From an uncultured virus (IMG/VR IMGVR_UViG_3300029305_010146) (taxonomy: Duplodnaviria; Heunggongvirae; Uroviricota; Caudoviricetes): DNA of 64,000 nucleotides. Positions 1-64,000 of this stretch are shown here, one piece after another (positions within the stretch are counted from its first letter, which is position 1; each line of letters opens with the position of its first letter). The stretch is taken from IMG/VR virus record IMGVR_UViG_3300029305_010146; one strand, given 5' to 3'. The position numbers and the translations under genes are program-made. The notes under the pieces were generated by a model, which had not been told where the DNA came from, made no database searches, and worked only from the letters and a program-made list of their open reading frames with translations.

Positions 1-1
1 A

Positions 2-1321
2 GATTGGAACTATAACACTTTTGCAAGTGATACAAAGAATGTATACACTGGTTATACTACAAACGCTAAATACTTTAATGTAAATTGGACTACCGAAGAC
101 CAGAACGGCAATCCATTACCAGGTGTTAGTCACCACATTAAAATCAGTAATAGTTATCATGAAGCAGAATGCGATACTCCTGGTACTATGAGCATGGTAC
201 CTGCTGGTAACTATGCATTAAGAATTGAAGATGGTACTTGGTATTACGATTATAATATTCTTATTTACCGTGAAGGTGTGCAAAAGTTCACATTAGACAC
301 ACCAAGCGGTAAAATTACAATTGGTACTGATTCTGACGAAAAACCTGCTGGTAGCACACCAACCCCAGAACCTCCAGTGGAAGAACCGCCAATTCAACAG
401 TGTACACACCAAAATACAGAGATTAGAGACCGTGTAGAAGCAACAACTTCTGCCAACGGTTATACTGGTGATACTTGGTGTAAAGATTGCAATACAAAAA
501 TTGCAACTGGTACAACAATAGATAAAATTGCAACACAGCAATACCCTATTGCTGGCGAGTGGATACTCAATTATGATTTAAGTTATCCAACAAAAGTTTT
601 GCACCAAGACATTGATTTTACAATGAACGGAACACGATACGATGGTTTTAGACTCACAGGAAATGCCGTCATGGGTACAAAAAATGGCGATATTGCTGGA
701 ATGTTTGTGCAATGCCAATCCGAATTTTTGGGCAATGAATGGAGCTGTCCTCAATATGTATATTTTGGTCCTGAACCACAAATGGTTTCCGAAGATTTTT
801 ACAATTGGTTTATTGCCAATGCAGAAGTTTATTACACTTGCTTTGTTGGTGGTTCGCAAGTCTCTATGGCAGACGGAACGACAAAGAACATCGAAGATGT
901 TATTGTTGGCGACAGAGTTCTTTCTTACAATAGAAACACGAATAGTTTCTATGTCACAAATGTAATTGCTACCAATACAAAGGACGCACTTTGTTATTTT
1001 ACAATCACATTAGATGATGGAACAGAAATCAATACAACTGGCAGTCACCCATTTTTAACTGATAAAGGCTTTGAAAATGTTGCTGGCCACAGCAAAGAAA
1101 CCACTATTGTCGATATACTTACGGTTGGCGATAAGTTAATAACAACAGAAGGTTACAAAACTATTGTTTCTATTGATGTTATTAATAAAAAGACAAAAGT
1201 TTACAACCTTAATGTTGCAGACGACGATGAAGTTAATAAAGGCGAGGATGACGACGAGGAAGATACTTTTGTAGTAGAAGGTGTGGTTAACCACAACCAC
1301 TCTGGCGGTGCTAATGATTAA
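2..1321 (+). CDS. 5'-truncated surface-type protein with C-terminal Hint (bacterial intein-like) domain
   Basis: The frame is open from position 2, so the gene starts upstream of the window. It has a Pro-rich linker and a Cys/His 'CTH...EATT..NGYTGDTWCKDC' surface repeat. The Hint domain runs from CFVGGSQV (839) via TTGSHPF and VYNLNV to VVNHN (1297). Confidence 0.8.
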   Translation, partial: DWNYNTFASDTKNVYTGYTTNAKYFNVNWTTEDQNGNPLPGVSHHIKISNSYHEAECDTPGTMSMVPAGNYALRIEDGTWYYDYNILIYREGVQKFTLDTPSGKITIGTDSDEKPAGSTPTPEPPVEEPPIQQCTHQNTEIRDRVEATTSANGYTGDTWCKDCNTKIATGTTIDKIATQQYPIAGEWILNYDLSYPTKVLHQDIDFTMNGTRYDGFRLTGNAVMGTKNGDIAGMFVQCQSEFLGNEWSCPQYVYFGPEPQMVSEDFYNWFIANAEVYYTCFVGGSQVSMADGTTKNIEDVIVGDRVLSYNRNTNSFYVTNVIATNTKDALCYFTITLDDGTEINTTGSHPFLTDKGFENVAGHSKETTIVDILTVGDKLITTEGYKTIVSIDVINKKTKVYNLNVADDDEVNKGEDDDEEDTFVVEGVVNHNHSGGAND

Positions 1322-1418
1322 ACATTTATAATATTGAAAATAAAAAAATGAGAGAAGATATTGCATTTTCTCTCATTTTTTGTTATACTATACCCAATAT
1401 TGTTATTGGAGGTATCGC

Positions 1419-2348
1419 ATGCTATCGCTTTTTAGGAAACCCAAAATATCTTTTGTAGTTATTGCTTATAATCGAGAACCCTATATTAAAGAGTGTCTTG
1501 ATTCTATTTTATCACAAAACATTGACAAAGAAATTATCTGCATTGATGATTGCTCGACAGATAATACATATAATATTCTACAACAATATAAAAAAGAGCA
1601 TAAAGAAATAAGATTATTTCAAAATGAACAAAATTCAGGAACAGTAATTACAAGGTGTAACGGTTTAATGCACTGCAAGGGCGAATATATGCTTTTTGTA
1701 GATGCTGATGATAAATTATTACCCAATTCTATGGAAAAAATTTATTTGGAAGCAAAAACACAAGATTTAGATATGTTAGAGTTTAGTAGCAATACTGATT
1801 CCGATTATGAACATTTTGCAAAAGCATTACAAAGAAGCAAGCAATTCATAACAGACAATATTATAGATGCTTACCAAGAAAAAAGAATTTCCAATCAATT
1901 ATGGAACAAACTTGTTTCTGAAAGTGTCTATAAAAAAGTTGTGAAAAAATTAAACACAGAAATTAAACAGGCAAATTTTTCCGATGTTGTTTATTTTATA
2001 TATCATTTTTTATTAAATTGTAAAAGATTTGGCTCAACTGATATTGTTGGGTACTTTTACTATGACAAACGAGGTATGACTGCAAATATTTCAGACATTG
2101 ACAGATTGAGACAGTTTTGTAGTTTTAAGATAACAAAAAATGAATTAGAAAGGGTATACGGCAAAATTCCTGCTCTAAAAATAACTTGGAATTATGTTTG
2201 TAACCAAGCAGTTTCTGTATATTTAGATTTACCGAAAGATGAACGAGAAAAACACAAATATTTGTTAAATAATTTAATGTCCGAAAAAAATTCTGATTTT
2301 TTAATTAAAGAAATTAAGAAAATTAAATCAAGAGAACAGAATATGTAA
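1419..2348 (+). CDS. Glycosyltransferase family 2
   Basis: Motifs ISFVVIAYN, CIDDCSTD and FVDADD (DxD). SD GGAGG precedes ATG 1419. Confidence 0.9.
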   Translation: MLSLFRKPKISFVVIAYNREPYIKECLDSILSQNIDKEIICIDDCSTDNTYNILQQYKKEHKEIRLFQNEQNSGTVITRCNGLMHCKGEYMLFVDADDKLLPNSMEKIYLEAKTQDLDMLEFSSNTDSDYEHFAKALQRSKQFITDNIIDAYQEKRISNQLWNKLVSESVYKKVVKKLNTEIKQANFSDVVYFIYHFLLNCKRFGSTDIVGYFYYDKRGMTANISDIDRLRQFCSFKITKNELERVYGKIPALKITWNYVCNQAVSVYLDLPKDEREKHKYLLNNLMSEKNSDFLIKEIKKIKSREQNM

Positions 2349-2650
2349 TCAAAAGGCATCTTGCACTTATTTGCAAGATGCCTTTTTATCTTCCCACCCC
2401 TCTTCCGAAATTCACAAAAAAGTAAACACTTTACAAAAATTCCTCCCCACCCACCAAATCCTTTTTGTCAACGATTCTCTAAAATACTATATATAATAAA
2501 GCAACAAAATACATATCTACCCAACAATATTCCATTAAATAACAAATTACCTATTGCAATTGTAAATAAAATATGATATAATAAACAAAGAAACAACGAA
2601 AATTATCCTTATATAATATATAATAAAAGAGAAAGCGAGGTAATACCTCA

Positions 2651-3361
2651 ATGGCAAATAAATATATGGTAAAAACCAATGATAAAAACTGCATTGAAAT
2701 GACAAAACCAAACAGCAGTATCATTGTCTACAAAATTCCCTATAAAGAAATGAAAAACAGAGTGGTAGATGTTAATATCACCAATAGATTTATCGTTTAT
2801 ATTCTCGTAGGAAAGAATACGGATGGTAAGGATATTATCTATGTAGGCAAATCCAAGAACGGTATTGACAACCGCCCAACCGCCCACGAAGACGAGAATA
2901 AAAAGTGGAAGATATGTTATGTACTTACAACTTTCGCAGAAAGAACCTTCTTCAATGACGGTACAATAATGTACATAGAAGACCAAATCAATCAGAGATT
3001 GAGAACTCTTGATATGTACGAAAATACGACAAAGGTAACCACCTCCGATACCACAAATATCTTTGATAAAGAATTTTGTGACGAGTATATTGAAGAAGTT
3101 TATAAGATGCTTTACATTTTGGGTCTCGATTTAACTCTCGAAGAGGTTGAAGTGGAAGGACCCGTGTTGGCAAGAACCGTTCCCACTGATTTAGAGGATA
3201 TGTACAATAACCTCGCAAATGTTTTTAGAACTCCTGACGAGAAAGATTTAGGAAAAGAAGAAAATTCTTTTGGATTCAGAGAACCAGTGGATGAAGATTT
3301 ATCTATTGAGAGCGATTTAAGTGCTTTTAGAACACCAAATGAGAAAGACTTGGGTGTGTAA
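2651..3361 (+). CDS. GIY-YIG nuclease-family protein
   Basis: VYILVG...IYVGKS...R...H pattern. The C-terminus has degenerate repeats FRTPDEKDLG/FREPVDEDL/FRTPNEKDLG. Confidence 0.7.
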   Translation: MANKYMVKTNDKNCIEMTKPNSSIIVYKIPYKEMKNRVVDVNITNRFIVYILVGKNTDGKDIIYVGKSKNGIDNRPTAHEDENKKWKICYVLTTFAERTFFNDGTIMYIEDQINQRLRTLDMYENTTKVTTSDTTNIFDKEFCDEYIEEVYKMLYILGLDLTLEEVEVEGPVLARTVPTDLEDMYNNLANVFRTPDEKDLGKEENSFGFREPVDEDLSIESDLSAFRTPNEKDLGV

Positions 3362-3530
3362 TCACCCAAGTCCTTTTGTTTGTTATGAGAGGTTTTGGAG
3401 GCATTTTAGAGTATTATATTATATATAGGTGTATTTATAGATGTTTGGTCGTTTCTATTATTATATATTATATAATGTATAAAGAGTTGATTTTGGTATT
3501 TTGTCTTAAACAAGGAATAAGTTAGGGGGT

Positions 3531-3635
3531 GAACTTTTTTGTGGGGTGTGAGGTAGTTAAACTTTTTTAATGAGTTATGATGGAGGTTATTTTTTGGTTG
3601 GTTATGTGAGAATTAAACTTTTTAATGAGTTATGA
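3531..3635. repeat. About four degenerate direct repeats (T-tract + RTGAGTTATG-like), ~27-30 bp period
   Basis: Near-identical TTAAACTTTTT(T)AATGAGTTATGA at 3557 and 3613, with looser copies at 3531 and 3587. Confidence 0.65.
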
Positions 3636-3689
3636 AGGATGGGTGGGCGGGCAAATAAAAAACCCGCCGAAGCGGGTTTTAATATTTGT

Positions 3690-4268
3690 TTAGTTAAACA
3701 TATGTTTTCTCTTGCTATAATATTTCATAACGAGAATATTGATAACAATGCCAATAATAGCACCAATAATAACACCAATGCCCAAACCGCCCAAGATTCC
3801 AAGGAAAAGTTCTGCACCTTCAACACCTTCGAGCACAGCAGTGATAATGCCACCACCAGCAACAAGCATAATGCCAATTAAAATCGAGAAACCGCCACTA
3901 ACAAATCCAAGAATGTTGTTAATGAGGCGCATAATGTATCCTGCTTTTGTTCTCTTGATTAAGAAAATACCAGTGAGAATTGGGTATACAGCACAGAGAA
4001 TGGAGAAAATTCCACTACCTGCACCACCCTCTTGGAACATTAAAAGCAAACCACTTAAAACAGACATTGCACCACTTGCAATAAGGAAAATGGCATAAAT
4101 AATATTAAATGTCATTCCAATTTGAGAATTGTTTGTGAAATTGCCTTGTGGTGCACCGTATGGAGATTGTTGCACTCCATATTGTGACTGTTGATATTGA
4201 GGTTGCTGATACTGTGGATACTGCTGATTTTGATACTGGTTATTGTATTGACCATTATAATCTTGCAT
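3690..4268 (-). CDS. Membrane protein with Gln/Tyr-rich N-terminus (paralogue of 5335-6051)
   Basis: About 4 hydrophobic segments. Shares GYI.RLI.NIL and INIL.MKYY.KRK..F with 5335-6051. SD AGGAGG. Confidence 0.8.
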   Translation of the reverse strand: MQDYNGQYNNQYQNQQYPQYQQPQYQQSQYGVQQSPYGAPQGNFTNNSQIGMTFNIIYAIFLIASGAMSVLSGLLLMFQEGGAGSGIFSILCAVYPILTGIFLIKRTKAGYIMRLINNILGFVSGGFSILIGIMLVAGGGIITAVLEGVEGAELFLGILGGLGIGVIIGAIIGIVINILVMKYYSKRKHMFN

Positions 4269-4551
4269 ATGGATACCTCCTTATAAATTTGATTATAAAT
4301 ATAATATAATATTTTCAAAAAATCAAATTTTTCTTTTTGCGAAAAAAAATTTTTTCAAATACTTGACTTTTAGAAAAAAATGGATTAGTATTTGCAAGGT
4401 TGGTTGTGAAAGCGACCAACAAACAGAATAAAAATATTTTCGGAAATACTTGACAAAGAAAAAAATATATTTTATTATTTCACTCGAAGGCGGACGAAAC
4501 ACCCGCCAAAACTTCTAAAAAATATAAAATTAACAAAAGGAGTGTTTTACA

Positions 4552-5208
4552 ATGCAGACTAAATTAAGAAATATTATGTCTTCTAAAAAGGGTTTCACCC
4601 TCATTGAATTGCTCGTAGTTATCGGTATCCTTGCCGTTCTCGCTGCAATCGCAATTCCTTCCGTTGCTGGTCTTATCGACAGAGCAAATGTTTCTGCTGA
4701 CAAGACAAATGCTAACGAAATGACCAATGCCATCGAGCGCTTTACTTCCGAGTATGAGCTTTACTGCCAGGATATCGCTTCTGGTTGGAATGGCACCAAC
4801 CCAGACTCCGCACAGGGTCGTGTTAAGAATGTAATCGGTGCTACTACACGTGACCAGATTACCACTCTCGAAATTGCACAGGGTACAGACATTGATGCCT
4901 CCAAACTTCAGTTGTATAGAGACACCAAGTATCCTACCAACGAAAAGACTCTTGTAGAACTCGTGAAGAATTACACAAAGACTTCTTCCGCTACTTTCCA
5001 GCCAAAGCAGTCTGACTGCCACTTCTTCTACTCTCCAAAATGCGGTCTCGTTGTTGTTGCAGAGGCAGATTCTACTATTGCTCAACTCAACGACCTCGTA
5101 ATCTCTGGTATGGATGCAAAGGGTAATGCTCTTGATGACAACGACAAGAAACTTTGGATTGATATCTCTGATGCCGACACCACCAAGTATGTTGAGAAAA
5201 CTGCTTAA
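4552..5208 (+). CDS. Type IV pilin (probable major pilin, copy A)
   Basis: Class III signal KKG|FTLIELLVVIGILAVLAAIAIP. SD AAGGAG. Downstream terminator at ~5238-5266. Confidence 0.93.
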   Translation: MQTKLRNIMSSKKGFTLIELLVVIGILAVLAAIAIPSVAGLIDRANVSADKTNANEMTNAIERFTSEYELYCQDIASGWNGTNPDSAQGRVKNVIGATTRDQITTLEIAQGTDIDASKLQLYRDTKYPTNEKTLVELVKNYTKTSSATFQPKQSDCHFFYSPKCGLVVVAEADSTIAQLNDLVISGMDAKGNALDDNDKKLWIDISDADTTKYVEKTA

Positions 5209-5334
5209 TCTAACAGCATAAAATAAATTAAGTTATAAAAACCCGTATCGAGTCGATACGGGTTTTGTTTTGCCTTGACAAATTAAGTTTTTTGTTTTAG
5301 AATTGTTGCAATAGTTTATTAGGAGGCTAATAAA

Positions 5335-6051
5335 ATGACTTGCAAACAATGTGGTTATATCAATAACGAAAACAATATTTTATGTGATGCATGCGGTTCT
5401 CAATTGCAACCAACATCTTCGCATATCGTAACAAAAGAAAATAATAAAGAAACTACTTATAATTCTACATATTATGGAGAACAACAAAAGCAACAACCAT
5501 ATAATCCATATGCATCTGTACAACAAAGACCGTCTGCAACTGATTATCAAACCCAACAATATTACCAAAATGCATATGGACAAAGTCAGTATGGAAACAC
5601 TATGCTACGAAATAACCAGAATGCACTTCCTATGAATTTCCATATCGTATATTGTATACTTTTAGCATTTTCCGCTTTTTCCAGTTTAAGTAGCATTTTC
5701 TCTTCGATTGGTATCGAAGGTATGGAGTGGAGTTTTATAATTGGGTTATTGAATTTTGCATTTATGGGTGCAATGACCGTTACTATGTTTATGAGGAAAA
5801 AAATTGGTTATATCTTAAGATTGATTTATAACATTCTTCAATTAGCAGGTTCTGCCCTTCTAATAGTTATTTCTATTTGTGGTATTGCATATACTTTCAT
5901 CGACCCAACATTTTTTAATGCTGGCGAAGAGAGTCTTAATGGTTTGATGATTTTTATTTTTGTACTCATAATGATTTTTGCAATTCCTACTTTTATAATC
6001 AATATATTAATAATGAAGTATTATAAAAAAAGAAAAGAACTTTTCTCTTAA
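5335..6051 (+). CDS. Zinc-ribbon membrane protein (paralogue of 3690-4268)
   Basis: N-terminal CKQC...CDAC, a Q/Y-rich linker and about 4 TM segments. Confidence 0.8.
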   Translation: MTCKQCGYINNENNILCDACGSQLQPTSSHIVTKENNKETTYNSTYYGEQQKQQPYNPYASVQQRPSATDYQTQQYYQNAYGQSQYGNTMLRNNQNALPMNFHIVYCILLAFSAFSSLSSIFSSIGIEGMEWSFIIGLLNFAFMGAMTVTMFMRKKIGYILRLIYNILQLAGSALLIVISICGIAYTFIDPTFFNAGEESLNGLMIFIFVLIMIFAIPTFIINILIMKYYKKRKELFS

Positions 6052-6174
6052 ATAGTTGTTGACATTGATAATTATTTATGGTATAATATCCTCAAGATAA
6101 TTTCTTGAGGATATTTTATATTTATGTAACAATAAAAACGGTGTTATTAAATATAAAAATAAAGGAGGAATATT

Positions 6175-6636
6175 ATGTTTGAAAAAATTCATACACCAGC
6201 ATTTTTAAGAATTGGAGACCCAATGTATATTGACGAACCAACCCCTAATCGCAAGAAATATGTTTTAGAAAAAACATATCCTTCCGATTTTGTTTCTTCG
6301 ATGCAAATTACAAAGGGCGATGGTTCTGGGTGTGTACAGATTTTAATTTGTATTGCTCCCAACAGCGAGGCACTTTCTGTATATCAAAAAGAAGAGTATT
6401 ATTCAGCATTGCGAAGCGAAACAATCGAACTGGGTTGTGATACTGCTTGTTTTAGAATTGAAACAGATGAAAAAGACGACGAAATCTCGACTATGTCCGA
6501 CGGTTACTACGGTTTTGCAGTAAATCTTTTCTACGGAAACAAAAATTACGGTTCTATTATTTCTTTATCTATCGACGAAGATGTATACGACCAATCAACC
6601 GAAGATTCACTAAAATATGTATTTTATAAGGAGTAA
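6175..6636 (+). CDS. Hypothetical protein
   Basis: 153-aa ORF with SD AAGGAGG and an upstream TTGACA/TATAAT promoter. Confidence 0.75.
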   Translation: MFEKIHTPAFLRIGDPMYIDEPTPNRKKYVLEKTYPSDFVSSMQITKGDGSGCVQILICIAPNSEALSVYQKEEYYSALRSETIELGCDTACFRIETDEKDDEISTMSDGYYGFAVNLFYGNKNYGSIISLSIDEDVYDQSTEDSLKYVFYKE

Positions 6637-6641
6637 GAGAA

Positions 6642-7568
6642 ATGAAGATTAATATTAAGGAAATCACATCAAAGGTAAACGGCGAAAGTGTTTCTGGTGT
6701 CGTTTATGTCAAAAATGCAAACATCAATGTTGCAAAAAATGGCAAGAAGTACATCCAAGGTCTTCTAATTGACAATAAGGAAAGTATTTTCTACAAGGTC
6801 TGGGGAGACTATATGGAAGCATTCCAAAAGGTTAATGCGACATCGCAAATTCTCTACATCGAAGGTACCGTAAATGTATTTAACGATACAACTTCTATCG
6901 TAATCACAAAGGCAATGCCTTCTAATGAAGGTTTGACCCCTGCCGATTTCATTACTGGTCACGACAGAGATGCCCTTGAAAGAGAATTCTACGAAATCAA
7001 TAAGCGTCTTCTGTCCCCTAATGCTTACGACATTTTGAATGTTATTGTTAGAGATAAAGTTAAAGACCGTTTCTTCATGGAATATGCTGGCATGACAATG
7101 CACGATGCTTGCCCCAGCGGTGTAGCAAATCACACCGTTAAAATGCTTCGCATTCTTGAGACAATCATCAATAACGACCCTCGCCTCACACCGTGGACAG
7201 ACCTTTTGGTTCTTGGTGTTGATTTGCACGATGTCGGCAAAATTAAGGAAATGTACAATGGAAACTATCGCAAAAACTCCTTTGTTACACACAGAGAATT
7301 TGGAGTTGAATTACTGATGAATAACAAGGACTTTATTATATCTCAATTCAATGACGATTTCTATTATCGTCTTGTTTCCATTATTCGTGGGCATCACGAT
7401 GAATTTGAGGAAAAGGCAAAGACTGTATATGCATATATCACTTTTTTGATTGATATGCTTGATTCTCAAGTTTCTCATATTCTGGATTGTGTCGAAGCAG
7501 AAAATCTCAAAGAAGAATCTTCTGGCGACAGTTATATCCAATCTCACGACCACAAGTTGTATGTATAA
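6642..7568 (+). CDS. yhaM: YhaM/Cbf1-like 3'-5' exoribonuclease (OB fold + HD domain)
   Basis: N-terminal OB-like 'AKNGKKYI...KVW'. HD motifs MHDA...NHT, LHDVGKIKE, GHH and IDMLDS. Confidence 0.82.
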   Translation: MKINIKEITSKVNGESVSGVVYVKNANINVAKNGKKYIQGLLIDNKESIFYKVWGDYMEAFQKVNATSQILYIEGTVNVFNDTTSIVITKAMPSNEGLTPADFITGHDRDALEREFYEINKRLLSPNAYDILNVIVRDKVKDRFFMEYAGMTMHDACPSGVANHTVKMLRILETIINNDPRLTPWTDLLVLGVDLHDVGKIKEMYNGNYRKNSFVTHREFGVELLMNNKDFIISQFNDDFYYRLVSIIRGHHDEFEEKAKTVYAYITFLIDMLDSQVSHILDCVEAENLKEESSGDSYIQSHDHKLYV

Positions 7569-7615
7569 AAAATGCGGGAGAAAATCTCCCGCATACCAAA
7601 ATATAGGAGGTTATT

Positions 7616-8440
7616 ATGGCAAATAAAAAAGATTCATTGGGCGATAGAATGAAGTCCAATTACGAAAATAGAGCAAAAACTTATCTCGTTCGCAGACAAC
7701 CTGTAATTCTGCGACTTGACGGTAAGGCTTTCCACACTTTTACAAGAGGATTAAAGAGACCTTACGATGAAATCTTTCACAAGGCAATGAACGATACACT
7801 TATGACCCTTTGTGAAAATATTCAAGGTTGCAAAGTTGGTTATACACAGTCTGACGAAATTACCCTTCTTTTGACTGATTATGATACCCTAACTACCGAT
7901 GCTTGGTTTGACTATGCAGTGCAGAAAATGTGTAGTATCGCCGCTTCAACGGCAACCCTCGCATTCAATAAATCCCTCGCAAAAAGTGTTGATGACTTTT
8001 TCAATACCAAAATTTCTGGTGTTGAAGAGTTGTCTGCTGATAGCGAAGACTTTAAGTATTTCAAGACCCTTATGAAGGCAGTAAATACTGGTGCGATGTT
8101 TGATTGCCGTTGTTTCAATATTCCAAAAGAAGAGGTCGTAAACTGTTTCATTTGGAGACAGCAAGATGCAACAAGGAATGCAATTCAAATGCTTGGTCAG
8201 TGTAATTTTTCACACAAAGACCTAAATGGCAAATCTTGCAATGACATTCAAGATATGCTGATGGTGCAAAGAGGAATTAACTTTAACGATATGCCAACCG
8301 AATTTAAGAGAGGAGTCTGTTGTGTTCGCACAGAACAAGTATCAACTAACAGCACTACTCCTACGAGGATGAAGTGGACTATCGACAAAGAAATTCCAAT
8401 TTTTTCAAAAGATTTCAACTATATTGAAAAATATATTTAA
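7616..8440 (+). CDS. thg1: tRNA(His) guanylyltransferase Thg1-like protein
   Basis: RLDGKAFHTFT, YTQSDEITL, FDCR, WRQQDATRNAI and FKRG motifs. Confidence 0.93.
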   Translation: MANKKDSLGDRMKSNYENRAKTYLVRRQPVILRLDGKAFHTFTRGLKRPYDEIFHKAMNDTLMTLCENIQGCKVGYTQSDEITLLLTDYDTLTTDAWFDYAVQKMCSIAASTATLAFNKSLAKSVDDFFNTKISGVEELSADSEDFKYFKTLMKAVNTGAMFDCRCFNIPKEEVVNCFIWRQQDATRNAIQMLGQCNFSHKDLNGKSCNDIQDMLMVQRGINFNDMPTEFKRGVCCVRTEQVSTNSTTPTRMKWTIDKEIPIFSKDFNYIEKYI

Positions 8441-8447
8441 TTAACTA

Positions 8448-8476
8448 TTGACAAAAGGAAATCTTTGTGATATAAT
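8448..8476 (+). promoter_or_regulatory. Sigma-A-type promoter of tRNA-Gly
   Basis: TTGACA-N17-TATAAT with extended -10 TG. Confidence 0.8.
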
Positions 8477-8506
8477 ACGGATGCCAGCGAAAGTTGGCAT
8501 CTATAT

Positions 8507-8583
8507 GCGGGTGTAGTGTTTAACGGCCAGCATGCCTGCCTTCCAAGCAGGAGGTACGGGTTCGAATCCCGTTACTCGCTCCA
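8507..8583 (+). tRNA. tRNA-Gly(TCC)
   Basis: Cloverleaf; anticodon arm CCTGC-CTTCCAA-GCAGG; GGTTCGAATCC; encoded CCA. Confidence 0.95.
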
Positions 8584-8602
8584 AAAATTTTTTTAAAAAG
8601 TC

Positions 8603-8631
8603 TTGACAATTAGATTTTTTTATGTTATAAT
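8603..8631 (+). promoter_or_regulatory. Sigma-A-type promoter for the tRNA-Met/leader/tRNA array unit
   Basis: TTGACA-N17-TATAAT with extended -10 TG. Confidence 0.85.
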
Positions 8632-8638
8632 ACCATAT

Positions 8639-8714
8639 AGCGGGATAGAGCAGGTGGTAGCTCGTTTGGCTCATATCCAAAAGGTCGTTGGTTCGACTCC
8701 AACTCCCGCAACCA
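8639..8714 (+). tRNA. tRNA-Met(CAT), initiator-like
   Basis: CAT anticodon; unpaired A1:A72 and A11:U24 initiator features; CCA end. Confidence 0.88.
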
Positions 8715-8761
8715 GTGACGAAAGTCGCATATTAAATCTTGACAGAAAGGAAGTATTCAGT

Positions 8762-8869
8762 ATGACTGTTTACAATGCAATTCAAAAAATTCAACAGTGT
8801 AAACAAGTAGGCATGTTTAAGTTTATTAAACGTGTCCATTCGTCATGCCATGAATACAACCACTGTTAA
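8762..8869 (+). CDS. Putative 35-aa attenuator leader peptide MTVYNAIQKIQQCKQVGMFKFIKRVHSSCHEYNHC
   Basis: SD-like AAAGGAAG upstream. It lies in a structured leader before a terminator and is enriched in I/Q/K/C/V/M/F. Confidence 0.6.
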   Translation: MTVYNAIQKIQQCKQVGMFKFIKRVHSSCHEYNHC

Positions 8870-8934
8870 AGGTTACGTTCTGCCTGCAATATAAAACTGG
8901 TAGATTACGGTTAAAAATTTTTAACAAACAAGTA

Positions 8935-8976
8935 GCGGTTCTGTATCCATGGGATGCAGAACCGTTTTCTTTTTTT
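8935..8976 (+). terminator. Intrinsic terminator (candidate attenuator) immediately before the tRNA array
   Basis: GCGGTTCTGTATCC-ATG-GGATGCAGAACCGT followed by a long T tract, 4 nt before tRNA-Gln. Confidence 0.85.
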
Positions 8977-8980
8977 ACAT

Positions 8981-9056
8981 TGGGGTATCGCCAAGCGGTA
9001 AGGCACAGGACTTTGACTCCTGCATTCCGAAGGTTCGAATCCTTCTACCCCAGCCA
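8981..9056 (+). tRNA. tRNA-Gln(TTG)
   Basis: CAGGA-CTTTGAC-TCCTG arm; CCA end. Confidence 0.95.
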
Positions 9057-9061
9057 TATAT

Positions 9062-9137
9062 GCACCTGTAGCTCAGTTGGAAGAGCACTCGACTTTTAAT
9101 CGAGGAGTCATGGGTTCGAGTCCCATCAGGTGCACCA
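9062..9137 (+). tRNA. tRNA-Lys(TTT)
   Basis: CTCGA-CTTTTAA-TCGAG arm; CCA end. Confidence 0.95.
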
Positions 9138-9142
9138 AATAT

Positions 9143-9218
9143 GGAAAGGTAGCTCAACAGGTAGAGCAGTGGACTGAAAATCCACGTGTAGTCGGTTCGA
9201 CTCCGTCCCTTTCCACCA
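9143..9218 (+). tRNA. tRNA-Phe(GAA)
   Basis: GTGGA-CTGAAAA-TCCAC arm; CCA end. Confidence 0.95.
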
Positions 9219-9221
9219 TAT

Positions 9222-9295
9222 GGCGATGTCGTCAAGTGGTAAGACAGCAGTCTGCAAAACTGTTACCCCCAGTTCGAATCTGGGCATCGCCTCCA
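9222..9295 (+). tRNA. tRNA-Cys(GCA)
   Basis: GCAGT-CTGCAAA-ACTGT arm; U73 discriminator; CCA end. Confidence 0.93.
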
Positions 9296-9301
9296 CTCTA
9301 T

Positions 9302-9377
9302 GCATTCGTAGCTCAACTGGGAGAGCACTCGACTCTTAATCGAGGGGTCGTGGGTTCAAACCCCACCGAATGCACCA
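9302..9377 (+). tRNA. tRNA-Lys(CTT)
   Basis: CTCGA-CTCTTAA-TCGAG arm; CCA end. Confidence 0.95.
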
Positions 9378-9382
9378 AATAT

Positions 9383-9459
9383 ACACTCGTAGTTCAGTTG
9401 GTTAGAATACTTGCTTGACATGCAGGGGGTCGTTGGTTCAAGTCCAATCGAGTGTACCA
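9383..9459 (+). tRNA. tRNA-Val(GAC)
   Basis: CTTGC-TTGACAT-GCAGG arm; ACACTCG/CGAGTGT acceptor; CCA end. Confidence 0.92.
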
Positions 9460-9465
9460 TTATCT

Positions 9466-9541
9466 GCGACATTAGCTCAGTTGGCAGAGCACCGTGCTGA
9501 TAACGCGGGGGTCACTGGTTCAAGTCCAGTATGTCGCACCA
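9466..9541 (+). tRNA. tRNA-Ile(GAT)
   Basis: CCGTG-CTGATAA-CGCGG arm; CCA end. Confidence 0.94.
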
Positions 9542-9545
9542 ACAT

Positions 9546-9621
9546 GCAATATTAGCTCAGTAGGTAGAGCACCGTGCTGATAACGCGGGGGTCGTTGGTT
9601 CAAATCCAGCATATTGCACCA
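9546..9621 (+). tRNA. tRNA-Ile(GAT), second copy
   Basis: Same anticodon arm as 9466-9541 with a different acceptor stem (GCAATAT/ATATTGC); CCA end. Confidence 0.93.
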
Positions 9622-9697
9622 GCACCATTAACTCAACTGGTAGAGTGCTTCCCTTACAAGGAAGAAGTTATAGGTTCGAGTCCTATATGGTGTACCA
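9622..9697 (+). tRNA. tRNA-Val(TAC)
   Basis: CTTCC-CTTACAA-GGAAG arm; abuts the previous tRNA; CCA end. Confidence 0.93.
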
Positions 9698-9702
9698 TAT
9701 AT

Positions 9703-9778
9703 GCCACGGTAACTCAGTTGGTAGAGTATCGGCCTCATATTCCGAAAGTCAGCAGTTCGAACCTGCTCCGTGGTACCA
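9703..9778 (+). tRNA. tRNA with CAT anticodon (elongator Met or Ile2)
   Basis: TCGGC-CTCATAT-TCCGA arm; paired 1:72; CCA end. Confidence 0.88.
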
Positions 9779-9782
9779 ACTT

Positions 9783-9858
9783 GGGAAGATAGCAAAGATG
9801 GTCTATGCAACGGACTGAAAATCCGAGGATACTGGTTCGATACCAGTTCTTCCCACCA
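9783..9858 (+). tRNA. tRNA-Phe(GAA), divergent second copy
   Basis: CGGA-CTGAAAA-TCCG arm; GGGAAGA/TCTTCCC acceptor; CCA end. Confidence 0.88.
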
Positions 9859-9893
9859 AAAAGCATTGGATTAAATCCAATGCTTTTCTTTTT
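9859..9893 (+). terminator. Terminator of the tRNA array
   Basis: AAGCATTGGAT-TAA-ATCCAATGCTT plus T tract. Confidence 0.85.
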
Positions 9894-9960
9894 CTATTGA
9901 CATTTGCAGTAAAATATATTATTATATTATATAACATTTAACATTTAAGGAGTGAAATAA

Positions 9961-11280
9961 ATGCAAAATAACTCTAAAAATAATATTCCTTTTGAAGAAG
10001 AGTTACATGCTGACAATATTGACACCAAAAAAATCGATGAATGGGCAATGTGTTATGAAAACTCTCCAGAAGAAGACGAACAAGAGCGAAAAATGGAAGA
10101 GGAATATAAACAGCAACGCAAAGAAGCACTAAAAACACTGTTTAAAACACCAAAATACAAAAGCAAAAAAACACAAAGAAATGCCTTTGTTCTAAAAGTT
10201 ACGATTTTAGCAATGCTATTATCTCTTGCTTTCGGCACATGTGGTGCTTATCTTTACACACATTATATTGGTGGTGCTATAACGGTTCAAAGGGGCGATG
10301 TAACAATAAATGTCGTTGAAAAAAATGACCCACCAACTTTAGAAAACTACGACCCCAATTCAATTCCATCCGTTGTTGCTAAAACAGAAAACAGTGTTGT
10401 TGCTATCACGACAAACACCATTTCCAAAAACCCAATGATAGGCCAATACATTCAAGAAGGCGCAGGTAGTGGTGTAATTATTTCAGAAGATGGTTATATC
10501 ATCACGAACACACATGTGATTAGTGAAGCGACAAGCATTATTGTCAGACTACACAATGGTCAAGAATACACTGCTTCTATTGTTGGTTCGGATATAACAA
10601 CTGACATAGCGGTGATTAAAATTGAAGTAAAAGGTTTGTCTCCGATTGTTTTCGGAGATTCCAAAAACATTGTGGTTGGACAGACGGTTATCGCAATTGG
10701 TAATCCACTTGGCGAGTTAGGAGGAACTGTTACTTCTGGTATTATCTCTGCAAAAGATAGAGAATTAACAATCAATAAGCAAAATATGAATTTACTTCAG
10801 ATTTCTGCCGCAGTAAACCCTGGCAATTCTGGTGGTGGATTGTTTAATTTAGATGGCGAATTAGTAGGAATTGTAAATGCTAAAAATTCTGATGTAGGTA
10901 TCGAAGGACTTGGTTTCGCCATTCCCGCAAACGATGCACAAGATGTTGCCAAACAACTAATTGAAAATGGCAAAGTCACTGGGCGTCCACAATTAGGCAT
11001 TTCTGTTGTTGAAATTTCCAACACGGCAGAAATTTACAACTATGTATCTGACCCAATTTATCCATATTTAGATACAACGGGCCTTTATGTAATTGATGCC
11101 ACAACCCCACACTTATTCCTTGGCGATAAGATTATTGCAATTGATGGTCAATCGATGGATACTTATGACGACCTTAAAGATTACATCAATACGAAAAAGG
11201 TCGGAGATACAGTTTCCGTTACAATTTCCAGAAGCAAACAAATTCAAACATTAACCATTGAACTTACAGAAAAACCTTGA
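9961..11280 (+). CDS. htrA: HtrA/DegP-like serine protease with PDZ domain
   Basis: TM anchor; GSGVII, TNTHVI, DIAVIK and GNSGGGL triad motifs; C-terminal PDZ. Confidence 0.95.
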   Translation: MQNNSKNNIPFEEELHADNIDTKKIDEWAMCYENSPEEDEQERKMEEEYKQQRKEALKTLFKTPKYKSKKTQRNAFVLKVTILAMLLSLAFGTCGAYLYTHYIGGAITVQRGDVTINVVEKNDPPTLENYDPNSIPSVVAKTENSVVAITTNTISKNPMIGQYIQEGAGSGVIISEDGYIITNTHVISEATSIIVRLHNGQEYTASIVGSDITTDIAVIKIEVKGLSPIVFGDSKNIVVGQTVIAIGNPLGELGGTVTSGIISAKDRELTINKQNMNLLQISAAVNPGNSGGGLFNLDGELVGIVNAKNSDVGIEGLGFAIPANDAQDVAKQLIENGKVTGRPQLGISVVEISNTAEIYNYVSDPIYPYLDTTGLYVIDATTPHLFLGDKIIAIDGQSMDTYDDLKDYINTKKVGDTVSVTISRSKQIQTLTIELTEKP

Positions 11281-11445
11281 TTTTAAGTGCCACATTTTGT
11301 GGCACTTTTTCTATTGACATTATTATAAATCTATGGTATAATAACAACAAAGAAAATATTTTTTGAAGTTTTTATTTTGTTATTATACAATATTTATATC
11401 TTTATATAAATTTATAAGGAGAAATTTCATAAAGGAGGAAGATAT

Positions 11446-12468
11446 ATGAAAGATATTATCCAAAGACCAGAATATGACTTTTTCAGAACAAATCCCGACA
11501 TTTGTGATAAGGTTTTATTGCTGACATATGGCGGAAGTATCGCCTATGGCACAAACAATGAAAATTCCGATACCGATATCCGTGGTGTTTGTCTCAACAG
11601 AAAAGAAGATATTCTCGGTTTCAACGAAATGCACCAGTTCGAACAATTTATTGACCCAATAACCGATACTGTAATTTATTCTTTGAATAAATTAACAAGA
11701 TTGCTTATTTCGTGCAACCCAAACACAATTGAAATTCTTGGTTGCCGTCCCGACCATTATCACATGGTCAATAAGTACGGTCAAATGTTGCTCGACAACA
11801 AAGAATTGTTTTTATCTCAAAAAGCAGTTAATTCTTTTTCTGGTTATGCAAGACAGCAATTGGCACGTCTCGAAAATGCCTTGGCGCGAGATAGACTTGC
11901 TCAAAGCAAAAAAGAAATGCACATCCTTAATGCTTGCCAATCAACAATTGACGCTTTTGAAAAAAGATATTCTTTTAACCCAGCAAAATTCATTGAACTT
12001 GTGTTGATGGACTCTGAAAAAGAAGATTTTGACAAAGAAACTTTCGTTAACGTCACTCTGCATAACGTTCCTTTGAGAGAATTTGCTGGTATGGCAGCAG
12101 ACCTTGCGAACGTTGCAAAATGTTATGATAAACTAAATCACAGAAATAGCAAAAAAGACGACAATCATCTCAACAAACATGCAATGCACCTTGTTCGTCT
12201 TTATTTGATGGGCATTGATATCTTGGAAAAGGCTCAAATCGTAACCTATCGTGCCGACGACATTCCTGAATTGATGGGTATTCGTAACGGAAAATATCAA
12301 AAAGAAGACGGAACTTATTACGATGAATTTTTTGAAATGGTCAACGAGTATGAAAAGCGTATCCAATATGCCGCAAAACATACTGTTTTGCCGCCTGAAC
12401 CAGACTATAAAAAGATTCACGAAATGATTTCTGAAATCAACTATCTTACTGTTGTAGATAGAATTTAA
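11446..12468 (+). CDS. Pol-beta-superfamily nucleotidyltransferase (RlaP/YcgL-like)
   Basis: GGSIAYGTNNENSDTDIRG (GS...DxD), NPNTIEIL and KHAMHLVRL motifs. Confidence 0.85.
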   Translation: MKDIIQRPEYDFFRTNPDICDKVLLLTYGGSIAYGTNNENSDTDIRGVCLNRKEDILGFNEMHQFEQFIDPITDTVIYSLNKLTRLLISCNPNTIEILGCRPDHYHMVNKYGQMLLDNKELFLSQKAVNSFSGYARQQLARLENALARDRLAQSKKEMHILNACQSTIDAFEKRYSFNPAKFIELVLMDSEKEDFDKETFVNVTLHNVPLREFAGMAADLANVAKCYDKLNHRNSKKDDNHLNKHAMHLVRLYLMGIDILEKAQIVTYRADDIPELMGIRNGKYQKEDGTYYDEFFEMVNEYEKRIQYAAKHTVLPPEPDYKKIHEMISEINYLTVVDRI

Positions 12469-12482
12469 GGAGGAAAGTATTT

Positions 12483-13433
12483 ATGAAAATAACACCAGCA
12501 TTAAGAGAAAGATTTTGCAAAGATTTGCAACTTCCTATCAAAATTTTCACTGACCCGTATTTTATGGAAAGACTCGTGCTTTATGACATTCACTTTGGAT
12601 GTTGGGAGAAATATATTGATTTCGAAAAGATGCTCGAAGATTATGCAGATGAACAAGAATACTTCGAAGCATACAATTCGTTAAAAGAAACGGTTATTCA
12701 ATATTTATTAAATAACCCAGATTTCACATTCTTTTCCCAAACGGAAGACATGTCCAAATTTACAATTCCAAATCGAAGTTTGCCCAAAAACTCAATTTAT
12801 AAGCAAACTATGGTAGGAAAGCACTTTGTAAGTTTTGATTTGTGTAAAGGTAATTTTACAGCACTTCATCATTATAACGAAAAGATTTTTGACGGTGCTC
12901 ACACCTATGAAGAATTTTTATCAAAATTTACAAACAACAAACACTTTATCGAAAGCAAATACATTCGTCAAGTGATTTTTGGCACAGTTAACCCAAAGAG
13001 ACAAGTTCGCTACGAAGAGTATCTTATGAATCAAGTTCTTGATGTCATATTAGAAAAATTCGCAATAGAGAAAATTGCCTACTTTTCAACAGACGAAATC
13101 GTTGTGGAGTTGGATGAAAAATTATCTGAAACATCAGAACTATATGCCTTTATTTCGAACACTGTAAATCATTTTATTGATAACGGAATTACCCTCCGTG
13201 CAGAAGTCTTTGAATTAGACTATATCAAAGAATATGATACCTACATCAAAAAGGTATATTGCAAAATGTTCCAGTCCAGTGGCGATGCAATCAAAAAAAG
13301 CGAGTTGTTGGTTATTAAAAATGCAACAAATCTAACAATGCCTTTTGTACTCCGCCATTTGTATAAGTTACCTCCTAACGAAAACGATAATGTTTTTATT
13401 CATGAAGGTAGACTTGCCAAGTTTATCGAATAA
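12483..13433 (+). CDS. Hypothetical protein, possibly a divergent palm-domain polymerase/nucleotidyltransferase
   Basis: Strong SD; directly downstream of the nucleotidyltransferase; acidic motifs SFDLCKGNF and FSTDEIVV. Confidence 0.6.
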   Translation: MKITPALRERFCKDLQLPIKIFTDPYFMERLVLYDIHFGCWEKYIDFEKMLEDYADEQEYFEAYNSLKETVIQYLLNNPDFTFFSQTEDMSKFTIPNRSLPKNSIYKQTMVGKHFVSFDLCKGNFTALHHYNEKIFDGAHTYEEFLSKFTNNKHFIESKYIRQVIFGTVNPKRQVRYEEYLMNQVLDVILEKFAIEKIAYFSTDEIVVELDEKLSETSELYAFISNTVNHFIDNGITLRAEVFELDYIKEYDTYIKKVYCKMFQSSGDAIKKSELLVIKNATNLTMPFVLRHLYKLPPNENDNVFIHEGRLAKFIE

Positions 13434-13509
13434 CAACAAAAAGTGAGAAGAGCAATCTTCTCACTTTTTCTTTCTTGACTTATATAAACATTATAGTTAA
13501 AATTATACT

Positions 13510-13770
13510 TGTATATAGTAATATATACATCTAATGCCCATTTTTATGTATGCTTTTATAGCATGCCAAACAGGTTTTGAAATTTAGCCCGAAAATTTCA
13601 TATGAATCGATAATTCTGCACAGAACCGATTTGAAAAGTGTGCTTGTTGTGGAATAACCGCAAACACAACAATATCAGTTTGTGACCGCAAACTGGCGGT
13701 ATGCATTTATGGCGAATTGGTCATTCGCCTTGCATGATTCCAACTTTCGAAAGAAAGTTGGAATTTTTTT
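13510..13770 (+). ncRNA. Candidate multi-hairpin small RNA
   Basis: TTGACT-N17-TAAAAT at 13475-13503, six or more hairpins, terminator TTCCAACTTTC-GAAA-GAAAGTTGGAA-T7, and no ORF with an SD. Confidence 0.6.
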
Positions 13771-13972
13771 CTTTTTAATACTTGACTTTTTAATTTTATT
13801 TGTTTATTCTATATGAGGTTGAGCAAAAAGCCCAACAAAATATAAATTATAAAAATTTCTTTCAAATACTTGACAAAGAAAATTTTATATATTATATTTT
13901 CAATACAGCAACGGTAAAACACCCGTTGCGAAATTAAAACATAAAAGAAATTTTTAAAAGGAGTGTTTTACA

Positions 13973-14647
13973 ATGCAGACAAAATTAAGAAATATTATGT
14001 CTTCTAAAAAGGGTTTTACCCTTATCGAATTGCTCGTAGTTATCGGTATCCTTGCCGTTCTCGCTGCAATCGCTATCCCTTCCGTTGCTGGTCTTATCGA
14101 CAGAGCAAATGTTTCTGCTGACAAGACAAATGCTAACGAGATGACCAATGCCATCGAGCGCTTTACTTCCGAGTATGAACTCTACATTCAGGACATCAGC
14201 TCTGGTGCTCTTGATTTTGACAAGCTCGATTCTGCACAGGGTCGTGTAAAGAATGTTATTGACACTGGTGCAACCGATGAGACTTCTCGTGACGACATCA
14301 CTGCCCTCGAAATCGCGCAGGGTGGTACTGTTGACCACACCAAGGCACAGTTGTACAGAGACACCAAGTATCCTACCAACGAAAAGACTCTCGCCGAAGT
14401 TGTAAAGAACTACACAAAGACTTCTTCCGCTACTTTCCAGCCAAAGCAGTCTGACTGCCACTTCTTCTACTCTCCAAAATGCGGTCTCGTTGTTGTTGCA
14501 GAGGCAGATTCTACTATTGCTCAACTCAACGACCTCGTAATCTCTGGTATGGATGCAAAGGGTAATGCTCTTTCCGACACTGACACAACTCTTTGGATTG
14601 ACATCTCTGATGCTGCTACTGACACTTATGTCACAAAAACTGCTTAA
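13973..14647 (+). CDS. Type IV pilin (probable major pilin, copy B)
   Basis: First ~70 aa identical to 4552-5208; class III signal; duplicated upstream region. Confidence 0.93.
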   Translation: MQTKLRNIMSSKKGFTLIELLVVIGILAVLAAIAIPSVAGLIDRANVSADKTNANEMTNAIERFTSEYELYIQDISSGALDFDKLDSAQGRVKNVIDTGATDETSRDDITALEIAQGGTVDHTKAQLYRDTKYPTNEKTLAEVVKNYTKTSSATFQPKQSDCHFFYSPKCGLVVVAEADSTIAQLNDLVISGMDAKGNALSDTDTTLWIDISDAATDTYVTKTA

Positions 14648-14848
14648 TTGTTGATATAATATTTTAATCCAAACTTAAACCCGCACAATGTGCGGGTTTA
14701 TTTTTTATTCTTGACATTTTCACATCATAATTCTATAATTTTCTTAATTTAACCAAAACCTTGACAATAGGTTTTTATTGTGTTATAATTACATATAAAA
14801 CAAATTTACGTATTCTTATAAAAAGATGCGATTAAGGAGTTGATTTTA

Positions 14849-16699
14849 ATGTTTTGCCCTGTATGTGGGAATCAAGTAGAAAACAATACGAAATTTTGCG
14901 GTAACTGCGGTAATAAATTTGAAGCAGAACCCGTTCTTGCCCAGGCACCAGAACAAGACGAAGCCGATGCTATCGCATCTTTCTTAAGTGAAATGGACAA
15001 TTTAGGCAAACACGAAGATGTTGCCCCTGTATCTGAAGAAGTAGCATTTAACGACAATACTGATGCTGTGCATCAAGATACAGAAAATAGATTATTTTTA
15101 GATGATGATGACGAAGAAGATACAGTTTCGGACGAAGCAATTGTAAGTCAGTTTTTTGACAATCTCGATACATTAGATACTGATGAAACAATGAAGTTAA
15201 CAAGTGAGTATAAAGCAGAAGACAATAATGCTCGAAAAATTGCACCAGTTTTTGAAGAAATACCAGAAGAAGTTGTGCTTCCTGACCCAGAACCAGAAAT
15301 TACTGATGCACCAATGAATTTTGTTGACGATGATTATTCCGATATCGTAATGGGAGATGAAAAACCAGTTTCCCCTCCTCCAATGCCAATCGTCACTCCA
15401 GTAGAAACGGTTTTAGAAGAACCAATTGTTGAGAAAGTTCCAAATGCTGAACCAGTTGTCGAAGAATTAGAAGCCACCAACAAAAATACTGAAAAACCAA
15501 CAGAAGAACCGCTCATAGCACCTCCTATTGAATTAGAAAGTTGTGAACCAGAAGAGCCTCATATTCTCATTGATGAAAGACCAGACCTCGAACAGGTTGT
15601 GCCAGAAAATAATATTGGCGATTACAATGTCAATGTCAATTCACCAGATGCTTCCTATACTCCATATTTAGATAGTTTTGTAAGTAAACCAAACTTCAAT
15701 GTGGACTTTGAAACACCTGCCGAACCAATTTTTGCACAACCAATGGAGAACAGTGTTGTTCCCGAAAATACAATTCCCCAGCCAGAAGTTTCTGCTGTTC
15801 CAATCTTTAATGATACACCTACATTTAAGGAACCCCCAGCGCAAAATCCACAACAGCAGTCTTTCGTTCCACCAATACAGCAGAACACAGTAACCCTTCC
15901 TGCTCAACCAGAAACTGTGCCAATGCAAGAGCGACCCACTCAAAATTTCGCACAACCCAAAAAGAAGAAAAATACAGGTCTTATTGTTACTTTTTCTATT
16001 ATTGGTGTTTTACTCATCGGTATAGTTGTTTCTGGAATTATGCTTAAGGATACAATTATAGGTTGGTTTGATGGGACACCGTCTGTCGAAGTTCCAGTAG
16101 CCACAGACCCATCTACTAATGATACAGAATCCAACGAAACAACTACCCCAAGCAAACCAGAAGATACTAAACCAACAACCCCTGAAAAAACTGACCACAA
16201 TCCAAATTGGGAAATTAAGGAGAATTCTGGTTTAGATATGCCACTTATTACTGGCGATGCAACCTTGGTTTCTAAATACCTTGACGACACAAGGACATAT
16301 GAAAATCTCCAAGTAAAACTTTCTGATATTGTTCGTGGTGACGACGCTCTCGCCATCGCACAGGAATATGAAAGCCAGACGACTGTTCGTTTTGAAAAAC
16401 CAACAGAAGGTGTAGAATATGTTGTTGTCGAATATCAAGTTTATGTGCCATTTGATTTAAATACAAACAGCACAACCACAAATCTTCCTATCGAAGTTAG
16501 AGGATTAAACACAAATGGTGTAGTATACAATAATGTTTCTTATATCATTTCCACTTGGTGTATTGCTGATGGCGAAAATTCTTCTGCAGGTTCTCTTGTA
16601 ACTTGTCGTGAAATTTTCCAAATGCCAGTTGGTTGTAACAACTATTATATTGTATTTGGTACACAAGGTCAAACAACCGCCGTATTTAAAGGCGAATAA
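14849..16699 (+). CDS. Zinc-ribbon, acidic/Pro-rich single-pass membrane protein
   Basis: CPVC...CGNC, a long E/P/D-rich region, KKKKN then a TM helix, and a C-terminal globular domain. Confidence 0.85.
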   Translation: MFCPVCGNQVENNTKFCGNCGNKFEAEPVLAQAPEQDEADAIASFLSEMDNLGKHEDVAPVSEEVAFNDNTDAVHQDTENRLFLDDDDEEDTVSDEAIVSQFFDNLDTLDTDETMKLTSEYKAEDNNARKIAPVFEEIPEEVVLPDPEPEITDAPMNFVDDDYSDIVMGDEKPVSPPPMPIVTPVETVLEEPIVEKVPNAEPVVEELEATNKNTEKPTEEPLIAPPIELESCEPEEPHILIDERPDLEQVVPENNIGDYNVNVNSPDASYTPYLDSFVSKPNFNVDFETPAEPIFAQPMENSVVPENTIPQPEVSAVPIFNDTPTFKEPPAQNPQQQSFVPPIQQNTVTLPAQPETVPMQERPTQNFAQPKKKKNTGLIVTFSIIGVLLIGIVVSGIMLKDTIIGWFDGTPSVEVPVATDPSTNDTESNETTTPSKPEDTKPTTPEKTDHNPNWEIKENSGLDMPLITGDATLVSKYLDDTRTYENLQVKLSDIVRGDDALAIAQEYESQTTVRFEKPTEGVEYVVVEYQVYVPFDLNTNSTTTNLPIEVRGLNTNGVVYNNVSYIISTWCIADGENSSAGSLVTCREIFQMPVGCNNYYIVFGTQGQTTAVFKGE

Positions 16700-16792
16700 T
16701 ATATAACATATACAAAAGAGATGCTCTCCAAAGCATCTCTTTTTGTTATTTTAAACAAATAAAAAATTTTAAAAATATTTTTAAAAAAACTC

Positions 16793-16821
16793 TTGACAAA
16801 TCAAAATTCTTGTGCTATAAT
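16793..16821 (+). promoter_or_regulatory. Consensus sigma-A promoter of the large ncRNA locus
   Basis: TTGACA-N17-TATAAT with TG extension and an A/T-rich UP element. Confidence 0.88.
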
Positions 16822-16827
16822 AAACCT

Positions 16828-17880
16828 ACACTTCTCGTAAGAGAGTGATTGGTAGTCACCACCAAGTTCGAAAGAACATAATGCGCTTCGGCGGTCTGCT
16901 GGGAACAGACGTGAATATCGCTGGAAACAGCGATTGTTTTTGTCTGCGGAAACAAAGGCAAAAACCTATGTCGCTTTAAGCGACAAATGTTCGCAACGGT
17001 CTCGTCCGCAAGGATGCTGCCAAGTACGAGCAAACTTGCTCGAAAGAGCAATTGATAAGTTCTCGCAAGAGTTAAACTTATCCAGATGTCTTTTAACCGA
17101 CATCTCGCTACCTTCGGTAGCAAAAAAGAGTTTCGATTTCAAAACTCTGTTCTCTTACAGAAGGTGTGAAAACACCTGTCGTGTTTAACACTCGATGTTT
17201 TAGAACGAAGCGATTTGCAGAAATCGGTTTTGTACAAACCAGCGGAAATCTCCATTCCACTACCCAAGTTCATTTTTGCGACGGCGAAACAGAACATAGC
17301 AAATTCTGATGAACAACGGAGAAAAATCATAAAACAATTGCCGTTAATGTTCAGTTTTATGTTGTATTAAAAACTCGGTGCAGAGAACCTTTGTCGGGTT
17401 GCCGAGGCATATTGAATGATGTGTTGCTTCTGATAAGGATTACTTTTTAGGGGACAACATCCGAAGTGCAGCGATGCAGTTCGGAAAGACGGAAACCGTC
17501 AATATCAAGATATGTCGCTCTCTCTTTTCGCTAACAAACACACAGTTCTTGTGGCGACAACAATTGACGCTCTCGGTGAGAGAATAAACCTGCAAGTGTC
17601 GTGGTGGAACACGGTAGACTACAGGAAATCCAAAACAATGTCGTTTGCAGTGAAGCGAAGAAATTCGCGTATAACACAAGTTTATGGTCAAAGTAGCCCA
17701 ATGCAACAATTAAAGAAATTAAGTATTTAATTATTCAAATTAAAAAATTCTTTGAATTATAAAAACTTGCCGAAAGATGGGTGAAATGTGCGAGTAATCA
17801 GTCTCGTATGAGCATTATGGAACTTCGGTTCAAGACAAATAGCCAAGGGTCGCTCCCAAACGCTCGGATTTGCCTTCTCA
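16828..17880 (+). ncRNA. Large structured ncRNA, GOLLD-like (tentative)
   Basis: No credible ORF; GC higher than flanks; many GNRA/UUCG-capped hairpins. The 3' blocks (GGTGAAA...GAGTAATCAGTCTCG, AGCCAAGGGTCGCTCCC) resemble GOLLD as I recall it; unverified. Confidence 0.6.
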
Positions 17881-17964
17881 TTAGTGTAATATGTTAGAAG
17901 TTAAGAGATAGTAAGATGAAAGTCTTCTAATACAACATAAAACTGAACATTAGCATCAAAAAGC

Positions 17965-18527
17965 AAATGTTTAGTGATGACTTAATACTTCAAAGCAAGT
18001 ATATGAGTTCCCTGACAATGTGCGAAACGCACCACACTTAATTCGTTCTGTGTGATTGCGGGTCGATGCTGGACTTCACACAATGTTTAGAGTATGGCAG
18101 TCGTTACCATAAGCAAACTCAACAAAATGCTCATCCGCAAAACGGATGCTAAAACGACCGTGTTAACATCAATCAACACGAAAGAACTTCTAATTATATG
18201 TTGACGATTTTTCAAAAACCAGATATGTATTTTTCAAAGTTCAGTTATGTATTTTCATAACGATTGATTATTCTGCACACGATTTATCGTGTAAATAATT
18301 TGGGTTTTGTAATCTTCCCAGAGGATACCAAAAGTTCCCCTCAATAAAAAGCGAAAGATATACCGTTATATATCATTCCTATCGTCGCAGAAGCGGTAAT
18401 TGCATTTGTGGTCAACCATTTGAATTATAAAGTTTTGATGGAAAAATCACACTTCTATTCAAAGTGACGGACAATTTGATGACTATATATTTAATTCGTG
18501 TTTTTTCAACCCAACATCAATTAAATT
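17965..18527 (+). ncRNA. Large structured ncRNA, ROOL-like (tentative)
   Basis: ~560 nt with pairing ends (TTTAGTGATG / CATCAATTAAA). Blocks AATGTTTAG, CCCTGACAAT, TATCATTCCTAT, TTGAATTATA and AAGTGACGGACAATTTGATGACTAT resemble ROOL as I recall it; unverified. Confidence 0.65.
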
Positions 18528-18534
18528 AAAAGAT

Positions 18535-18571
18535 AAGAGTGGTTCGATGAAAGTCGAACCACTCTTTTTTT
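18535..18571 (+). terminator. Strong terminator closing the large ncRNA locus
   Basis: AAGAGTGGTTCGAT-GAAA-GTCGAACCACTCTT plus T tract. Confidence 0.9.
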
Positions 18572-18612
18572 GCTTTTGTTGTCTTTTGAAACTGGCAAAA
18601 GCATTTTAAAAC

Positions 18613-18751
18613 AAAAAAAGAACAAGACCGCATAGCGGTCCTGTCTTTTTCTTTGAAAATACACACACATAAGGAGAGTTTTATGAAAACTCGTACGCTT
18701 TTATCAAAATGAGCGATAACATTTTTATCAACCTCACATTCGAGTGTTGAT
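18613..18751 (-). ncRNA. Candidate ~140-nt small RNA
   Basis: Minus-strand TTGACA-N17-TATAAT (18786-18758), three hairpins, and a minus-strand terminator (G-U pair works only on minus) at 18613-18644. Confidence 0.6.
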
Positions 18752-18873
18752 GTAATCATTATAACACCTAAATTGTGTTTTGTCAAGTATTTTTAAACAA
18801 TATTTTTAAAATATATTGACTTTTTATAATTTACTCTTTAATATTATTTATAATATAAAATACAAAAAAAGGA

Positions 18874-19194
18874 GTGAAAACAATGAATGACAAAACATAT
18901 CAGATTAAACTTGTTTTTCATAACAGTTACGATGATATAAGTATTGAATTAGTCACTTCGGAATTTAATGAACCAACAATAGATGATATTCAAGATATAA
19001 ATACTACCAAACAATTGGTATATTATTTATCAGAAATGTTTGGCGATTCTTTATATGAATATATGGACCAAGAAATCCTTGATATGTTGGATGAAGTAGA
19101 ACTTGAAGATATTTCCGATGTTATGATTCTGGATGTTGAAGAAAACATTACATACTATATCAACCCTCAACGAAAAACTGTTGATGTGGAATAA
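18874..19194 (+). CDS. Small acidic hypothetical protein
   Basis: ORF with SD and promoter; D/E-rich. The start may be ATG 18883. Confidence 0.7.
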   Translation: MKTMNDKTYQIKLVFHNSYDDISIELVTSEFNEPTIDDIQDINTTKQLVYYLSEMFGDSLYEYMDQEILDMLDEVELEDISDVMILDVEENITYYINPQRKTVDVE

Positions 19195-19257
19195 TTTCTT
19201 GAAAGAATTTTAGCATTTTTATATACTAATTAAAAAATTATAAAGGAGTGCTTTTAA

Positions 19258-19875
19258 ATGGAAAATTCAACTTTAAGAGTAAAATTAACTAATGAAGATA
19301 TGCTAAAACTTAATAAGGATGGTGGCCTCACGGTTAAAAGTGACGACAAATTTGTAACCATCCTGTCTATCGATACAAAAGACGGAACATTAGATATGTG
19401 TTCTTTTAAGGATACACACGAAGGTTTAAAACCTGTTACTATTATCACAAAGTTTGACATGGAAAACGGTCAGCACTTTTTCAACACAATCCGTTTTGGT
19501 TCAAAAACCTTTGATAATAGAGATATTCAAGAAGTGTATTCTGACGCTCTTACAAATGCCAAAGAATTAAAAATCTACAAGAATGAAGAAAAGGAAATTG
19601 TTCCTATTGATATTGGTGACCTTTCAGAAGAGTTTTCCGACATTATTTTAGAAGCAATCGAAGAAGCAAGAAAAAAAGAAGATGCCGAAGTACTTTTGGA
19701 GATTGATGGTGAAATTTATCATTTGGATGGCAGTCTCCATGATATCGAAACCGACGTTGATAAAATCGATAATGATGATGACAAGGAAAAAGACGATGAA
19801 GATAAAGACGACGACAAGGATATCAGCGAAATTGATGACTACGATTCTTATGATGATGGACCAGCGGATTACTAA
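19258..19875 (+). CDS. Acidic hypothetical protein
   Basis: SD AAGGAG; Asp-rich C-terminus. Confidence 0.75.
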   Translation: MENSTLRVKLTNEDMLKLNKDGGLTVKSDDKFVTILSIDTKDGTLDMCSFKDTHEGLKPVTIITKFDMENGQHFFNTIRFGSKTFDNRDIQEVYSDALTNAKELKIYKNEEKEIVPIDIGDLSEEFSDIILEAIEEARKKEDAEVLLEIDGEIYHLDGSLHDIETDVDKIDNDDDKEKDDEDKDDDKDISEIDDYDSYDDGPADY

Positions 19876-19973
19876 TTTTGCTCAAAAATCTTGACAAGAT
19901 TGGATTTTTAGTGTATTATTAACACTATAAAACCGCATATTTTATATAAAATTAAAAAGGAAGTGCTATATAA

Positions 19974-20510
19974 ATGAAACGTATCTTTGCTCTATTTTTA
20001 GTATTAGTTATGACTTTTTCGTTAGTTGCCTGTGGTAACGACGATTCCGATAAAGAAGTTATTGGTGTGGCAGAATCTTATCAAAAACTTTCCTACGATG
20101 ACTTCAATAATCTCGCTATGGAAAAGGGCTTCAGTCCAGTTGAGAACACCGATAATTCAAGTTTGGAATTTAAGCGTTCCTTCGGCATCTCTAATGACAA
20201 AGGTTTCAATGTACTTTTCTATGAAGTAGAAAACACATCTATTGCTTTTACCTATTTCAATTATGTCCTTCAAACATATGAATCCTATACATCTGAATTT
20301 TCTGCTTCACAGAAATACAATGATTATGGATGCTACATTATGAAGGATGCTAATGTAACTCTCTACATCGCTTTCGTTGAAAATACCATTATGTATTCAT
20401 TGTCATCCAGCGACGATGCAACAACTTGTACAGAAAACAGAAATAAATTAGTTGAATTTGTAGAATTTATGCAGTATCCAATGCTTGATTTCCCAGAATT
20501 CAAAAAATAA
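19974..20510 (+). CDS. Lipoprotein
   Basis: MKRIFALFLVLVMTFSLVA|C lipobox. Confidence 0.85.
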   Translation: MKRIFALFLVLVMTFSLVACGNDDSDKEVIGVAESYQKLSYDDFNNLAMEKGFSPVENTDNSSLEFKRSFGISNDKGFNVLFYEVENTSIAFTYFNYVLQTYESYTSEFSASQKYNDYGCYIMKDANVTLYIAFVENTIMYSLSSSDDATTCTENRNKLVEFVEFMQYPMLDFPEFKK

Positions 20511-20525
20511 AGGAGAAGATTATAA

Positions 20526-21221
20526 ATGGAATTTCTTTTTATTTGTTTTGTAATATTTATTATAGTTTTTTCGATTGTATCATCGAAGGCGAATAAGAAG
20601 AATCAAAATAAATATCGTGATTATCCACCAGTACCCCCCATAAATAATCAGGGTTTTAATAGACAAATGCCTGAATATATGGTCAAAAATCAAATCACAA
20701 AAGAAAATCCCAATTTTTCCGAAGATAATTTCAAAAGATATGTGGAAATGGTTTACATCAAATACTTATCTTCTATTATGAAGAGAGACCCTTCTGATGT
20801 GAAAGATTTATTACATGAGGAACTATATAATACTCACGAAAATTACATTGACACTATTCGCATAGCAAAACGAAATATTCATATTGAAAACATCATTGTT
20901 AATAGTATCGCCTTTTTAGAACACAAAACAGTAAATAATGTAGAAACTGTAAAAGTTCATGTAAAAAGCAAAATGAACGAATACGAAACAGATGACAACA
21001 ATATGATTATCAGTGGTTACCGTTCGCGTATTGTTTCCAAAGACGATGTCCTTACATTCCAAAGAGACTATAATTCATTATACGATAAGGCTATTGTTTG
21101 CCAAAACTGTGGTGCAAGTTTATCATCTGTTGCCAAAAGTTGTGATTACTGTGGTACAGTTGTTAAATTTAACGACAAAACAAACTCTGGCTGGAAACTT
21201 TGCGATGTAACGACACTGTAA
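20526..21221 (+). CDS. Tim44-like domain protein with N-terminal TM and C-terminal zinc ribbon
   Basis: 'NPNFSEDNF...Y' and 'SKMNEYETD...ISG...DVLTFQR' segments; CQNCGA...CDYCG. Confidence 0.75.
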   Translation: MEFLFICFVIFIIVFSIVSSKANKKNQNKYRDYPPVPPINNQGFNRQMPEYMVKNQITKENPNFSEDNFKRYVEMVYIKYLSSIMKRDPSDVKDLLHEELYNTHENYIDTIRIAKRNIHIENIIVNSIAFLEHKTVNNVETVKVHVKSKMNEYETDDNNMIISGYRSRIVSKDDVLTFQRDYNSLYDKAIVCQNCGASLSSVAKSCDYCGTVVKFNDKTNSGWKLCDVTTL

Positions 21222-21384
21222 GACACAATATTCCGCACGCGATGCACTCATATTTAATGTGTGGAAACAAATTGAATATGAAATTGCATCCGAACAATAC
21301 TATTTCTGAAATACAAAAACTGCGGAGCAATTCGCAGTTTTTTCTTTGATAGTATAACTGATTTCGACAGGAGGTCGATTACAT

Positions 21385-22812
21385 ATGTTTTTCAAAACAA
21401 TTTTTATTTATGTGTTGAATGTATATAAGTTTTTACGAAAGAGACTTAATGACTTTTCAACATCGCTTATAACAAAAGGTTTAAGCATAACTAAAATACC
21501 CCGTGTGATAACAGAATCAATTTGTACTTTTTTCGGAGAACATTTCCGCTTGGAAAAGAAAAAATTTTTAGTTTCTGTAATCTCATTTATTCTTATTTTG
21601 TCAACATTGATTGCTACAGGGTCTATCTCAAAAGTTGCTATTTATATTAACGGCGAAAAAATTGGTTATGTCGAAAATGAAGACGAGGCCGTACAAATTA
21701 TCGAAGAATACAACGATTTTGCAAACGAAAATTATGGTAAAACAGACATTATTTTGCAAAACGAAATTTCACTTTCTCAAAGTCTTTTGAGTAGCGGGGA
21801 CCTACAAAATACAATCGATGGTGTTAAAAACGAAGAATTCACAAATGCATACATGCTTTATTTTGACGATGCATTGATTGCTGTTACAGAATCGCCAGAT
21901 GTTTTAAGAAATGTTATTTCCCAAATCGAAAGTGATGTAACTGCTCTTTTGGGCAATAATGCCTCTATTTACAATAGCATTCAAATTAAAAACGAATTTT
22001 ATCCAACAAGTCAATTAAGTGACCCAACAAAATTATATTCAACAATCGTTGGTGTTGATACAATCACGAGAAATCTTATCACACCATCCGTCATTTTATC
22101 TGACAATAACGAACCAATTAAACTATATTCGTTGAATGGTATTTTATTTGAGACTTATGAATATTACAAAGTGGAAAGATTCTTAAAATCCGAAACAGTC
22201 TTCAAAAATGATGATACGATGTATAAGGGTTCTCAAAAACTCGTTACCGTTGGCAATGACGGTGCCGCAATCGATTTTTATAAGAGAACAATCTTTGAGG
22301 GTGAAGTACAAAACACTGAACTTATTGATACAAATATTACTACCGCCAAAGTTGACACGACTATCTTAACTGGAACAAAAGAAATTAACTGGAAAGAAGA
22401 CCCCAAAGTTCTTTTATTCCCACTCGGTACAAACAATTTCAGATACAGTTCAGAATTTGGTGGTAGAAGCGACCCATTCACTGGTGAATATGCTTACCAT
22501 AGTGGTATTGACCTTGGTTGTGCTTCTGGAACTTCCGTGCTTGCCGCTGATAGTGGCATCGTAGTCACTTCCACAAACTCTGACGGCAGTGCTGGTATTT
22601 ATATTTCTATCTTGCACGACAATGGTCTTACAACCACCTATATGCACTTATCCAAGCGTTTAGTAAAGGTTGGAGACAGAGTATATGCTGGTCAGCAAAT
22701 CGCCTTAAGTGGCAACACAGGTCGTTCTACGGGACCTCACTTACACTTCACAGTCCTTGATGTGAATGGTAACTTGGTTAACCCAAGAAGATTTACCCAA
22801 TTTCCAAAATAA
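21385..22812 (+). CDS. M23 peptidase with G5 domain (cell-wall endopeptidase)
   Basis: HSGID, YMHLS and STGPHLHF zinc motifs; G5-like 'DDTMYKGSQKLVTVGNDG'; N-terminal TM. Confidence 0.92.
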   Translation: MFFKTIFIYVLNVYKFLRKRLNDFSTSLITKGLSITKIPRVITESICTFFGEHFRLEKKKFLVSVISFILILSTLIATGSISKVAIYINGEKIGYVENEDEAVQIIEEYNDFANENYGKTDIILQNEISLSQSLLSSGDLQNTIDGVKNEEFTNAYMLYFDDALIAVTESPDVLRNVISQIESDVTALLGNNASIYNSIQIKNEFYPTSQLSDPTKLYSTIVGVDTITRNLITPSVILSDNNEPIKLYSLNGILFETYEYYKVERFLKSETVFKNDDTMYKGSQKLVTVGNDGAAIDFYKRTIFEGEVQNTELIDTNITTAKVDTTILTGTKEINWKEDPKVLLFPLGTNNFRYSSEFGGRSDPFTGEYAYHSGIDLGCASGTSVLAADSGIVVTSTNSDGSAGIYISILHDNGLTTTYMHLSKRLVKVGDRVYAGQQIALSGNTGRSTGPHLHFTVLDVNGNLVNPRRFTQFPK

Positions 22813-22909
22813 CATTAAATCCGAGACAATATTGTCTCGGATTTTTTCATTGACAAGAAAAAAAAATCATTTATGCTATGTTTAATACAAATGAAAGGAA
22901 TGATTTTTC

Positions 22910-24190
22910 ATGAAATTACTTAAACCAAAAGCGGGTTTTACTTTGATTGAATTACTTGTTGTCATTGGTATTTTGGCAGTTCTTGCTGCTATTGCAATTC
23001 CTTCCGTTGCTGGTTTGATTGACAGAGCAAATGTCTCTGCTGATAAAACAAATGCCAATGAAATGACAAATGCAATCGAGAGATTTGCATCAGAGTACGA
23101 ACTCTATTGCCAAGACATTGCTTCTGGTGCATTAGACCCAGATAATTTGGACAGTGCACAAGGTAGAGTTAAAAATGTAGTTGGTGTAACAACTCGTGCT
23201 GGTATTGAAGATTTGGAAATCGGTCAAGGCGAAACAGTAGCAGATGATGTGGTTGCTATTTACCGTGATACCAAATATCCAGTTAATGCAACAACTATGA
23301 AAAAGGTAGTTGAAAACTACACCAAAACCAGTTCTTCTACTTTTGAACCAAAGCAAAGCGATATGCACTATTGGTATTCACCAGATTGTGGTGTAGTTGT
23401 ATTTGCCGAACCAGATGCTGATGCAGTTAATGACCTCAATAGTCAAATTCAATCTGGTCAAGATGCAAAAGGTAATGACCTTGGTTCTACAACACAGTGG
23501 ATTGACCTCACTCTTGGCGCTACTTTAAGTGGCGGTGCTTCTCTTGATATGTCCACTGTCGATTCAACTCTTGCTAATAATGACTGGGCAACAATCAAAG
23601 CAGTCATCCAAGCAGGTAAAGTTTCTGATGCTGGTTGGAAATCAGGAGACTTAACTCCAAGTTTCACAATTAACGGTAACACAAGACAAGCAAGAATTGT
23701 AGATATCAATAGTAATAAAGTTACATTTATGCTTACGTCAAGCATTGGAACCCACAATATGAATACTCTTGAGACCAACACTGGTGGTTATGCTGATTCT
23801 CAAATGAAAGTATGGTTGGATGGAGAAGTATATAATAATCTCGATGCAGATTTAAAAGCAGTGATTAGTTCTACAACTATTACTTGTGCTGACGGTTATA
23901 ATAGTCCTAATGGCACAAAGAGCACAACTTGTTATTTATTCTTACCTTCCATTAAAGAAGTTGGTCTTAATGACGATATTTCAAGTTGGTATTCATATAT
24001 GACTGCAATTGAAGCAGAAGGCGAAACATTTGATTATTTCGCCGAAAGTGGTTACATTGACGATTGGTTCTGGCTTCGTTCGCCTTATTCTTACAATGAC
24101 GACCATTTTTTCCTTTTCTACTATGGCGTTAACGACTGTTACGGTGCTTGCGATGGCAACTCTGTTTACCCCGCCTTCGTTATTGGTTAA
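22910..24190 (+). CDS. Type IV pilin fused to a DUF6273-like (CLec-type) C-terminal domain; putative DGR target
   Basis: G|FTLIELLVVI pilin module homologous to 4552/13973. The C-terminus has FLPSIKEV...WFWLRSP...VYPAF and a 35-codon NNY run. Confidence 0.85.
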   Translation: MKLLKPKAGFTLIELLVVIGILAVLAAIAIPSVAGLIDRANVSADKTNANEMTNAIERFASEYELYCQDIASGALDPDNLDSAQGRVKNVVGVTTRAGIEDLEIGQGETVADDVVAIYRDTKYPVNATTMKKVVENYTKTSSSTFEPKQSDMHYWYSPDCGVVVFAEPDADAVNDLNSQIQSGQDAKGNDLGSTTQWIDLTLGATLSGGASLDMSTVDSTLANNDWATIKAVIQAGKVSDAGWKSGDLTPSFTINGNTRQARIVDINSNKVTFMLTSSIGTHNMNTLETNTGGYADSQMKVWLDGEVYNNLDADLKAVISSTTITCADGYNSPNGTKSTTCYLFLPSIKEVGLNDDISSWYSYMTAIEAEGETFDYFAESGYIDDWFWLRSPYSYNDDHFFLFYYGVNDCYGACDGNSVYPAFVIG

Positions 24191-24206
24191 TTAAATTATT
24201 ACAACA

Positions 24207-24243
24207 AAATACCCATTGTCTCAATGTGAGACAATGGGTATTT
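24207..24243. terminator. Perfect 17-bp hairpin (bidirectional terminator / possible DGR target hairpin)
   Basis: AAATACCCATTGTCTCA-ATG-TGAGACAATGGGTATTT between convergent genes. Confidence 0.8.
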
Positions 24244-24252
24244 ATTTTTATT

Positions 24253-27200
24253 TTATTCAGTTCTTAACGCCTCTACTGGGTCTTTCTTTGCCGCCATACG
24301 AGATGGGAATAGACCAGCAATCAAGGTAAGTCCGATACTCAACAATACAAGCAAGTATCCATACCAAGGCAATACTGCAGTCAAAGACGAAATTCCTGTG
24401 ATACTTTGTGCAATCAAACTTACTGGGATACACAACAGCACCGTAGTAACAATACCTACAAGACCCGCAAGGAAACCAACAATCATCGTTTCCGCATTAA
24501 ATACACGAGAAACATCCTTCTTGGAAGCACCAATGGCACGAAGGATACCGATTTCCTTTGTTCTTTCAAGAACAGAAATATAAGTGATGATGCCAATCAT
24601 AATAGAAGATACTACAAGAGAGATAGACACAAAGCAAATCAATACAACAGAAATTGCGGTAATGATACTCGACACAGAAGACATAAGCATCGCCGCCATA
24701 TCGGTGTATTCGATTTTATTTTCTTCAGCAGCATTTGCATTGTAGTCATCAATCATATCTGCGATTTTATCTTTCATCTCAAAGTTAATCGGATAAATAT
24801 AGATAAAGTCTGGGTCTGTAATGTCGGTTGTTCCGAGCATTTTTAGAACTTCACTTTGTGTTTTGTCGGATGCCTTATCTGGCATATGGTTGTCGTAGAA
24901 ATAGATATAGTCTTCATTAGTTGCATCCGCCAAATACTTTTCAAATGCAGTGACAACTTTTGCATTTTTATCTGCCACCGAAGTCATACCACTATATTGT
25001 GCATACAACTGTGTTGCGTTTTCTACAATGGTTTGTTCGAATACTTTATTGAATTGTTCTGCAGACATTGCTGAAAGCACTGCCATTGCACTTTGCATAT
25101 CCATACCAGTTTTTGTTGCCCATTTTTGTGCTACAAAACCAATATCGATTTGCTGTTTCATCATCGTTGCCTGCACTTCTGGAAGATTTGTAATATCTTT
25201 ATACATTTCTGCCAAAATCATGTTTTTCATTTCTGACAATTCTTTTGCAGAAGGTTGTGCATAAATTTCTTTGATTGCTTTTGTCGCATTTTCTGCATAT
25301 TGTGCAACAATCATTTCTTTAACGGTTTCTCTTAAAAGTTCGATAAGTTCTTCCTTATTGTAACCGCTTAACATAGAATCAATAAGTTCTTCACTGTAAC
25401 CCAATTCATCAGCATACTGTGATTTAATATCGGCAACAATCTCTTCGACCGTCTTATCGTCATAAGAACCAAGAATTGAGTTTAATGTCTCTTCAACAAA
25501 TTTTTCATTTGGTAAAGCGAGAATTCTTTCATAGAGTTTCGCCTTTTCGTTATCAGTCAAACCGTTAACATATTCCTTAAATGCTTCAACTTTTTGTTCG
25601 TCGTTAAGTTCTTCTTCCGTTGCAATATTGAAAGGCAAACCAGTAATGATATTTGTTTCTGCATTTGCCATTTGCTGTTTTACAATTTCAGAATTAGCAA
25701 CTTGTTCTGTATAATATTCTGTCAATGCCTTTGTATAATACAAAGAACCGCCCAAGAATGGTGCAGTAGCATCAGGATTTGGTTTTACGATACCAACAAC
25801 ATTGAGTGTCATTCCTTTACTAATAATTGAATTTAACAATGCTTGATTATCAGAAATGTCAACCCATAACTTCAAAGATTCATCATATTGGTAATAATCG
25901 GTTGGAAGAACCATCTGCAATGGAATATTACAAATTTCTTCATAACTCCAAGATTTATTTTCGTATTTATCCCAACCATTATCTTCTTTGCCCATCATTG
26001 CGGCAATAGTCGCATTTACCATTGTTTCTTGGTCAACTAAACCAAGAGAGTGTAATGTAACATCAGAGATTTCGTTATTTTCGTTCAAAACAAGAAGAAT
26101 CTCATTTTTTTCTGTTGGCCATTTACCATAAACAAGGTCATACTGGTCAGTTACCAATTTACTAACTTCATAACTATTAGGGTTGGTAATGAGTTCAGAC
26201 CAAACTTTTACAGAACCAGAACTCTCTATTACAGAAGAAATACCAGACATCATTTGTCCGCCACTCATTGCACCACTCATAAGGTCTGCAAAATCTGCCT
26301 TTGCATATTTACCAGTCGGGTCTTTTGCATAAACATTAAGTTTGATGTTATAACCATATTGAACAGCATTTGAATATTCGGACAATTGGTCTTTGTTTTT
26401 ATCTAAATAAATTTTCAAATCGTGAAGGTTATTTTGAGTTTTTTCTGCATTGAGCAAACTCTTCATCATCTTAAACATTACGGGATTTCCGTAAACACCT
26501 TCTCTATTTGACTTATCTACACCATCATCCTTTGATGAAGATTCTCCCATCATTCCCTCCATCAATGCTGACATATCGGTTGATTCTTTTTCAATCTGAA
26601 TTGGAAAAGAAGATAGGGTATCTTGTTGTACGGCATCGATATAATTTTGAACACCTGTTGAGATAGCCAAAATCATTGCAATACCAATAATTCCGATACT
26701 ACCAGCGAACGATGTTAGAACCGTTCTGCCCTTTTTAGTAAGCAAGTTTTTAAAACTCAAAGACAGTGCAGTAAGGAAATTCATAGAAGTTTTCTTTGTT
26801 TTTTCCTCTCTGATTTCTTTGGTTTGCTTTTCATGATAAGGATTTGAATCGTCTGTAATTTTACCGTCAAGAATGCGAATAATACGAGAAGAATATCTCT
26901 CTGCTAATTCTGGATTATGTGTAACCATAATAACAAGTTTATCCTTCGCAATTTCCTTTAACAAATCCATAATCTGTTCGCTTGTGACAGTATCAAGTGC
27001 ACCAGTGGGTTCATCCGCCAATAAGATGTCTGGATTATTAACAAGTGCACGAGCAATTGCAACTCTCTGCATCTGTCCACCAGACATTTGATTTGGCTTC
27101 TTGTGAATTTGGTCTTCCAATCCGACTGACTTTAGTGCATCGATTGCTCTTTTTCTTCTTTCTCTTTTAGAGACACCAGAGAGAGTTAATGCAAGTTCTA

Positions 27201-27510
27201 CATTCGATAGAACAGACTGGTGTGTAATCAAGTTATAACTTTGGAATACAAAACCAACCGAGTGGTTTCTATACGAATCCCAATCTTTATCTTTATACTT
27301 TTTGGTAGAAACACCATTAATAATTAAATCACCGCTTGTATATTGGTCAAGACCGCCCACAATATTCAGTAATGTGGTTTTGCCACCACCACTTGGTCCA
27401 AGAATAGAAACAAATTCACTTTTTCTGAACTGCAAATTTACATCATCAAGAGCGAGTACATCTGAACCAGCGGTAGTATATTTTTTAGATATTTTTCTTA
27501 ACTCTAACAT
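24253..27510 (-). CDS. MacB-like fused ABC ATPase/permease
   Basis: GPSGGGKTT, MSGGQMQR, LADEPTGALD; FtsX-like C-terminus 'ERTKEIGILRAIGA...DPVEALR'; start MLELRK at 27510. Confidence 0.95.
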   Translation of the reverse strand: MLELRKISKKYTTAGSDVLALDDVNLQFRKSEFVSILGPSGGGKTTLLNIVGGLDQYTSGDLIINGVSTKKYKDKDWDSYRNHSVGFVFQSYNLITHQSVLSNVELALTLSGVSKRERRKRAIDALKSVGLEDQIHKKPNQMSGGQMQRVAIARALVNNPDILLADEPTGALDTVTSEQIMDLLKEIAKDKLVIMVTHNPELAERYSSRIIRILDGKITDDSNPYHEKQTKEIREEKTKKTSMNFLTALSLSFKNLLTKKGRTVLTSFAGSIGIIGIAMILAISTGVQNYIDAVQQDTLSSFPIQIEKESTDMSALMEGMMGESSSKDDGVDKSNREGVYGNPVMFKMMKSLLNAEKTQNNLHDLKIYLDKNKDQLSEYSNAVQYGYNIKLNVYAKDPTGKYAKADFADLMSGAMSGGQMMSGISSVIESSGSVKVWSELITNPNSYEVSKLVTDQYDLVYGKWPTEKNEILLVLNENNEISDVTLHSLGLVDQETMVNATIAAMMGKEDNGWDKYENKSWSYEEICNIPLQMVLPTDYYQYDESLKLWVDISDNQALLNSIISKGMTLNVVGIVKPNPDATAPFLGGSLYYTKALTEYYTEQVANSEIVKQQMANAETNIITGLPFNIATEEELNDEQKVEAFKEYVNGLTDNEKAKLYERILALPNEKFVEETLNSILGSYDDKTVEEIVADIKSQYADELGYSEELIDSMLSGYNKEELIELLRETVKEMIVAQYAENATKAIKEIYAQPSAKELSEMKNMILAEMYKDITNLPEVQATMMKQQIDIGFVAQKWATKTGMDMQSAMAVLSAMSAEQFNKVFEQTIVENATQLYAQYSGMTSVADKNAKVVTAFEKYLADATNEDYIYFYDNHMPDKASDKTQSEVLKMLGTTDITDPDFIYIYPINFEMKDKIADMIDDYNANAAEENKIEYTDMAAMLMSSVSSIITAISVVLICFVSISLVVSSIMIGIITYISVLERTKEIGILRAIGASKKDVSRVFNAETMIVGFLAGLVGIVTTVLLCIPVSLIAQSITGISSLTAVLPWYGYLLVLLSIGLTLIAGLFPSRMAAKKDPVEALRTE

Positions 27511-27662
27511 ATAATACTTCCCTTCATAGATTCTTATTGAAAATATAACACATTTTCTATGATTTGTCAATATGCTTCAGTTGTGTTACAGGGGTTGACT
27601 TTGCTATACTTTTATGTTATAATATACTAACAGTACGTTCGTATCGAAAGGAGTTTTATATT

Positions 27663-28163
27663 ATGAAAAGAGTTTTTTTACTCCTATTATCTATGGTTTT
27701 GATAATGGGATGTTTTTCAGGATGTAATCTATTTGAAGAAAAGGTCGTTGTTGAAGAAACGATTGATGTTGAAACGATTTCTCATGAAAGAATGGAAGAA
27801 TTAGTAATCGCAAACAATGATGTTGTTAGCACTATTTATGGCGAACCAAAGTTTTTTAGCACAGCAGAACTTCGTGCTCATGTTTCTGAATATTATACAG
27901 AAACTATTGTCCGAGAATACTTTGCAACAAGAATCTTTTATGATGAAAACAACACAATTAAGTGCAATATTTTAGTTCAAGAAGGACAAGAAAATCTATG
28001 TAATTTAGAATACAAAATTGACTATAAAAATATCTATCTATTAAACGGTTACCAGACATTTTCTGTTAAGTTTTTCGACGATGATACAGAAATTGATGTG
28101 AAATTCACTGTATGTAAAGACGAAAAGACAAATGAATGGGTAATGACAGATATATTCTTCTAA
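27663..28163 (+). CDS. Lipoprotein
   Basis: MKRVFLLLLSMVLIMGCFSG|C; SD AAGGAG. Confidence 0.8.
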   Translation: MKRVFLLLLSMVLIMGCFSGCNLFEEKVVVEETIDVETISHERMEELVIANNDVVSTIYGEPKFFSTAELRAHVSEYYTETIVREYFATRIFYDENNTIKCNILVQEGQENLCNLEYKIDYKNIYLLNGYQTFSVKFFDDDTEIDVKFTVCKDEKTNEWVMTDIFF

Positions 28164-28175
28164 TGAGGTAAAATA

Positions 28176-28994
28176 ATGGATAAATTAAAAGAACTACTAA
28201 CTTTGGAAAATGTAATTTCTGTTGGAGTTACTATTTTAAAACCAATTCTTATCTTACTTATATGTAAGATTGTAATCAATATTCTATCTAAAATCGCAAC
28301 AAAAGTATTAGATAATACGAAACTCGAAAACGGTGTAAAAGGTTTCATCAAATCTGGCATCAAAATTTTTCTTTGGGTTATTTCTATTGTTGTAGTTGCT
28401 GGAACGATTGGTGTAGACACAGCATCTTTGGTAACTTTACTTGGTGTTGTTTCGTTGGCACTGTCTTTGTCGTTCCAGAATATTATGACAAATGTTTTTT
28501 CTGGCATCACAATCTTAATATCAAAACCATTTTCTGTTGGTGATTATGTAGAGATTGCAGGTGTTGGAGGAACAGTCAAATCCATTGAGTTGATGCGTAC
28601 AACACTTGTCACACCAGATAAAAAGATTGAGTTCATTCCTAATGGCGATGTTTGTGCTCAAAGAATTACTAACTATTCATTAGAACCCATTCGTCGTGTA
28701 GAGATTAAAGTAAGTGCATCTTACAATGCCCAAACCGAAGATGTTAAAAATGCTATTTTTGAAGTACTCAATGCTGACAAGAGAATCATTCAAGAAGAAG
28801 ACCAGAAACCTACCGTTAGACTTTTTGCATATAATGAAAACGATATTCAGTATGTAATTCGTATGTATACTGAAAATGCAAATTACTGGGACGTTTACTT
28901 TGATGTTTTAGAAAATATCCGTGAAAGTTTTAATAAACACAATATTGAATTTTCCTATCCGCACAGAGTTGTTCATATTCAAAAAGACGAATAA
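28176..28994 (+). CDS. mscS: Small-conductance mechanosensitive channel
   Basis: 3 TM segments; 'SGITILISKPFSVGDYVEI...G.V..I.L..T...PN'; C-terminal 'IEFSYPHR'. Confidence 0.92.
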   Translation: MDKLKELLTLENVISVGVTILKPILILLICKIVINILSKIATKVLDNTKLENGVKGFIKSGIKIFLWVISIVVVAGTIGVDTASLVTLLGVVSLALSLSFQNIMTNVFSGITILISKPFSVGDYVEIAGVGGTVKSIELMRTTLVTPDKKIEFIPNGDVCAQRITNYSLEPIRRVEIKVSASYNAQTEDVKNAIFEVLNADKRIIQEEDQKPTVRLFAYNENDIQYVIRMYTENANYWDVYFDVLENIRESFNKHNIEFSYPHRVVHIQKDE

Positions 28995-29075
28995 GCATTT
29001 TTCTTGATAATAAAATGCTTTTATCTCATAATTTTAATATCACTTTATGTGAAAAAATTAGAAGGAGGATATTTT

Positions 29076-29696
29076 ATGAACACAAATCCCATTAAAGACA
29101 GTGGCGACCGCACAAATTTCGATTCTGGAGCAGTACGCGATTTAAGAGTTGGCAAGGGACGAATGGACCTTGTGCCTCTCGACATCGCAAACTTCCTAAT
29201 CAATTATGCCCCCACTACCCCTTTCCGTATCGAGCGGGAAAATCACCCTGTTGACTACACTCTCTGCAACATGGATGAATTTATCTACAATGGTAGCGAC
29301 ACCGCAATGGTTGCTGCGATGTACGATATGATTCTTCATTCTGATGTGTTTGTCGATGCATATCTGGAAACCGCAAAAGAACTCGAAGTGGAGGTTGACC
29401 TCGATAAGGTTACCGCACGAGAACTGGTTGCAAATGCAATTCTTGTTTGTTCCAGACATTTCGAAAACGGCACACTCAAGTACGGAGAGCGAAACTGGGA
29501 AAAAGGAATGCCCGTACATGTCTATGTTGACAGCGGAGCGAGGCACTATGTCAAAATGCTCGCTGGTTTCATGGATGAACCACATCATCTCGCAGCATTG
29601 TGGAATATGATGTGTGCACAGTGGACTTTCCAGCGCCGAAAAGACCTGAATGATTTACCTTGTGGTAAATCTTCGAATGAAAAAGCATTCAAGTAA
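29076..29696 (+). CDS. dATP/dGTP diphosphohydrolase domain (DUF5664-like) protein
   Basis: FDSGAVRD...KGRMDLVP, GTLKYGERNWEKG, ARHY and HHLAALWN motifs. Confidence 0.8.
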   Translation: MNTNPIKDSGDRTNFDSGAVRDLRVGKGRMDLVPLDIANFLINYAPTTPFRIERENHPVDYTLCNMDEFIYNGSDTAMVAAMYDMILHSDVFVDAYLETAKELEVEVDLDKVTARELVANAILVCSRHFENGTLKYGERNWEKGMPVHVYVDSGARHYVKMLAGFMDEPHHLAALWNMMCAQWTFQRRKDLNDLPCGKSSNEKAFK

Positions 29697-29736
29697 AATA
29701 AAACCCCAACCGCAAGGTTGGGGTTTTGTTGTTTCA

Positions 29737-30849
29737 TTATCCTGTAATATAGTTTCTCAAATTCTGTGCCTTTGGCGAATTACGTAATTTAATAATTGCC
29801 TTTGCTTCAATCTGTCTTACACGCTCACGAGTAATTCCAAGGAGCAAACCAACATCTTCAAGTGTTCTTGCTTTACCTCCATCCAGACCATAGCGATAGA
29901 TAATAATCTTCTGTTCACGGTCAGACAAACCATCGAGCATATCACGAACACCTTCTGCCAATGCATTCTGCATAAACTCATCAGCAGGAGATAATGTATT
30001 GTTATCAGGAATAAAGTCGCCTACTTCACCATCTTTATCATCGCCCACTGTTGCATTGATAGAAATTGGGTCCTGAATAAGTTGGAGAGTTTCAGTAACT
30101 TTTGCCTGCGATATCCCAGTAATTTGAGACAACTGCTTAACAGTTGGTTCACTCGCATGTTTACTGATATAGTCATTTCTTGCTTTCTGAACTTTATTTG
30201 CCTGTTCACTTACATAAATAGGTACTCGAATTGTTCTTCCGATATCGCTAATTGCTCTCTTGATTGCTTGCTTAATCCACCAAGTAGCATATGTAGAAAA
30301 TCGGAAATTTTTTGTGTAATCAAATTTTTCAACAGCCTTCATAAGACCGATATTGCCCTCTTGAATCAAATCAAGGAAAGCAAGACCATAACCACGATAA
30401 TGCTTTGCGATGTTTACAACTAATCGAAGATTAGAAGTAGTGAGCTTTTCTCTCGCCGCCTCATCTCGTTCTTCCTGTACGAGTCTCGAAAGTTCTTGTT
30501 CTTCCGTCTTTTTCAAAAGCGGATATTTAGAAATTTCTTTCAAATAAACTTTTACAGCATTAACTTGTGCAACATCAGATGACATTTCATCAAAACTCTT
30601 AACAGACTCTTCGTTTTCGTCGTCAATAGTTTTCATATAAGTATCGTCATCAACATCCGCATAATCCTCGATAACCGCAACATCCATATCTTCAAAGAAA
30701 TTGAAGATTTCATCCATTTCGTTAGCATCAATGCTCCTGATATTAAAACTCTTTTCAATATCATCCACAAAAATGTATCCGTCTCGCTTGCCTTTTTCTG
30801 CAAGTTTATTCATAATATCAGTGTTTTGAAGTAAATTTTTTCTTGCCAT
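29737..30849 (-). CDS. sigA: RpoD/SigA-like sigma-70 factor
   Basis: Regions 1.2 (VKVYLKEI), 2 ([33 protein letters not shown]) and 4 (TLEDVG...TRERVRQIE). Not in a dnaG operon. Confidence 0.92.
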
Positions 30850-31070
30850 AAAACAGAATCACTCCTTATATATTTTCATTATTATTATATCATAAACTAT
30901 TATCAATGTCAACTACTTTTTTAAAATATTTTAAGAAAAAAATCAATCGAGACGAGTAATTAAGACCCGTCTCGATTTAATTTTAGTGAACTGCGATTGC
31001 ACCAACTACAAGTCCGAGGACTGTTAGTACGCATAGCAAAATTGCCACAACTCTAATCCATAATTTATTT

Positions 31071-33692
31071 TTATTCTTCATTTTTTTCATCATCTCCTGT
31101 ATATTCTTTTTGAATTGTTTGATGTACAATTTTCAATTTAAGGATTTGGTTTGCAACCTCTCTCTTAATATTGTCAGTCATTTCTTCAAACATTTCAAAG
31201 CCTTCGCTTTTATACTCAACAACAGGGTCTTTTTGTGCATAAGCACGAAGTACAATATATTGTCTTAATTCGTGCATTGCATCCACATGACTCATCCAGT
31301 TCATATCAACCGTCTGTAAGAGAATAGATTTAGAAATCATCTTCATTACTGGACCAAGCATTTTTGCTTTCCACTCAAACTCTTCAAGGATTTTGCCTTC
31401 AAAAATTTCATGAATTTCGTCAGCAGTTTTATCCTTTAGGTCTTCCGCAGTAAGCTCCAATTCTGCTTTGTGCTGATATTCTGCAATAAGTCCTTCAATA
31501 TCCCATTCTTCCCTATCAATTGCTTCATTGACATAAGCATTTACTGTCTCTTCAACGCTGTAAAGCAACATTCTTTTAATAATATCGCTCACATCATCCA
31601 TCTCGATAATTTCGTTTCTCTGACCGTAAATATTTTCTCTTTGCAAGTTAATAACTTCGTCATATTGCAGAACATTTTTACGAGAAGCAAAGTGAGCGCT
31701 TTCAATTCTGCCTTGTGCGCTTTCTACGAGTTTGGAAATCATCTTGCCTTCCATCAAAACATCATCGTTGTTGTCGGCTTGTGCAAGCATTTCCTCCACT
31801 TTTTCTCCACCAAATAATTTAAGCAAATCGTCTTCGAAAGAAATAAAGAATTTTGAACGACCAGGGTCTCCTTGACGGCCAGAACGACCTCTTAATTGAT
31901 TGTCAATTCGTCTCGATTCATGTCTTTCTGTACCAATAACATACAAACCGCCGTTCTCAATAACTTTTTTCTTGTCCGCTTCTGTATCTTCCTTTGCCTT
32001 TTCAAGCAAATCATTATAAATGCTTCTCAAAGCAAGGATTTCACCATCGTCGGTTCTATAAATGGTTTCTGCAAGAGCAATATCTTCATCCTCATAACCG
32101 AGATTTCTCATTTGCTCTCGTGCAATATATACTGGATTACCACCAAGCATAATATCTGTACCACGGCCTGCCATATTGGTAGAAATGGTCACAGCACCGC
32201 TCTTACCTGCCTGTGCAACAATCTTTGCTTCTTCTGCATGTCTTTTTGCATTCAAGACAACATGAGGGATTTTTTCTTTTTTCAAAAGTTTACTCAAATT
32301 TTCGGATTTTTCAACAGTTGTTGTGCCAACAAGAACAGGTTGCTTACGAGCATAAGCGTCCTTAATTTCTTCAACGACCGCCTTTAACTTATTCTGTTCT
32401 GTACGATAAAGGGCATCTTTTTCGTCATTTCTGATAACTGGCATATTGGTAGGAATAGAAACAACATCAATACCATAGATGTTTTTAAATTCTTCCTCTT
32501 CGGTCATAGCAGTACCTGTCATACCAGACAACTTCTTATATTTACGGAAGAAATTCTGATATGTCACAGTTGCGAGAGTTTTTGTTTCTCTATTAACGAC
32601 AACTCCCTCTTTTGCTTCAATTGCCTGATGAAGACCTTCACTGAAACGACGTCCTTCTAAAATACGACCAGTAAACTCGTCAACAATATCAATTGCTTCT
32701 TTATTACCACGAACCACATAATCCACATCAACTTTCATAAGACCATGTGCTTTAATTGCTTGATTTACAAAGTGTCTAATTTCAGAATGTTCTTCATCTG
32801 CATAATTTTCAATATTAAAGAATTTTTCTGCCTTTTCAGTTCCCTTTGCTGTTAAATATGGAACTTTATTTTTCTTTTCGACGATACAATCTGCATCGCC
32901 TTCAAAAACACTGTCCTCTTCTTGCACTTCACCAAAAGAAACAGACTTTCTTTCTTTAATTACTTTGTATTTAAGATTTTTAGCAAACTCATTTGCTACT
33001 TGATACATCTCTGAAGGTTTTTCACCAGGACCAGAGATAATTAAAGGAGTTCTTGCCTCATCAATAAGAATGGAGTCAATTTCGTCAACAATACAAAAAT
33101 GGTGACCTCTCTGCATTCTTCTTTCTTTATGAGTAACCATATTGTCTCTCAAATAGTCAAAACCAAGTTCAACATTTGTACAATAGGTGATATCACATTG
33201 ATATGCTTTCTGTTTTTCTTCAAGAGACATACTTTGAAGAACAACTCCTACCGTTAAACCAAGGAACTCGTGAACTTTGCCCATTTGTTCAGCATCTCGT
33301 GCTGCAAGATAATCGTTAACAGTAACGACATGGACACCTTCACCAGTAAGTGCATTCAAATAAGATGGAAGTGTGGCAACAAGTGTCTTACCTTCGCCTG
33401 TACACATTTCTGCAATACGACCCTGATGGAGAATAATACCACCCATCAACTGTACGGGAAAATGTTTCATACCGAGAACCCTCCATGCTGCTTCTCGGCA
33501 AACAGCAAATGCTACTGGTAAAATCTCATCAAGAGTTTTTCCATCTGCAAGCTCTGCCTTCAATATATCTGTTTGTGCACGAAGTTCTTCGTCCGAATAT
33601 ACTGCCATTTTATCTTCTAATTGAAGAATTTGCTGTACAACGGGATTAAGTCTTTTTACTTCTCGTTCGCTTTTAGTTTTAAATAAACCCAT
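31071..33692 (-). CDS. secA: Preprotein translocase SecA lacking the C-terminal SEC-C motif
   Basis: MCTGEGKT, DEIDSILIDEARTPLIISG, STNMAGRGTDI and RRIDNQLRGRSGRQGDPG. Confidence 0.96.
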   Translation of the reverse strand: MGLFKTKSEREVKRLNPVVQQILQLEDKMAVYSDEELRAQTDILKAELADGKTLDEILPVAFAVCREAAWRVLGMKHFPVQLMGGIILHQGRIAEMCTGEGKTLVATLPSYLNALTGEGVHVVTVNDYLAARDAEQMGKVHEFLGLTVGVVLQSMSLEEKQKAYQCDITYCTNVELGFDYLRDNMVTHKERRMQRGHHFCIVDEIDSILIDEARTPLIISGPGEKPSEMYQVANEFAKNLKYKVIKERKSVSFGEVQEEDSVFEGDADCIVEKKNKVPYLTAKGTEKAEKFFNIENYADEEHSEIRHFVNQAIKAHGLMKVDVDYVVRGNKEAIDIVDEFTGRILEGRRFSEGLHQAIEAKEGVVVNRETKTLATVTYQNFFRKYKKLSGMTGTAMTEEEEFKNIYGIDVVSIPTNMPVIRNDEKDALYRTEQNKLKAVVEEIKDAYARKQPVLVGTTTVEKSENLSKLLKKEKIPHVVLNAKRHAEEAKIVAQAGKSGAVTISTNMAGRGTDIMLGGNPVYIAREQMRNLGYEDEDIALAETIYRTDDGEILALRSIYNDLLEKAKEDTEADKKKVIENGGLYVIGTERHESRRIDNQLRGRSGRQGDPGRSKFFISFEDDLLKLFGGEKVEEMLAQADNNDDVLMEGKMISKLVESAQGRIESAHFASRKNVLQYDEVINLQRENIYGQRNEIIEMDDVSDIIKRMLLYSVEETVNAYVNEAIDREEWDIEGLIAEYQHKAELELTAEDLKDKTADEIHEIFEGKILEEFEWKAKMLGPVMKMISKSILLQTVDMNWMSHVDAMHELRQYIVLRAYAQKDPVVEYKSEGFEMFEEMTDNIKREVANQILKLKIVHQTIQKEYTGDDEKNEE

Positions 33693-33845
33693 TAACAAAT
33701 CTCCTTTATATAGTTTTTCACCTAATTATAACACATTTGCTTCCTTTTGTCAACGGGTAAAAATAAGTTTTTCCCTCAAAAAACAGTTGACATTAGTTGT
33801 GTTATATGATATAATATAGATGAAAAAGAAAGGAAGGTGCGGGCA

Positions 33846-34370
33846 ATGCCAAAAACTTTTTTTATTGGTGATTTACACATTGATGATGAAACAATTATTC
33901 AGTTAGAAAACAGACCTTTTGCAAATGCAGAAGAGCAAACAATTGCTTTTGTGGAAAATTGGAATAGTGTTGTAAACGAAGGCGATATCGTATATGTAAT
34001 GGGCGATTTCATTGTAGAAAACCCATCTAATTTTCATGTCGATTATCTTCGCAAACTCAAAGGTAAGAAATTTTTGGTTAAAGGCAATCATGATACCCTT
34101 CCAGATAGTGTATATATTGAAGAATATGGTTTTGAGAAGGTTTATGATACAGATATCATTATTGATGGTTTTTGGATTTTATCTCACGAACCAAAGTATG
34201 TAAACAAAAATTTCCCTTATGCAAATATTTTTGCACACGTCCACAATAATCCAATCTACAAGACGCACAGTTGCAGACACTATTGTGTATCTGCAGAAAG
34301 AATTGATTATACACCAATTTCTTTCGATGCTATTAAGGTCACTGTTGCGGATGATGACAAGAATAAATAA
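33846..34370 (+). CDS. Calcineurin-like metallophosphoesterase
   Basis: DLH, GDF, GNHD, HEP and HVH motifs. Confidence 0.9.
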   Translation: MPKTFFIGDLHIDDETIIQLENRPFANAEEQTIAFVENWNSVVNEGDIVYVMGDFIVENPSNFHVDYLRKLKGKKFLVKGNHDTLPDSVYIEEYGFEKVYDTDIIIDGFWILSHEPKYVNKNFPYANIFAHVHNNPIYKTHSCRHYCVSAERIDYTPISFDAIKVTVADDDKNK

Positions 34371-34530
34371 TAATTAACATAAAAACAGAATTCACCAAAA
34401 TGGATTCTGTTTTTTTGCTTGACTTTTTCGGAAAATACTTTTAATATTATAATACAATCATAATTTTGTTATTAAGCGATAAACATTCGCTTCCAAAACA
34501 TAAAAACATTCGAAACGGAGGCAACATTTT

Positions 34531-35073
34531 ATGTATGAACCAAACAATATGCAACCAGAAGTAAATACAGTTCCCGAAGGCATTGATACTCCTGTTTCCG
34601 AGAACAAAGAAGTTTCCCGTAGCGAACTTATCTACCGCTCTTGGTTCTCCAAGTATTTTATGAAAGATTTCGGAAAACTTGAAAAAAGATTGCTCGACTG
34701 GTGGACAACAGAAGGTTTCTTTGGTATTACCAATATCGTACCAACGGAAGATGGCGAAACAATCGACTTTATGCTTCGTGTAGGTAGAACTGCTTATGAT
34801 GAAATGAGCAATGAATCTCCTGAATATCTCGCTGAAAAAACTGAAAAAATTGTAAATGTCAAAAAGAGACAGGGTTGGGAAGTCTATTCTTCCAAAGATA
34901 TCCCAAGTCTTCATGTTCTCTATAAAACACAGAAAAATATTGATAAGATTCAGCAAATGCTTATGGCAAACATCAGAAGTTTCAAAATTGAAAGATTTGA
35001 TTATCAAACACTTGAAGGTGTCGAATACATCAGAGGTTTGACCGTAAGAATTTATAAAAAGAAAGTGCAATAA
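34531..35073 (+). CDS. Hypothetical protein
   Basis: SD GGAGG; downstream terminator. Confidence 0.75.
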   Translation: MYEPNNMQPEVNTVPEGIDTPVSENKEVSRSELIYRSWFSKYFMKDFGKLEKRLLDWWTTEGFFGITNIVPTEDGETIDFMLRVGRTAYDEMSNESPEYLAEKTEKIVNVKKRQGWEVYSSKDIPSLHVLYKTQKNIDKIQQMLMANIRSFKIERFDYQTLEGVEYIRGLTVRIYKKKVQ

Positions 35074-35177
35074 TACAAAACCAAGAACTTTCGTTCTTGG
35101 TTTTTTATTTTCTATTGACTTTTACATCGTTTTGTTATAAAATATACATCAATAGCGATTATTGGAGGTGTTAAAAA

Positions 35178-35855
35178 GTGCAAATTGAAAATGTAATCGC
35201 ATTATTTCAGTTTGGAAAAATTGAAACAGAAAATAAAAAACAAAAAGAGCGAATAAAATTATTTGTAAAACTGCTACCAAATAAAAACACACTCAAACTA
35301 ATAAATTCCGAAATCTTTGAAGAAGAAACATTCAAGGAAAACTCAAAAAAAGAGTTGTGGAAAAATTTTGGTATTGAAGATTTTGTTTTTATAAACGGTT
35401 CTTTTTATGATAGTTTTGCGAATAAATTAAATGAAAGAATTTTGCAGTGTAGCAGTATTTGTTTATTAAAGAATGAAGTTTCTCTTGACGATAGTTGGTA
35501 TGAAATAACAATCGAAAACAATAGAATTCTCTTAACAAATGAAAAAGAAAATATTTATATCGAATACAACAAAGAAATCAACGAAACATATATTGTTTCT
35601 GCCAATAAAATGTTATCCGAAAACCATACACAGATTTTGGTTGATGCAATACTTAAATTAAAAAACACATTTTTATTTACAGACCTTTTTCTCAATTATG
35701 TTGATGAAACATTTTATTTATCTGAAGCGATTGAATTTTTTAATGCATTTTCCAACAAAACATTTAGTCGTGCCACCTTCAAAAGACGTTTTGCCAATAA
35801 AATTTTCCTTATAGACAATACAGATAATAATTTACTTTACAAAAAAATTAAATAA
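35178..35855 (+). CDS. Hypothetical protein
   Basis: SD GGAGG with GTG start; own promoter and terminator. Confidence 0.7.
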   Translation: MQIENVIALFQFGKIETENKKQKERIKLFVKLLPNKNTLKLINSEIFEEETFKENSKKELWKNFGIEDFVFINGSFYDSFANKLNERILQCSSICLLKNEVSLDDSWYEITIENNRILLTNEKENIYIEYNKEINETYIVSANKMLSENHTQILVDAILKLKNTFLFTDLFLNYVDETFYLSEAIEFFNAFSNKTFSRATFKRRFANKIFLIDNTDNNLLYKKIK

Positions 35856-35897
35856 ACATTAAAAAGCAGATTATCTTATGATAATCTGCTTTTGCTT

Positions 35898-36797
35898 TTA
35901 CATACTATATTTATTGTCGTCAATAATATGCATATATGCTTCATAATCTTTCATTGTTTCGAGCATAGTTTTCATATCTCTCCGTTCACCATGCCACTCA
36001 TGACATCTCAAATCTTCAACAGAAGTTTTCCCTGTAATATAATCAACATATTCGTCAAGTACATAATCTTCTTTTGAGAGCTTTATGAAAATCGGTCTCC
36101 AATCATCAATTCCGTATTTTGTCTTTAAGTGGTCACGAACTTTCTTTGGGTCATTATATTCATCATCTTCATCATTCGTTAACAATGCCTCAACATTTTC
36201 CTTGGCAATTTTGTTGGCCATTGCCATAAACCCTTCATAAAATTTCAACATCTCTTCAATGTCTTCTCTTTCGAGACTATCAAAATGCACACCATAAGGT
36301 TGTGCACCGAGTTCATTGCCACCGATAAAAATATTTACGTCATACAATTCAAACTCATTGTGTCCACGACAGTCATCGAATGTGCGAAATCTCTTTTTAA
36401 TTTCCATGCGGTCTTCTCCGAACATGCCAGACAAACTGAAAGGATAAAATGCTTCATATTCCGTCTTGCTTTCAGTAACAGTTCCGTCGTTATTTTTCTC
36501 TTTAAAGTAATAACGAAGTCCATTTTTATCCACATCAAAATCGAGAACTTCCTTCAAAAATTCTGGCACATGTGCCATAATTCCAAACTCATAAACACGA
36601 TTAGAAATGACCTTTTTCCAATCTTTCTTATAAGGTTTACGATACATCTCTAATGTGTAGTAAAAATGCATAATATTTTTTTCGTCTTCGTAAACATACT
36701 CATTAAATGGTTGAATGCTTGGTTCACTTGCTTTCAATTTAAAAGTTCCAATTTTAAGTGTCCACACACCATTTTTTTCTTTTACTTTAACCTGCAT
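35898..36797 (-). CDS. Hypothetical protein
   Basis: Long ORF. Probable start MQVKVK after SD-like GGGGG and a TTGACA/TATAAT promoter. Confidence 0.75.
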   Translation of the reverse strand: MQVKVKEKNGVWTLKIGTFKLKASEPSIQPFNEYVYEDEKNIMHFYYTLEMYRKPYKKDWKKVISNRVYEFGIMAHVPEFLKEVLDFDVDKNGLRYYFKEKNNDGTVTESKTEYEAFYPFSLSGMFGEDRMEIKKRFRTFDDCRGHNEFELYDVNIFIGGNELGAQPYGVHFDSLEREDIEEMLKFYEGFMAMANKIAKENVEALLTNDEDDEYNDPKKVRDHLKTKYGIDDWRPIFIKLSKEDYVLDEYVDYITGKTSVEDLRCHEWHGERRDMKTMLETMKDYEAYMHIIDDNKYSM

Positions 36798-36881
36798 AGA
36801 AAGACCCCCTGCTTTTTTCTTTTTATTATAACACAAAATATAACCCATGTCAACAGAAAAAATCCGTCAGTTTGACGGATT

Positions 36882-37238
36882 TCATCGCTCTTGGTATTTA
36901 TCTTTTAATATTTCAAACTGTTCGTTTGTAATGTATTCTCTATCGTACATATTCCAAAAGGTCCAAGGATTACTTTTAATTCGATAATAACGACCATCTT
37001 CTGTCTGGTGTACTCCAATATCTTCTGAAATACGAATATATTTGTCTCCGTCTTCAATTTCGGAAACCCCTTGGCCAATAATCACCATATTGAGTAAAAA
37101 TATACCGATTACTATCCAAGCAACAATAACCCTTTCAAGACGAGTAGCAATTTTGTTCTTACCCTTTTTTCGTTGTTTATCCATAATAATAAACAATGGA
37201 ACAAGAATTGCGAAAAAAAGAAGAATCCCACTTACCAT
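36882..37238 (-). CDS. Small membrane protein
   Basis: Two hydrophobic segments; SD AAGGAG. Confidence 0.7.
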   Translation of the reverse strand: MVSGILLFFAILVPLFIIMDKQRKKGKNKIATRLERVIVAWIVIGIFLLNMVIIGQGVSEIEDGDKYIRISEDIGVHQTEDGRYYRIKSNPWTFWNMYDREYITNEQFEILKDKYQER

Positions 37239-37407
37239 ATAATTATCTCCTTCCTATATTTTTATAGAATTATTATATCACAACCATTAAATTTTGTCAA
37301 CATTAAACATATTTTTAACTTTTTTAGCATTCCGCTTGAAAAAAAAGAAAAAATAACTTACCTTTTCGCTATTAGAAAAAACTTAAAAAAGAAAGGTTGA
37401 GATTATT

Positions 37408-38433
37408 ATGAAAAAATTTAACTATAAATCCCGTAAGGGTTTTACTTTAATTGAACTTCTCGTAGTTATTGGCATTCTTGCAGTGCTTGCTGCTATTGCT
37501 ATTCCTTCGGTTGCAGGTCTTATTGACAGAGCAAATGCATCGGCAGATAACACCAATGCCAATGAAATGACAAATGCTATGGAGAGATTCGTAAGTGAGT
37601 ACGAACTTTATAAACAAGATATCGCATCTGGTGCAATCAAGGATGGAGATGGTGACGGTGTACCAGACAACATGGATGCTGCACAAGGTCGTGTGTATAA
37701 TGTTACCAAAGCGGTCACCCGTTCCGACATTGAAAAACTCGAAAGTTTGGCAGGCTTCAACGGTATTCGCATCGATATTGACAATAAGTATGCACAAAAC
37801 CATGAAACTGCAAAAGCGGTTATGCAAAATTATATGAAGACAAGTTCATCCACTTTCGAACCAAAACAAAGCGATATGACTTATTGGTACAACACAGTTA
37901 CTGGTTATACTGTTGTTGCAGAAAAATATGTAAATACAGAAACACTATATCTCAAATTGCCCACAGAAGTAAGATATGAAGGCACTACATATGCATCTGT
38001 ATCAGAATGGATTGACCTATCTTCTGATTTTATCATTCCAGATTGCAGAATATATGAAATTACCGCTGGCATATCCCCGAATAGCGGCGAAGAAGCAATT
38101 ATATATAGATGGGAAGTACCAGACCCCGATTATAATGCTAACATTAATTTTGACAACATTTTCTATATGTGCAACAGAGCAGAAAATGGAATATTAAGTT
38201 TTGATAACTATGCACACAAACATTCAATAAACGAAGCACTTAATGGCAAACCGTTCAGCAAAGATGGAGATGTCGTAAGATTTAATGGTTATATAACATT
38301 TTCAACTTCTAACGACCCAACAATAAGAGTGCAATTGCGTCTATGTTTCAGATATAATGATAATGGCACTATAAGATATGCTTATTCGCCAGTATTTGAG
38401 ACATCACTTCAGGAACTAAAGGGTATCAACTAA
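37408..38433 (+). CDS. Type IV pilin with a distinct C-terminal extension domain
   Basis: RKG|FTLIELLVVI. Shares the module to ...KTSSSTFEPKQSD...WID, then has an unrelated ~135-aa tail. Confidence 0.9.
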   Translation: MKKFNYKSRKGFTLIELLVVIGILAVLAAIAIPSVAGLIDRANASADNTNANEMTNAMERFVSEYELYKQDIASGAIKDGDGDGVPDNMDAAQGRVYNVTKAVTRSDIEKLESLAGFNGIRIDIDNKYAQNHETAKAVMQNYMKTSSSTFEPKQSDMTYWYNTVTGYTVVAEKYVNTETLYLKLPTEVRYEGTTYASVSEWIDLSSDFIIPDCRIYEITAGISPNSGEEAIIYRWEVPDPDYNANINFDNIFYMCNRAENGILSFDNYAHKHSINEALNGKPFSKDGDVVRFNGYITFSTSNDPTIRVQLRLCFRYNDNGTIRYAYSPVFETSLQELKGIN

Positions 38434-38634
38434 AAATTATGACAACAAACCCAAAAGAGCATCTGTTAATCAGACGCTCTTTTTTTTGCACTAATTTTAC
38501 CGTTATTAACCACCACCCTCCCATCAACCACAAACCACCCACTTTTCCTCCATAACCCACAAAAAATTAAATATGTACTACTCCCGCCAAACAACTTACA
38601 GCCCTTCATCAACTGCTCCTTAATTCACACATCT

Positions 38635-38652
38635 CCCTCCCACCCCACCCCC
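38635..38652 (-). other. Canonical G-quadruplex motif GGGGG-T-GGGG-T-GGG-A-GGG
   Basis: The plus strand reads CCCTCCCACCCCACCCCC, giving four G runs of 3 or more with 1-nt loops on the minus strand. Confidence 0.7.
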
Positions 38653-39075
38653 TCGTCATTATGTTGTAAAAGACTCTAATATATAACAACATAATCCCAT
38701 ATATAATATCGCAATATATAAAACATAAGAATAAAATAATACAAAAATATAGACACAACAACTATCTAATAATCTCCCAATATACCAATATATAAAAAAC
38801 AATTAAGAACTCGTATAATTAACGAAGAATATTAGAGGCCAATAATAAGCAAGAGTATAAGTGACTAAATAAGCAAATAAACAGAAAACCACAAATAAAG
38901 AAAAAACAATTATAGGCAAACCAATATATGCAAATAAATACTAACAACAAACAAATAATAATCTAATCAAAGTCAAAACAATACTGATAAATATCTAATA
39001 TAAAACATAAAGTACAAAACGAACTTTTATACAAATAAAAACAGAGGACACTTTAAAAGCATCCTCTGTATATTT

Positions 39076-39984
39076 TTATAGGTCTTTCATATACAGGAAA
39101 ACATCCCCATAAGAAGTATCATATTGTTTTATCTGTTCACCACCATTTATGACATCGCCAAAATTATAACCTTCATTTTTGATATTGCTTCCAGAATATG
39201 AATAAGTACCAGTAGGATTATCGCTTTCTGTTACTTCTATAAACTCGCCTGCTTCATTATATTCTTCTGCAAAGAATTTAGAACTACCATCACCATAGAA
39301 GATATATATTACTCGGAACTTTTTATTTTCGTCTGTACTACTTGTAAGCAATGCACCCTCATAGCGAAGACCATATCTTACAATATCTCCATTAGATATG
39401 TTTAACCACACAGTGTCTTCTGTTAATTCATTACCGTTTCCATCTGTGTTGTTTTTCAGATGCTCATTCAGTTGTTTAACAGAACTCTTTTCTTTTGCAC
39501 AGATTACTGTTCCGCTTTCTGGTGCATACCAGTAAAGATAGTTGGACTGTTGGGTGGTAAGAATTTCAGAAGAAGATTTAAGGTAAGTTGTTAAAACCTT
39601 TTTGATTGTTTTATAGTTAGCAGGATGATTAGAGTTTGCTTTTAGTTTAATACCGTCTAATCCCTCTTCGCTTTCTATAAGTTTAATGTCTTCTATATTA
39701 TCTGTTTGTATAATGTTATATACACGACTTTGTACTGTATCTAAATTATCTGTATCTATTTTGTTTTCTAATAGGTCTTTCTTATATAACTCGTATTCTG
39801 ATGTAAACTGTACTATTGCATTATTGATTTCGCTTACATTGGCATTATCGGCAGTTTGATTAGATTTGTTAATTAGTCCCGCAACCGTTGGTATTGCTAT
39901 GGCGGCGAGTACTGCCAAAATTCCAACTACAATGAGAAGTTCTACAAGGGAGAAACCTTTGCGGGATAACAATGACTTATTCAT
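39076..39984 (-). CDS. Divergent type IV pilin with C-terminal extension
   Basis: RKG|FSLVELLIVVGILAVLAAIAIP; SEYELY, QSRVYN and YWYAP homology to the other pilins; SD AAGGAG. Confidence 0.9.
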   Translation of the reverse strand: MNKSLLSRKGFSLVELLIVVGILAVLAAIAIPTVAGLINKSNQTADNANVSEINNAIVQFTSEYELYKKDLLENKIDTDNLDTVQSRVYNIIQTDNIEDIKLIESEEGLDGIKLKANSNHPANYKTIKKVLTTYLKSSSEILTTQQSNYLYWYAPESGTVICAKEKSSVKQLNEHLKNNTDGNGNELTEDTVWLNISNGDIVRYGLRYEGALLTSSTDENKKFRVIYIFYGDGSSKFFAEEYNEAGEFIEVTESDNPTGTYSYSGSNIKNEGYNFGDVINGGEQIKQYDTSYGDVFLYMKDL

Positions 39985-40143
39985 AGAGCATACTCCTTTC
40001 GTGAGTTGTAAGGAAAGTATAGGAGAAATTATTGGCAATTGCAAGTGATTATTTTATTTTTTGTGAGTTGTGGAGTGTAAGGTGGGCGGAATGTTGCTTT
40101 TTGCAAAAAGAAAGAAACCCGCCTTTTGGCGGGTTTCCCTATT

Positions 40144-40503
40144 TTATACCTTTTCGCATTTTCCGATGAAATTTTCAAAAGTTTCACCAGAAAGGGAATA
40201 AAACAAATTTTCAAATGCTTCTTTATCTCTGGTTTTCTTATAAATCTCAAAAATTTCTTTTCCAAGTCCAGTAATCTCAAAATCTGCATTTTGCATGATG
40301 TCTGCCAAAACAGTATCGGCATCTCGAATAACACCATCGTTCCGAAGTGTATCCTTCTTGATAATAAAATCAATTCTGCCAATCTGACTGCGAACATACT
40401 TTTCCTTCACAAAAAGAACAATTGCATAAACAACATATGCAATAATCCCCAAGATTACGATAGCACTTGTTCCCAAAATAATACCATAAACCATTTCGCT
40501 CAT
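40144..40503 (-). CDS. Small hypothetical protein with N-terminal TM
   Basis: Last gene of a tightly packed minus-strand operon; SD GGAGG. Confidence 0.7.
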   Translation of the reverse strand: MSEMVYGIILGTSAIVILGIIAYVVYAIVLFVKEKYVRSQIGRIDFIIKKDTLRNDGVIRDADTVLADIMQNADFEITGLGKEIFEIYKKTRDKEAFENLFYSLSGETFENFIGKCEKV

Positions 40504-40504
40504 T

Positions 40505-40810
40505 TTATTTCTCCTCCTTAATTTTCGTGCCTCGGTTTATTTGAAACCATCTATATTCCTGTACAAACATATCCCCCACATAATGAGAGCAGTCAACAAG
40601 AACAACTTTCTTTTTCTCGGCAATTGCCTTTTCGATATCATTAATCGCAAAGGACTTAATGTTGGTAATGTTATTCATCGCAAGCAATTTCTTGATGTCT
40701 TTGACAACAGATTCACCTTTGATGGCATTGCCAATATAAAAATTGCCAGTCATCAACTCCACATAACACTGTGGAGGGTAAATGGTTTTTGAAGCAATAA
40801 TTTTACTCAT
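40505..40810 (-). CDS. Hypothetical protein
   Basis: Start MSKIIASK after SD AGGAGG. Confidence 0.7.
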   Translation of the reverse strand: MSKIIASKTIYPPQCYVELMTGNFYIGNAIKGESVVKDIKKLLAMNNITNIKSFAINDIEKAIAEKKKVVLVDCSHYVGDMFVQEYRWFQINRGTKIKEEK

Positions 40811-40821
40811 AACTTTCCTCC

Positions 40822-41277
40822 TTATTTTACGAATTCTACTGCTTTTATCAAACGAACATATTGACCATGTGAACCGCACTGAATGATTTTTTCACGCTTC
40901 CAAAAATCTTCGATATTATCAGTATCATAATTTTCGAGTATGTGATATATATTCCATACACCAACTCTGTTTTTCTGATACAGATAATCAGCAATTTTAT
41001 CAATTGCATCTTTCCTACTTCTTGCAGAAATAACTTTCGAATAATCATCGTGAAATTCATCAGTTTTCAGTTTAATAAGATACTGACGCTTTTCGTTATG
41101 CGGTTCTTCGACACACATATTAGCAAGGTCTTCATTGAAGAACAAAATCTTACCAATGTCGCTTTCTGCAATCACTTGATAGTGGAATCCGCATCCTTTG
41201 TTATCGGGAACAAATCTTCTTCGATTGTAAACACCCGAAAGAACAATGCCGTCATCTATAAGAAATGCCACTTTCAT
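40822..41277 (-). CDS. Hypothetical protein
   Basis: Start MKVAFLID after SD AGGAGG. Confidence 0.7.
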   Translation of the reverse strand: MKVAFLIDDGIVLSGVYNRRRFVPDNKGCGFHYQVIAESDIGKILFFNEDLANMCVEEPHNEKRQYLIKLKTDEFHDDYSKVISARSRKDAIDKIADYLYQKNRVGVWNIYHILENYDTDNIEDFWKREKIIQCGSHGQYVRLIKAVEFVK

Positions 41278-41551
41278 TTTTCTTCCTCCTAAAAATTGTT
41301 TTCTTCTGAATTCCGAGTGCCTTCTCAAGTACTTCAATAACTTCGTCCATCGAGCGAAGTCGCTTACATCTTTCAAGAAACTCGTTGCCTTTTTTGACAC
41401 CAAATCGTTCATAGTACATAGTTGACAGTCTATGGAACTTTTTATCCTGAATAGCACATCTAATATCAACAACAATCAGACTAACTATTAGAATGCAAAT
41501 TCCGATAGGCAGTGCCCACATACACATAGCAACACTAAATTCCAAACTCAT
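41252..41551 (-). CDS. Small membrane protein
   Basis: Hydrophobic N-terminus; SD AAGGAG. Confidence 0.65.
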   Translation of the reverse strand: MSLEFSVAMCMWALPIGICILIVSLIVVDIRCAIQDKKFHRLSTMYYERFGVKKGNEFLERCKRLRSMDEVIEVLEKALGIQKKTIFRRKKNESGISYR

Positions 41552-41562
41552 GGTTTTTCTCC

Positions 41563-41853
41563 TTAATCGTAATAGATTTTACTCTTTTCGTCTAAAGAGA
41601 GAACGGTCTCGTTCGAAATTACTTCGAGTGCACGAATTTTTCCATCAAGGTTCTGCATGCTCTCGTCGTCCTGACGAACAATCTTTACATTGGCAATTTC
41701 TTCACCATTTTTATGAACGATGACCTGCCAAGTTGTGTCATAGAACATGCGAGTTTCGAGCAATTTGAGTTCTACCATAAGACCATTCGCATTGCTCAAA
41801 TAGTTACAGTGTTGCTTAATAGGTTTGGGTCTTTTCTTAAATAAAGTTTTCAT
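41563..41853 (-). CDS. Hypothetical protein
   Basis: SD AGGAGG; in operon. Confidence 0.7.
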   Translation of the reverse strand: MKTLFKKRPKPIKQHCNYLSNANGLMVELKLLETRMFYDTTWQVIVHKNGEEIANVKIVRQDDESMQNLDGKIRALEVISNETVLSLDEKSKIYYD

Positions 41854-41865
41854 TGAATTTTCCTC

Positions 41866-42147
41866 CTACGATAATTCTCCGTCATACTTATAATCGTAAA
41901 ACCCATAGGTCAAACGGTCATTGATAACGGTGCGAGTTTCAACCTTCCAATCTCTGTTGAGCATCGCAATTTGTTCTTTAATGGTCGGGTTTTCTTTTGA
42001 GCCATCGGAATAGACCATATCGCCCTTTTCTATACAGGTACGAATTCCTTTTCTTAACTTTGCTTCGGAAGTCGTAACCATAATAGCGGGACAAGGTTTG
42101 GTTTTCCAATCGTCACAAGAATAAAGTATAAAAATTTGTTTCGGCAT
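41866..42147 (-). CDS. Hypothetical protein
   Basis: SD AAGGAGG; first gene of the small-ORF operon. Confidence 0.7.
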   Translation of the reverse strand: MPKQIFILYSCDDWKTKPCPAIMVTTSEAKLRKGIRTCIEKGDMVYSDGSKENPTIKEQIAMLNRDWKVETRTVINDRLTYGFYDYKYDGELS

Positions 42148-42510
42148 AGATATTCCTCCTTCTTTATGTATTTAAAATGCCTTACAATTATTATATATTT
42201 TCAATCGTTTTCTCTCAAGAAATTTATTTTTTTATTAAAAGTTCGTTTTGCACATGTATTAAAAATATTTCTCGTAAGTATATAATCTGAATCAATAGTA
42301 TCGTATAGAAAGTCTTGTAGAAAGATTTGACTTTTTTACTTTCTATGTGTTATAATTAACATAGATGCTTCACCCAAGAGTATCCAATGTTATATGTAAA
42401 TAACAAATTGCGAATACATGAAATGACGAATTTATCGTTAAGTTTGCAATTTGCAAAAAGTTATGTTAATATAACACAAACATTGTACTTTCCAGAAAGG
42501 ATGAAACAAA

Positions 42511-43905
42511 TTGAAAAAAACATATGTGTTAGATACAAACGTATTATTACAAAATCCAAATTCTATTTTCATGTTTGAAGACAATGATGTCATCATTACT
42601 GATGCAACAATTCAAGAACTTGATAAATTTAAGAAGGAGAAAGGCGATAGAGGTTACAATGCAAGAGATGCTATCCGAAATATTGAAGGTTTGAGAAAAA
42701 GAGGTTCTCTTGAAAAAGGTGTAAAACTTGATAATGGCGGAACTTTTAAAATCGAATTCAACTACACAAATGTTAAGTTGCCAGATTCTTGGGAAATGAG
42801 TTGCGACAACCGTGTTCTCCGTGTTTGCAAAGGTTTAATGGAAGTTGCAAAGAAAAAAAGAGTAATTCTTGTTTCACAGGATGCAATTATGAGAATCAAA
42901 GCAGACATTATTCAAGTCAAAGCACAAGACTTCCAAACAGAACAAGTTTCCTCACTTAAAGAGCAATATACTGGTCGTAAGACCGTGTTTGTAGATAAGC
43001 GTACCCTTGATAAGTTTTATGCACAAAAACAATCTGGTTCTGTTAAACCAGAAGAGACTTTTGTCGTGAATGAACCCAACCCAAATCCAGTCAAGCAATC
43101 CGCAATTGATTATATTCCAAACCAGTTTATCATTATGAAAGCATTGCAAAATCCCACACAAACTGCTCTTGGATATTTCAATGGTGACGAGATTAAACCT
43201 CTTTTGTATGCAAAAGAGCATCCTTACGGAATTACCCCAAGAAATGTTGGTCAAATTTTCTTCCAAGAAGCACTGATGAGAAGTGTTGATGAAGCACCCC
43301 TCGTAATTTGTAGCGGACCTGCAGGTACAGCAAAAACATTCTATTCTCTTGCAGTTGGTCTACATCACTTGATGGACAAAAATGACCATCAGTTTAGAAA
43401 AATTCTTGTATGTCGTCCAAGTGTAAAGATGGATGAAGACCTTGGTTATCTTCCTGGTACGGAACAAGAAAAAATTGCTCCTTATTTAAGACCAATTATT
43501 GATAACCTTGAAGCACTCGTTGACAAATCAAATGATAAATATGACCACGAAAGTGACCTTCGTGGAAAGATTGATTATTTAATGGATAAAGATATTATCA
43601 CTTCCGAAGCAGTCGCTTATTTAAGAGGCCGTTCTATCGTTAAAAATTGGATTATTATCGATGAAGCACAAAATCTTACCCCAAATCAAGCAAAAGGTAT
43701 TATTACTCGTGCTGGCGAAGGTACGAAAATTATTCTCATTGGCGACCCAGAACAAATTGACCATCCATATCTTGATGAGAGAACCAATGGTCTTTCTTAT
43801 GCCGCAGAAAATATGAAAAATTCTAAACTCTGCTGGCAAGTTACAATGGAAAGTGAAGAATCCGAACGTTCTGCACTTGCCCACGATGCCGCTGAAAGAC
43901 TCTAA
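42511..43905 (+). CDS. phoH: PIN-PhoH (PhoH2/YlaK-like) RNase-ATPase
   Basis: PIN motif YVLDTNVLL; Walker A GPAGTAKT; LGYLPG; YLRGRSI; IIDEAQN; GDPEQID. Confidence 0.93.
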   Translation: MKKTYVLDTNVLLQNPNSIFMFEDNDVIITDATIQELDKFKKEKGDRGYNARDAIRNIEGLRKRGSLEKGVKLDNGGTFKIEFNYTNVKLPDSWEMSCDNRVLRVCKGLMEVAKKKRVILVSQDAIMRIKADIIQVKAQDFQTEQVSSLKEQYTGRKTVFVDKRTLDKFYAQKQSGSVKPEETFVVNEPNPNPVKQSAIDYIPNQFIIMKALQNPTQTALGYFNGDEIKPLLYAKEHPYGITPRNVGQIFFQEALMRSVDEAPLVICSGPAGTAKTFYSLAVGLHHLMDKNDHQFRKILVCRPSVKMDEDLGYLPGTEQEKIAPYLRPIIDNLEALVDKSNDKYDHESDLRGKIDYLMDKDIITSEAVAYLRGRSIVKNWIIIDEAQNLTPNQAKGIITRAGEGTKIILIGDPEQIDHPYLDERTNGLSYAAENMKNSKLCWQVTMESEESERSALAHDAAERL

Positions 43906-44067
43906 TTTAGTTTTTTAGCAAAAATTGTGTAAGTGATTTTGTTTTTCTTATTGACAAAAACAAAAAAATATCTTATACTTTTGAAAAATTAACAACAGTT
44001 TCCTAATGGAAATACGATAAACTCTCGAAAGGAAGGTGTTGGACATATTTAATATGTCCGAATACAT

Positions 44068-44694
44068 ATGAATAATTTTACTATCAATCATGGAGTGTGC
44101 GAAGGCATTGTCGTTGGAAAAGTTTTTGCTCCAAGCGAAGACATTGCAATCATTACCGTTAGAGTAAGAGACTATCGCATTCGTCCTAATACACAAAAAC
44201 AAACTATTTCTTACATTCAATTTACTGCTTTTGATGACCTTGCAAAGGAACTCGCAAAAGAAGATAGAGAAGATAACCTTATTTATCTAAATTACGAAAT
44301 CACTACAAGCAAGAAGACTGATGAAAATGGTGTTACAAAATTCTATAAAAACAGAATTATCAAAAGTTTTGAAATTTTTGATAAACCAGAAGATAAGAAG
44401 TTGATTCCTTACATCAACTCTGGTTTTGCACAGGGTAGTTTTGTTAGTCTTAAAAAGGCCACAAAATCCACTGGCATTTACTTCCTAACAATCAAACTTG
44501 TTTCAAAGGATGGAATGAAGGAAAAGATTTATTACCCACAGTTCACTATCTATGGCGACAAATTTGCTACTTTGTTTGAGAAGTTTAATACAGATGACAT
44601 CATTTCGGTTACTTACAAAATTGAAACCGAAAAGAAAATTATTGATGGAAGCGAAGAGTTCTTTACAGATTACATTGTTACAGAGATTAAGTAA
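44068..44694 (+). CDS. Tandem OB-fold (SSB-like) protein
   Basis: Two internal repeats (INHGVCEG...YIQFTAF...YEITT / INSGFAQG...YPQFTIY...YKIET) with an SSB-like pattern. Confidence 0.65.
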   Translation: MNNFTINHGVCEGIVVGKVFAPSEDIAIITVRVRDYRIRPNTQKQTISYIQFTAFDDLAKELAKEDREDNLIYLNYEITTSKKTDENGVTKFYKNRIIKSFEIFDKPEDKKLIPYINSGFAQGSFVSLKKATKSTGIYFLTIKLVSKDGMKEKIYYPQFTIYGDKFATLFEKFNTDDIISVTYKIETEKKIIDGSEEFFTDYIVTEIK

Positions 44695-44752
44695 TTTTAA
44701 CCCGCATCCATAAGATGCGGGTTTTTTAGAAAATTTTTTAGGAGTGATTTCT

Positions 44753-45739
44753 ATGTATTCTAAAAAAATTAAATTTTTTTCTTTTATACTTGTTCTTTTG
44801 CTCCTAACCTCCTTTACCACTGGTTGTAAAGAAAGAGATTCAAATCTTGATATTACACCAGAAAAACCGTTAGAACAACAAGAACAAACCGTTTCTTATA
44901 AAGATTTCGAAAAAGCAAATTTCTTTCATTTAACTGGTCTTCAAATACCAGAAACATGGTATTATGAAGAGACCACAAACGGTTTTGCTTTAATTGAAAA
45001 TAAAACTGGAACAGAAATTGACTTTATCATTGAAGATTACAGCCCTTTAATAAATAATATGAATATTGATACTGCAAAAAATGTTTTAACTACTGATAGA
45101 ACTTCTTTTGTTTCTTTTCAAAAAACAGCAGGAAATCAACTTTTTTTCAAATATTACTTATTAATAGGTAACACACAGCATGCAGTATGTGAAGTACAAA
45201 AATTTAACTACAAATATGTATACACATTAAAGTTGATATGCGAAGAAAGATTCTATGATAAATTTTATCCAATCTTCACAGATGTTATTAACTCATTAAA
45301 AATGCCCGCAGATATTCCAACAATTCCAGAAAAATACAACGGAATTTATCATGAAAACTTTAAACTCTTAACACTTTATCCAAGAGATTGGAAAACTTCG
45401 ACTGGTAATAATGCATATACATCAAAGTACTCTCAAACTGAAATTTCAATGACTTTTGCACAAGTAATACCAAACTTTGTAGGAATGGATAAGACAACTT
45501 ACAATTCAGTAATGCAAAAATCTGTTCCTAATTTTTCTACTGCTAATTTTTCCAATCAAAATGGTGTAGTAAAAGCAGAAGGATATTACACAAACAATTC
45601 TGTTAGATACATACTTTATAACACAATTTATAATTTTCAAAATTATTCATTAAATATTATTTATGTATCACCAGAAAACGAATGCAGTTCTTTCTTGAGT
45701 GTATATGAGACAATATCCCAACATTTAGGAACTCAATAA
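44753..45739 (+). CDS. Lipoprotein (two PsbP/DcrB-like domains, tentative)
   Basis: Lipobox FTTG|C; repeated 'IPETW' and 'YPRDW' motifs. Confidence 0.7.
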   Translation: MYSKKIKFFSFILVLLLLTSFTTGCKERDSNLDITPEKPLEQQEQTVSYKDFEKANFFHLTGLQIPETWYYEETTNGFALIENKTGTEIDFIIEDYSPLINNMNIDTAKNVLTTDRTSFVSFQKTAGNQLFFKYYLLIGNTQHAVCEVQKFNYKYVYTLKLICEERFYDKFYPIFTDVINSLKMPADIPTIPEKYNGIYHENFKLLTLYPRDWKTSTGNNAYTSKYSQTEISMTFAQVIPNFVGMDKTTYNSVMQKSVPNFSTANFSNQNGVVKAEGYYTNNSVRYILYNTIYNFQNYSLNIIYVSPENECSSFLSVYETISQHLGTQ

Positions 45740-45752
45740 AGGAGAAAGTAGT

Positions 45753-46052
45753 ATGAATATTATTCAAAAAAATAATGTTTTAACATTAGAAATTAAAGAA
45801 AACTTTGGTTCAATGTTGGCATACTTATATTTGCTCACTTTGGACTTTATATCTTGTGGTCTTTTTGTCCCTTCTCTTAACCCACCACAAGACAATGATT
45901 ATATGCCAAATATTTCCTTTTTCACAAAGGAACACAAATTATCTTATAAGAAAAATGCAGTTTTTTCTGCAAAAGAAAATACGGTAACAATCGTATTTGA
46001 CACAATTGATGATGCGAATTCATTTAAAGAGGATTTAGAACATACTTGGTAA
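45753..46052 (+). CDS. Hypothetical protein
   Basis: SD AAGGAG; in operon. Confidence 0.65.
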   Translation: MNIIQKNNVLTLEIKENFGSMLAYLYLLTLDFISCGLFVPSLNPPQDNDYMPNISFFTKEHKLSYKKNAVFSAKENTVTIVFDTIDDANSFKEDLEHTW

Positions 46053-46073
46053 TTTAATTAGGAGGTTTTTAAT

Positions 46074-46676
46074 GTGAAAAATAAAGCAGGAAATATAACT
46101 TCTATTATTAAAAGCACATTAGTAACCGTCATCTCTTTTATTTTCTTACTTTTATTTATTAATACTTATTTTGTAAGTGTTACAAAAATTAGTGGAGAAT
46201 CCATGTTTCCAACTTTTACAACTGGTGACCAAATAATGTATTCTCGCTTTTCGACATACAATCCTTCCAGTTATGAACACGGCGATATCATAGTTTGTCG
46301 TTTTGGTATTAAAGAATATAATGAAAAAGAAAACACATATATTCAAAATAATACCTCTACTTATGTTAAAAGAATTATAGCACTGGAAGGAGACACTATC
46401 GAAATTGCCGATGGAAAAGTTTTTGTAAATGAAAAAGATGTGACGGAAGAATATTGGGGAACTACTGTTGTGAAAGACACTCTTTTACGACTTAAAGTTC
46501 CAAAAGGACATGTTTTTGTGATTGGCGACAATATCAACAATAGTATTGATAGTCGTGTTGTCAATTGCATACCTTACTCCAATATACTCGGAGAAGTTAT
46601 ATATAAAATACAGTTCAAAAATATTTTTGGAAATAATAGTATTATAAAATTCCCAACATTTAAAAAAATTCAATAA
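46074..46676 (+). CDS. lepB: Signal peptidase I
   Basis: TM; SGESMFPT (catalytic Ser); YVKRIIALEGD (Lys); GDNINNSIDSR. Confidence 0.93.
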   Translation: MKNKAGNITSIIKSTLVTVISFIFLLLFINTYFVSVTKISGESMFPTFTTGDQIMYSRFSTYNPSSYEHGDIIVCRFGIKEYNEKENTYIQNNTSTYVKRIIALEGDTIEIADGKVFVNEKDVTEEYWGTTVVKDTLLRLKVPKGHVFVIGDNINNSIDSRVVNCIPYSNILGEVIYKIQFKNIFGNNSIIKFPTFKKIQ

Positions 46677-46792
46677 TATCAAAGGTTGCAATATTTGCAA
46701 CCTTTTTTATTTTTTACTATTGACATAGCGAAAAACTTATGTTATAATAAGTACATCAAAAGGTTATAATATTATATGAAGGAGAAAATTTT

Positions 46793-47344
46793 ATGAGAAA
46801 AACACTAACTATCATTTGTGCTCTTTTATTGGTTGCACTCAATATCGTTGTTATCGGTTCTACTTTCTTTGCTTCTACCAACGGCCTTGGTAAGTCTACA
46901 TCTATCAAGTGGACACAAGATACAGAAGTTTTTGTTGAAGAAACTTTTGGTCATTACGAAACAGATTACGAAAAAGCGGTTGCTTTTAAAGATTGGATTG
47001 TTAACAATATCGCATACACTCCATATTCCATGCCTCTCATTCAAACCGTTGATGTAGATTCCATTATCGCAAGTGGAAAGGGAATTTGTTTTGAACAAGC
47101 ATCGTTATTTACTGTATTCTGCCGAATTTCTGGTATTGAATGCTATAACATCGATGGTCGAGCAAAAGCAAACTTCTACTCTACCCACTCTTGGAATCGT
47201 TTCTGCATTGATGGCCAATGGTATGAAATTGACATTACACACGACCAAAGTGCAATCAAAAAAGGCAAGGAACTGTATGGCGTCAATGAAATAACTGGTT
47301 TAGATGCGCCAGACAAGAGTTACAACATTTACAGAACTTATTAA
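46793..47344 (+). CDS. Secreted transglutaminase-like protein
   Basis: Signal peptide; GICFEQA (Cys), HSWN (His) and IDIT (Asp) triad. Confidence 0.88.
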   Translation: MRKTLTIICALLLVALNIVVIGSTFFASTNGLGKSTSIKWTQDTEVFVEETFGHYETDYEKAVAFKDWIVNNIAYTPYSMPLIQTVDVDSIIASGKGICFEQASLFTVFCRISGIECYNIDGRAKANFYSTHSWNRFCIDGQWYEIDITHDQSAIKKGKELYGVNEITGLDAPDKSYNIYRTY

Positions 47345-47422
47345 TTCTTGAAAGAAAAAAGGTAATTCTGTAAAATACTATAAGAATCTTTGATTCATTA
47401 AATTTAAGGAGGAATATCCAAA

Positions 47423-48127
47423 ATGAAAAACCCGCGCAATATTTATTTACTCAACAAAGGTGTAGCAGAGGAAACACAGGTGTTCAGCGGTCGTGTATTC
47501 AAGGTAACTGACCGTGGTTCTTATGCATCCGTTTCCTTTGCAAAGGACGAAAGTGCATCCGAAGTGCAGTTGATTTCTGTTATGTGTTTCGGTAGCAATG
47601 GTGGTGTTGGTGTAGACCATCACAAGATTGCTATGAATGCAGAACAGATTCGTCAGTCTCTCTCTGGTGACGAAGTCCTTTATGCAACTATTGTTGCTGT
47701 GAAGCAGACATCTCCCGACGGCAAGGTCAATTACAAAGCAAGAAGTACCAGTTTTTGTGTTTCTGAAAAAGGCAAGTATTTTGCACACAAAAATCCTGTT
47801 CGTGCATACTTCAAACCTGAACAGGCAGAAAGCATCCGCCTCATGAGCGGATATGTAACTCGTGTATTTGAAAACGAAAAGTACAATGTTGTTTCTTTCC
47901 GTGCAGATACCGAAGACAAAGATGCAGGTTTTGTGTCTGCTCGTTGTTTCCCGCCTTTCGATAAGTCCAAGGCACGTCTTGACTGCTATGAAAATGCAAA
48001 TGCCATTAACAAGGCAATTTCTGACGGCGAGAGTGTTCATTGTGTTGTCACTTGCATTGAGACCCCTTACGAAGACAAGGTATTCTATAATGCGATGACC
48101 GTATCTTATTGCAAAAGAGTTCGTTAA
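47423..48127 (+). CDS. Tandem-repeat (probable double OB-fold) protein
   Basis: Two repeats: FSGRVFKV...SVSF...SVMCF and MSGYVTRV...VVSF...SARCF. Confidence 0.6.
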   Translation: MKNPRNIYLLNKGVAEETQVFSGRVFKVTDRGSYASVSFAKDESASEVQLISVMCFGSNGGVGVDHHKIAMNAEQIRQSLSGDEVLYATIVAVKQTSPDGKVNYKARSTSFCVSEKGKYFAHKNPVRAYFKPEQAESIRLMSGYVTRVFENEKYNVVSFRADTEDKDAGFVSARCFPPFDKSKARLDCYENANAINKAISDGESVHCVVTCIETPYEDKVFYNAMTVSYCKRVR

Positions 48128-48241
48128 GAACTAAAGTTAAAACCCACACATCCAAGATGTGTGGGTTTTTTCTTGATTTAACAAAAAAATTAGAATAAAA
48201 TTTATCTAAATATGACTTTTAAGAAAGGAAGTGTATTACAT

Positions 48242-51200
48242 ATGGCAAAACATCCTTTTATTGATATAAGAAATCTGCCAGATGATATGGACAAAAGGGA
48301 GGCAATCGCATCAGTACGCGAAGCAATTGGCGATATTAATGATAATCCCGATATATCCAAAATTATTTGCGAATATGATACATCTGATGGTGGCGATTCC
48401 AAGGTGTCCAACTATATTGCTATTGGTAGCAACTTCACCATTGAGACATCTAACCCTTCTACTATTGCAGATAAACTTGGCATTATCGCAGAAGTTAGAG
48501 AAGATGGACACATTGATAACGAAGACAGGATTACTTTGCGTGGCGAAGATTATTGTTCCGTAAAAGATGTAGATACAAACATAACCGCTCACTTTGGAGA
48601 TACTTCTTCTGCAATTGAAGCATTTTCTTCCGACTATAGAGACGACCATCCAATTGTTTCTACAACAAGAGATGGCGCTGTATTTTTTAGCAATGATGAT
48701 GAAAAAGTTGTATGTAGACCAGATTCCGACGGTCATTTATCTGTACAAAGAATAGATATAGTTACCGATACCGAAGATTCAAGAATTTCTGTAAGACCAG
48801 ATAGGGATGGTTCTGCTTTTGTTGTTGAATATACACATATGGATGGATATGAAACAGATATTAAAGTTGTTTCTTCTACCCTACCTTCTTTTGAAGAAAT
48901 GCTTGATAAAGGTGCCTCCTCTGTCGCTCTTGACAGTATAAGCGAAGCACATACTGCATTAGATGGCATTGGTGACAGACTTGAAAGTGTTACATCTTTT
49001 GCCGACTCTCTTGTTTCTTTTCATAAAGAAGATACTGGTGCAGATACAAAACCAGAAATTAGAATTGTTTACCATCCAGACAATGAAGATTTAAAAACTA
49101 ATGTTGTATACGGAAGAGAAACATTTGTTTTAGATTTTGACCAAAACAACCCAGATAAAGTTGATTCTATTGGTTACAGACAAGAAGATGGTGCTTTCGC
49201 TCGCTTTGACAGTCCAGAAACTTTATTCACTGCAATGGCTTCTGATTTCAGAGAAACACATTCCGATATTACAACTGGCAATGACGGTAAGATTATATAT
49301 TTTAGCAATGATACTGAAAAAATTGCTTGCAGTGTTGATAGTTCTGGTGAATTAATTCCGTTTAGAATTGATTTAACAGAAAAAGATACCGATTCTCGCA
49401 TTTCTATTACCCCAACAAAAGAAGATTCTTGTATATTTACTGAATTTGATAAAGTTGGCGATACAGATATTAGAATTAGAGCATTTGCTTCTCCTGATAC
49501 TCAAAGTTTTTCCGAAATTGTAAAAGGAGGAGACTCTTTAGAAATTGCAAGAGGCCAACTTGATATCGCTCGTGATAAAATCGATGCATCTACCGACAAG
49601 TTGCAAGTTTATACGGATTTAGCAGAATCTATATCTGAACATAGAGGTGAAAATTCTGATGCTTCTCCTCGTGTCGATGTATCTTGTTATTCAGATTCAA
49701 AAGAACCTCAAATTTCTCTTTCATGCGGAAGAGATGAAGAATATAGAATCGACTTTGACAAAAAAAATAACCCCGAAAGTGTTTCCTACAGAGTAACTGT
49801 CCGTGAAGAAAACCAAGTTGAAAGACCAAGTATCTGTTTTGATAGCAGAATAGAAGGATTCGATGTAAAAGAGTACATCGAAAGTAAAGAATTTCATGAA
49901 ATTTGTGCATCCTTCTCCGATAATGCAGATGCTTCTTGGGGAACAAGAGAATATACGGTTGGCGATAACTTCGTTTCTGTCATCGATAAAGACAGAGAAC
50001 ACCCAGAATTCAAAATTTGTACAGTTGAATTGCCAGAAAGCGAAGACGAAAAACAAGATGATACCGTTGAAAAATCGACCGTTGAAAAAATCAATGAGGC
50101 CGTTGAAAAAATCGGCGAAGTGGAAGATAAAATCGAAAAGGCTGGCGAGACTTACGACCCAGATGCTCGTCATGACCAATTTGATGTTGTTTCGTCTCTT
50201 TCACCAGAGGCGATGTCTAATTTGGAAATTAGTATAGACAAAGACGGAAATTGTGATTTTTCTGTAAGAATGCCAGAAGGTTTTGAAGGAGAGGTTTTTA
50301 AAGATGGAGAAAACTTCTTTTCCGATAAAATTGCCGATGGGGAAAAAGTTCATTCTATTGAAATAGAACGTCCTTATGCCACAAGTGCAAATGATACCGT
50401 TGTTGTTAAAATTGATTCTGGAATATCTATGCACACAAAAGATGGTGATGTTGAACGTTTTAACATACGCGAATTTGATGCTGGTTCTGGCGATTTATTG
50501 ACAAGTAGAGAATATGTCACATCCGATAAAAATCCAGATATTGTATATTGTGTTGATAAAAAAATCGTTGACATTAGACCAGACGGTAGTATGGTCGGTG
50601 TTGCACAAGTAACAGCAATACGCAACGAAGGTCACGGCATCGGTAGTATGATGCATGCTGGACATGGCAGAACCTTTAATGTAATTGACGTTCGTTCCAT
50701 TTACAATTTATTCGGTAATCCAAATCAAGTTTCTGTTGCAAGTGGTGTTTTTGATACTTCAAAAATGTCTATTCCAACAACAGATGCAAGCGGGAAACCT
50801 TTGTCTCCAACAGAAATGTCATCAAGAATAAATGATGCAATTAGAGCAGGCGATTTTGCTGCTGTTAGTTTGGAGGAAAAAGTAGAAACCATTGATAAAT
50901 CAAATGTTTCTTTTTCCGATATGTATGATAAACTCTGCAAGTATTCAGAAAATTATGGAACACTTTCTAATAATATTGCAGAAGTTTCTGAAAAAATCGC
51001 AGAAGTTAGACAAGAATTGTATGAAGCATACAGAAATCCAGATTCCACAGCACAAGAAATCAAAGACCTTAAAAGCGAACTCAAAGGTTACGAAAAAGAG
51101 TTAAATTCACTACGTAGCGAATTCGGTGGTAAATCCGAAGCAAGAGAATTTAAATTTTTTGATAGCTTTGAGCGTTTGGGAAATGCTACAAGTGAAATTC

Positions 51201-53560
51201 GTGAAATAAGAAACGGAATGAAAGACATTCCCAAAGATTCTGCCAAATACAAAGAATTAACTTCTCGACTTGGTGAACTTACAAAAGGAATCGGCAAAGA
51301 TTGTTTTGGTATCTTAACTAATAATAATATTTTGGGCGAGATTCTCGGAAAAACAATCATCAAAGTATTTAATTTAGGTCCAAAAGGTTCAGAAATTGTT
51401 CGTTGCCTTTGCTGCAATACCAACCTTCCCGTTGGTCGTTTTATCAATGCCCTTCGTATGCCACCAGACCCTCCTCGTTCTGAAAGAGGCGGTCCAGATA
51501 AGACTAATCCAGACAAAGAGCCTCGAAACCCAGATGCAGAACCAAAGAGTCCAGATGGAGACCCTGAAAAACCAGATACACCAGATAAACCAGACGGTCC
51601 AGACAATCCAGACGGTCCAGACAATCCAGACGGTCCAGACAATCCAGACAATCCTGACGACCCCGACAATCCAGACAATCCTGACAATCCTGACGACCCA
51701 GATGACCCAGATGACCCAGATGACCCAGATGACCCTGACGACCCTGACGACCCAGATGACCCAGATGACCCAGATGACCCTGATGACCCTGATGACCCTG
51801 ACGACCCAGATGACCCAGATGACCCAGATGACCCTGATGACCCTGATGACCCTGATGACCCTGATGACCCAGATAATCCTGATGACCCCAAAGAAGACCC
51901 AGATGATAATCCAGATAATAATCCTGATAAAGACCCTAACGACCCAAATCCAGATAAAGAACCAAAGCCCGATAAAGAACCAAAGCCCGATAAAGAACCC
52001 AATCCTGACAAAGAACCTAATCCTGACAAAGAACCTAATCCTGACAAAGACCCCAATCCTGACAAAGATTTAAATCCTGATAAGGAAAATAATCCTGACA
52101 AGGAGAACAATCCCGATAAGGAGAATAATCCTGATAAGGAGAACAATCCCGATAAGGAGAATAATCCTGATAAGGAGAACAATCCCGATAAGGAGAATAA
52201 TCCTGATAAGGAGAACAATCCTGATAAGGAGAATAATCCTGATAAGGAGAATAATCCTGATAAGGAGAACAATCCTGATAAGGAGAATAATCCTGATAAG
52301 GAGAACAATCCCGATAAGGAGAATAATCCTGATAAGGAGAATAATCCTGATAAGGAGAATAATCCTGATAAGGAGAATAATCCTGATAAGGAACAAACTC
52401 CCGACAAGGAACAAACTCCTGACCAAGAACCAACTCCCGACAAAGAACCAAACGAACAAGACACTGATAAAGATAAGGACCCCGAAAAGGATGAGGGTGA
52501 CAAAAAGGATGAAGGTGACGAAAAGGACGAAGGGGATGAGAAGGATGAAGGTGACGAAAAGGACGAAGGGGACGAAAAGGATGAAGGAGATGAAGGGGAT
52601 GAAGGGGAAGAAAGCACTGACGAAGGAGAAGAAACAACCGAAAAAGGAGACTCTTCCGATAGTGACCCCGAATACATGGATGACGATGGCGACTCATTAA
52701 ATGATGGTGATGATGAGGATGATGGAAAAGAGGAAGAGGATACTAAAAACAATGACGAAGGAAAGAACGAAGGCGAAGACGATGATGATGACGATGAGAA
52801 TGAAAATGGGGACAACGATGAACACACTATAAGTGACGAAGAAGCAAAAAAAGCACAAGAAGAAGATAATGACAACAAAATTGAAGATGGCACAGAAAGC
52901 GAAGATGTTGGTCGAAAAGGTGCTGACGATGCCCTTGATTCCATTGACAATAGTGTCACAGAGGCACAACCAGAAGACATTATAGACACTAATGAATTAA
53001 CTGGTGATGCAGATGCAATCAATATTGACGAAAATGTCAATAATGATTTTAACAATGACGAATTACCAGAGGATGCTACCGCAACCGACGAGGTCGATGT
53101 AGATTCCTTTACAGATGATTTAGTCGAAAATGCCGCCGACTTCGACCCAAACGGGGAGATGAATGGCGGAGACGATGGAAATTCGAACGAAATGAGCGAA
53201 GATGCAACTTCACAAGCAACAGATAATGCTGAATCGCAGAACGATTCTTTTGACGACGGAAGTAATGAAATGCCAGAAGATTTTAGTGAATCTTTTGCGG
53301 AAGAACCAGACTTACTCGAAGACATCAGCGAAGTCGTAGATACAGCAGTTGAAGTTGATATACCAGATGTTCCAGAAACAATGGAAAACTTCGATGACCC
53401 TGATTTTGATGTTGATGACAGAATTGACCAAAACGAAAACGATATCGACAATGATATGGCGGCAGAATCTGAAGATATGGCAATTGAAGCAGAAGAAGCT
53501 GTCATTGAAGCAATCGAAGCAGAGGAAGGTGCGGCAGCAATAATCGCCGCCTGTGCATAA
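48242..53560 (+). CDS. Giant acidic protein with internal domain duplication and tandem peptide repeats
   Basis: ~1770-aa ORF; SD AAGGAAG before ATG 48242; (PDx)n, (PDKENN)n and (DEGDEK)n arrays; terminator after the stop. Confidence 0.88.
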   Translation: MAKHPFIDIRNLPDDMDKREAIASVREAIGDINDNPDISKIICEYDTSDGGDSKVSNYIAIGSNFTIETSNPSTIADKLGIIAEVREDGHIDNEDRITLRGEDYCSVKDVDTNITAHFGDTSSAIEAFSSDYRDDHPIVSTTRDGAVFFSNDDEKVVCRPDSDGHLSVQRIDIVTDTEDSRISVRPDRDGSAFVVEYTHMDGYETDIKVVSSTLPSFEEMLDKGASSVALDSISEAHTALDGIGDRLESVTSFADSLVSFHKEDTGADTKPEIRIVYHPDNEDLKTNVVYGRETFVLDFDQNNPDKVDSIGYRQEDGAFARFDSPETLFTAMASDFRETHSDITTGNDGKIIYFSNDTEKIACSVDSSGELIPFRIDLTEKDTDSRISITPTKEDSCIFTEFDKVGDTDIRIRAFASPDTQSFSEIVKGGDSLEIARGQLDIARDKIDASTDKLQVYTDLAESISEHRGENSDASPRVDVSCYSDSKEPQISLSCGRDEEYRIDFDKKNNPESVSYRVTVREENQVERPSICFDSRIEGFDVKEYIESKEFHEICASFSDNADASWGTREYTVGDNFVSVIDKDREHPEFKICTVELPESEDEKQDDTVEKSTVEKINEAVEKIGEVEDKIEKAGETYDPDARHDQFDVVSSLSPEAMSNLEISIDKDGNCDFSVRMPEGFEGEVFKDGENFFSDKIADGEKVHSIEIERPYATSANDTVVVKIDSGISMHTKDGDVERFNIREFDAGSGDLLTSREYVTSDKNPDIVYCVDKKIVDIRPDGSMVGVAQVTAIRNEGHGIGSMMHAGHGRTFNVIDVRSIYNLFGNPNQVSVASGVFDTSKMSIPTTDASGKPLSPTEMSSRINDAIRAGDFAAVSLEEKVETIDKSNVSFSDMYDKLCKYSENYGTLSNNIAEVSEKIAEVRQELYEAYRNPDSTAQEIKDLKSELKGYEKELNSLRSEFGGKSEAREFKFFDSFERLGNATSEIREIRNGMKDIPKDSAKYKELTSRLGELTKGIGKDCFGILTNNNILGEILGKTIIKVFNLGPKGSEIVRCLCCNTNLPVGRFINALRMPPDPPRSERGGPDKTNPDKEPRNPDAEPKSPDGDPEKPDTPDKPDGPDNPDGPDNPDGPDNPDNPDDPDNPDNPDNPDDPDDPDDPDDPDDPDDPDDPDDPDDPDDPDDPDDPDDPDDPDDPDDPDDPDDPDDPDDPDNPDDPKEDPDDNPDNNPDKDPNDPNPDKEPKPDKEPKPDKEPNPDKEPNPDKEPNPDKDPNPDKDLNPDKENNPDKENNPDKENNPDKENNPDKENNPDKENNPDKENNPDKENNPDKENNPDKENNPDKENNPDKENNPDKENNPDKENNPDKENNPDKENNPDKENNPDKEQTPDKEQTPDQEPTPDKEPNEQDTDKDKDPEKDEGDKKDEGDEKDEGDEKDEGDEKDEGDEKDEGDEGDEGEESTDEGEETTEKGDSSDSDPEYMDDDGDSLNDGDDEDDGKEEEDTKNNDEGKNEGEDDDDDDENENGDNDEHTISDEEAKKAQEEDNDNKIEDGTESEDVGRKGADDALDSIDNSVTEAQPEDIIDTNELTGDADAINIDENVNNDFNNDELPEDATATDEVDVDSFTDDLVENAADFDPNGEMNGGDDGNSNEMSEDATSQATDNAESQNDSFDDGSNEMPEDFSESFAEEPDLLEDISEVVDTAVEVDIPDVPETMENFDDPDFDVDDRIDQNENDIDNDMAAESEDMAIEAEEAVIEAIEAEEGAAAIIAACA
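51572..51886 (+). repeat. 35 x 9-nt coding tandem repeat (PDD/PDN/PDG)
   Basis: CCW-GAY-RAY units read directly from the sequence. Confidence 0.9.
52076..52381 (+). repeat. 17 x 18-nt coding tandem repeat (PDKENN)
   Basis: CCYGAYAAGGARAAYAAT units with only synonymous variation. Confidence 0.93.
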
Positions 53561-53682
53561 TCTCTTACAAACAAAGACAACAACCAAAAGGTTGTTGTCT
53601 TTTATTTTTCTTGATAACTTTTCCATAAAATTATATACTGTGTTTATGGAAATTATATCATTCTAATAAGGAGGAATATATT

Positions 53683-55950
53683 ATGAGAGGCAAAGTCTCA
53701 AAAATTCTCTACAACTCTGGAACATACATGTTGATGTCCTTACGTCTGCAGAATGTCAACCAGATTGAAGAGGATAAGGTAAACCCTAACTTTCCGCTCT
53801 TCGTAACCATTATGGGTTCGCTCATTGGTGTTGAAGAAGGATACATCATTGAAGTCGATGGCGAATGGCACTATTCCGACAAGGAAGGTTATTGGCCTTG
53901 GCAATTCAAGGTTTCTTCTTTTGATATCATTGAAGCAGAAACTGAAGAAACGATTGTTCGTTTTCTCTCCTCGTTACCTGGTATTGGTGAAAAAATTGCT
54001 CGATTGATTTTCTCCGAATTTGGTACGAACATTTATAATGTTATCGAAGAAGACATGAGAACTGGCAATCGCCATCTGACCGTCATCAAAGGTATTTCTT
54101 CTACCAAAGAAGATGCTATTATTGCATCCTATAAGGAGAAGAAATTGTTAAGTAATGTTATTAAGTTGCTTGGCAAATATAATGTTGGTGAAATAAAAAT
54201 TAAGAATATCATTAAGGCATATGGTGACGAAACCGTAAAACGTATTAAGGAGAACCCTTATATACTTGCTAATGATAAGTTTCTAACTTTTAAGGTAACC
54301 GACACGATTGCTTTTGATAATGGTATCCCGTATGATGCTGCCGACAGAATTGAAGCCGCCGTAAAAAATGTTCTTGATGTCCGTGCTTCCAGCATGGGAC
54401 ACACCTATTTAGATTTTGATGATGCAGTTTCTTTTACTGTAAATATGTTACAAAGTAATTCTTTTATGAAAGGAACCATCGATGAAATCTATGTCAAGAG
54501 TAAAATAGGCGATTTTATCTCCGAAGGCAAACTTGTCGAAGAAGACGGTCATATCTATTTAACTTTCCGTTACAATAGTGAAAACTTTGTTGCAAAAAAA
54601 CTTGCGCATCGTTCCAAATTACCATCCTTTTTCACAGAAGCATCTCCCGAACTAATCGAAGAATGTGTTGAAAGAGCACAACAAGACCTTCATGTTACTC
54701 TTGCCAGTGGTCAGAAAAATGCAGTTATAACTGCCATTCACAATACGACAGTTATTATTACTGGCGGACCTGGCACTGGAAAGACCACCACGCTGAAAGT
54801 TCTCATGTTGTCAATGGACTATCTTTGCGATAGACTTGGTAGAGAGCACCTCGTAAAAACTCTTGCAGCCCCTACTGGCATGGCAGCAAAGCGAATGAAA
54901 GAAGCGACTGGTATGGATGCATCCACTATCCATCGTCTTCTTGAATTTACTCCCTATGCTGGTGGAGACATTAAAGCAAAAGACGAAGATGACCCCATCG
55001 TAACAGATATGCTCATTGTCGATGAAAGTTCTATGCTTGATATCGATTTGTTTGCATTGTTAATGCATGCACTTCAAGATGAAACCGAGGTTATTTTCCT
55101 TGGAGACATTGACCAGTTACCCTCTGTTGGACCTGGTGATGTGCTGCACGATGTGATTGATTCCGAAGTTGTTGCAGTTGCAAGATTAACACAGACTTAC
55201 AGACAAGGCGCACAAAGTCCTATTCTCGCAAACGCAAAGAAAATCAATGCTGGCGATACAGACCTTATTTTTGATAAGCCTGATGAATTCCGCTTCATTG
55301 AGATTCCTGATAGCGACGATGACCCCGAATGTAATCGTATGCTCGAAATGACACGAAGAGTATTCTATGAAGAATTTCAGTTATGTGGTGCAGACATCAA
55401 TAAAGTGCAGGTTTTACTTCCCATGCGTAGGAAAACAATGGTTTCTGTTGATAATATGAATCCTGAACTTCAGGAGACTGTAAATTCCTGCCTGTCTCGT
55501 AAAAACGAAATGATATACGGAACAACTCACTTTCGTAAAGGTGATAAAGTTATGCAGTTAACCAATAATTATGAAAAGTGGGCATTCAACGGAGATGTTG
55601 GAATTGTTGTTGAAATCGCACCCACTACTGGACGCCTAAAGGTTAATTTCGGTGGCGAAACCGATGTTGAATACGAGAAGGAAGAACTCGAACAACTTCG
55701 CCACAGTTATTGCACAACTATTCACAAAAGTCAAGGTTCGGAATATCAAACTGTAATCATGGTTTTCACAAACAAGCACAGCCTTATGCTCCAGAGAAAC
55801 CTGATTTATACTGGTCTTACGAGAGCAAAAAAGAAAGCAATTATTATTGGCGACAGAGATGCTCTAAATTTCGGAATTGAAAATGTTTCAAATCGTAGCA
55901 GAAACTCTGGTCTTAAGAGCAGACTTCGCAAATATGCAGGACTTTCCTAA
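53683..55950 (+). CDS. recD2: RecD2-like SF1B helicase
   Basis: HhH motif (LPGIGEK); GGPGTGKTT; APTGMAAKRM; IVDESSM; GDIDQLPSVGPG; TIHKSQGSEY; YTGLTRAK. Confidence 0.95.
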   Translation: MRGKVSKILYNSGTYMLMSLRLQNVNQIEEDKVNPNFPLFVTIMGSLIGVEEGYIIEVDGEWHYSDKEGYWPWQFKVSSFDIIEAETEETIVRFLSSLPGIGEKIARLIFSEFGTNIYNVIEEDMRTGNRHLTVIKGISSTKEDAIIASYKEKKLLSNVIKLLGKYNVGEIKIKNIIKAYGDETVKRIKENPYILANDKFLTFKVTDTIAFDNGIPYDAADRIEAAVKNVLDVRASSMGHTYLDFDDAVSFTVNMLQSNSFMKGTIDEIYVKSKIGDFISEGKLVEEDGHIYLTFRYNSENFVAKKLAHRSKLPSFFTEASPELIEECVERAQQDLHVTLASGQKNAVITAIHNTTVIITGGPGTGKTTTLKVLMLSMDYLCDRLGREHLVKTLAAPTGMAAKRMKEATGMDASTIHRLLEFTPYAGGDIKAKDEDDPIVTDMLIVDESSMLDIDLFALLMHALQDETEVIFLGDIDQLPSVGPGDVLHDVIDSEVVAVARLTQTYRQGAQSPILANAKKINAGDTDLIFDKPDEFRFIEIPDSDDDPECNRMLEMTRRVFYEEFQLCGADINKVQVLLPMRRKTMVSVDNMNPELQETVNSCLSRKNEMIYGTTHFRKGDKVMQLTNNYEKWAFNGDVGIVVEIAPTTGRLKVNFGGETDVEYEKEELEQLRHSYCTTIHKSQGSEYQTVIMVFTNKHSLMLQRNLIYTGLTRAKKKAIIIGDRDALNFGIENVSNRSRNSGLKSRLRKYAGLS

Positions 55951-56038
55951 AGAACAAAGACGGCACAGAAATGTGCCGTCAATGTTTTTTAAAAATAAAA
56001 ATAACTCCTTCTAAACTTTTGATTTTTTTTAGAAAGAA

Positions 56039-56317
56039 TTATTTTTTTAACAAATTATGTATTTTATTTGCGATATCAATACAGTCTAATAGTGTTTTTT
56101 CGTATTCTGGACCATAGCGCTTTTTAAAGGTTCTATTAATAACTTTTGCAATTGATGTAACTTCTGACGAAACACTAATCTTATCGCAAATTTCATCTAC
56201 ATTATCTTGGTATTCATCTTTTGAAAAACGAAGTATATCAACAGGGTCCCATTTGTCTATAATCGTCTTGATATCATCTTTATAAGCCAAAACCTTTTGA
56301 CTTGCCACATCAATCAC
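56039..56317 (-). CDS. Small protein, DUF1871/YugE-like (tentative)
   Basis: WDPVDIL...DEY motif. Confidence 0.6.
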   Translation of the reverse strand: MIDVASQKVLAYKDDIKTIIDKWDPVDILRFSKDEYQDNVDEICDKISVSSEVTSIAKVINRTFKKRYGPEYEKTLLDCIDIANKIHNLLKK

Positions 56318-56512
56318 CCGCCTTTAATTTTTTGTGACTTAATAATATCTTTTTTTAGTATATGGCTCTTTTTTGTTTTTGTCAAATATTATTTCTATTT
56401 ATGTGTATTTTTAAGTAAAACATATGTATTTTATTTTTTCAAGTCCTATTTTTTAGAAAAAAGTGCAAAAAGAAAACCGTGCTTTAAGCACGGTTGTTTT
56501 CCTTTTTTTTAA

Positions 56513-57157
56513 TTATTGATGGATATTAAATACACCAGTTAAACTAGTATATTCGGATTTCATAATGTTGATAGTTGCTTCAACATCTGCACGCAATGTT
56601 GGGTCAGACAAAGTTCCGTCAGATTTTTCGAGATATTCGATATAAACACTCATAGAATTGATTGCTTCTTTCATCTGAAGAAGAATGCTCGCATGAGTAG
56701 ATGCCATATCTGTTGGAGGATAAATTCTGGATACTCTTTGATATGTATCTTCCATACTTGCTAAACTATTTTTTGCTGCTTTAATCTCGTTTTCGACAAC
56801 ATAAGTACCGTTGAGAAGATTTTGACCAGAAGAAATGTGAGTTTCTAAATAATTAAAATATGAAATCATATGAGAATTCATTGCCTGATTGTACTCTGCC
56901 TTTGTTTGTGGATACAAAGTGTCATATTTTAATTCAGGGGTATCTATGTTCTCTTCAACTGGGGTGCAAGCACAAAAACCTGTCACCATCAACAGTGCAA
57001 CTAAAATTAAAGATAGGATTTTTGTAAACTTTTTCATAATTTTTGACAATCGGCCTTGACCTATGTCATCCCTCGCTTTCTCTTTTAATTTTTTAGTGTC
57101 TGTATTCTCAAATACAGTATATGTAGAAATGCTTTTTACGGCATTTCTTTTGTGCAT
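56513..57157 (-). CDS. Helical lipoprotein (true start probably 57037)
   Basis: MKKFTKILSLILVALLMVTGFCA|C signal and lipobox lie inside the ORF. Confidence 0.7.
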   Translation of the reverse strand: MHKRNAVKSISTYTVFENTDTKKLKEKARDDIGQGRLSKIMKKFTKILSLILVALLMVTGFCACTPVEENIDTPELKYDTLYPQTKAEYNQAMNSHMISYFNYLETHISSGQNLLNGTYVVENEIKAAKNSLASMEDTYQRVSRIYPPTDMASTHASILLQMKEAINSMSVYIEYLEKSDGTLSDPTLRADVEATINIMKSEYTSLTGVFNIHQ

Positions 57158-57208
57158 AAAGTTTTATACAAACCTAAAGTACCTCATTTTTTGATAATTG
57201 TCAAGAAA

Positions 57209-57787
57209 TTATTCAACAACTTCATTTTTGTTTTCGTATAGTTGTTTTGCCTTTATTATTATATGATACGGATAACCAGTTTCCCTTGATATATCCGCCA
57301 ATGTTTTCCCAGATTTTCTCATAATATTAAATTTATCTTTGGTTAAATCTTTTTTCCAGTTTCTATTTTTATCATAAATTCCGTTATTCCATCTAAAACT
57401 TCTAACTGTATATTGCGAACAATTAAAAATACTTCCGATTTGTTCGTCATTAAATCCACACTCATCATATAAGTGTTTAATAACTCTCTCATCAAGTCTA
57501 TCTTTCATTATCTCCGTTTTTTCTATATTTTGTTCTTTCATTATTTTTCTCAAATAAGAATATGGTATTTTATATTTGTTCATAATTGCTGTCATTTTAT
57601 TATTTTTTAACTCTTCTTTTAACATTTCGCTATCTATATGATAATCTTCTTTCTTGTAATTTATATTTTTTCTTTTTAAAATATTGTATACACATTGTCT
57701 CGAAATTTTATTTTCTTTGGCAATTTTAGTGACACTTTCCCCGCTTTTAAATGATGTTATAATATTTTTTTCGTTTATTTTTTCCAT
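57209..57787 (-). CDS. Multi-HTH DNA-binding protein
   Basis: SVTKIAKENKISRQCVYNIL, NDEQIGSIFNCSQYTV and TLADISRETG HTH-like segments. Confidence 0.75.
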   Translation of the reverse strand: MEKINEKNIITSFKSGESVTKIAKENKISRQCVYNILKRKNINYKKEDYHIDSEMLKEELKNNKMTAIMNKYKIPYSYLRKIMKEQNIEKTEIMKDRLDERVIKHLYDECGFNDEQIGSIFNCSQYTVRSFRWNNGIYDKNRNWKKDLTKDKFNIMRKSGKTLADISRETGYPYHIIIKAKQLYENKNEVVE

Positions 57788-57857
57788 AATAAACCTCCGT
57801 TATTTTTTATTATTATAACACATTTTACGATATTTTATTCATTGAAAGGGTGATATT

Positions 57858-58607
57858 ATGTTTTATATTTTTCAATTAGGGACAGATATGCTTACCTTCA
57901 CAACACTTTATTTTATAGAACTTATTTTTCTATTTATAACAAAAGGAATCGGTGTTAGTTTCATAGAAACCGAAAAAATTTTCTTATTTTCTTTTCCACT
58001 TTTTTTATTTTGTTCTTTAATTATCAAGTTTATTAGTAAACACAAAAGATATAAAAATATGGAATTGCAAAATATTTTTCACCCAACTACCACATTTCGT
58101 CAGAGATTTGCTGAAAAAATGTTTATTATCCTATTTATGCTTTCTTTTATTACACTTTGTTGTTTATTTTTCACCGAAGGACTTGCCAGAATTTTATTTA
58201 TTATAATAAATTCAATTTCTATTTTTTCTATCTTATTGTCTTTTGTTTTTTCTTTATTTTTTGAAGCCCTTCCAGATAAAAATGACACCATTTGTTTTGA
58301 AAAAGACAAAATGTATTATTATATGCGTGTTAAAAAAGATTCTAAAAGCAATAAATATATGAATTCTTATATTATACCATATGAAGCAATATTCCGTTCT
58401 TATGTAATAAAGAATATTTTATATATAGAATTTGATAGAGCACATCCAGAATTACAAATGAGACGAGAGTTTTCAACAAAATCTAAAAGAATTGCTATTT
58501 CTTTATTAGAGTATCCAGAATTAAAAACTTTTATCAAAAAACAAAAAAATGCCACAATGATTAGTATGAAAAAAATAGAGAATATAGAATTATCTGACTT
58601 TCAATGA
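57858..58607 (+). CDS. Membrane protein
   Basis: About four hydrophobic segments followed by a soluble C-terminus. Confidence 0.7.
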   Translation: MFYIFQLGTDMLTFTTLYFIELIFLFITKGIGVSFIETEKIFLFSFPLFLFCSLIIKFISKHKRYKNMELQNIFHPTTTFRQRFAEKMFIILFMLSFITLCCLFFTEGLARILFIIINSISIFSILLSFVFSLFFEALPDKNDTICFEKDKMYYYMRVKKDSKSNKYMNSYIIPYEAIFRSYVIKNILYIEFDRAHPELQMRREFSTKSKRIAISLLEYPELKTFIKKQKNATMISMKKIENIELSDFQ

Positions 58608-58707
58608 TTTTGCTTTAAACCTATTGACAAAAAACAAAAAATATTCTATAATATCACAAAAGCAACTTTTGCTTCAAATGAAATAATATGTAAAGGAGTG
58701 CACAAAA

Positions 58708-58962
58708 TTGACTATTACAAGAATCAATGTAAAGAAGATTGAAGGTCATGAATTTTTAAAGGGTGTAGCAAGTATTGTCTTTGATGATGCATTTAAGGTG
58801 AGAGAAATCAAAATCCTTAAAGGCAAAGATGACGAATTGCATGTATCTATGCCTAACAAACCAGTTCCAAATGGTACATATGTTAGTCTTGCATACCCCG
58901 TTTCTAACGAAATTCGTGTCGCAATTGAAAATGCAATTATTGCTGAATATAACAAAATTTAA
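58708..58962 (+). CDS. spoVG: SpoVG family protein
   Basis: ITRINVKK...LKGVASIVFDDAFKVREIKI...VSMP...AYP...R..IENAII; SD AAGGAG. Confidence 0.88.
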   Translation: MTITRINVKKIEGHEFLKGVASIVFDDAFKVREIKILKGKDDELHVSMPNKPVPNGTYVSLAYPVSNEIRVAIENAIIAEYNKI

Positions 58963-58990
58963 AATAAAGGCGAAATATTTTCGCCTATAT

Positions 58991-59064
58991 AGGAGTATGA
59001 TGTAACGGTAGCATGATAGTCTCCAAAACTATTCGTCGGGGTTCGAATCCCTGTGCTCCTGCCA
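58991..59064 (+). tRNA. tRNA-Trp(CCA)
   Basis: ATAGT-CTCCAAA-ACTAT arm; GGTTCGAATCC; GCCA end. Confidence 0.92.
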
Positions 59065-59128
59065 TAGCATTATAAATGGGTAATGAAATGGCATATTGAA
59101 TAATATGTATACGAAAGGAAATTTATTT

Positions 59129-59374
59129 ATGTTTCAGTACGATGAAAACAGTCCAAACAAAGCCGCCGAAGAAGCAATCAAGGAATACCTTGTGCATATT
59201 AAAAAAGTAAAGGCTGGCAAAGAAGTCGAAAATCCTCGTTATTTTAAAAAAGCAGAGGAAGAATTAACAAAGGCAATGCCTAATCGCAAGACACGTCGTC
59301 TCGCTATCAAGGCACTCAAAAATAATCCCAATGATGTTCTTGAATTTCTCCAAGATTCAACATTGAAAATTTAA
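59129..59374 (+). CDS. Small hypothetical protein
   Basis: SD AAAGGA before MFQYDE. Confidence 0.6.
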   Translation: MFQYDENSPNKAAEEAIKEYLVHIKKVKAGKEVENPRYFKKAEEELTKAMPNRKTRRLAIKALKNNPNDVLEFLQDSTLKI

Positions 59375-59394
59375 TTAAAGGAAGTGTGATGTAA

Positions 59395-60174
59395 ATGACT
59401 TATGTAATATATGCTCTTATTGTGATTTTTACCGTACTTTTCAGCACATTGATTGGTTACCTTATTCCAATGATGTATCGTGAAAAGAAATTCCGTGAAT
59501 TCTGGACCAAATGTCCAGATTGCGAAAAAACAAAGAAAAAAACCGAAAGGTACTCTCCTGTTAACTTTTGGAAGTACGGCGGTTATTGTAATAAACACAA
59601 GACAAAAGTCAGTTCCAATGTTATGTTTACGGTGTTTTTTACACTAATTTCTCTAATTCCGTTTGCTGTTGAATTTTTTATGACAAAAAATATTTTAACA
59701 GTAAACAGTATTTCTATGTATATTGTTGCAATGATGTTGGTATATGCAACTATGACCGATTTCAAAGGATTAGTTATCCCCGATATGTGCAATATCGTTA
59801 TCTTTTTAGTTGGTCTCTCTACAATGTTCTATTCTGCAATTACAACATCTGATACTTCGATTTATTGGTTAAGACTAATCGGCATGGTTTGCATTGCTCT
59901 TCCCCTTTTTCTCTTATGTTTAGCAGGAAAAAGTGGTTTTGGGGATGTTAAACTTTTTGCTGCACTTGGGATTTTCCTTGGTTGGAAAAATTTAATTTTA
60001 GTTTTGGTCATTGCAGTAGTTACAGGGTGCATTTATGCAATTATTAAAAAGTTCACATCCGATAATCTTAAGTGGAAATCTGAAGTGCCTTTTGGCCCAT
60101 TCATTTGTCTTGGAACATATATTACAATGATGTTTGGTGACCTTATCATCAAGTCCTATTTGCAACTTTTTTAA
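59395..60174 (+). CDS. pilD: Prepilin peptidase (A24)
   Basis: Multi-TM; CPDC; TDFKGLVIPD, GFGDVKL and VPFGPFI. Confidence 0.92.
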   Translation: MTYVIYALIVIFTVLFSTLIGYLIPMMYREKKFREFWTKCPDCEKTKKKTERYSPVNFWKYGGYCNKHKTKVSSNVMFTVFFTLISLIPFAVEFFMTKNILTVNSISMYIVAMMLVYATMTDFKGLVIPDMCNIVIFLVGLSTMFYSAITTSDTSIYWLRLIGMVCIALPLFLLCLAGKSGFGDVKLFAALGIFLGWKNLILVLVIAVVTGCIYAIIKKFTSDNLKWKSEVPFGPFICLGTYITMMFGDLIIKSYLQLF

Positions 60175-60284
60175 GTATTTCACCCCGTTAAAAAATTTAG
60201 CGGGGTGTTTCTTGTTTCTTGACATTTCAATATTTATAAATTACAATTACTAACAATACCTATCTTTTATAAGGAGATGAAAGC

Positions 60285-61019
60285 ATGAAAGACATATCTT
60301 TTAAAAAAGGTTATACATTAGTAGAATTGCTTGCAGTATTAGCAGTCTTAATGATAATCGCTGCAATTTCTCTTTCTGTGTTTTCTGATTTAGATAGAAT
60401 TAGCGACAGTCGTGTTGACCAAAGTAGAATATTGATTTATAATAAAGCATTCGAAGATTTTCGTTTTACAGATTATAGTACATTGCAATCAACCCCAGAA
60501 GAAAGTGTTGTCATTATGCAGGGTGGTAAGGTAAAAATCAATCAATACCTTAACCTATCAATGGAAGATGTCGAAGCACTTGCGAGTTCTGGAAAAGGAA
60601 GATATCCACAAAATAAAAGAGAGTGCATTGCTGTTATAAGGGCATATTGCGGAACAAACAATATTTTACCTTTCCCTGCATCAGGACCTTCGTACTCCTA
60701 TTTTTATCATATACCAGAAGGAAAGTGCCATGTTAAAGCCGTATCCGATATTTCTCCTTTGGATACTGATTGGATTAATCTCAATGAATATTATACAGTT
60801 ATTTCCGAATACGTACTTGGCGATGTCGATGGCAATAAAAAAATCGAATTAAATGATTTAACTATGTTATCAAATTATTTGGCATCATCATATTCGTTTA
60901 GCGACCCTTATTTGTACCTTTGTGCAGACCTGAACCAAAATGGTGCTGTTGATTACAATGACCTTACATTTTTAGAGGGCGTCATTAATGGTAATAACAA
61001 AGTTCCTACTTGGAAATAA
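60285..61019 (+). CDS. Minor type IV pilin with C-terminal dockerin domain
   Basis: KKG|YTLVELLAVL; duplicated Ca-loop repeats GDVDGNKKIELNDL...YL and ADLNQNGAVDYNDL. Confidence 0.88.
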   Translation: MKDISFKKGYTLVELLAVLAVLMIIAAISLSVFSDLDRISDSRVDQSRILIYNKAFEDFRFTDYSTLQSTPEESVVIMQGGKVKINQYLNLSMEDVEALASSGKGRYPQNKRECIAVIRAYCGTNNILPFPASGPSYSYFYHIPEGKCHVKAVSDISPLDTDWINLNEYYTVISEYVLGDVDGNKKIELNDLTMLSNYLASSYSFSDPYLYLCADLNQNGAVDYNDLTFLEGVINGNNKVPTWK

Positions 61020-61031
61020 GGAGGTTGCAAT

Positions 61032-61748
61032 ATGATTTTTAATAAAATTAAAAATAAAAACTCAAAAAAAGGTACCGTCTTGACAGAGGCATTGATTTCA
61101 ATGTTCATTCTCGGAACACTTTTTGTTTCTATTGCAACAGCGGTAACAGTGTCTATTTCAAACACAAAAAAACTTCAAGAAGTAAACGAAACAAGTGCCT
61201 ATGCACAAAAAATTGTAGATTGTATGTATGCCATTGCACAGAGTGATTCTGAAGCATTCTTTAGTGAAATTGAACAAGCCGAGCAAGCTTATTTCAACGA
61301 TTGTGTTGCAGAAGGAAATTTCCTAAAAGATTGTCAAATCAATTTAGACACAATTGCACAGCAACTTGAATATAGAGAACTTAACGGCGAAGAAAATGTT
61401 ATTACCCTATATGATATGTTAAATTTTTACAATGATGACCCAAACAACTTATCAGGCGAAGTCGAGATGACCGAATATTCCGTTAAATTATATTTACTAC
61501 CCTCATATAACACAATGGATGCACCAAATGCAAAGTCTGTTAATTATTTCGTATCTTACAACCCATTACTTACAAGTAATTTGGATGGCGGTAGAGTATT
61601 TAACACCGAAATATTAGATGATGTATATACATTCAAACTCGTTGTGTCTAAAACAGTAAATACTATTTCTGCTGGTTCTGTTGATTTTACACAAGCATCT
61701 CCTGCTACCGTAACCTATATTTTCCAAATTTCTTCAAACGGAGGTTGA
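61032..61748 (+). CDS. Minor type IV pilin
   Basis: KKG|TVLTEALISMFIL. Confidence 0.8.
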   Translation: MIFNKIKNKNSKKGTVLTEALISMFILGTLFVSIATAVTVSISNTKKLQEVNETSAYAQKIVDCMYAIAQSDSEAFFSEIEQAEQAYFNDCVAEGNFLKDCQINLDTIAQQLEYRELNGEENVITLYDMLNFYNDDPNNLSGEVEMTEYSVKLYLLPSYNTMDAPNAKSVNYFVSYNPLLTSNLDGGRVFNTEILDDVYTFKLVVSKTVNTISAGSVDFTQASPATVTYIFQISSNGG

Positions 61749-61752
61749 TAGC

Positions 61753-62253
61753 ATGAAACAAAAATTCAATTTTCGTTCAAAAAAAGGAATGACACTTGCC
61801 GAATTATTAATCGGCATAGGTGTTTCGGCAATTATTATGATTGCAACAATTACACTTGTTAATTATTCGTTTTCAGCATATTCTACCACACAAGATAACA
61901 TTAATAATGATGCTGGTCTATATGACACTACCGATATTATTAATAGATATATCCGTGAAGCAGAATTTTGTTCTGTAAAAGACGATACTACACTTTATAT
62001 ATCAATGAGCGATTACTCGCAAGAAGGTGCTGTTTTGACATCTATCGATGTTCGTTTTATTTACGATATCGCATCTCAAACCTTACTGTTAGATAAGATG
62101 GATGGTTCTCCTGCTTTAGTTATTGCTAATTACATTACAGATGTTAAATGGGAAGTTTATAACAATAGTGTGAGATATGAAATGAAACAACACATCATCA
62201 CTGATAATAATGAGCAAACCATAAGAGGTTTTGCATATTGTAGAGGAAGGTGA
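61753..62253 (+). CDS. Minor type IV pilin (PilW-like)
   Basis: KKG|MTLAELLIGI. Confidence 0.85.
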   Translation: MKQKFNFRSKKGMTLAELLIGIGVSAIIMIATITLVNYSFSAYSTTQDNINNDAGLYDTTDIINRYIREAEFCSVKDDTTLYISMSDYSQEGAVLTSIDVRFIYDIASQTLLLDKMDGSPALVIANYITDVKWEVYNNSVRYEMKQHIITDNNEQTIRGFAYCRGR

Positions 62254-62258
62254 TGACC

Positions 62259-62933
62259 ATGAGAAAAATATCTGAAAAAATATTGAAAAATGAAAAAAAA
62301 GGTTATACACTCATGTATACACTGATTGCCATGGTCGTATGTTGTGCTTTGGTTTTCTCGACAATCACTGTTTCAACTTACTACAACAACAACTTGGCAA
62401 GAAAAACTGGAACACGCGGTGCGATTATGTCTGCACAAAGTGGACTTGAACTAACAGAAGATTATCTTAACTATTGTTACAAAGATTCTTATTATGGTGC
62501 GACATCCGCCAAAGAACTCTATATTCGCGTGTACGATATCCTTAATACCCTTATTGTTACAAATGACGGCAGTGGTCTCAATGAAAAATCTATGCTAATC
62601 TTGCAAGGATATTCAAATTACGAATATGGCGGTAGCGGAGCAAATGGTGTTGCTGCTCAATTGATTCCAGATAATACATCAAGCATTTCATACAAAACAT
62701 ATTATTCAAAAGTTTTTATGGATGATATAAAGACTCGTGGAGAATTGACTCTTTTAAGTCTTGGTGAATATATTTATAACAACAAAGCATATTACAAATT
62801 TATTACAGTCACGGTATTAATTCAACCGATTTATGGGGCTGATGGCACTATTACATCGTTTGATTTTAAAACAATACAATATAATGAAACTTTAAAAGGA
62901 GGCACAGAATTATGGGGAAGCGTTCAGTGGTAA
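62259..62933 (+). CDS. PilX/GspK-like minor pilin (no Glu5)
   Basis: KKG|YTLMYTLIAMVV...A..SAQSGLE. Confidence 0.75.
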   Translation: MRKISEKILKNEKKGYTLMYTLIAMVVCCALVFSTITVSTYYNNNLARKTGTRGAIMSAQSGLELTEDYLNYCYKDSYYGATSAKELYIRVYDILNTLIVTNDGSGLNEKSMLILQGYSNYEYGGSGANGVAAQLIPDNTSSISYKTYYSKVFMDDIKTRGELTLLSLGEYIYNNKAYYKFITVTVLIQPIYGADGTITSFDFKTIQYNETLKGGTELWGSVQW

Positions 62934-63949
62934 TCGACATCGGAAAATTTAATACAAAAATTTGTGTTTTCGCATTAAATGGTCAAAAATATTCCCTCCA
63001 AAACGGTGCTATTTTTGATACACCAAATGATGCAATGTCCGATGAGTTTTTCCAAAGATGTGATATATTTTTAACAAAACTCAATGTTGCAAATAGTGAT
63101 TTATATGTAATCCTTGGTGAAAATGAAGAGAATTACACCGTAGAAACAGAATTTCCAACAGGCAACAATAAAGAAATCGAAAAAAGTGTAAAAGAAAGAT
63201 ATTCCGCTCTTTCAAAAGATGGTGCCAACGACTGTTATTATTCTTGGCAAACAGTTGGTGAACCAGAAGCAACAGGTCAAACAAGAATTATGATTGCTTA
63301 TGCAAAAAAAGATTATGTTGACAAAATGATTAAACTCGCAGAAAAATACAAAATGAAACTAATGAAAGTTGACCTTGCTTCAACCGCAATTGATGGTATG
63401 GCTCGTTTGATGCAAAAGTCTCCCTCAATTCAAAGTGCGCCACCCAACACAATGTTCACACTGTTGGATATTGGTGCATCTTCCGCAAACTTAATTTTCT
63501 TCACAAACAATGCTGTTCATCGCATTGTGCATTTCCCTCACACAATTTTTAAATTGGATGAGGCATTGACAGGCAATTCTTCTACTGTCGTATATGATAA
63601 GAATCTTAATCGTGAGGCAGTTAAAATGATTCCTGAACTTGTTACACAAGTTCCTCAATATGAATTATATACGAAACCTCTTCTCACAAATCTCATCAAA
63701 GAGTATATCACTACAACAGATGGCGGTAGAAAGTTCGCTTTAGGTCCAATCTTTGTATCTGGCGGTCTTTCAAAATTGCCTTTCTTCTCTCAAAAATTGG
63801 CGAATGACCTTCGTACACAGTGCTTTGATTTTCCAATCAGAGACTTTGTAGATATTGCTGATAACTGCATTTATCGTAGCAACAAGAAAATTTATCCAAC
63901 AGATGATGTATTTGTTACAGCATTAGGAACAGTTGCAGGAGGTGTTTAA
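62912..63949 (+). CDS. pilM: Type IV pilus assembly protein PilM (actin-like)
   Basis: VIDIGKFNTK, LLDIGASSAN and IFVSGGLSKL; T4P operon context. Confidence 0.88.
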   Translation: MGKRSVVIDIGKFNTKICVFALNGQKYSLQNGAIFDTPNDAMSDEFFQRCDIFLTKLNVANSDLYVILGENEENYTVETEFPTGNNKEIEKSVKERYSALSKDGANDCYYSWQTVGEPEATGQTRIMIAYAKKDYVDKMIKLAEKYKMKLMKVDLASTAIDGMARLMQKSPSIQSAPPNTMFTLLDIGASSANLIFFTNNAVHRIVHFPHTIFKLDEALTGNSSTVVYDKNLNREAVKMIPELVTQVPQYELYTKPLLTNLIKEYITTTDGGRKFALGPIFVSGGLSKLPFFSQKLANDLRTQCFDFPIRDFVDIADNCIYRSNKKIYPTDDVFVTALGTVAGGV

Positions 63950-63951
63950 TT

Positions 63952-64000
63952 ATGACAGGTAATTTCAAAAAGGTAAATTTAGTACCTAATTCATATTTCT
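63952..64000 (+). CDS. pilN: PilN-like protein, 5' fragment
   Basis: SD GGAGG; MTGNFKKVNLVP matches the PilN INLLP motif, directly after pilM. Confidence 0.65.
   Translation, partial: MTGNFKKVNLVPNSYF

Follow-up and report, generated by a model that had tools for sequence, protein, structure and literature searches.

A prepilin gene family with one conserved pilin body and many exchanged C-terminal tails

The usual description of a type IV pilus is of one major subunit accompanied by a few specialized minor pilins, and modular pilins have, to our knowledge, been known as individual genes, each with a pilin module of its own. The 64-kb window analyzed in this study (the whole stretch of DNA, 64,000 nucleotides) contains five prepilin genes that share one pilin body and differ at the C-terminus, which raises the question of what such a set encodes and how its members came to differ. 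The original prediction described an element-encoded pilus with a switchable set of adhesins on a common pilin chassis; as shown below, the chassis and its cargo stood up to analysis better than the element or the switch.

Five prepilin genes with a common body

All five predicted genes were confirmed in place by the N_methyl profile and by alignment, and all are intact. Paralog 1 (4552–5208, + strand, 218 aa) and paralog 2 (13973–14647, + strand, 224 aa, 87% identical to paralog 1) are short-form prepilins, and the longer genes are paralog 3 (P0003; 22910–24190, + strand, 426 aa), paralog 4 (P0004; 37408–38433, + strand, 341 aa), and paralog 5 (P0005; 39984–39076, − strand, 302 aa). The likely start of paralog 5 is the ATG at 39984, and the TTG at 40044 given by the ORF lister is located further upstream. 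In the five-gene alignment, identities to paralog 1 were 87, 65, 52, and 40%, with 62 invariant columns within the first ~205 residues. The common pilin body comprises ~200 residues and ends at an invariant Trp (W-I-D-L-T). It corresponds to residues 1–201 of paralog 3 (22910–23512, + strand, ending in WIDLT), as judged from the alignment and from an AF2 model with a helix at 12–72 and a head; to 37408–38031 (+ strand) in paralog 4, with AF2 pLDDT values of 85–95 over residues 10–205; and to 39385–39984 (− strand) in paralog 5, the most divergent copy (40% identity to paralog 1). The leader of paralog 1 is MQTKLRNIMSSKKG, followed by FTLIE, and its body ends in WIDIS plus 12 residues. As predicted, paralogs 1 and 2 have no tail: their stop codons are only 16–17 residues past the invariant Trp.

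The leader junction has KG followed by F(T/S)L(I/V)E in all five proteins, with Gly(−1), Phe(+1), and Glu(+5). All five passed the Pfam N_methyl cut-off (PF07963; 27.1–36 bits versus 21.2), and the four paralogs tested with TIGR02532 scored 28.5–33.5 bits against a cut-off of 16.3. A search of the window with a degenerate back-translation of FTLIEL recovered four of the genes and one chance site with one mismatch (0.91 matches expected; none of 100 shuffles reached five); paralog 5 has FSLVEL instead. The conserved motifs originally quoted for the family were likewise exact in four genes, whereas the minus-strand gene differs from them (FSLVELLIVVG, VQSRV, and YLKSSSEILTTQQS). The AF2 models predicted an N-terminal α1 helix of ~60 residues (14–74 in P0004 and 12–72 in P0003) and compact heads (pLDDT 80–95). 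A profile of the five sequences matched the α1 helix of solved pilins, and fold searches with the shared body matched α1 only (Foldseek probability 0.72, 52 columns; no VIA match at Z ≥ 5), which leaves the pilin-like fold of the head as a prediction. The Myxococcus xanthus-type PilA model (NCBIfam PilA_Myxo) aligned over residues 12–193 of the short form with an E value of 6.1e-14, at 52.5 bits, which is far under its 400-bit cut-off.

Over codons 14–71, all pairs except paralogs 1 and 2 showed pS values of 0.47–0.93 and pN values of just 0.04–0.21; synonymous sites are saturated in most window pairs, and the α1 helix, nearly unchanged, is under purifying selection. Between paralogs 1 and 2, pN was 0.000 and pS 0.185 in this region, a lower synonymous divergence than in the remainder of the genes (0.359). 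Because synonymous sites are saturated, we see no gene conversion of recent date between copies in the window, and the codon data indicate that selection maintains the constancy of the body.

Paralog 1 is preceded by a promoter-like TTGACA-17-TATTAT sequence (4450–4478) and followed by a terminator-like hairpin (5238–5266). A promoter-like site (13870–13898) and two terminators (13736–13765 and 14676–14700) were found for paralog 2, and paralog 3 lies behind a terminator (22817–22844) and then a promoter-like site (22850–22877). The hairpin 3' of paralog 3, which has a 17-bp stem (24207–24243, + strand), is probably a terminator, but it may also be a target hairpin of a diversity-generating retroelement (DGR). 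Paralog 5 has a terminator at 39069–39041, and that of its upstream gene is at 40140–40111. The notion that each paralog is a separate transcription unit therefore holds for genes 1, 2, 3, and 5, which are bracketed by consensus promoter and terminator sites, whereas the promoter match of gene 4 is weak.

This arrangement bears on the predicted switching. The pilS genes of Neisseria are silent and truncated at the 5' end, and what varies there is part of the pilin head. The present family resembles pilE/pilS in being dispersed in multiple copies whose N-terminus is constant and whose C-terminus varies, but here each copy is complete and what varies is a domain added to the pilin. Antigenic or phase variation of this type, in which one expressed locus would be rewritten by gene conversion from other copies, would agree with that general layout, with the lower pS in α1 of paralogs 1 and 2, and with the presence of 96% identical bodies in one contig of other assemblies (P0098 and P0114). 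However, all five copies have a start codon, a leader, and a Shine-Dalgarno sequence, four have consensus promoter-like sites, and synonymous sites are saturated as described above. A tblastn search of the window with 198 tails and the shared body as queries yielded the complete genes, the operon pilins described below, a Hint ORF at the window edge, and nothing else; no cassette that was promoterless or 5'-truncated was found. The regions upstream of the five genes had no inverton-like repeats; only AT-rich or terminator palindromes were seen, and no recombinase family was adjacent. As each copy comes with a start codon and a leader of its own and with a likely promoter, the family does not look switchable, and we consider rewriting of a single expressed locus to be very improbable.

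Tails and their exchange in the wider family

Pairwise BLASTP of the three tails gave E values of 0.64, 3.3, and 33, that is, no detectable similarity, and the tails are unrelated to one another as had been supposed. In paralog 3, a flexible linker (residues 204–210; 23519–23539, + strand), with pLDDT below 50 between two confident domains, leads into a DUF6273 tail (23540–24190, + strand; AF2 pLDDT about 95) that matched PF19789 with an E value of 1.4e-21 (77.6 bits versus a cut-off of 23.5). The best VIA match of the modeled tail was residues 32–283 of 9qa6, a DUF6273 N-terminal domain (Z 15.3, rmsd 2.6, 167 residues), followed by Lcl (Z 7.6), the Bacteroides fimbrial protein 4eps (7.3), and TvpA (6.7); matches to CTLDs (Z 5–5.8) are, with TvpA, middling by the tool's own guidance. 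The confident model of this tail has a C-type-lectin-like fold. P0003 has the three features of a modular pilin in the sense of Raynaud et al. (2021), namely, a pilin body, a low-pLDDT linker, and an extra domain, DUF6273.

The other two tails have no database signature. The 133-aa orphan tail of paralog 4 (38032–38433, + strand) was modeled with pLDDT below 50; the single relative found is also a pilin (80% identical), and the Atlas gave nothing firmer than leads to β-rich accessory domains. The ~100-aa tail of paralog 5 (102 aa; 39076–39384, − strand) is common to four other pilins and weakly resembles units that are repeated in giant adhesin-like proteins, as well as two more pilins.

The family proved larger than first described. 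We collected 243 relatives with the Trp anchor. Of these, 45 are short forms and 198 are long forms, which fall into 28 tail classes and have tails of up to 442 residues. The longest contig has an identical length, 678,911 bp, for P0001, P0003, P0004, P0138, P0140, P0195, P0220, P0232, and P0237, and judging from this equal length, at least six paralogs beyond the five appear to be located on the contig that carries the window. The cargo consists of binding or adhesin domains, as predicted: C-type-lectin-like DUF6273, BspA-type LRR, DUF285, and dockerin domains were seen. Among the 120 longer matches listed, DUF6273 occurred in 48, LRR_5 in 24, DUF285 in 4, and Hint in 5; among the 120 near-length matches listed, dockerin and LRR_5 occurred in 4 each.

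Bodies that are 95–97.5% identical carry different tails, and the nearest body belongs to another tail class in 92 of the 243 relatives. In all five pairs inspected, identity stops 1–8 residues past the Trp, and a tree of the bodies requires 72 changes of tail class (minimum 28; the first five of 200 shuffles gave 123–131). Chimeric metagenome assembly may account for some of the pairs with near-identical bodies; P0139 is chimera-like in that it matches P0140 in its front part and P0003 in its back part. The tails are nevertheless diverse and have been exchanged at one sharp junction after the Trp, which bears out the predicted interchangeable cargo. Polymorphic toxins such as CdiA (VENN) and Rhs (PxxxxDPxGL) likewise join a constant delivery part through a junction motif to unrelated C-terminal modules that are exchanged by recombination. 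The present family has a similar constant part, a short junction motif, and many swapped modules, and some members carry a pretoxin-HINT-type domain. By contrast, the tails here are binding domains rather than toxins, and tblastn found no immunity-like or orphan tail cassettes in the window.

A hypervariable stretch in the DUF6273 tail

Sequence entropy peaks at residues 386–420 of paralog 3 (24065–24169, + strand), a DGR-VR-like stretch that forms the last ~35 residues of the DUF6273 tail. Close homologs are 77–89% identical upstream but 37–54% identical in this stretch, with one identical exception (the chimera-like P0139). Its hypervariable codons are NNY in 22 of 23 cases (p = 5e-4, an optimistic value since the rows are related), and 12 of the 23 end in C, compared with 18% gene-wide. 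NNY-accessible substitutions accounted for 148 of 157 in the hypervariable stretch versus 232 of 274 in the framework.

DGR targets include TvpA (2y3c) of Treponema denticola, phage tentaclins, and DUF6273 proteins; the P0003 tail appears, from middling fold scores, to belong to the same fold class, and it has a C-terminal stretch of NNY-codon hypervariability. DGR systems also comprise a template repeat and a reverse transcriptase, whereas neither was found in the 64-kb window: region 23900–24190 has no second copy there (best other match, 16 nt), and no RVT family was detected by Pfam in the 54 window ORFs scanned, which were at least 80 aa long and included part of the overlapping ORFs. No variation in the stretch was seen among the assembled contigs aligned to the window. 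According to two reports, DUF6273 proteins and phage tentaclins are among the DGR-diversified C-type-lectin adhesins (PMC10743442), and DGR-diversified adhesins are displayed on Bacteroides type V pili (PMC11601372); the latter preprint does not mention "type IV", and in the literature searched we found no type IV pilin as a DGR target. The possibility that two layers of variation act on one fiber, with tails exchanged by recombination at W-x-x-x-T and DUF6273 heads hypermutated by a DGR elsewhere in the genome, is entertained tentatively and strikes us as doubtful. If true, it would be the first type IV pilus with a displayed binding site diversified by a DGR, and confirmation of the signature would add type IV pili to the phage tail fibers and Bacteroides type V pili that undergo targeted hypermutation.

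Genomic setting and the predicted pilus

A pilus operon is located at 59395–63949, that is, 19–55 kb from the five genes, which agrees with the claim that they lie far from it. It encodes a prepilin peptidase, PilD (59395–60174, + strand; Peptidase_A24, 51 bits versus 26.5), four pilin-like proteins that are likely minor pilins (60285–62933, + strand; N_methyl matches among them; N-termini KKGYTLVELL, KKGTVLTEAL, KKGMTLAELL, and KKGYTLMYTL), and a PilM-like assembly protein (62912–63949, + strand; PilM_2, 27.4 bits versus 27). The first of the pilin-like proteins has a C-terminal dockerin (Dockerin_1) and, over 173 aa, shows 26.6% identity with the common body. Genes for the type IV pilus assembly ATPase and platform were not seen within the window.

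The surrounding genes bear on whether a mobile element encodes this pilus. In R64 and ColIb-P9, which have conjugative type IVb pili, the PilV shufflon provides alternative C-terminal segments of a pilin-like adhesin that set target specificity, and the Rci recombinase rearranges DNA segments inside one gene. A conjugative plasmid, ICE, or huge phage switching its adhesin tails for target-cell choice in this manner would be in keeping with the 13-tRNA array, ROOL RNA, and Thg1-like, RlaP-like, and PIN-PhoH2 genes nearby, with strong PHROG matches, with the lack of a Pfam family for roughly half of the 54 ORFs scanned in the window, with the failure of two peptide patterns to find the close family in GTDB species genomes, and with viral labels, derived from 2 members, on some N_methyl plus DUF6273 Atlas clusters. 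On the other hand, SecA (1115.7 versus 814 bits), RecD2 (648.6 versus 500), and signal peptidase I (126.9 versus 47) exceed their NCBIfam equivalog cut-offs, and HtrA, MscS, and a MacB-like transporter are encoded in the window as well. In the ORFs scanned, we detected no relaxase, T4SS, capsid, portal, terminase, or recombinase family, and a family search of IMG/VR gave no match. The pilins are type IVa-like, and each tail has its own complete gene without the inverted repeats of a shufflon. The attribution to an element was not borne out; we regard such an origin as very unlikely and a role in conjugation or immune evasion as speculation. The gene family is probably located on a chromosome, and its source is an uncultured gut bacterium whose pili probably display a varied adhesin set.

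We consider it probable, with some reserve, that the long forms are type IVa modular pilins derived from a major pilin, which polymerize with the short forms into a multispecific adhesive pilus and exchange their tails after the Trp. A long form would consist of a polymerizable pilin body and a ligand-binding module on a short flexible linker after W-x-x-x-T. The PilD encoded in the window would cleave the leader of each product, and each gene probably has its own promoter. The long forms should join the same fiber through the same machinery because they retain an α1 and a head similar to those found in the short forms; paralogs 1 and 2 are most likely the main subunits. The pilus would bear several binding heads (C-type-lectin-like, LRR, dockerin, and β-rich domains), and new specificities would arise over evolutionary time when recombination replaces all sequence past the Trp junction.

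Alternatively, the long forms would not polymerize, and the class III signal peptide and α1 would serve to export or anchor binding domains in the membrane or to release them in a pseudopilus-like manner. Archaeal sugar-binding proteins with pilin-type signals are placed on the surface or released without polymerizing. Tails of the sizes reported above are large for a shaft subunit, and dockerin and Hint tails would also suit a cell-anchored protein. However, the long forms conserve the entire ~200-residue head, well beyond the signal and α1N, an anchor would not need bodies up to 97.5% identical across tail classes, and the junction is always at the end of the pilin fold. Export or anchoring alone is thus unlikely, and we retain polymerization with the short forms as the preferred reading.

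BspA-type LRR domains, which we take to correspond to IPR026906, connect this family to known modular pilins. IPR026906 is among the 15 commonest extra domains in an architecture that is described as widespread (>1,200 proteins, 264 architectures; Raynaud et al. 2021, PMC8179133). The same source describes the Streptococcus sanguinis modular pilins PilB, which carries a vWA module, and PilC, which carries a lectin module, as adhesins and favors a position at the tip (PMC8179133); bulky C-terminal modules may likewise be poorly suited to the shaft here. The S. sanguinis pilus is a mixed polymer built from two major pilins, PilE1 and PilE2 (PMC10628169), both of which are named in a figure legend of PMC8179133. 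Paralogs 1 and 2 are likewise two related short pilins that could co-polymerize, although in this case we infer their co-assembly. In contrast to the S. sanguinis proteins and the modular pilins surveyed by Raynaud et al., many paralogs of one strongly selected major-pilin-like body appear to occur in one genome here, and the family has at least 28 tail classes behind one sharp shared junction; the words "paralog", "same species", and "several modular" are absent from the main text of PMC8179133.

One organism thus appears to hold at least 11 copies of a major-pilin-like body, most bearing different binding domains. If the long forms enter the fiber, a gut anaerobe would build a multispecific adhesive filament and evolve its specificities by domain swapping. 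The junction would be a natural engineering site for display on pili, and the members with dockerin tails hint that, in fiber-degrading gut bacteria, pili may be connected with cohesin-bearing complexes at the cell surface.

Five pilin genes with a common body

Five intact genes in the window encode an N-terminal class III (prepilin) signal followed by approximately 200 residues in common. P0001 (4552-5208, plus strand; 218 amino acids) and P0002 (13973-14647, plus; 224 amino acids) are short-form prepilins that end 16-17 residues past an invariant Trp (residue 202 of P0001). The remaining three extend 102-225 residues: P0003 (22910-24190, plus; 426 amino acids), a prepilin with a DUF6273 tail (E 1.4e-21), P0004 (37408-38433, plus; 341 amino acids), a tailed prepilin, and paralogue 5 (P0005; 39984-39076, minus; 302 amino acids), for which the ATG at 39984 is the best start. 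All five exceeded the Pfam N_methyl cut-off, and a degenerate FTLIEL pattern matched four of them, compared with 0.91 expected by chance in the window; the fifth has FSLVEL instead. The five-paralogue alignment contained 62 invariant columns, with 87, 65, 52, and 40% identity to P0001 for the other four members, and no pairwise similarity was detectable among the three tails (E 0.64, 3.3, and 33). These results confirm the original prediction of a conserved pilin body with different, mutually unrelated tails.

In codons 14-71, pS was 0.47-0.93, near saturation, for all paralogue pairs except 1-2, and non-synonymous differences were 0.04-0.21. Paralogues 1 and 2 were closer (pS 0.185 in alpha-1 and 0.359 beyond it). 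Saturated synonymous sites with few non-synonymous changes indicate that the window copies are old duplicates held constant by purifying selection and not by recent gene conversion. Such constancy fits subunits that share a single assembly machine and have to pack into a single helical lattice. A P0004 model built from a 44-row alignment gave a body (pLDDT 85-95) with a helix at 14-74 and a small mixed head. Foldseek and VIA-wide searches with this body matched the long helix only, with no solved counterpart of the head beyond alpha-1; an M. xanthus-type PilA profile aligned along nearly the whole body, far under its cut-off.

Flanking consensus promoter and terminator sites delimit genes 1, 2, 3, and 5 as single-gene units; for gene 4, a weak promoter match is all that was found. 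The window contained no orphan tails or truncated bodies, and no Rfam riboswitch was found upstream of any paralogue. Paralogues 1 and 2 differ in their predicted 5'UTR folds (z -1.58 and -3.36, respectively). Their leaders (4484-4566 and 13904-13987, both plus) have in common a GNAAAACACCCG element able to base-pair with GGAGUGUUUUAC, where the ribosome would bind; this ribosome-binding site is masked in the predicted fold of the paralogue 2 leader and not in that of paralogue 1. Antisense ORFs inside these two genes (4564-5085, minus, 173 amino acids; 13985-14524, minus, 179 amino acids) are probably by-products of codon usage.

Tail exchange at the Trp junction

Every protein among the best 120 of 1598 near-length matches, and likewise among the top 120 of the 289 longer ones, aligned with at least 85% of the length of P0001 at 59-88% identity. 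The same 678,911-bp longest contig is given for nine proteins (P0001, P0003, P0004, P0138, P0140, P0195, P0220, P0232, and P0237); from these equal figures and the two other window genes, we infer that a single contig carries at least 11 paralogues. Since 17 more contig sizes are each common to two or three members listed (for example, three at 20,918 bp), multi-copy sets are usual in this pilin family.

Anchoring on the Trp retained 243 of 248 proteins (five lacking it were dropped), comprising 45 short forms and 198 with a tail of at least 50 residues. The 198 tails fell into 28 BLASTP components. The largest component (100 tails) is an LRR-like set, probably heterogeneous, and the second (48) is DUF6273; the P0005 tail forms one component with four other pilins, and that of P0004 is a singleton. 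Precomputed Pfam domains gave DUF6273 in 48, LRR_5 in 24, DUF285 in four, and Hint-type domains in five tails of the 120 longer matches listed, and dockerin and LRR_5 in four each of the 120 near-length matches listed. Scanning 35 tail representatives yielded N_methyl or sub-threshold matches only; most other tails are without a known family. The P0004 tail, which has one homologue, was modeled with pLDDT <50, and this low-confidence model matched unnamed beta-rich domains among Atlas structures at TM 0.53-0.73. The P0005 tail weakly matched repeat units of large adhesin-like proteins.

Different tail classes were found on pilin bodies that are 95-97.5% identical. The bodies of P0206 (LRR class) and P0222 (DUF6273) are 97.5% identical, and those of P0098 and P0114, which differ in tail class and have the same longest-contig size given, are 96% identical. 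The nearest body carried another tail class for 92 of the 243 proteins, and identity ended 1-8 residues past the Trp in all five near-identical-body pairs inspected. A FastTree phylogeny of the bodies required 72 tail-class changes, compared with a possible minimum of 28 and with 123-131 when labels were shuffled (first five of 200 shuffles); because this tree is weakly resolved, we placed more weight on the pairwise body and tail comparison. Chimeric assembly may account for some near-identical-body pairs; P0139, from a contig of 1.9 kb, resembles P0140 at the front and P0003 at the back.

An ORF open at the window start (2-1321, plus; at least 439 amino acids) has a C-terminal Hint/bacterial-intein-like domain that is 40-42% identical over 144-164 amino acids to the Hint tails of the family pilins P0196, P0168, and P0214. 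This ORF may represent a sixth paralogue, with its pilin body located upstream of the window start, and pilin-X-Hint proteins of this kind could undergo C-terminal self-cleavage or ligation.

DUF6273 tail of P0003

The P0003 model (48 rows) had a mean pLDDT of 85.9, with approximately 95 in the tail and <50 in the linker at 204-210. Among solved structures, the tail matched best to 9qa6, an IgA peptidase of Thomasclavelia ramosa, in its N-terminal DUF6273 domain (Foldseek E 8.5e-6; VIA Z 15.3 over 167 residues, rmsd 2.6), followed by the C-terminal domain of Legionella Lcl (Z 7.6) and a fimbrial protein of Bacteroides ovatus (Z 7.3). TvpA, a variable protein of Treponema denticola targeted by a diversity-generating retroelement (DGR), matched at Z 6.7, and many C-type-lectin-like domains at Z about 5-5.8. 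A published study assigns this same fold to DUF6273 proteins of phages that are targeted by DGRs (PMC10743442). Three Faecalibacterium phage records in the phage collection matched P0003, in the DUF6273 part only, with 28-30% identity.

Nine P0003 homologues are 77-89% identical at residues 211-385 and 37-54% identical at 386-420 (24065-24169), the exception being P0139, which is identical at 386-420. Column entropy reaches its maximum in this stretch, amid fixed framework residues. The DGR tests gave p-values that are optimistic because the homologue rows are related: 22 of the 23 hypervariable P0003 codons are NNY (Fisher p 5e-4 versus all other codons of the gene), 12 of 23 end in C compared with 18% gene-wide (p 1e-4), and NNY-reachable substitutions account for 148 of 157 in the stretch versus 232 of 274 among framework positions (p 0.002). 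With all 47 homologues, the corresponding counts were 948 of 1036 versus 3274 of 4182.

Three results speak against an active DGR. No second copy of the hypervariable stretch was found in the 64-kb window, and no reverse-transcriptase family among the 54 window ORFs scanned. Logan contigs, which break at the repeated pilin body, were identical to the window at 24062-24573 in run X1, 24062-24571 in X4, and 23872-24456 in X7; no variation of the stretch was seen in these contigs, which drop rare variants and come from three runs that possibly belong to one campaign. We regard the DGR signature of the P0003 tail as a lead.

Genomic setting, range, and comparison with known systems

The window has a G+C content of 29-40% and encodes SecA, RecD2, and signal peptidase I, each above its NCBIfam equivalog cut-off, an RpoD-like sigma factor scoring under its cut-off, and HtrA, MscS, and a MacB-like transporter. 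The window ORFs scanned contained no relaxase, T4SS, capsid, portal, or terminase family, and a PHROGs search with 40 ORFs detected no capsid, portal, terminase, or tail family; its tape-measure and endolysin family matches came from an M23 peptidase domain only. Approximately half of the ORFs scanned lack a Pfam assignment, and a 13-tRNA array, a ROOL RNA, and Thg1-like, RlaP-like, and PIN-PhoH2 genes look accessory. SecA matches in 'phage' records resemble sequence of host origin; they are uninformative on the replicon. The replicon is more likely, if not provenly, a chromosome.

PilD, four consecutive genes with pilin-type N-termini, and a PilM-like gene lie at 59395-63949. This operon resembles a type IVa set of priming minor-pilin genes, which makes the dispersed family the candidate major-pilin genes. 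The first operon pilin (60285-61019, plus) has a C-terminal type I dockerin. Dockerin ends also occur in four members of the dispersed family (P0045, P0085, P0088, and P0121), and together these sequences suggest pili that may dock cohesin-bearing proteins.

Other loci were noted. A cluster at 6642-13433 (plus) encodes an HD-domain protein, a Thg1-like tRNA-His guanylyltransferase (PHROG E 5e-91), 13 tRNA genes (8507-9858), HtrA, an RlaP-like nucleotidyltransferase, and one unknown ORF, and looks like a tRNA repair or supply island of the large-phage type. Downstream of the tRNA array, a gene-poor stretch contains a full-length ROOL RNA (17350-17944, plus; 340 bits versus 99.1, model 1-574). 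Two more proteins, one having a dATP/dGTP diphosphohydrolase N-terminal domain (29004-29696, plus; PHROG 18716, E 3e-41) and the other being a PIN-PhoH2 RNA helicase (42511-43905, plus; PHROG 2765, E 9e-108), are of types frequent in phage genomes and have housekeeping neighbors here. The region 44068-53560 (plus), in which unknown ORFs accompany signal peptidase I (46074-46676), a transglutaminase-core protein (46793-47344), and then a 1782-amino-acid protein without a Pfam, NCBIfam, or PHROG family, could be another secreted fiber or surface-protein locus.

In six animal-faeces metagenome runs from one year, 97% of sampled P0003-region words were present, and the window may derive from these runs. 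Bovine-gut run X10, in which cover of the paralogue-4 tail was low, contained contigs with approximately 90-96% similarity to the housekeeping genes that flank the pilin genes (71-154 differing nucleotides per 767-2,626 aligned bases), indicating that a related organism lives in the bovine gut. A single-protein scan of GTDB species genomes gave no match, and an alignment scan gave only four true relatives (46-50% identity in the scan and 47-52% in a further comparison, one full-length copy each), all uncultured Clostridia MAGs, one labeled Acutalibacteraceae. Sampling of these genomes gave a match in 1 of 401, 2 of 201, and 1 of 201. IMG/VR and, among matches listed, the metagenome scan returned generic pilin N-termini only; a close multi-copy lineage was not found in the GTDB genomes searched or IMG/VR. 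In the four Clostridia MAGs, the single short-form homologue lies near unrelated pilin-like ORFs of 749-1104 amino acids, whose match is confined to the N-terminal helix; by sequence, these are putative giant modular pilins on other pilin bodies.

Modular pilins are established: S. sanguinis PilB has a vWA module and mediates adhesion, and a database survey counts >1,200 modular pilins in 264 architectures (PMC8179133). The present family differs in having many paralogues on one major-pilin-like body conserved by selection, and a common sharp junction at which tails of at least 28 classes are frequently exchanged. Polymorphic-toxin loci and the PilV shufflon resemble this organization in logic and not in mechanism. 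A literature search, mostly outside subscription journals, found no published account of this pilin organization or of a DGR-targeted type IV pilin. No inverton-like repeats were found upstream of the five genes. The original observation is confirmed and enlarged by the wider family, and the original prediction of a mobile-element pilus with switchable adhesins was partly right: modular display of adhesins by the pilin family stands as the interpretation, but a mobile element and switching are not supported. The DGR reading is the more novel one, attached to it as a lead.

Follow-up and report, generated by a model that had tools for sequence, protein, structure and literature searches.

The window (the whole 64,000-nt stretch of viral DNA that was analysed) carries, between positions 8448 and 9925, two tRNA genes that each follow a consensus promoter, a 266-nt leader (8715-8980) containing a short ORF and a terminator, and an array of 11 tRNA genes. 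The features are as follows.

8448-8476, plus strand: promoter P1, TTGACA-17-TATAAT with TG, 12/12 consensus matches
8480-8501, plus strand: hairpin with a GAAA-type loop, 5 nt upstream of tRNA-Gly, where the P1 transcript is predicted to begin; 7-pair stem in the minus-strand scan
8507-8583, plus strand: tRNA-Gly (UCC), from tRNA prediction
8603-8631, plus strand: promoter P2, TTGACA-17-TATAAT with TG, 12/12 matches
8639-8714, plus strand: tRNA-Met (CAU), initiator-like; A1/A72 mismatch, A11:T24, CCA encoded
8715-8728, plus strand: 5-bp hairpin with a GAAA loop, directly 3' of the CCA end; -6.9 kcal/mol
8735-8874, plus strand: predicted Y-shaped rod; dG -42.1, z -6.43, 0/300 shuffles as good
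8746-8753, plus strand: Shine-Dalgarno-like AAAGGAAG, 8 nt before the ATG and partly in an internal loop of the rod
8762-8869, plus strand: 35-codon ORF MTVYNAIQKIQQCKQVGMFKFIKRVHSSCHEYNHC; AUG paired within the helix 8760-8766 x 8842-8848
8876-8925, plus strand: two small hairpins (8876-8909; 8910-8925) between the stop codon and T1; weakly structured, z -2.6
8934-8976, plus strand: intrinsic terminator T1; stem 8934-8966 of 15 bp with a 3-nt loop, ~-23 kcal/mol, then a U-tract
8981-9858, plus strand: array of 11 tRNAs, in the order Gln, Lys-UUU, Phe, Cys, Lys-CUU, Val-GAC, Ile, Ile, Val-UAC, CAT, Phe
9859-9895, plus strand: terminator T2, which closes the array
9897-9925, plus strand: promoter of the following HtrA-like protease gene (9961-11280), from the promoter scan

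Each feature named in the initial annotation was found where it had been placed, including the promoter P2, the ORF led by a Shine-Dalgarno-like sequence, the strong terminator and the promoter-less run of tRNAs beyond it. There are 7 nt between the -10 box of P2 and tRNA-Met, and we infer that the transcript probably begins at the mature 5' end of this tRNA or immediately beside it. The same gene had been called a tRNA-fMet; a tRNA-Met with the CAT anticodon does follow the last promoter, but it resembles an initiator short of proof, because only 2 G-C pairs adjoin its anticodon loop. The hexamer TTGACA at 8739-8744 was rejected as an internal promoter, as its best -10 candidates (TATGAC or ATGACT) fail the promoter scan. 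Genes of the array lie 0-6 nt apart, and tRNA-Gln starts at 8981, 4 nt past T1, with no sigma-70-like promoter in between (the scan covered sigma-70-like sites; promoters for other sigma factors are possible). T1, in which 7 of the 15 pairs are G-C and the stem is followed by TTTTCTTTTTTT, is a predicted intrinsic (Rho-independent) terminator, having a G+C-rich hairpin with an immediate U-tract. It looks efficient, and hence plain leakage may yield little array RNA.

The leader as a whole is predicted to fold with -85.7 kcal/mol (z -7.7), a value that none of 200 shuffles equalled; all folding results given here are equilibrium predictions. Its largest element, the rod, consists of a basal stem (8735-8766 x 8842-8874, -24.8 kcal/mol) carrying arm A (8767-8805) and arm B (8810-8836). 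Across 120 random 140-nt windows of the same DNA, z had a minimum of -5.69 and a median of -0.51, compared with -6.43 for the rod. The ribosome-binding site, the start codon, the entire ORF and its stop codon are enclosed by the rod, such that the start region of the ORF pairs with its end. Three pairings proposed earlier (CTGTT x GACAG, GTATTCA x TGAATAC and GTATGAC x GTCATGC) all occur in the minimum-free-energy fold.

Searches for known RNA classes gave no assignment. The Rfam 15 covariance models (including ROOL, GOLLD, Y-RNA-like RNAs and ribozymes) had no match in 8715-8980 at E up to 5, and the T-box riboswitch model (RF00230) was likewise without a match at E up to 5. ARAGORN predicted no tmRNA. 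A hammerhead or HDV-like ribozyme was rejected for want of an Rfam match and of a CUGAUGA core in the sequence, and a type I toxin mRNA was rejected on account of the absence of a hydrophobic transmembrane peptide and of a minus-strand promoter in 8715-8980. The leader does share with type I toxin mRNAs a 3' end that is predicted to close off the ribosome-binding site and AUG.

Strain variation was compared over few metagenome contigs from near-identical strains; within this set, the leader of diverged strains shows ~1% change or less, as tRNAs do, and neighbouring spacers and third codon positions are 9-40% different. Only one good metagenome relative was found (L081; HtrA 90%); it starts inside the array and thus lacks the leader, and it differs from the window by ~1.3% in tRNAs, by 8.8-14.6% in other intergenic DNA and by 21.6-39.7% at third codon positions. 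Variants listed for run X9 in the 3' part of the array match L081, and run X10 is as diverged there (3.3-3.7% over 9160/9404-9950); the leader contigs of both runs have at most 3 substitutions each. In these comparisons, leader contig and diverged array contig are assigned to one strain on the basis of similar depth and single-strain coverage. A piece from X17 that spans 8730-9015, fully accounted for, has 1 substitution (8858) and 1 deletion in a T-tract, and the leader changes listed for X10 are 8858, 8958 and the same T-tract deletion. Position 8858 is in an internal loop of the rod, the change at 8958 turns an A-U pair of T1 into G-U, and the hairpin stretch 8876-8925 is unchanged in X17. 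Listed variants occur at ~6-7 of the 33 inter-tRNA spacer bases in 9160-9860, and so the tRNA region was not simply exchanged recently.

Within the ORF, X17 has 0 third-position changes, versus 7-14 expected from the rate in neighbouring genes; the single change seen is the non-synonymous N33D, and the 111 non-coding nt of the spacer are as invariant as the ORF. The low divergence of the leader and the lack of third-position change in X17 therefore argue that selection acts on the RNA. Judged from these alignments, constraint at the nucleotide level is no less compatible with an RNA element than with a sensor peptide.

Relatives of the leader were sought widely. Megablast and blastn searches of GenBank phages returned tRNA matches or short chance matches only, and the exact terminator pattern had 0 matches in IMG/VR. 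The best hits in 80 loci around Thg1-like genes had E values of 0.2 (blastn) and 0.14 (tblastn), and blastn and tblastn found nothing in 67 loci with a ROOL motif. In 401 Oscillospiraceae genomes, the matches listed (150 of 740) all covered parts of tRNA-Met or tRNA-Gln only. Neither HtrA nor the HD protein, both encoded by neighbouring genes, had relatives in IMG/VR or genome_contigs. For the ORF, a word-based search of ~5.8 billion protein clusters (candidates of 22-70 aa) recovered only the ORF itself, and the best score in the ESM Atlas (0.77) was below a useful level, with no convincing look-alike.

We tentatively interpret the 266-nt spacer as a conserved, structured small RNA whose terminator serves as a valve for the array; T1 would have this additional role because the 11 tRNAs that begin 4 nt beyond it lack a promoter of their own. 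P2 would transcribe the initiator-like tRNA-Met together with the structured RNA, ending at T1, and the RNA would be released by processing from the tRNA. The selected entity would be the RNA itself, comprising the Y-shaped rod, the two small hairpins and T1, with the ribosome-binding site and AUG held shut in the rod by the 3' end of the embedded frame of 35 codons; the frame may be translated before the rod closes, which would make this a dual-function RNA. Every transcript would yield tRNA-Gly, tRNA-fMet and the structured RNA, and the 11 distal tRNAs would be made only by read-through of T1. This read-through could be steady leakage from the two promoters, both very strong, or could require an antitermination factor that acts in trans or a polymerase of the element that is insensitive to terminators.

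Other structured RNA genes in the same island favour this interpretation: a full-length ROOL RNA at 17350-17944 (340 bits; 7.5 kb from the leader) and, at ~13510-13776, a second unit running from promoter to terminator that is conserved and structured (z -9.4). The rod has no similarity to this second candidate small RNA at 13.5 kb. The RNA-repair island also holds a Thg1-like enzyme and an RlaP nucleotidyltransferase, besides the ROOL RNA. Also in its favour, 29 (strict) to 64 (loose) of the 392 tRNA units in 153 phage loci have a terminator-like hairpin at most 45 nt upstream, so that the placing of a terminator ahead of a tRNA recurs. Several observations count against this interpretation. 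For an ORF that starts with ATG, spans 30-60 codons and has a ribosome-binding site of this kind, the chance expectation is 0.025 per 266 nt; the amino acid enrichment of residues 7-25 of the ORF (p ~1e-3 to 5e-5; see below) is left unexplained; strong terminators are rare before runs of at least 3 tRNAs, with 0/37 (strict) or 3/37 (loose) cases; and T1, as noted, looks efficient.

A less probable alternative, which we regard as unlikely, is a gate in cis that works without ribosomes: the rod and the stretch 8870-8933 would be recognized by a protein encoded by the element or the host, or would alter the polymerase in cis in the manner of a processive antitermination RNA, making read-through of T1 specific to a stage or state. 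It would account for an array that has no promoter of its own and sits behind a strong terminator, and for conservation over all 266 nt, the weakly structured 8870-8933 included. The shape and placement of the rod (a stem that bears two stem-loops and closely follows a strong promoter) and the sigma-70-family factor encoded by the element (29740-30849) are also consistent with such a gate. However, the Rfam search over the leader gave no match, no candidate antiterminator protein was found, and nothing sets this mechanism apart from a passive leak.

The initial annotation had proposed a leader-peptide attenuator, in which ribosomes that run short of the matching tRNAs, or meet them cleaved, stall on Ile, Gln, Lys, Cys, Val, Met or Phe codons of the ORF, block T1 and turn on 11 replacement tRNAs. 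Leader-peptide attenuators of the trp, his, thr and ilvGMEDA type consist of a promoter, a codon-biased short ORF led by a ribosome-binding site, an intrinsic terminator and promoter-less genes, and the locus has this canonical layout. Translation of the ORF is probably genuine, because the chance expectation for its combination of ribosome-binding site and ATG frame is so low, and the leader that holds it is strongly conserved. The residues I, Q, K, C, V, M and F make up 21/35 of the peptide, 17/19 of residues 7-25 (as had been claimed) and 16/17 of residues 7-23, versus a background share of 0.32 in 30 large proteins and 0.41 in random small ORFs. This window statistic was equalled by 0/423 small ORFs, and 0/12,317 windows of real proteins were as extreme. 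A permutation test, which the initial annotation had suggested, gave p = 5e-5 for the 19-residue window and p = 0.024 for the whole ORF (dinucleotide shuffles). The match between ORF codons and array isoacceptors is real but trivial, because the array tRNAs read every codon of their amino acids. An attenuator would also agree with the known ability of phage tRNAs to stand in for tRNAs hit by host nucleases (PMC10264068; PMC11555353).

The switch itself fared differently. Ribosome footprints placed on any of codons 1-36 left the pair probability of T1 at 0.994-0.997 in equilibrium prediction, contrary to the claim that stalling opens T1. When the footprints covered the supposed sensor codons (5-25), the nascent T1 arm remained in the same state as without a ribosome (0.56), because neither strand of the basal stem is occluded and the stem re-forms around the footprint. 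The antiterminator put forward as mutually exclusive with T1, AACCACTGTT x AGTAGCGGTT, does exist as a pairing, but it is weak (-5.4 kcal/mol), spans 7/15 bases of the T1 arm and is not above chance; even the best pairing between ORF end and T1 arm (-10.8 kcal/mol) was equalled by 17% of shuffles and by 17% of random genomic 35-mers. Between the stop codon and the T1 stem there are 64 nt, and the rod is predicted to sequester the AUG together with part of the ribosome-binding site. No comparable module, defined as an ORF led by a ribosome-binding site and then a strong terminator abutting a tRNA, occurred in 60 spacers (100-900 nt) of the arrays of 5 Thg1-carrying phages, and by strict criteria none of the 37 tRNA runs in the 153 phage loci was abutted by a strong terminator. 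Thus, architecture and amino acid enrichment of the proposed attenuator hold, whereas a stall-dependent antiterminator that excludes T1 was absent from the equilibrium folds. Codon-specific stalling is, in these models, not what opens T1, and we consider the attenuator as proposed improbable.

Real attenuators act kinetically. The ORF could serve as a multi-codon 'tRNA gauge', in which 16-17 consecutive array-type codons report the usability of tRNAs, e.g., after attack by an anticodon nuclease, and a kinetic route, hidden from equilibrium folding, sets either read-through of T1 or the stability of the read-through RNA and turns on the 11 replacement tRNAs. In one possible route, a stalled ribosome would hinder closure of the rod, and the 3' strand of the rod would then hold the T1 arm. 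We give this version little credence as well. No attenuator of a tRNA array was found in the portion of the literature covered, which is weak evidence that none is described, and tRNA-gene terms occurred 0 times in PMC2965389.

That the spacer is an ordinary small-protein gene with its own terminator, its RNA structure and composition match being incidental, is very improbable: the good ribosome-binding site, ATG and open frame, unlikely by chance, and the exact 35-aa sequence on record from 5 contigs via gene callers speak for it, but third positions that do not change in X17, a sole substitution that is non-synonymous, equally invariant non-coding nucleotides, the lack of relatives among protein clusters and in the ESM Atlas, and a start codon predicted to be buried in a -42 kcal/mol structure speak against it. 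The peptide, as read from the sequence, is polar and basic without a long hydrophobic run, and has Cys13 plus a Cys/His-rich tail (H26, C29, H30, H34, C35).

Several known systems resemble the locus in part. As with the thr and ilv attenuators, several amino acids would be sensed at once if the ORF were a sensor. In contrast to amino acid operon attenuators (cf. PMC1183508), the downstream genes are tRNAs rather than biosynthetic enzymes, the ORF does not overlap a 1:2/2:3 switch but sits within a rod of its own, the stop codon is remote from the terminator, no antiterminator exceeds chance, and stalls at the enriched codons leave the predicted fold unchanged. T-box riboswitches are likewise leaders of 200-300 nt that end in an intrinsic terminator, and conceptually they too sense the status of tRNAs; however, they control synthetase and amino acid genes rather than a tRNA array, and the leader has neither a match to their family at E up to 5 nor an antiterminator.

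Stable non-tRNA RNAs and large ornate RNAs are found beside phage tRNA genes, as exemplified by the stable RNAs of the T4 tRNA cluster, ROOL and GOLLD. The leader resembles these as a structured, conserved RNA that is beside, or co-transcribed with, tRNA genes of a mobile element, but it shows no sequence or family match to them, is much smaller than ROOL, and carries an ORF led by a ribosome-binding site as well as its own terminator. The preferred reading, a structured RNA with T1 as a valve, also recalls the terminators within phage and tRNA/rRNA operons that are partial or controlled by antitermination. By this logic, known from lambda tR1/tL1, a distal unit that lacks a promoter has its expression set or timed by the terminator separating it from the promoter-proximal unit; unlike in lambda-type antitermination, no antitermination factor or nut/put-like site was found here. 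Tunable terminators are described as 'valves' in PMC9023263.

To our knowledge, the expression of tRNA arrays in phages and mobile elements has been little studied. The tRNAs of such elements are now viewed as counter-measures to tRNA-targeting defences. At this locus, an array that would need passage through a strong terminator lies behind a leader RNA that is as conserved as the tRNAs and belongs to no known family. If the RNA or the ORF senses translation status, this would represent a novel form of feedback on the supply of tRNAs, and if the codons of the ORF do gauge tRNA usability, it would be the first known leader-peptide attenuator that controls tRNA genes. If there is no sensing, the leader would still be a candidate new structured RNA, co-transcribed with an initiator-like tRNA, in an island of ROOL and RNA-repair enzymes.

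The 266-nt spacer between tRNA-Met and the 11-tRNA array is best supported as a conserved, structured small RNA. Its surroundings match exactly the layout described in the initial annotation, which had a promoter followed by tRNA-Met, a short ORF, a strong terminator and the array (8981-9858):

8448-8476, + strand: perfect extended sigma-70 promoter P1 (promoter scan), driving tRNA-Gly(UCC)
8507-8583, + strand: tRNA-Gly(UCC)
8603-8631, + strand: perfect extended sigma-70 promoter P2 (promoter scan), driving tRNA-Met(CAU)
8639-8714, + strand: tRNA-Met(CAU)
8715-8980, + strand: spacer of 266 nt after tRNA-Met
8762-8869, + strand: 35-codon ATG ORF, with AAAGGAAG 8 nt upstream of the start
8934-8966 (stem), + strand: terminator T1, 15-bp stem, tail TTTTCTTTTTTT
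from 9859, + strand: second terminator T2, after the array

tRNA-Gln begins 4 bases past the T-run of T1 and is followed by 10 further tRNAs with inter-tRNA spacers of 0-6 nt; T2 is followed by the promoter of an HtrA-like protease gene. The promoter scan found no sigma-70-like site between T1 and tRNA-Gln, in agreement with the earlier remark that there is no room for another promoter before the array. Two hallmarks of bacterial initiator tRNAs occur in tRNA-Met, an A1/A72 mismatch and A11:T24, but beside the anticodon loop there are only two G-C pairs where three are usual; this tRNA is accordingly initiator-like, short of proof. The -10 box of P2 ends 7 nt from base 1 of tRNA-Met (8603-8639), which may be transcribed from its mature 5' end with no need for RNase P, and this start adjoins the gene for a 5'-end-repairing Thg1-like enzyme. 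Stable hairpins also lie 4-5 nt 5' of tRNA-Gly (8480-8501) and of tRNA-Trp (58968-58986), placed like T1 before tRNA-Gln, and a hairpin immediately preceding the first tRNA may be something that all units have in common, for processing or for stability. The tRNA-Trp hairpin follows a short ORF (58708-58962, SpoVG-like by eye) behind a perfect promoter (58624-58652), so that tRNA-Trp apparently lies within an mRNA unit.

The spacer is predicted to fold far more stably than its shuffles (dG -85.7 kcal/mol vs a mean of -49.6; z -7.7; 0/200 as good). In this fold the ORF does not form a free leader and is enclosed in a Y-shaped rod (8735-8874). The basal stem of the rod (8735-8766 x 8842-8874, -24.8 kcal/mol) holds the ribosome-binding region and AUG in its 5' strand and the last nine codons and stop in its 3' strand, while the arms (8767-8805 and 8810-8836) contain the codons for which the ORF is enriched. 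The rod alone (dG -42.1, z -6.43) is equalled by none of 300 shuffles, and 140-nt stretches drawn at random from the same DNA (n = 120) have a minimum z of -5.69 and a median of -0.51. The next elements downstream are a pair of small hairpins (8876-8909, 8910-8925; z -2.6), followed by T1, predicted at -23 kcal/mol.

Searches of GenBank phage, IMG/VR and protein-cluster data, and of Oscillospiraceae genomes among the matches listed, found no distant relatives of the leader; comparisons at strain level are instructive. The metagenome contig L081, with an HtrA protein 90% identical to that of the window, begins within the array, leaving the leader outside its span. Its divergence from the window is about 1.3% in tRNAs, 8.8% in terminator 2 plus the promoter and 5'UTR of htrA, 14.6% in the htrA-rlaP spacer and 21.6-39.7% at third codon positions. 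L081 has one tRNA-Ile (109-184) vs two in the window (9466-9621); it is a chimera of the two, indicating deletion via recombination between tandem copies.

The leader itself is covered by contigs from four animal-gut sequencing runs (X7, X9, X10 and X17). Toward the 3' end of the array, X9 carries the listed L081 variants (e.g., 9464, 9780, 9836, 9860, 9873, 9875, 9903) and X10 several of them; both diverge from the window by 3.3-3.7% over 9160/9404-9950, and about 6-7 of 33 inter-tRNA spacer bases are variable (counted from listed variants). At the diverged array sites X9 and X10 each have a single variant, at a depth close to that of the run's leader contig; that leader and array contigs belong to one strain is inferred from depth. 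The X17 leader contig (8730-9015, fully accounted for) differs from the window by one substitution and one T-tract deletion; that of X10 has this deletion, 8858 A>G (which falls in a rod internal loop and turns Asn33 into Asp), 8958 A>G (a T1 A-U pair to G-U) and at most one unlisted change; those of X7 and X9 have at most 2-3 substitutions. X17 has no third-codon-position change in the ORF, vs 7-14 expected at the neighbouring-gene rate, and the 111 non-ORF spacer bases are equally invariant. This scarcity of leader variation, in strains whose arrays have diverged, places the whole 266 nt under nucleotide-level constraint, like a structural RNA; a functional RNA and a cis-regulatory leader would both fit the pattern.

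The ORF had been described as enriched in the amino acids of the array (I, Q, K, C, V, M, F), and this holds. The set has a share of 32% across 30 large window proteins (12,857 residues) and of 41% in random small ORFs, while it accounts for 21/35 residues of the whole ORF, 17/19 of residues 7-25 and 16/17 of residues 7-23; none of 12,317 19-residue stretches of real window proteins reaches 17. A scan statistic optimizing stretch position and length gave 7.4e-6, more extreme than all 423 control ORFs of 30-60 codons (best, 3.9e-5), and the proposed permutation check, by dinucleotide shuffles, gave 5e-5 for the enriched stretch and 0.024 for the whole ORF. The remaining five frames of the ORF DNA have just 9-14 in-set residues. 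The composition match is a real statistical oddity, though one noticed post hoc. The accompanying remark that codon usage matches the isoacceptor pairs is true but adds nothing, because between them the array tRNAs decode all codons for these amino acids. ATG ORFs of 30-60 codons with a 5-mer Shine-Dalgarno core number 12 of 215 in the window, so such an ORF is expected 0.025 times in a 266-nt spacer; the ORF here is probably not accidental.

The proposed switch, in which a ribosome stalled on array-cognate codons would open T1, did not emerge from the folding analysis. With a 30-nt footprint blocked at codons 0 to 36 and the ensemble recomputed each time, the T1 pair probability was 0.994-0.997 at every position. 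When the nascent transcript was folded to 8950, before the 3' arm of T1 exists, the 5' arm was paired upstream with a mean probability of 0.56, both without a ribosome and with codons 5-25 covered, since the two strands of the basal stem stay accessible and pair again around the ribosome. This pairing changed only when the footprint lay on codon 1 or close to the stop codon (0.45-0.73). The suggested antiterminator duplex (8858-67 x 8931-40) has only -5.4 kcal/mol, and even the energy of the best alternative (8841-8875 x 8929-8950, -10.8 kcal/mol) is reached by 17% of 2,000 shuffles and 17% of 2,000 random genomic 35-mers; for another candidate partner (8886-8909, -8.6 kcal/mol), 27% of shuffles do as well. 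The stop codon lies 64 nt from the T1 stem, a distance at which a terminating ribosome could not occlude it directly; PMC4824070 reports termination efficiency as increasing with stop-codon-to-terminator distance. As equilibrium folds, with which a kinetic mechanism is compatible, these predictions remove the structural support offered for the switch.

We surveyed 153 phage loci (2.27 Mb, 552 tRNAs, 392 tRNA units) for terminators abutting tRNAs. Terminator-like hairpins ≤45 nt upstream of a tRNA unit were found in 29/392 (strict) to 64/392 (loose) units, many of them the same site in related phages; terminator then tRNA is therefore a recurring design of phage tRNA regions. Runs of three or more tRNAs had such a hairpin in 0/37 (strict) or 3/37 (loose) cases, and T1 satisfies the strict definition; a strong terminator before a long array is rare.

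The window DNA is low in GC (about 35%) and comes from animal gut or faeces. It encodes SecA, a sigma-70-family factor with region 1.1, signal peptidase I, prepilin peptidase, many type IV pilin-like proteins (at least 7 genes, one with dockerin), PhoH/PIN, RecD2, PilM, MscS, a MacB-like ABC/FtsX fusion, a dATP/dGTP diphosphohydrolase N-domain protein, an HD protein, a Thg1-like tRNA-His guanylyltransferase and an RlaP-type nucleotidyltransferase; for most of the remaining ORFs, one of them 1782 aa long, there was no family match. SecA is only 50-60% identical to that of Oscillospiraceae and other Clostridia genomes, the array tRNA-Gln is 91-95% identical to Oscillospiraceae/Clostridia tRNA-Gln, and the exact HtrA sequence is on record in a 678,911-nt contig. 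The DNA may come from a huge phage, from some other extrachromosomal element or from an unusual bacterium.

In IMG/VR, 163 relatives of the Thg1-like gene occur in phages of 90-200 kb; in 3 of the 80 loci kept, RlaP comes after it (directly in L061, after about 1 kb in L017 and about 3 kb in L023), with a relative of ORF 12483-13433 next after RlaP in L023 and L061. In the window, the island 6642-13433 comprises, in order, the HD protein, the Thg1-like gene, the tRNA cluster plus htrA, RlaP and ORF 12483-13433; the cluster and htrA appear to sit inside an RNA-repair module that is compact elsewhere, and the cluster looks like an insertion. A full-length ROOL RNA lies at 17350-17944 (+) (RF03087, 340 bits, E 1e-77), 7.5 kb 3' of the array and within a 2.5-kb stretch without an ORF ≥110 aa. 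A second conserved promoter-to-terminator unit (core about 13510-13776, +) lies within 13434-13972:

13475-13503, + strand: promoter, 10/12 matches
13736-13765, + strand: terminator

Its RNA of about 265 nt is strongly folded (region z -9.4), and its intergenic region is 3.2% diverged from L081 (17/538 bases) vs 13-16% for the flanking genes. With no Rfam match, no similarity to the leader and no ATG ORF >25 codons, it is a candidate new small RNA gene. Given the ROOL RNA and this second structured unit, the island is rich in structured RNA genes. A phage locus with a ROOL motif (L154) has, in an 18-tRNA region, a tRNA with anticodon CTA (8103-8178; called Pyl by ARAGORN), likely an amber suppressor, which hints at stop-codon recoding in that phage.

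The spacer RNA, which matches no Rfam family, would be co-transcribed with the initiator-like tRNA-Met and ended by its own terminator T1. By its position T1 would also meter how much transcription reaches the eleven distal tRNAs, either because the two very strong promoters leak through it at a constant rate or because a trans-acting factor acts on it. A rival reading of the locus as a factor-controlled gate is rather unlikely. The ORF could well undergo translation while the rod is still open. A small RNA leaves the striking composition of the ORF unexplained, and for this reason control of the array by a tRNA-sensing leader peptide keeps a non-trivial probability, although with the antiterminator missing it is improbable. 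A plain small-protein gene is very unlikely, as the nucleotide-level constraint over the whole 266 nt argues against it. We class the locus as an operon gated by a terminator and headed by a structured leader RNA. Work on phage tRNAs as counter-defence (PMC10264068 and PMC11555353) provides the biological frame, with a scope that does not extend to how arrays are switched on, and neither attenuators nor leaders of tRNA arrays turned up in the literature that our search covered. A tRNA-sensing leader peptide would, if true, be categorically new.

What the first reader, a model, noticed from the sequence alone, without database searches (positions are those of the whole stretch)
16793..18571. 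One ~1.74-kb non-coding transcription unit that appears to carry two giant RNAs in tandem (GOLLD-like then ROOL-like)
Seen: a perfect extended sigma-A promoter (16793-16821) and a strong terminator (18535-18571) enclose ~1.74 kb with no SD-led ORF and higher GC than the flanks. The region is dense in tetraloop hairpins: CGTCC-GCAA-GGATG 17003, TTGCTC-GAAA-GAGCAA 17036, AGGTGT-GAAA-ACACCT 17162, GAAC-TTCG-GTTC 17820, AAGAT-GAAA-GTCTT 17913. I saw no internal promoter or terminator. The distal ~560 nt is closed by a long-range helix (17970-79 with 18515-25). Established: GOLLD and ROOL are large ornate ncRNAs of phages/prophages and Bacillota, often near tRNA arrays, and have been reported to form RNA-only multimeric assemblies. 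Inference from remembered motifs, not a search: 16828-17880 is an unusually long GOLLD-like RNA and 17965-18527 is ROOL-like. Co-transcription would link the two families functionally, as a processed precursor or a hetero-assembly. If neither model matches, it is a new giant ncRNA.
Basis: partly seen in the sequence, partly recalled or inferred. Interest (0 to 1): 0.92.

Follow-up and report, generated by a model that had tools for sequence, protein, structure and literature searches.

The report
ROOL RNA with unexplained structured flanks
This highly expressed 1.75-kb non-coding gene of an uncultured animal-gut bacterium has a genuine ROOL "nanocage" RNA in its middle, not at its end, contains no GOLLD, and carries an unusually hairpin-rich RNA of no known family in front of the ROOL.

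Summary
The promoter (16793-16821), the terminator (18535-18566 plus T-run) and the ORF-free 1.74 kb between them are real. The family labels are wrong. Rfam places one full-length ROOL at 17350-17944 (340 bits, cut-off 99). No GOLLD match (RF02032) appears even at E<=10.

RNA-derived contigs from three gut metatranscriptomes (two studies) tile 16846-18531. They leave the neighbouring genes uncovered, and they bridge both ROOL junctions.

The 5' flank (about 515 nt) folds at z = -7.1. It has 8 GNRA/UUCG-capped hairpins on the + strand and none on the - strand. Shuffles give 0.5, and the regions upstream of 69 other ROOLs reach at most 3. It matches no Rfam family and no flank of about 112-120 other ROOL loci.

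The 3' flank (about 580 nt) is AT-rich, weakly structured and unexplained.

I read this as a composite ROOL operon: a new ornate leader, ROOL, then a trailer. Weak hints suggest that ROOL is cut out at the base of its extended closing stalk. I found no relatives divergent enough for a covariation test.

The parts
16793..16821 (+). Extended sigma-A/sigma-70-type promoter (TTGACA, 17-nt spacer with TG, TATAAT). The predicted transcription start is near 16828.
   Evidence: 12 of 12 hexamer matches plus TG. RNA contigs begin at 16846 (X14) and at about 16843-16879 (X17), and nothing upstream is covered.
16828..17342 (+). 5' domain: a string of about 16 short hairpins, 8 of them capped by GNRA or UUCG tetraloops, starting with a stem-loop at the very 5' end. 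It belongs to no known family.
   Evidence: Fold z = -7.14. 8 GNRA/UUCG hairpins on + and 0 on - (0 of 500 shuffles reach 8). Outlier against 69 other ROOL upstream regions (max 3) and 470 window tiles (max 4). Rfam gives only noise at E = 5.4. Covered by RNA contigs in X14, X15 and X17.
17343..17954 (+). ROOL RNA. The Rfam match is 17350-17944. The closing stem P1 is extended by a 10-bp helix, 17343-52 with 17945-54, giving a stalk of about 27 bp.
   Evidence: RF03087, 340.2 bits (cut-off 99.1), model 1-574 of 574, E 1e-77; the 10-bp extension is reached by 0 of 500 shuffles; similar extensions occur in 4 of 7 other complete ROOLs.
17955..18534 (+). 3' flank (trailer): AT-rich, modest predicted structure, three tandem units of about 22 nt at 18207-18272, no tetraloop hairpins. 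It is the least variable part between strains. Function unknown.
   Evidence: z = -2.55 on + and -3.63 on -. 0 GNRA/UUCG hairpins. Repeats. RNA contigs 17956-18531 (X15), 17956-18515 (X17) and 17585-18522 (X14), with 0.35-1.1% differences against 1.5-2.6% in ROOL. No Rfam match.
18535..18572 (+). Intrinsic terminator: 14-bp stem, GAAA loop, T-run.
   Evidence: RNA contigs end at 18515-18531 and the downstream genes are uncovered. In a related strain, 18532-18601 is replaced by 68 other letters (X8).
17326..17344 (+). Candidate long-range pairing partner: the end of the 5' domain is predicted to pair with 18393-18412 in the 3' flank.
   Evidence: Full-transcript MFE. Duplex -20.4 kcal/mol, reached by 1 of 200 shuffles, but one natural control reaches -18.9. 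Suggestive only.

Best explanation
This is a single, strongly expressed, non-coding transcription unit of about 1.75 kb on the chromosome of an uncultured low-GC bacterium of animal guts. It has three parts.
1. A roughly 515-nt 5' domain made of many short hairpins capped by stable tetraloops. It is a structured RNA of no described family.
2. A canonical ROOL RNA. By family membership it should assemble into an RNA-only multimeric cage. Its paired ends form an extended stalk of about 27 bp.
3. A roughly 580-nt AT-rich trailer that ends at an intrinsic terminator.

Shown here: the ROOL identity, the absence of GOLLD, the promoter and terminator, the lack of coding capacity, RNA-library cover confined to the unit, and the exceptional hairpin and tetraloop content of the 5' domain.

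Inferred:
- The unit is made as one precursor on the + strand.
- ROOL is at least partly released by cleavage at the base of its stalk, as for rRNAs in their operons and as implied for L. salivarius ROOL.
- The flanks persist as stable RNAs. They either stay attached and are displayed on the outside of the cage, or they are released and possibly paired with each other.
For: - ROOL: 340 bits, full model.
- GOLLD and all other families: nothing at E<=10. The GOLLD model RF02032 is in the library.
- Promoter and terminator. No ORFs.
- Expression: in 3 RNA runs from 2 studies, contigs cover only the bins 16768-18582, at depths of 24-414. The flanking genes have about 0 depth, although DNA run X8 covers them.
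- Bridging contigs: 17041-17809 in X15 spans the 5' domain/ROOL junction, and 17585-18522 in X14 spans the ROOL/3' flank junction.
- 5' domain: z = -7.14 against -4.36 for the ROOL core. 8 tetraloop hairpins on + and 0 on -. Outlier against 69 other ROOL upstream regions and 470 window tiles.
- One divergent variant read in X17 changes the hairpin GUUC-GAAA-GAAC to UCC-GAAA-GGG, a compensatory change (loose end at 16879).
- Stalk: the 10-bp extension is reached by 0 of 500 shuffles.
- Contig ends at the base of the stalk: 17343 in X14, and 17956 in X15 and X17, two studies.
- Precedent: in L. salivarius the mature ROOL is about 520 nt, but its promoter maps 225-450 nt upstream (PMC5643018, passages).
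- RNAs fused to ROOL's 3' end do not disturb the octamer and are displayed radially (PMC12515178, passage).
Against: - No homologue of either flank was found, so there is no covariation test. Searches: phages and plasmids; 287 loci, of which 112 hold a ROOL at E<=1e-5; earlier windows of this scan; elsewhere in this window.
- Strain variants are uninformative. Of the 12 that fall in predicted pairs of the 5' domain, 8 keep the pair and 4 break it, and about half would keep it by chance.
- All read evidence comes from unstranded assembled contigs. It cannot show strand, true ends or levels.
- Contig breaks can also come from strain bubbles. In X15 the ROOL 3' part has low depth (about 19) between parts at 414 and 104, which is an assembly effect, so the apparent processing sites are a weak hint only.
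- The 5' domain varies between strains as much as ROOL or more (0.65-3.8%).
- The 3' flank has no tetraloop signature and folds slightly better on the - strand.
Confidence: 0.7

Rival explanations
1. The flanks are only a disposable leader and trailer of a ROOL precursor, like rRNA spacers. Their hairpins merely insulate ROOL folding or slow decay, and they have no function of their own.
For: - No flank homologue lies beside any other ROOL examined. 0 of 52 ROOL loci have a similar layout.
- The 5' flank is as variable between strains as ROOL or more so.
- An upstream promoter with a processed mature ROOL is indicated in L. salivarius.
Against: - The tetraloop density is twice that of the ROOL core and above all 71 ROOL cores examined (max 7).
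- The flank contigs have depths like ROOL's: 32, 24 and 29 in X17. Discarded spacers would be expected to be rarer.
- The 3' flank is the most conserved part between strains.
Confidence: 0.3
2. One reading: a long GOLLD-like RNA (16828-17880) followed by a ROOL-like RNA (17965-18527).
For: Only the general resemblance: a large, hairpin-rich, non-coding unit in a genome region with a tRNA array.
Against: - ROOL maps at 17350-17944 and overlaps the proposed GOLLD span.
- No GOLLD match at E<=10 in three searches, with the model present in the library.
- 17965-18527 matches nothing.
Confidence: 0.02
3. There are three independent genes, or the 3' flank is a separate gene read from the - strand (a convergent antisense RNA), and the contigs merely merge neighbouring transcripts.
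For: - Contigs are unstranded.
- - strand promoter-like sites with 10 of 12 matches lie at 18509-18482 and 18295-18267, and weak - strand terminator-like hairpins at 18181-18158 and 18148-18132.
- The 3' flank folds slightly better on - (z = -3.63 against -2.55).
- In X17 the unit is assembled as three pieces.
Against: - No + strand promoter better than 9 of 12 and no strong terminator lies inside the unit.
- Contigs bridge both junctions.
- The only consensus promoter and strong terminator on + enclose the whole unit.
- RNA cover ends at these two signals.
Confidence: 0.12
4. The 5' flank acts at the DNA level (palindromes for recombination or protein binding), or is a degenerate remnant of the tRNA genes that usually abut ROOLs.
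For: - Hairpins fold equally well on both strands (z = -7.14 and -6.97).
- tRNAs lie within 300 nt of 35 of 52 other ROOLs.
Against: - Loop identities are strongly strand-specific: 8 GNRA/UUCG on +, 0 on -. This points to selection at the RNA level.
- No tRNA or tRNA-like match at E<=10.
- The region is abundant in RNA libraries.
Confidence: 0.05

Closest known systems
ROOL RNA (Rfam RF03087; Weinberg et al. 2017, PMC5737381; cryo-EM nanocages, PMC12286853 and PMC12990946)
   Same: The central 595 nt is a full-length member: 340 bits, with a closing stem and an AT-rich variable linker. It is abundant in RNA libraries. A tRNA array lies in the wider neighbourhood.
   Different: It is embedded in a 1.75-kb unit, between about 515 nt and about 580 nt of other transcribed non-coding RNA. 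The nearest tRNA is 7.5 kb away. In 35 of 52 other ROOL loci a tRNA lies within 300 nt, and none of the 52 has 500 nt or more of tRNA-free, ORF-free sequence on both sides.
L. salivarius megaplasmid lncRNA, which is a ROOL (Cousin et al. 2017, PMC5643018)
   Same: A very abundant ROOL whose promoter lies well upstream (-225 to -450) of the mature 5' end mapped by circular RACE. This implies a leader that is removed (passages).
   Different: There, only the region of about 520 nt accumulates. Here, leader and trailer contigs have depths comparable to ROOL, and the leader is itself densely structured.
GOLLD RNA (Rfam RF02032)
   Same: A large ornate RNA of similar genomic habits. It has a variable 5' domain joined to a conserved domain (passages). 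The overall idea of a conserved cage-forming module plus a variable structured 5' part is similar.
   Different: No match to the GOLLD model at E<=10. The conserved module here is ROOL.
Bacterial rRNA operons (established knowledge: mature RNAs excised from one precursor at long stalks formed by their flanking sequences)
   Same: One strong promoter and one terminator. A large structured RNA has ends that pair in a stalk of about 27 bp reaching into the flanks. Contig ends lie at the base of the stalk.
   Different: Cleavage is not shown here, and the responsible nuclease is unknown. The flanks appear stable rather than discarded.
Engineered ROOL-cargo fusions (Ling et al., as summarised in PMC12515178)
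   Same: Extra RNA attached to a ROOL end is compatible with octamer assembly and is displayed radially (passage). The natural flanks here would sit at the same ends.
   Different: Those are artificial 3' fusions of small RNAs. Here the appendages are natural, lie on both ends and are about 0.5 kb each. Assembly was not tested.

Membership tests
ROOL (RF03087) | Covariance-model score above the curated gathering score, over the whole model | tested here: met
   340.2 bits against 99.1, model positions 1-574 of 574, E 9.8e-78, window 17350-17944 +.
ROOL (RF03087) | Size near 581 nt, with the 5' and 3' ends paired in a closing stem and a variable internal linker | tested here: met
   595 nt. P1 pairs about 17356-71 with about 17925-41 in the model alignment. 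An AT-rich insertion lies at about 17700-17770. The size norm comes from PMC5737381.
ROOL (RF03087) | Usual context: next to tRNA genes and/or in prophages (typical, not obligatory) | tested here: inconclusive
   A 13-tRNA array lies at 8507-9858, 7.5 kb upstream. No tRNA is adjacent, against 35 of 52 other loci with a tRNA within 300 nt. Neighbouring Thg1, nucleotidyltransferase and protease genes have strong PHROG matches, but the window carries SecA, RpoD and RecD2.
ROOL (RF03087) | RNA-only homo-oligomeric cage (hexamer or octamer) | not testable with these tools
   Known for Efa, Lsa and env-120 ROOLs. Inferred here from membership only.
GOLLD (RF02032) | Match to the GOLLD covariance model (416 positions, gathering score 150 bits) | tested here: not met
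   No GOLLD row at E<=10 in 16700-18700, nor in either flank searched alone. The model's presence in the library is shown.
Any other Rfam 15 family, for the 5' flank | Covariance-model match | tested here: not met
   Only snoU83B at E = 5.4, 14 bits.
Any other Rfam 15 family, for the 3' flank | Covariance-model match | tested here: not met
   The best is mir-1902 at E = 0.093, 21.8 bits against a cut-off of 80. Sub-threshold sRNA rows at 18450-18660 sit on the terminator hairpins.
Structured non-coding RNA (generic), for the 5' flank | Compensatory base changes in predicted helices across divergent relatives | tested here: inconclusive
   Only strains 96-99% alike were available. 8 of 12 paired-site variants keep the pair. 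One compensatory change was seen in a divergent read end. No divergent homologues were found.

The most novel reading that the evidence does not exclude
The 5' domain is the first member of a new class of ornate RNA that works together with ROOL. It would be made in fixed proportion from one precursor. It would either stay attached, so that eight copies are displayed radially on the ROOL cage, or be released and dock onto or into the cage through its many GNRA tetraloops, possibly held to the 3' trailer by the 17326-44/18393-412 pairing. That would be a natural hetero-RNA assembly or a natural 'cargo' of an RNA nanocage, and a first handle on what ROOL cages do.
Probability: 0.15. Interest if true: 0.85.

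Novelty: new variant of a known kind. Interest (0 to 1): 0.55.

Why it matters
ROOL is one of the few natural RNAs known to build a closed cage without protein, and its function is unknown. Nearly all ROOLs examined here sit beside tRNA genes. This one instead sits inside a self-contained, strongly expressed operon, between a very densely structured RNA of no known family and a conserved trailer.

If the flanks are partners or cargo of the cage, the locus offers a natural system for asking what ROOL cages carry or display. If they are only a leader and trailer, the locus still gives a clean, promoter-to-terminator example of how a ROOL is transcribed and probably cut out at its extended stalk. 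Both readings can be tested with in vitro transcripts and with the gut RNA samples in which the unit is abundant.

Tried and rejected
- GOLLD label: rejected.
- ROOL at 17965-18527: rejected.
- Coding capacity of the flanks: none credible.

Homologue searches that found nothing for the flanks:
- blastn against phages and plasmids.
- nhmmer against 168 and then 287 fetched loci.
- Earlier-findings index, by sequence.
- The window itself.
- Viral contigs, through two neighbouring proteins.

Collection scans:
- A window-specific ROOL pattern found 0 metagenome contigs.
- My first genome contigs pattern was too loose.

Taxonomy by SecA:
- Identity was at most 56% in 401 genomes of one phylum sample, in 121 genomes of the best hit's order, and in 10 genomes reached by handle.
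- The organism could not be placed, and no relatives could be fetched that way.

No whole genome is held for the window.

Other tests:
- Strain variants as a structure test: uninformative.
- Stalk extension as something special to this locus: rejected, because 4 of 7 other ROOLs have one.
- The small convergent unit at 18612-18752 had no cover in the three RNA runs. With contigs this proves nothing.
- My recalled GOLLD accession was wrong and was corrected.
Full report
OBSERVATION

- A TTGACA-17-TATAAT promoter with a TG extension lies at 16793-16821 (12 of 12 matches). A 14-bp terminator hairpin with a T-run lies at 18535-18566.
- Between them, no ORF exceeds 102 aa. A scan for ORFs of 12 aa or more with a Shine-Dalgarno motif found nothing credible in either flank.
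- The five named hairpins exist. Two of them, at 17820 and 17913, are ROOL elements.
- Inside the unit, the + strand has only 9-of-12 promoter-like sites and weak hairpin-plus-T sites.
- GC is raised (0.39-0.445) only over 16800-17700. The 3' third is 0.305-0.41, no higher than the upstream gene.
- The proposed helix 17970-79/18515-25 is not above chance: -7.4 kcal/mol, reached by 45 of 500 shuffles, pair probability below 0.2.

WHAT THE KNOWN MODELS SAY

- A scan of the whole window against Rfam 15 gives one full-length ROOL (RF03087) at 17350-17944 on the + strand. It scores 340.2 bits against a gathering score of 99.1, over model positions 1-574 of 574.
- Permissive scans (E<=10) of 16700-18700 and of each flank alone give no GOLLD row and only noise otherwise.
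- The GOLLD model RF02032 is in the library. My first recalled accession was wrong.

IS IT TRANSCRIBED AS ONE UNIT?

Of the 24 public runs listed, 20 hold the stretch or part of it. All are animal gut or faecal metagenomes, and six are RNA libraries.

I laid the assembled contigs of three RNA runs (X14 and X15 from one study, X17 from another) and one DNA run (X8) on 15800-19400.
- In all three RNA runs, cover is confined to the bins 16768-18582, with contig depths of 24-414.
- The protein genes on both sides have essentially no RNA cover. The DNA run covers them, except for 16526-16767.
- RNA contigs start at 16846 (X14) and near 16843-16879 (X17). They end at 18515, 18522 and 18531. That is just inside the predicted start (about 16828) and the terminator.
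- Contigs bridge both ROOL junctions: 17041-17809 in X15 and 17585-18522 in X14.

These are unstranded contigs. They show presence and continuity, not strand, true ends or levels.

THE 5' FLANK (16828-17342)

- It folds far better than shuffles: z = -7.14, with 0 of 100 shuffles as good. The verified ROOL core gives -4.36.
- The opposite strand folds as well (-6.97), as hairpins must. The loops, however, are strand-specific. The + strand has 8 hairpins (stem of 4 bp or more) capped by GNRA or UUCG, and the - strand has none. Shuffles give 0.49 +/- 0.74, and 0 of 500 reach 8.
- This is an outlier on every scale I could build:
  - the 520 nt upstream of 69 other ROOLs: mean 0.57, max 3;
  - 470 tiles of this window: mean 0.57, max 4;
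  - 71 ROOL cores: mean 2.66, max 7.
- The first stem-loop begins two bases after the predicted start.
- A read end in X17 from a more divergent variant changes GUUC-GAAA-GAAC to UCC-GAAA-GGG, which is one compensatory pair.
- Strain variants otherwise do not decide. Of the 16 listed in this flank, 4 are unpaired, 8 keep a predicted pair and 4 break it. Only 41 of 134 variant rows were shown by the tool.

THE 3' FLANK (17955-18534)

- It is AT-rich and folds only modestly: z = -2.55 on + and -3.63 on -.
- It has no tetraloop hairpins.
- It has three tandem units of about 22 nt at 18207-18272.
- It encodes nothing credible.
- It is the least variable part between strains: 0.35-1.1% differences, against 1.5-2.6% in ROOL and 0.65-3.8% in the 5' flank. 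The counts are small.
- I cannot say what it does.

LONG-RANGE PAIRING AND POSSIBLE PROCESSING

- In a fold of the whole 1745-nt transcript, the ten bases just outside the ROOL on each side (17343-52 and 17945-54) pair perfectly. No shuffle reaches this (0 of 500). The pairing extends ROOL's closing stem to about 27 bp.
- This is not peculiar to this locus. 4 of 7 other complete ROOLs (L079, L131, L020, L142) also pair for 8-11 bp beyond the Rfam boundaries. L079 and L020 are close relatives of each other.
- The end of the 5' domain is also predicted to pair with 18393-18412 (-20.4 kcal/mol, reached by 1 of 200 shuffles). One natural control reaches -18.9, so this is only suggestive.
- RNA contig ends fall at the base of the stalk: 17343 in X14, and 17956 in both X15 and X17. 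In X17 the unit is assembled as three pieces that match the three parts, with depths of 32, 24 and 29. This fits cleavage at the base of the stalk.
- Strain bubbles break contigs too. X15 shows such an effect inside ROOL. I therefore treat processing as a weak hint.
- There is precedent. In L. salivarius the mature ROOL is about 520 nt by circular RACE, while the promoter mapped 225-450 nt upstream (PMC5643018, passages).

HOW UNUSUAL IS THE LAYOUT?

- Of 287 loci, 112 hold a ROOL by nhmmer at E<=1e-5. Rfam confirmed 9 of the 20 loci I submitted to it.
- Neither flank has any match in the 287 loci. The 5' flank gives 0 rows at E<=10, and the 3' flank gives one row at E = 2.7.
- In the 52 loci where ORFs bound the ROOL on both sides, the ORF-free gaps have medians of 318 nt upstream and 202 nt downstream. 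A tRNA lies within 300 nt in 35 of 52. None of the 52 has 500 nt or more of tRNA-free, ORF-free sequence on both sides.
- In this window the gaps are about 650 and 930 nt, and the nearest tRNA is 7.5 kb away.

CONTEXT

- The window is chromosomal: SecA, RpoD, RecD2, PhoH and many type IV pilins.
- A 13-tRNA array at 8507-9858 is flanked by HD, Thg1, HtrA-like and RlaP-type genes. Three of these (Thg1, HtrA-like, RlaP-type) have strong PHROG matches.
- The organism could not be placed. SecA is at most 56% identical to anything in the samples searched.

MECHANISM, WITH ODDS

- About 0.7: this is a composite ROOL operon read from one consensus promoter to one terminator on the + strand.
- About 0.85: the 5' domain is a genuinely structured RNA.
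- About 0.45: ROOL is excised at its stalk.
- About 0.35: the 5' domain has a role of its own rather than being a stabilising or insulating leader.
- About 0.3: the 3' flank is a functional RNA.
- RNAs fused to ROOL's 3' end leave the octamer intact and are displayed radially (PMC12515178, passage). Unprocessed flanks would therefore be compatible with cage assembly.

NOVELTY AND LITERATURE

- ROOL itself is known.
- Three searches (ROOL + GOLLD; 'ROOL RNA' + precursor; ROOL/nanocage/co-transcribed) and the passages I read in six papers describe no ROOL with extra structured domains in one transcript.
- I did not read those papers in full, nor their supplements.
- I therefore rate this as a new variant of a known kind. 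It includes a candidate new structured RNA that so far rests on a single lineage and lacks covariation support.

Noticed in passing
window 18612-18786 (- strand): A second perfect extended promoter (12 of 12 plus TG, 18786-18758, - strand) faces the ROOL unit. It is followed about 110-140 nt later by a strong - strand terminator (18645-18621). The 141-nt stretch folds at z = -4.9, so it is a candidate small RNA gene. No cover in the three RNA runs laid; because these are contigs, that proves nothing.
   Followed up: partly
window 6642-12468: A 13-tRNA array (8507-9858) is bracketed by an HD-domain protein, a Thg1-like tRNA-His guanylyltransferase, an HtrA-like protease and an RlaP-type nucleotidyltransferase. 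Three of these (Thg1-like, HtrA-like, RlaP-type) have strong PHROG matches (E 5e-55 to 5e-95). It looks like a phage-type tRNA and RNA-repair module in a chromosomal setting, 5-7 kb upstream of the ROOL unit.
   Followed up: partly
window 60285-61019 (+): A 244-aa protein combines an N-terminal type IV pilin methylation motif with a C-terminal type I dockerin domain. This is an unusual pairing: a pilin that could plug into a cohesin scaffold.
   Followed up: no
window 17486-17823 (run X14): The same metatranscriptome holds other ROOL variants, about 89% alike over the core and with a different linker. Their contig depths (about 1,300-1,600) are far above this strain's, so ROOLs of related gut bacteria are among the very abundant RNAs there.
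   Followed up: no
window 18532-18601 (run X8): In a strain about 98.7% alike, the 70 bases that hold the terminator are replaced by 68 unrelated letters, while both sides stay collinear. The terminator module appears to have been swapped between strains.
   Followed up: no
window 48212-53560 (+): A 1782-aa ORF with no Pfam match at E<=0.001.
   Followed up: no
window 16792-16824 (run X17): A 33-base match to the promoter core lies inside an unrelated 1277-nt RNA contig. The same consensus promoter sequence may drive another abundant transcript in this community.
   Followed up: no

Follow-up and report, generated by a model that had tools for sequence, protein, structure and literature searches.

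A type IV pilin fused to a DUF6273 lectin-like domain with a variable region probably written by a diversity-generating retroelement

The pilin-lectin gene and its surroundings

The stretch of DNA analyzed here, referred to as the window throughout, is 64,000 nt (64 kb) long and carries on its plus strand an open reading frame at 22910–24190 that encodes a protein of 426 aa (plus stop codon), the C-terminal end of which reads WFWLRSPYSYNDDHFFLFYYGVNDCYGACDGNSVYPAFVIG. The product of this pilin-lectin gene combines a type IV pilin module with a C-terminal DUF6273 domain; the presence of PF07963 and PF19789 in one and the same ORF bears out the fusion of a pilin to a C-terminal domain that had been put forward in a preliminary description of this DNA. 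The prepilin-type N-terminal cleavage/methylation motif (22922–22999, plus strand; aa 5–30) was recognized in profile searches with the 426-aa protein by PF07963 (32.7 bits, cut-off 21.2) as well as TIGR02532 (29.7, cut-off 16.3). Its sequence, KAG/FTLIELLVV, places Gly at position −1, Phe at position +1 and Glu at position +5 and leads into a hydrophobic helix; it thus represents the class III signal motif by which type IV pilins are recognized. The pilin module as a whole (aa 1–205; 22910–23524, plus strand) was delimited on the basis of the structure model and of identity to stand-alone pilins: the model predicts a long N-terminal helix (aa 12–72) followed by an alpha/beta head, and two stand-alone pilins of 218 and 224 aa, encoded in the same window at 4552–5208 and 13973–14647, are 67% identical to aa 3–205. 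Further pilus genes in the 64 kb include those for a prepilin peptidase (PF01478; 59395–60171) and PilM (62912–63946), next to several pilins. Judging from its sequence, the pilin-lectin protein may be incorporated into a pilus, where its ligand would be a glycan or a cell-surface molecule.

The C-type-lectin-like DUF6273 domain extends from 23558 to 24187 on the plus strand (aa 217–426). The Pfam match to PF19789 (E 1.4e-21; 77.6 bits versus a gathering threshold of 23.5) covers aa 274–425 and profile positions 6–170 of 172. In a Foldseek search of the PDB with the modelled domain, 9qa6 was the sole match at E ≤ 0.001, Mtd being absent from the matches listed, and comparison of the domain model with Treponema denticola TvpA (PDB 2y3c) yielded a middling fold score. 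Two published reports (PMC10743442, PMC11792537) describe DUF6273 domains in gut phage proteins as targets of diversity-generating retroelements (DGRs) that resemble C-type lectins and have their variable region at the C-terminus.

Upstream of the gene, a terminator-like hairpin (22817–22844, plus strand; 12 pairs, perfect arms of 14 nt, then a T run) lies at the end of a gene for an M23 peptidase. As this hairpin would end the M23-peptidase transcript, the pilin-lectin gene may constitute its own transcription unit. A promoter-like site (TTGACA, 16 nt, TATGCT; 22850–22877, plus strand) precedes the start codon by 33 nt, but since 7 such sites were found versus 6.3 expected in shuffled sequences, it should be taken as a consensus match only.

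With its genes for SecA, RpoD, SpoVG and RecD2, the window looks chromosomal rather than plasmid-derived, as far as gene content tells; its SecA is only 40–60% identical to any SecA found among species representatives. In a shufflon, the Rci recombinase inverts segments between repeated sfx sites on a conjugative plasmid, and PilV of the thin pili of IncI plasmids likewise varies at the C-terminal, ligand-binding end of a pilin-like adhesin. The pilin-lectin gene differs from this system in its chromosomal-looking context, in its adenine-mutagenesis footprint (see below) and in the lack of shufflon-like repeated inverted sites within 21000–26000; moreover, none of the window ORFs matched a recombinase family. 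The idea that the protein tunes recipient range in the manner of a plasmid shufflon is thus at odds with both the setting of the gene and the missing sites.

The variable region and the downstream hairpin

At the 3’ end of the gene, codons 392–426 (24083–24187) form an unbroken run of 35 C- or T-ending codons; the recount (35 of 35) agrees with what had been reported for this segment. Such codons account for 277 of the 427 codons gene-wide (0.65), yet the second-longest run in the gene comprises 13 codons and the longest among the window's other 67 ORFs comprises 21; when the codons of the gene were shuffled 20,000 times, a run of 35 arose once. The gene body, previously said to be rich in A-ending codons, is in fact T-ending-rich, with 47% T and 30% A at the third position. 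Adenine makes up 14.6% of positions 24065–24187 compared with 32.0% of the gene body, which, among all plus-strand stretches of 123 nt in the window, puts this segment at the 5e-5 quantile and makes it the most A-poor. The 3’ end of the ORF thus presents the adenine-depleted, NNY-type variable region that marks DGR targets.

Based on A-depletion and on the limits of homology with the contigs of relatives, we assign the variable region as templated to 24065–24187 (plus strand), spanning WFWLRSP to VYPAFVIG. The homology common to these contigs begins at about 24059–24064, as the loose ends of contigs from X8, a bovine-gut run, lie before 24064 and a contig from X10 aligns only from 24059 onward. 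Per-column entropy of 35 unique tails, together with alignment A1, locates the variable core to codons 393–418 (24086–24163, plus strand), where about 20 variable codons are interspersed with the fixed residues S394, F400, F401, G406 and A413. The core is followed by a conserved 3’ end (24164–24190, plus strand) that encodes VYPAFVIG plus the stop codon, contains the GC-rich patch CCCCGCC and corresponds to columns invariant in the family; contigs that skip the variable core rejoin the window at 24176. In DGRs, the IMH, the sequence at which homing is initiated, forms the 3’ end of the variable region, and 24164–24190 is a candidate for its counterpart.

Folding and a repeat scan confirmed the perfect 17-bp hairpin that had been noted 17 nt after the stop codon: it occupies 24207–24243, its first base being the 17th after the stop, and consists of 17 pairs, 6 of them G-C, closed by a 3-nt loop. 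With a folding energy of −25 kcal/mol (z −6.1), it is more stable than each of 200 shuffled versions. The hairpin is preceded by an A run, followed by a T run (24244–24258), and situated between convergent genes, as an ABC-FtsX gene runs on the minus strand at 24253–27570. DGR target sites need a hairpin 4–34 bp downstream of the variable region, and the location of the present one about 16 nt after the stop, together with a fold far better than that of shuffled sequences, would suit a target-recognition cruciform, as opposed to merely a terminator. However, published DGR hairpins have a GC-rich stem of 7–10 bp and a 4-nt GRNA loop, a pattern from which stem and loop deviate here. The A and T runs on either side, the position between convergent genes, and a similar hairpin with T run at 22817–22844, upstream of the gene and devoid of a variable region, likewise argue against the proposed recognition element. 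We therefore regard such a role as unlikely, the hairpin being most likely a bidirectional intrinsic terminator.

Variation among relatives and the search for a template

In the 35 unique 41-residue tails, 21 columns exceed an entropy of 2 bits, separated by scaffold columns that do not vary. The variable columns are dominated by S, Y, D, N and G; NNY-encodable residues amount to 91.8% versus 81.6% in the protein bodies, and K to 0.5% versus 5.9%. Close relatives were compared as member versus representative within 90% clusters, giving 21 comparisons of which 16 were evaluable. In 5 of the 16, the variable region differs at 14–17 of 27–28 residues; outside the variable region, 5–22 of 276–464 residues are different in four of these five pairs, and 27 of 259 in the remaining one (P0128). 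The remaining 11 evaluable comparisons show only 0–4 variable-region differences while the rest of the protein diverges. Summed up, the variable region differs at 87 of 419 residues and the remainder at 256 of 8868, whereby the 5 unevaluable comparisons (clusters 3, 5 and 8, with tails carrying an LRT instead of the LRS motif) were counted wholly towards the remainder. On the nucleotide level, the differences listed for the X10 contig between 24083 and 24126 fall on codon position 1 or 2 in 9 of 9 cases.

Signs of a different type of change were seen as well. The variable region of P0141 is identical to one in another cluster, suggesting that cassette exchange by recombination also moves such regions. 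P0003, encoded on a 1.9-kb contig, is a mosaic with an N-terminal part from P0008 and a C-terminal part from P0001; together with P0141, this indicates that pieces are exchanged or that assemblies are chimeric. Being a mosaic of these two paralogues, P0003 was discarded as an independent sign of stability, despite its identical variable region.

Variation confined to the variable region was thus found among relatives and not for the window allele itself. The 90% cluster of the latter consists of 1 sequence, which occurs on 17 contigs, the identical protein being recorded among others on a contig of 678,911 bases; the cluster representatives included none at 87–99% identity to the window protein. 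Contigs from X1 and X7 show zero differences from the window over the variable region, bearing in mind that contigs drop rare variants; gene parts without contig cover were left out of the comparison for X7 and X10. At the contig level, the window allele looks static, with no sign of current turnover. The hypervariability suggested earlier is seen in the family and the relatives, which vary at fixed positions, whereas the window copy is identical in X1, in X7 and on the 17 contigs.

A template-like sequence came to light in two X8 contigs, which follow the window as far as 24127 and continue from there with a 30-letter AAY-rich consensus. When set against 24128–24157, the placement chosen by the aligner, 12 of 12 non-A letters are equal and 13 of 18 adenines are changed; this is the only one of 127,942 placements in the window without a non-A mismatch. 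The stretch is a consensus of 30 letters at 0.9 agreement from a different sample, in which half of the variable region was observed, and X8 shares only 0.17 of the words sampled from the locus. Equality at all non-A letters despite this low word overlap would fit an element that moves more readily than its hosts or is better conserved than they are. Along with the DUF6273 assignment and the fixed-position variation in the family, the AAY-rich sequence, differing in adenines only, substantiates the view that the C-terminal domain bears a DGR-type variable region.

In the 64-kb window itself, no template repeat was detected by blastn (word size 7) or by two ungapped adenine-tolerant scans; the best non-self placement had 27 non-A mismatches in 130 positions. 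As a control, the adenine-tolerant scan recovered the template of phage Roos with 4 mismatches in 130 positions, where the background lay at 46. Reverse transcriptase (RT) or Avd families were matched by 0 of the 67 other window ORFs of at least 70 aa at E ≤ 0.001. The initial impression that this stretch harbors neither RT nor template repeat therefore stands, from which we infer that the element would act in trans.

The search was extended to larger collections. A 20-base A-free pattern of the 5’ scaffold of the variable region had 0 exact matches in viral_contigs; its 2 matches in genome_contigs turned out to be an unrelated small DUF6273 gene of a Lachnospiraceae MAG and one chance match, and its 3 matches in metagenome_contigs were high-GC chance hits. 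Neither a degenerate AAY pattern nor a pattern of the variable-region 3’ end matched in viral_contigs. The 4 matches of the AAY pattern in genome_contigs were attributed to chance in low-complexity sequence, and the one inspected (L072) is not a DGR. A set of 80 Roos-like IMG/VR loci, each around a relative of the Roos RT, gave 39 non-A mismatches in 123 positions at best, i.e., no matching template. As to the gene family, alignment A1 and two peptide patterns gave 31 matches in the species representatives of genome_contigs, of which 0 were confirmed, and the five genomes with the nearest SecA showed no match to it beyond the N-terminal pilin helix.

Known DGR targets and the origin of the variable region

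DGRs have been characterized best on the tail fibres of phages and on a small number of surface proteins of bacteria. In Faecalibacterium phages Roos, Pioen, Lelie and CP11, the same domain has a C-terminal variable region with the scaffold W.WLRSP ... P.FV (PMC11792537), and the tentaclins and target2 proteins of phages nd4/nd12 are presented in another report (PMC10743442) as DUF6273-type DGR targets with a C-type-lectin-like fold. In a tblastn search with our domain, Taranis, Pioen and Roos matched over 97% of its length, albeit at only 27–29% identity. The phage DUF6273 targets are parts of the virion and have template and RT 1–1.5 kb downstream, as exemplified by the Roos cassette with its variable region at L075:5678, template at 6718 and RT at 7180–8241, whereas the pilin-lectin gene has no cassette in 64 kb and has its domain attached to a cellular type IV pilin module.

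For T. denticola, it is known that one DGR cassette serves additional remote targets. TvpA of this organism is comparable in being exposed on the bacterial surface and in carrying its variable region C-terminally, in a lectin-type fold; it is, however, a lipoprotein of the FGE-sulfatase/DUF1566 type and not a pilin, with no detectable sequence relation to the pilin-lectin protein. Type V pili, in turn, depend on lipoprotein sorting and are assembled by strand exchange. In human-gut Bacteroides, their tip adhesins are DGR-diversified according to a recent preprint (bioRxiv 10.1101/2024.11.15.621889), so that there, too, the adhesive component of a gut bacterium's pilus is rewritten by a DGR, as proposed here for the pilin-lectin protein. 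The Bacteroides adhesins come from another phylum, though, and the present protein is built on a type IV pilin that carries a signal for prepilin peptidase. The only printed mention of type IV pilins as DGR targets that our literature searches turned up is one line of a survey (PMC11661182), which at that point gives no family description; in view of weak GspG- and PilA-type matches of the N-terminal module, the pilin-DUF6273 architecture class has probably been counted there before. The pilin-lectin gene is a further case of a known DGR-target class, with the enzyme and the full template outside the observed sequence, and shows how DGR targets can be recognized with the element far off.

We consider it likely that 24065–24187 is a DGR-written variable region that was templated from outside the window. 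According to this model, a template repeat with AAY codons at the variable positions would be transcribed and reverse-transcribed, with random bases being incorporated opposite template adenines. The cDNA would then swap into the variable region and leave NNY codons on the scaffold WFWLRSP.S.....FF.Y..G......A.....VYPAFVIG, resulting in a rewritten ligand-binding face of a domain that a type IV pilus would carry on its surface or at its tip. If this is true, DGR-diversified pilus adhesins are not confined to the type V pili of Bacteroides but occur on type IV pili of gut Clostridia as well, and the gene would offer a concrete example of an uncultured lineage with programmable adhesion.

As to the present whereabouts of the element, we lean slightly towards template and RT still residing in the genome or on a resident phage, outside the 64 kb. 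Alternatively, the region may have been written by a DGR whose cognate template and RT are now gone, such that the tip changes by point mutation and by recombination among paralogues or strains. A frozen footprint of this kind would be in line with the failure to find either component in 64 kb, with the identity of the variable region on 17 contigs and in X1 and X7, with the 11 of 16 close comparisons showing next to no variable-region differences, and with the P0003 mosaic and the borrowed P0141 region, provided that these reflect exchange of pieces and not chimeric assemblies. It is less easily reconciled with relatives that show turnover of the variable region only, in near-identical backgrounds, or with a template-like sequence that exists today in at least one gut sample. 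The footprint is also pristine, with its uninterrupted C/T-ending codons and the complete agreement at non-A letters, which suggests recent templating. We therefore see loss of the element as possible yet somewhat doubtful.

A variable region that arose with no retroelement at all, through codon bias, through selection acting on the surface that binds the ligand, or through gene conversion between paralogous cassettes, could account for the cassette common to two clusters (P0141) and would not call for an RT or template in the window. However, it leaves unexplained both the extreme adenine depletion and the AAY-rich sequence that is equal at every non-A letter, and the domain family has already been shown to be DGR-targeted at the same place; we deem this origin highly improbable.

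Returning to a DGR as the source of the variable region, a broader scenario, rather unlikely in our estimation, is that an undescribed lineage of Oscillospirales-like Clostridia from animal guts maintains an adhesin repertoire on one pilin module, with its DUF6273 paralogues being targets of a single, maybe phage-borne DGR. In the phage-borne case, the pilus adhesin of the host would borrow a phage's diversifier of receptor-binding sites. Our homologue survey revealed DUF6273, LRR_5 and DUF285 as domains displayed on the shared pilin module, and P0001, P0008 and P0041 are DUF6273 paralogues of one genome, as judged from their shared contig fingerprint.

Pilin module and grafted domain

The pilin-lectin gene (ORF 22910-24190, plus strand) encodes 426 aa with the C-terminal end WFWLRSPYSYNDDHFFLFYYGVNDCYGACDGNSVYPAFVIG. 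The prepilin N-terminal methylation motif at aa 5-30 scored 32.7 bits against a Pfam cut-off of 21.2, the cut-off of the NCBIfam prepilin domain model was passed as well, and the prepilin signal reads KAG|FTLIE (Gly at -1, Glu at +5), while DUF6273 was assigned to aa 274-425 (Pfam; E 1.4e-21, 77.6 bits versus a cut-off of 23.5). Since aa 1-205 share 67% identity with two stand-alone pilins of the window (218 and 224 aa), the protein is a pilin module with an extra grafted domain. The stand-alone pilins (genes 4552-5208 and 13973-14647), mutually identical across their first 70 residues, probably are fibre subunits and a model for the lectin-bearing form. Among the matches listed, homologues P0069-P0118 carry the ~200-aa pilin module (70-80% identity) joined to PF13306 (LRR_5) or PF03382 (DUF285) instead; such fusions with varied C-terminal domains look like a modular pilin-plus-adhesin family.

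In the AlphaFold2 model (65-sequence alignment; mean pLDDT 86.7), a long N-terminal helix (12-72) is followed by an alpha/beta head, which a low-confidence linker (203-210) joins to the C-terminal domain; the latter has pLDDT values of 93-98 per 10-residue block from residue 231 on. The single PDB match of Foldseek at E <= 0.001 was 9qa6, an IgA peptidase of Thomasclavelia ramosa; the model was also compared with 48,161 chains by VIA-align.

The candidate variable region

Five lines of evidence, namely domain family, variation at fixed positions, the tips of relatives, a template-like sequence in a bovine-gut run and differences at codon positions 1-2, agree in marking 24065-24187 as a putative variable region of a diversity-generating retroelement (DGR). 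As to the domain family, DUF6273 domains in proteins of gut phages are targeted by DGRs according to two reports, which place the variable region at the C-terminus of the domain (PMC10743442, PMC11792537). Seven phage records were matched by tblastn of aa 205-426, with the Faecalibacterium phages Taranis, Pioen and Roos being 27-29% identical across 97% of the query. In Roos, a reverse transcriptase (RT) is encoded downstream of the homologous gene, and an adenine-tolerant scan recovered the template repeat with 4 non-A and 18 A mismatches per 130, versus a background of 46.

The gene closes with 35 sense codons (24083-24187) whose third base is always C or T, a run reached in 1 of 20,000 shuffles of the gene's own codons; gene-wide, 277 of 427 codons end this way and the second-longest run is 13. 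The preliminary description had set this run, which is real, against an A-ending gene body, but the body is not mainly A-ending, as its third positions are 47% T and 30% A. A content falls to 14.6% in 24065-24187 versus 32.0% in the remaining gene, the 5e-5 quantile among all plus-strand 123-nt stretches. Across the other 67 window ORFs the longest C/T-ending run is 21, the second-longest of the window, and is borne by a 1782-aa ORF (48212-53557, plus strand) without Pfam match at E <= 0.001.

Homologues numbered 572 at E <= 0.001, of which the best 120 were used. The closest 20 listed share the invariant scaffold WFWLRSP.S.....FF.Y..G......A.....VYPAFVIG with free positions in between. The W.LRS tail occurs in 63 of the 120 matches listed, and 38 of these 63 tails have a length of 41 residues. 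They amount to 35 unique sequences, in which entropy is above 2 bits at 21 columns, with S, Y, D, N and G dominant. At these columns, NNY-encodable residues amount to 91.8% (81.6% in protein bodies) and lysine to 0.5% (5.9% in protein bodies). Among close relatives, 16 of 21 member-versus-representative comparisons in ten 90% clusters were evaluable: five had 14-17 of 27-28 variable-region residues changed, with 5-22 changes in 276-464 residues outside it in four and 27 of 259 in the fifth (P0128), and in 11 the tip was nearly unchanged. Summed differences were 87/419 residues inside versus 256/8868 outside the variable region. One 90% cluster held four different tips; a single tip was also common to different clusters, so recombination moves these cassettes too.

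Logan contigs of four sequencing runs (X1, X7, X8 and X10) were aligned on 22900-24300 at a likeness of at least 80%. In X8, a bovine-gut run containing 0.17 of the locus's sampled words, the match of two contigs to the window stops at 24127 and is followed by a median of 136 non-fitting letters. The 30-letter consensus of this continuation consists of AAY codons plus one GCA, which aligns with the invariant Ala413, and one AGC. Placed by the aligner on 24128-24157, it equals the window at 12 of 12 non-A letters, its 13 mismatches all fall on consensus adenines, and five adenines are kept; of 127,942 window placements, this one only has zero non-A mismatches. Retention of 18/18 adenines being very unlikely for a variable region, we read the stretch, on such sequence comparison, as the probable template repeat of a related element. 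The match starts only at 24064 in two X8 contigs, and a further X8 contig omits 24086-24175 and matches again from 24176, thereby marking the cassette borders. Finally, for an X10 contig aligning from 24059 to 24300 only (26 differences overall, 21 listed), all nine listed differences in 24083-24126 lie on codon positions 1 or 2.

Whereabouts of the element and present-day activity

The preliminary description had noted neither RT nor template, which our template and ORF family searches bear out for the 64-kb window: even the best non-self placement left 27 non-A mismatches per 130, in A-rich intergenic DNA, and no RT or Avd family was matched by any of the 67 other window ORFs of at least 70 aa. 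Searches for the gene family in genome_contigs species representatives, the five nearest-SecA genomes and IMG/VR did not recover it, and a pattern scan of metagenome contigs gave chance matches only. From these searches, we infer that an element elsewhere acts in trans on 24065-24187. We lean towards the cognate element having been retained, either in this genome or on a phage resident in it; its loss from this genome, leaving an orphaned tip, seems to us a possibility of somewhat lower standing. A long-dead relic would be at odds with the undecayed footprint (35/35 codons and 12/12 non-A letters intact).

For the present copy, the observations speak more against rapid turnover than for it. 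The exact protein, on 17 possibly non-independent contigs, is the sole sequence of its 90% cluster, and among the matches listed the 87%-99% identity range, where variants altered only in the variable region are expected, is empty of representatives. A contig of X1, a possible source sample, bears the same variable region, and an X7 contig (0.60 of words; 585 letters over 23872-24300) shows zero differences, although contigs mask rare variants. P0003, on a 1.9-kb contig, equals P0001 at 125 of its last 126 residues, while its first ~300 residues match the per-segment identity of P0008 to P0001. Either these two paralogues, both of one genome, have recombined, or the assembly is chimeric; being such a mosaic, P0003 adds nothing to the case for stability through its shared tip.

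The DGR mechanism and the DUF6273 target domain are already known. DGR-written pilus adhesins are described for type V pili of Bacteroides (bioRxiv 10.1101/2024.11.15.621889), and one DGR survey places a G-type pilin domain among rare variable-region-holding domains. In the full texts searched for DGRs jointly with pilins, prepilins or type IV pili, no type IV pilin family is described as DGR target. We therefore class the case as a type IV pilin of an undescribed gut lineage that displays a DUF6273 variable region, with the element outside the window.

Hairpins and genomic setting

The perfect 17-bp hairpin reported downstream of the gene was recovered at 24207-24243, where 17 pairs close a 3-nt loop with a folding energy of -25 kcal/mol (z -6.1). 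Its proposed role as DGR recognition site finds agreement in distance only: DGR hairpins have, according to PMC3240598, a 7-10 bp GC-rich stem and a 4-nt GRNA loop located 4-34 bp past the variable region, which fits neither its stem nor its loop. The hairpin lies between convergent genes (the minus-strand ABC-FtsX gene ends at 24253), has an A run at one flank and a T run at the opposite one, and its arms are extendable to 24 nt at 88% complementarity. Upstream of the gene, at 22817-22844, stands a like hairpin that also has a T run; the bracketing pair has a common core (ATTGTCTC / GAGACAAT), which may reflect chance or a shared terminator family.

Encoding SecA, RpoD, SpoVG, RecD2 and signal peptidase, the window looks chromosomal; its ORFs include a prepilin peptidase, PilM and additional pilins. 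The SecA relatives found in genome_contigs share 40-60% identity with it, and Oscillospiraceae and Ruminococcus MAGs of animal-gut origin come closest; the runs in which the locus occurs carry labels of animal faeces and gut metagenomes. A 13-tRNA gene array (8507-9855, with 6642-8437 and 11446-12465) is flanked by genes for an HD-domain protein, a Thg1-like tRNA-His guanylyltransferase and RlaP (RNA-repair polymerase-beta family), and is on this basis grouped with tRNA repair or maturation genes. A full-length ROOL RNA (RF03087; 17350-17944, plus strand; 340 bits versus a gathering score of 99) is surrounded only by short ORFs without Pfam match listed. Between two convergent pilin genes, ~600 nt (38470-39075) without ORF or Rfam match are nearly G-free on the plus strand (GC skew to -0.79), then very A-rich. 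Next to the prepilin peptidase and PilM cluster, 60285-61016 encodes a pilin-like protein that includes a type I dockerin domain (PF00404, E 1.6e-7), and a 377-aa protein (188-1318, plus strand) carries a Hint / pretoxin-HINT domain at aa 213-350.
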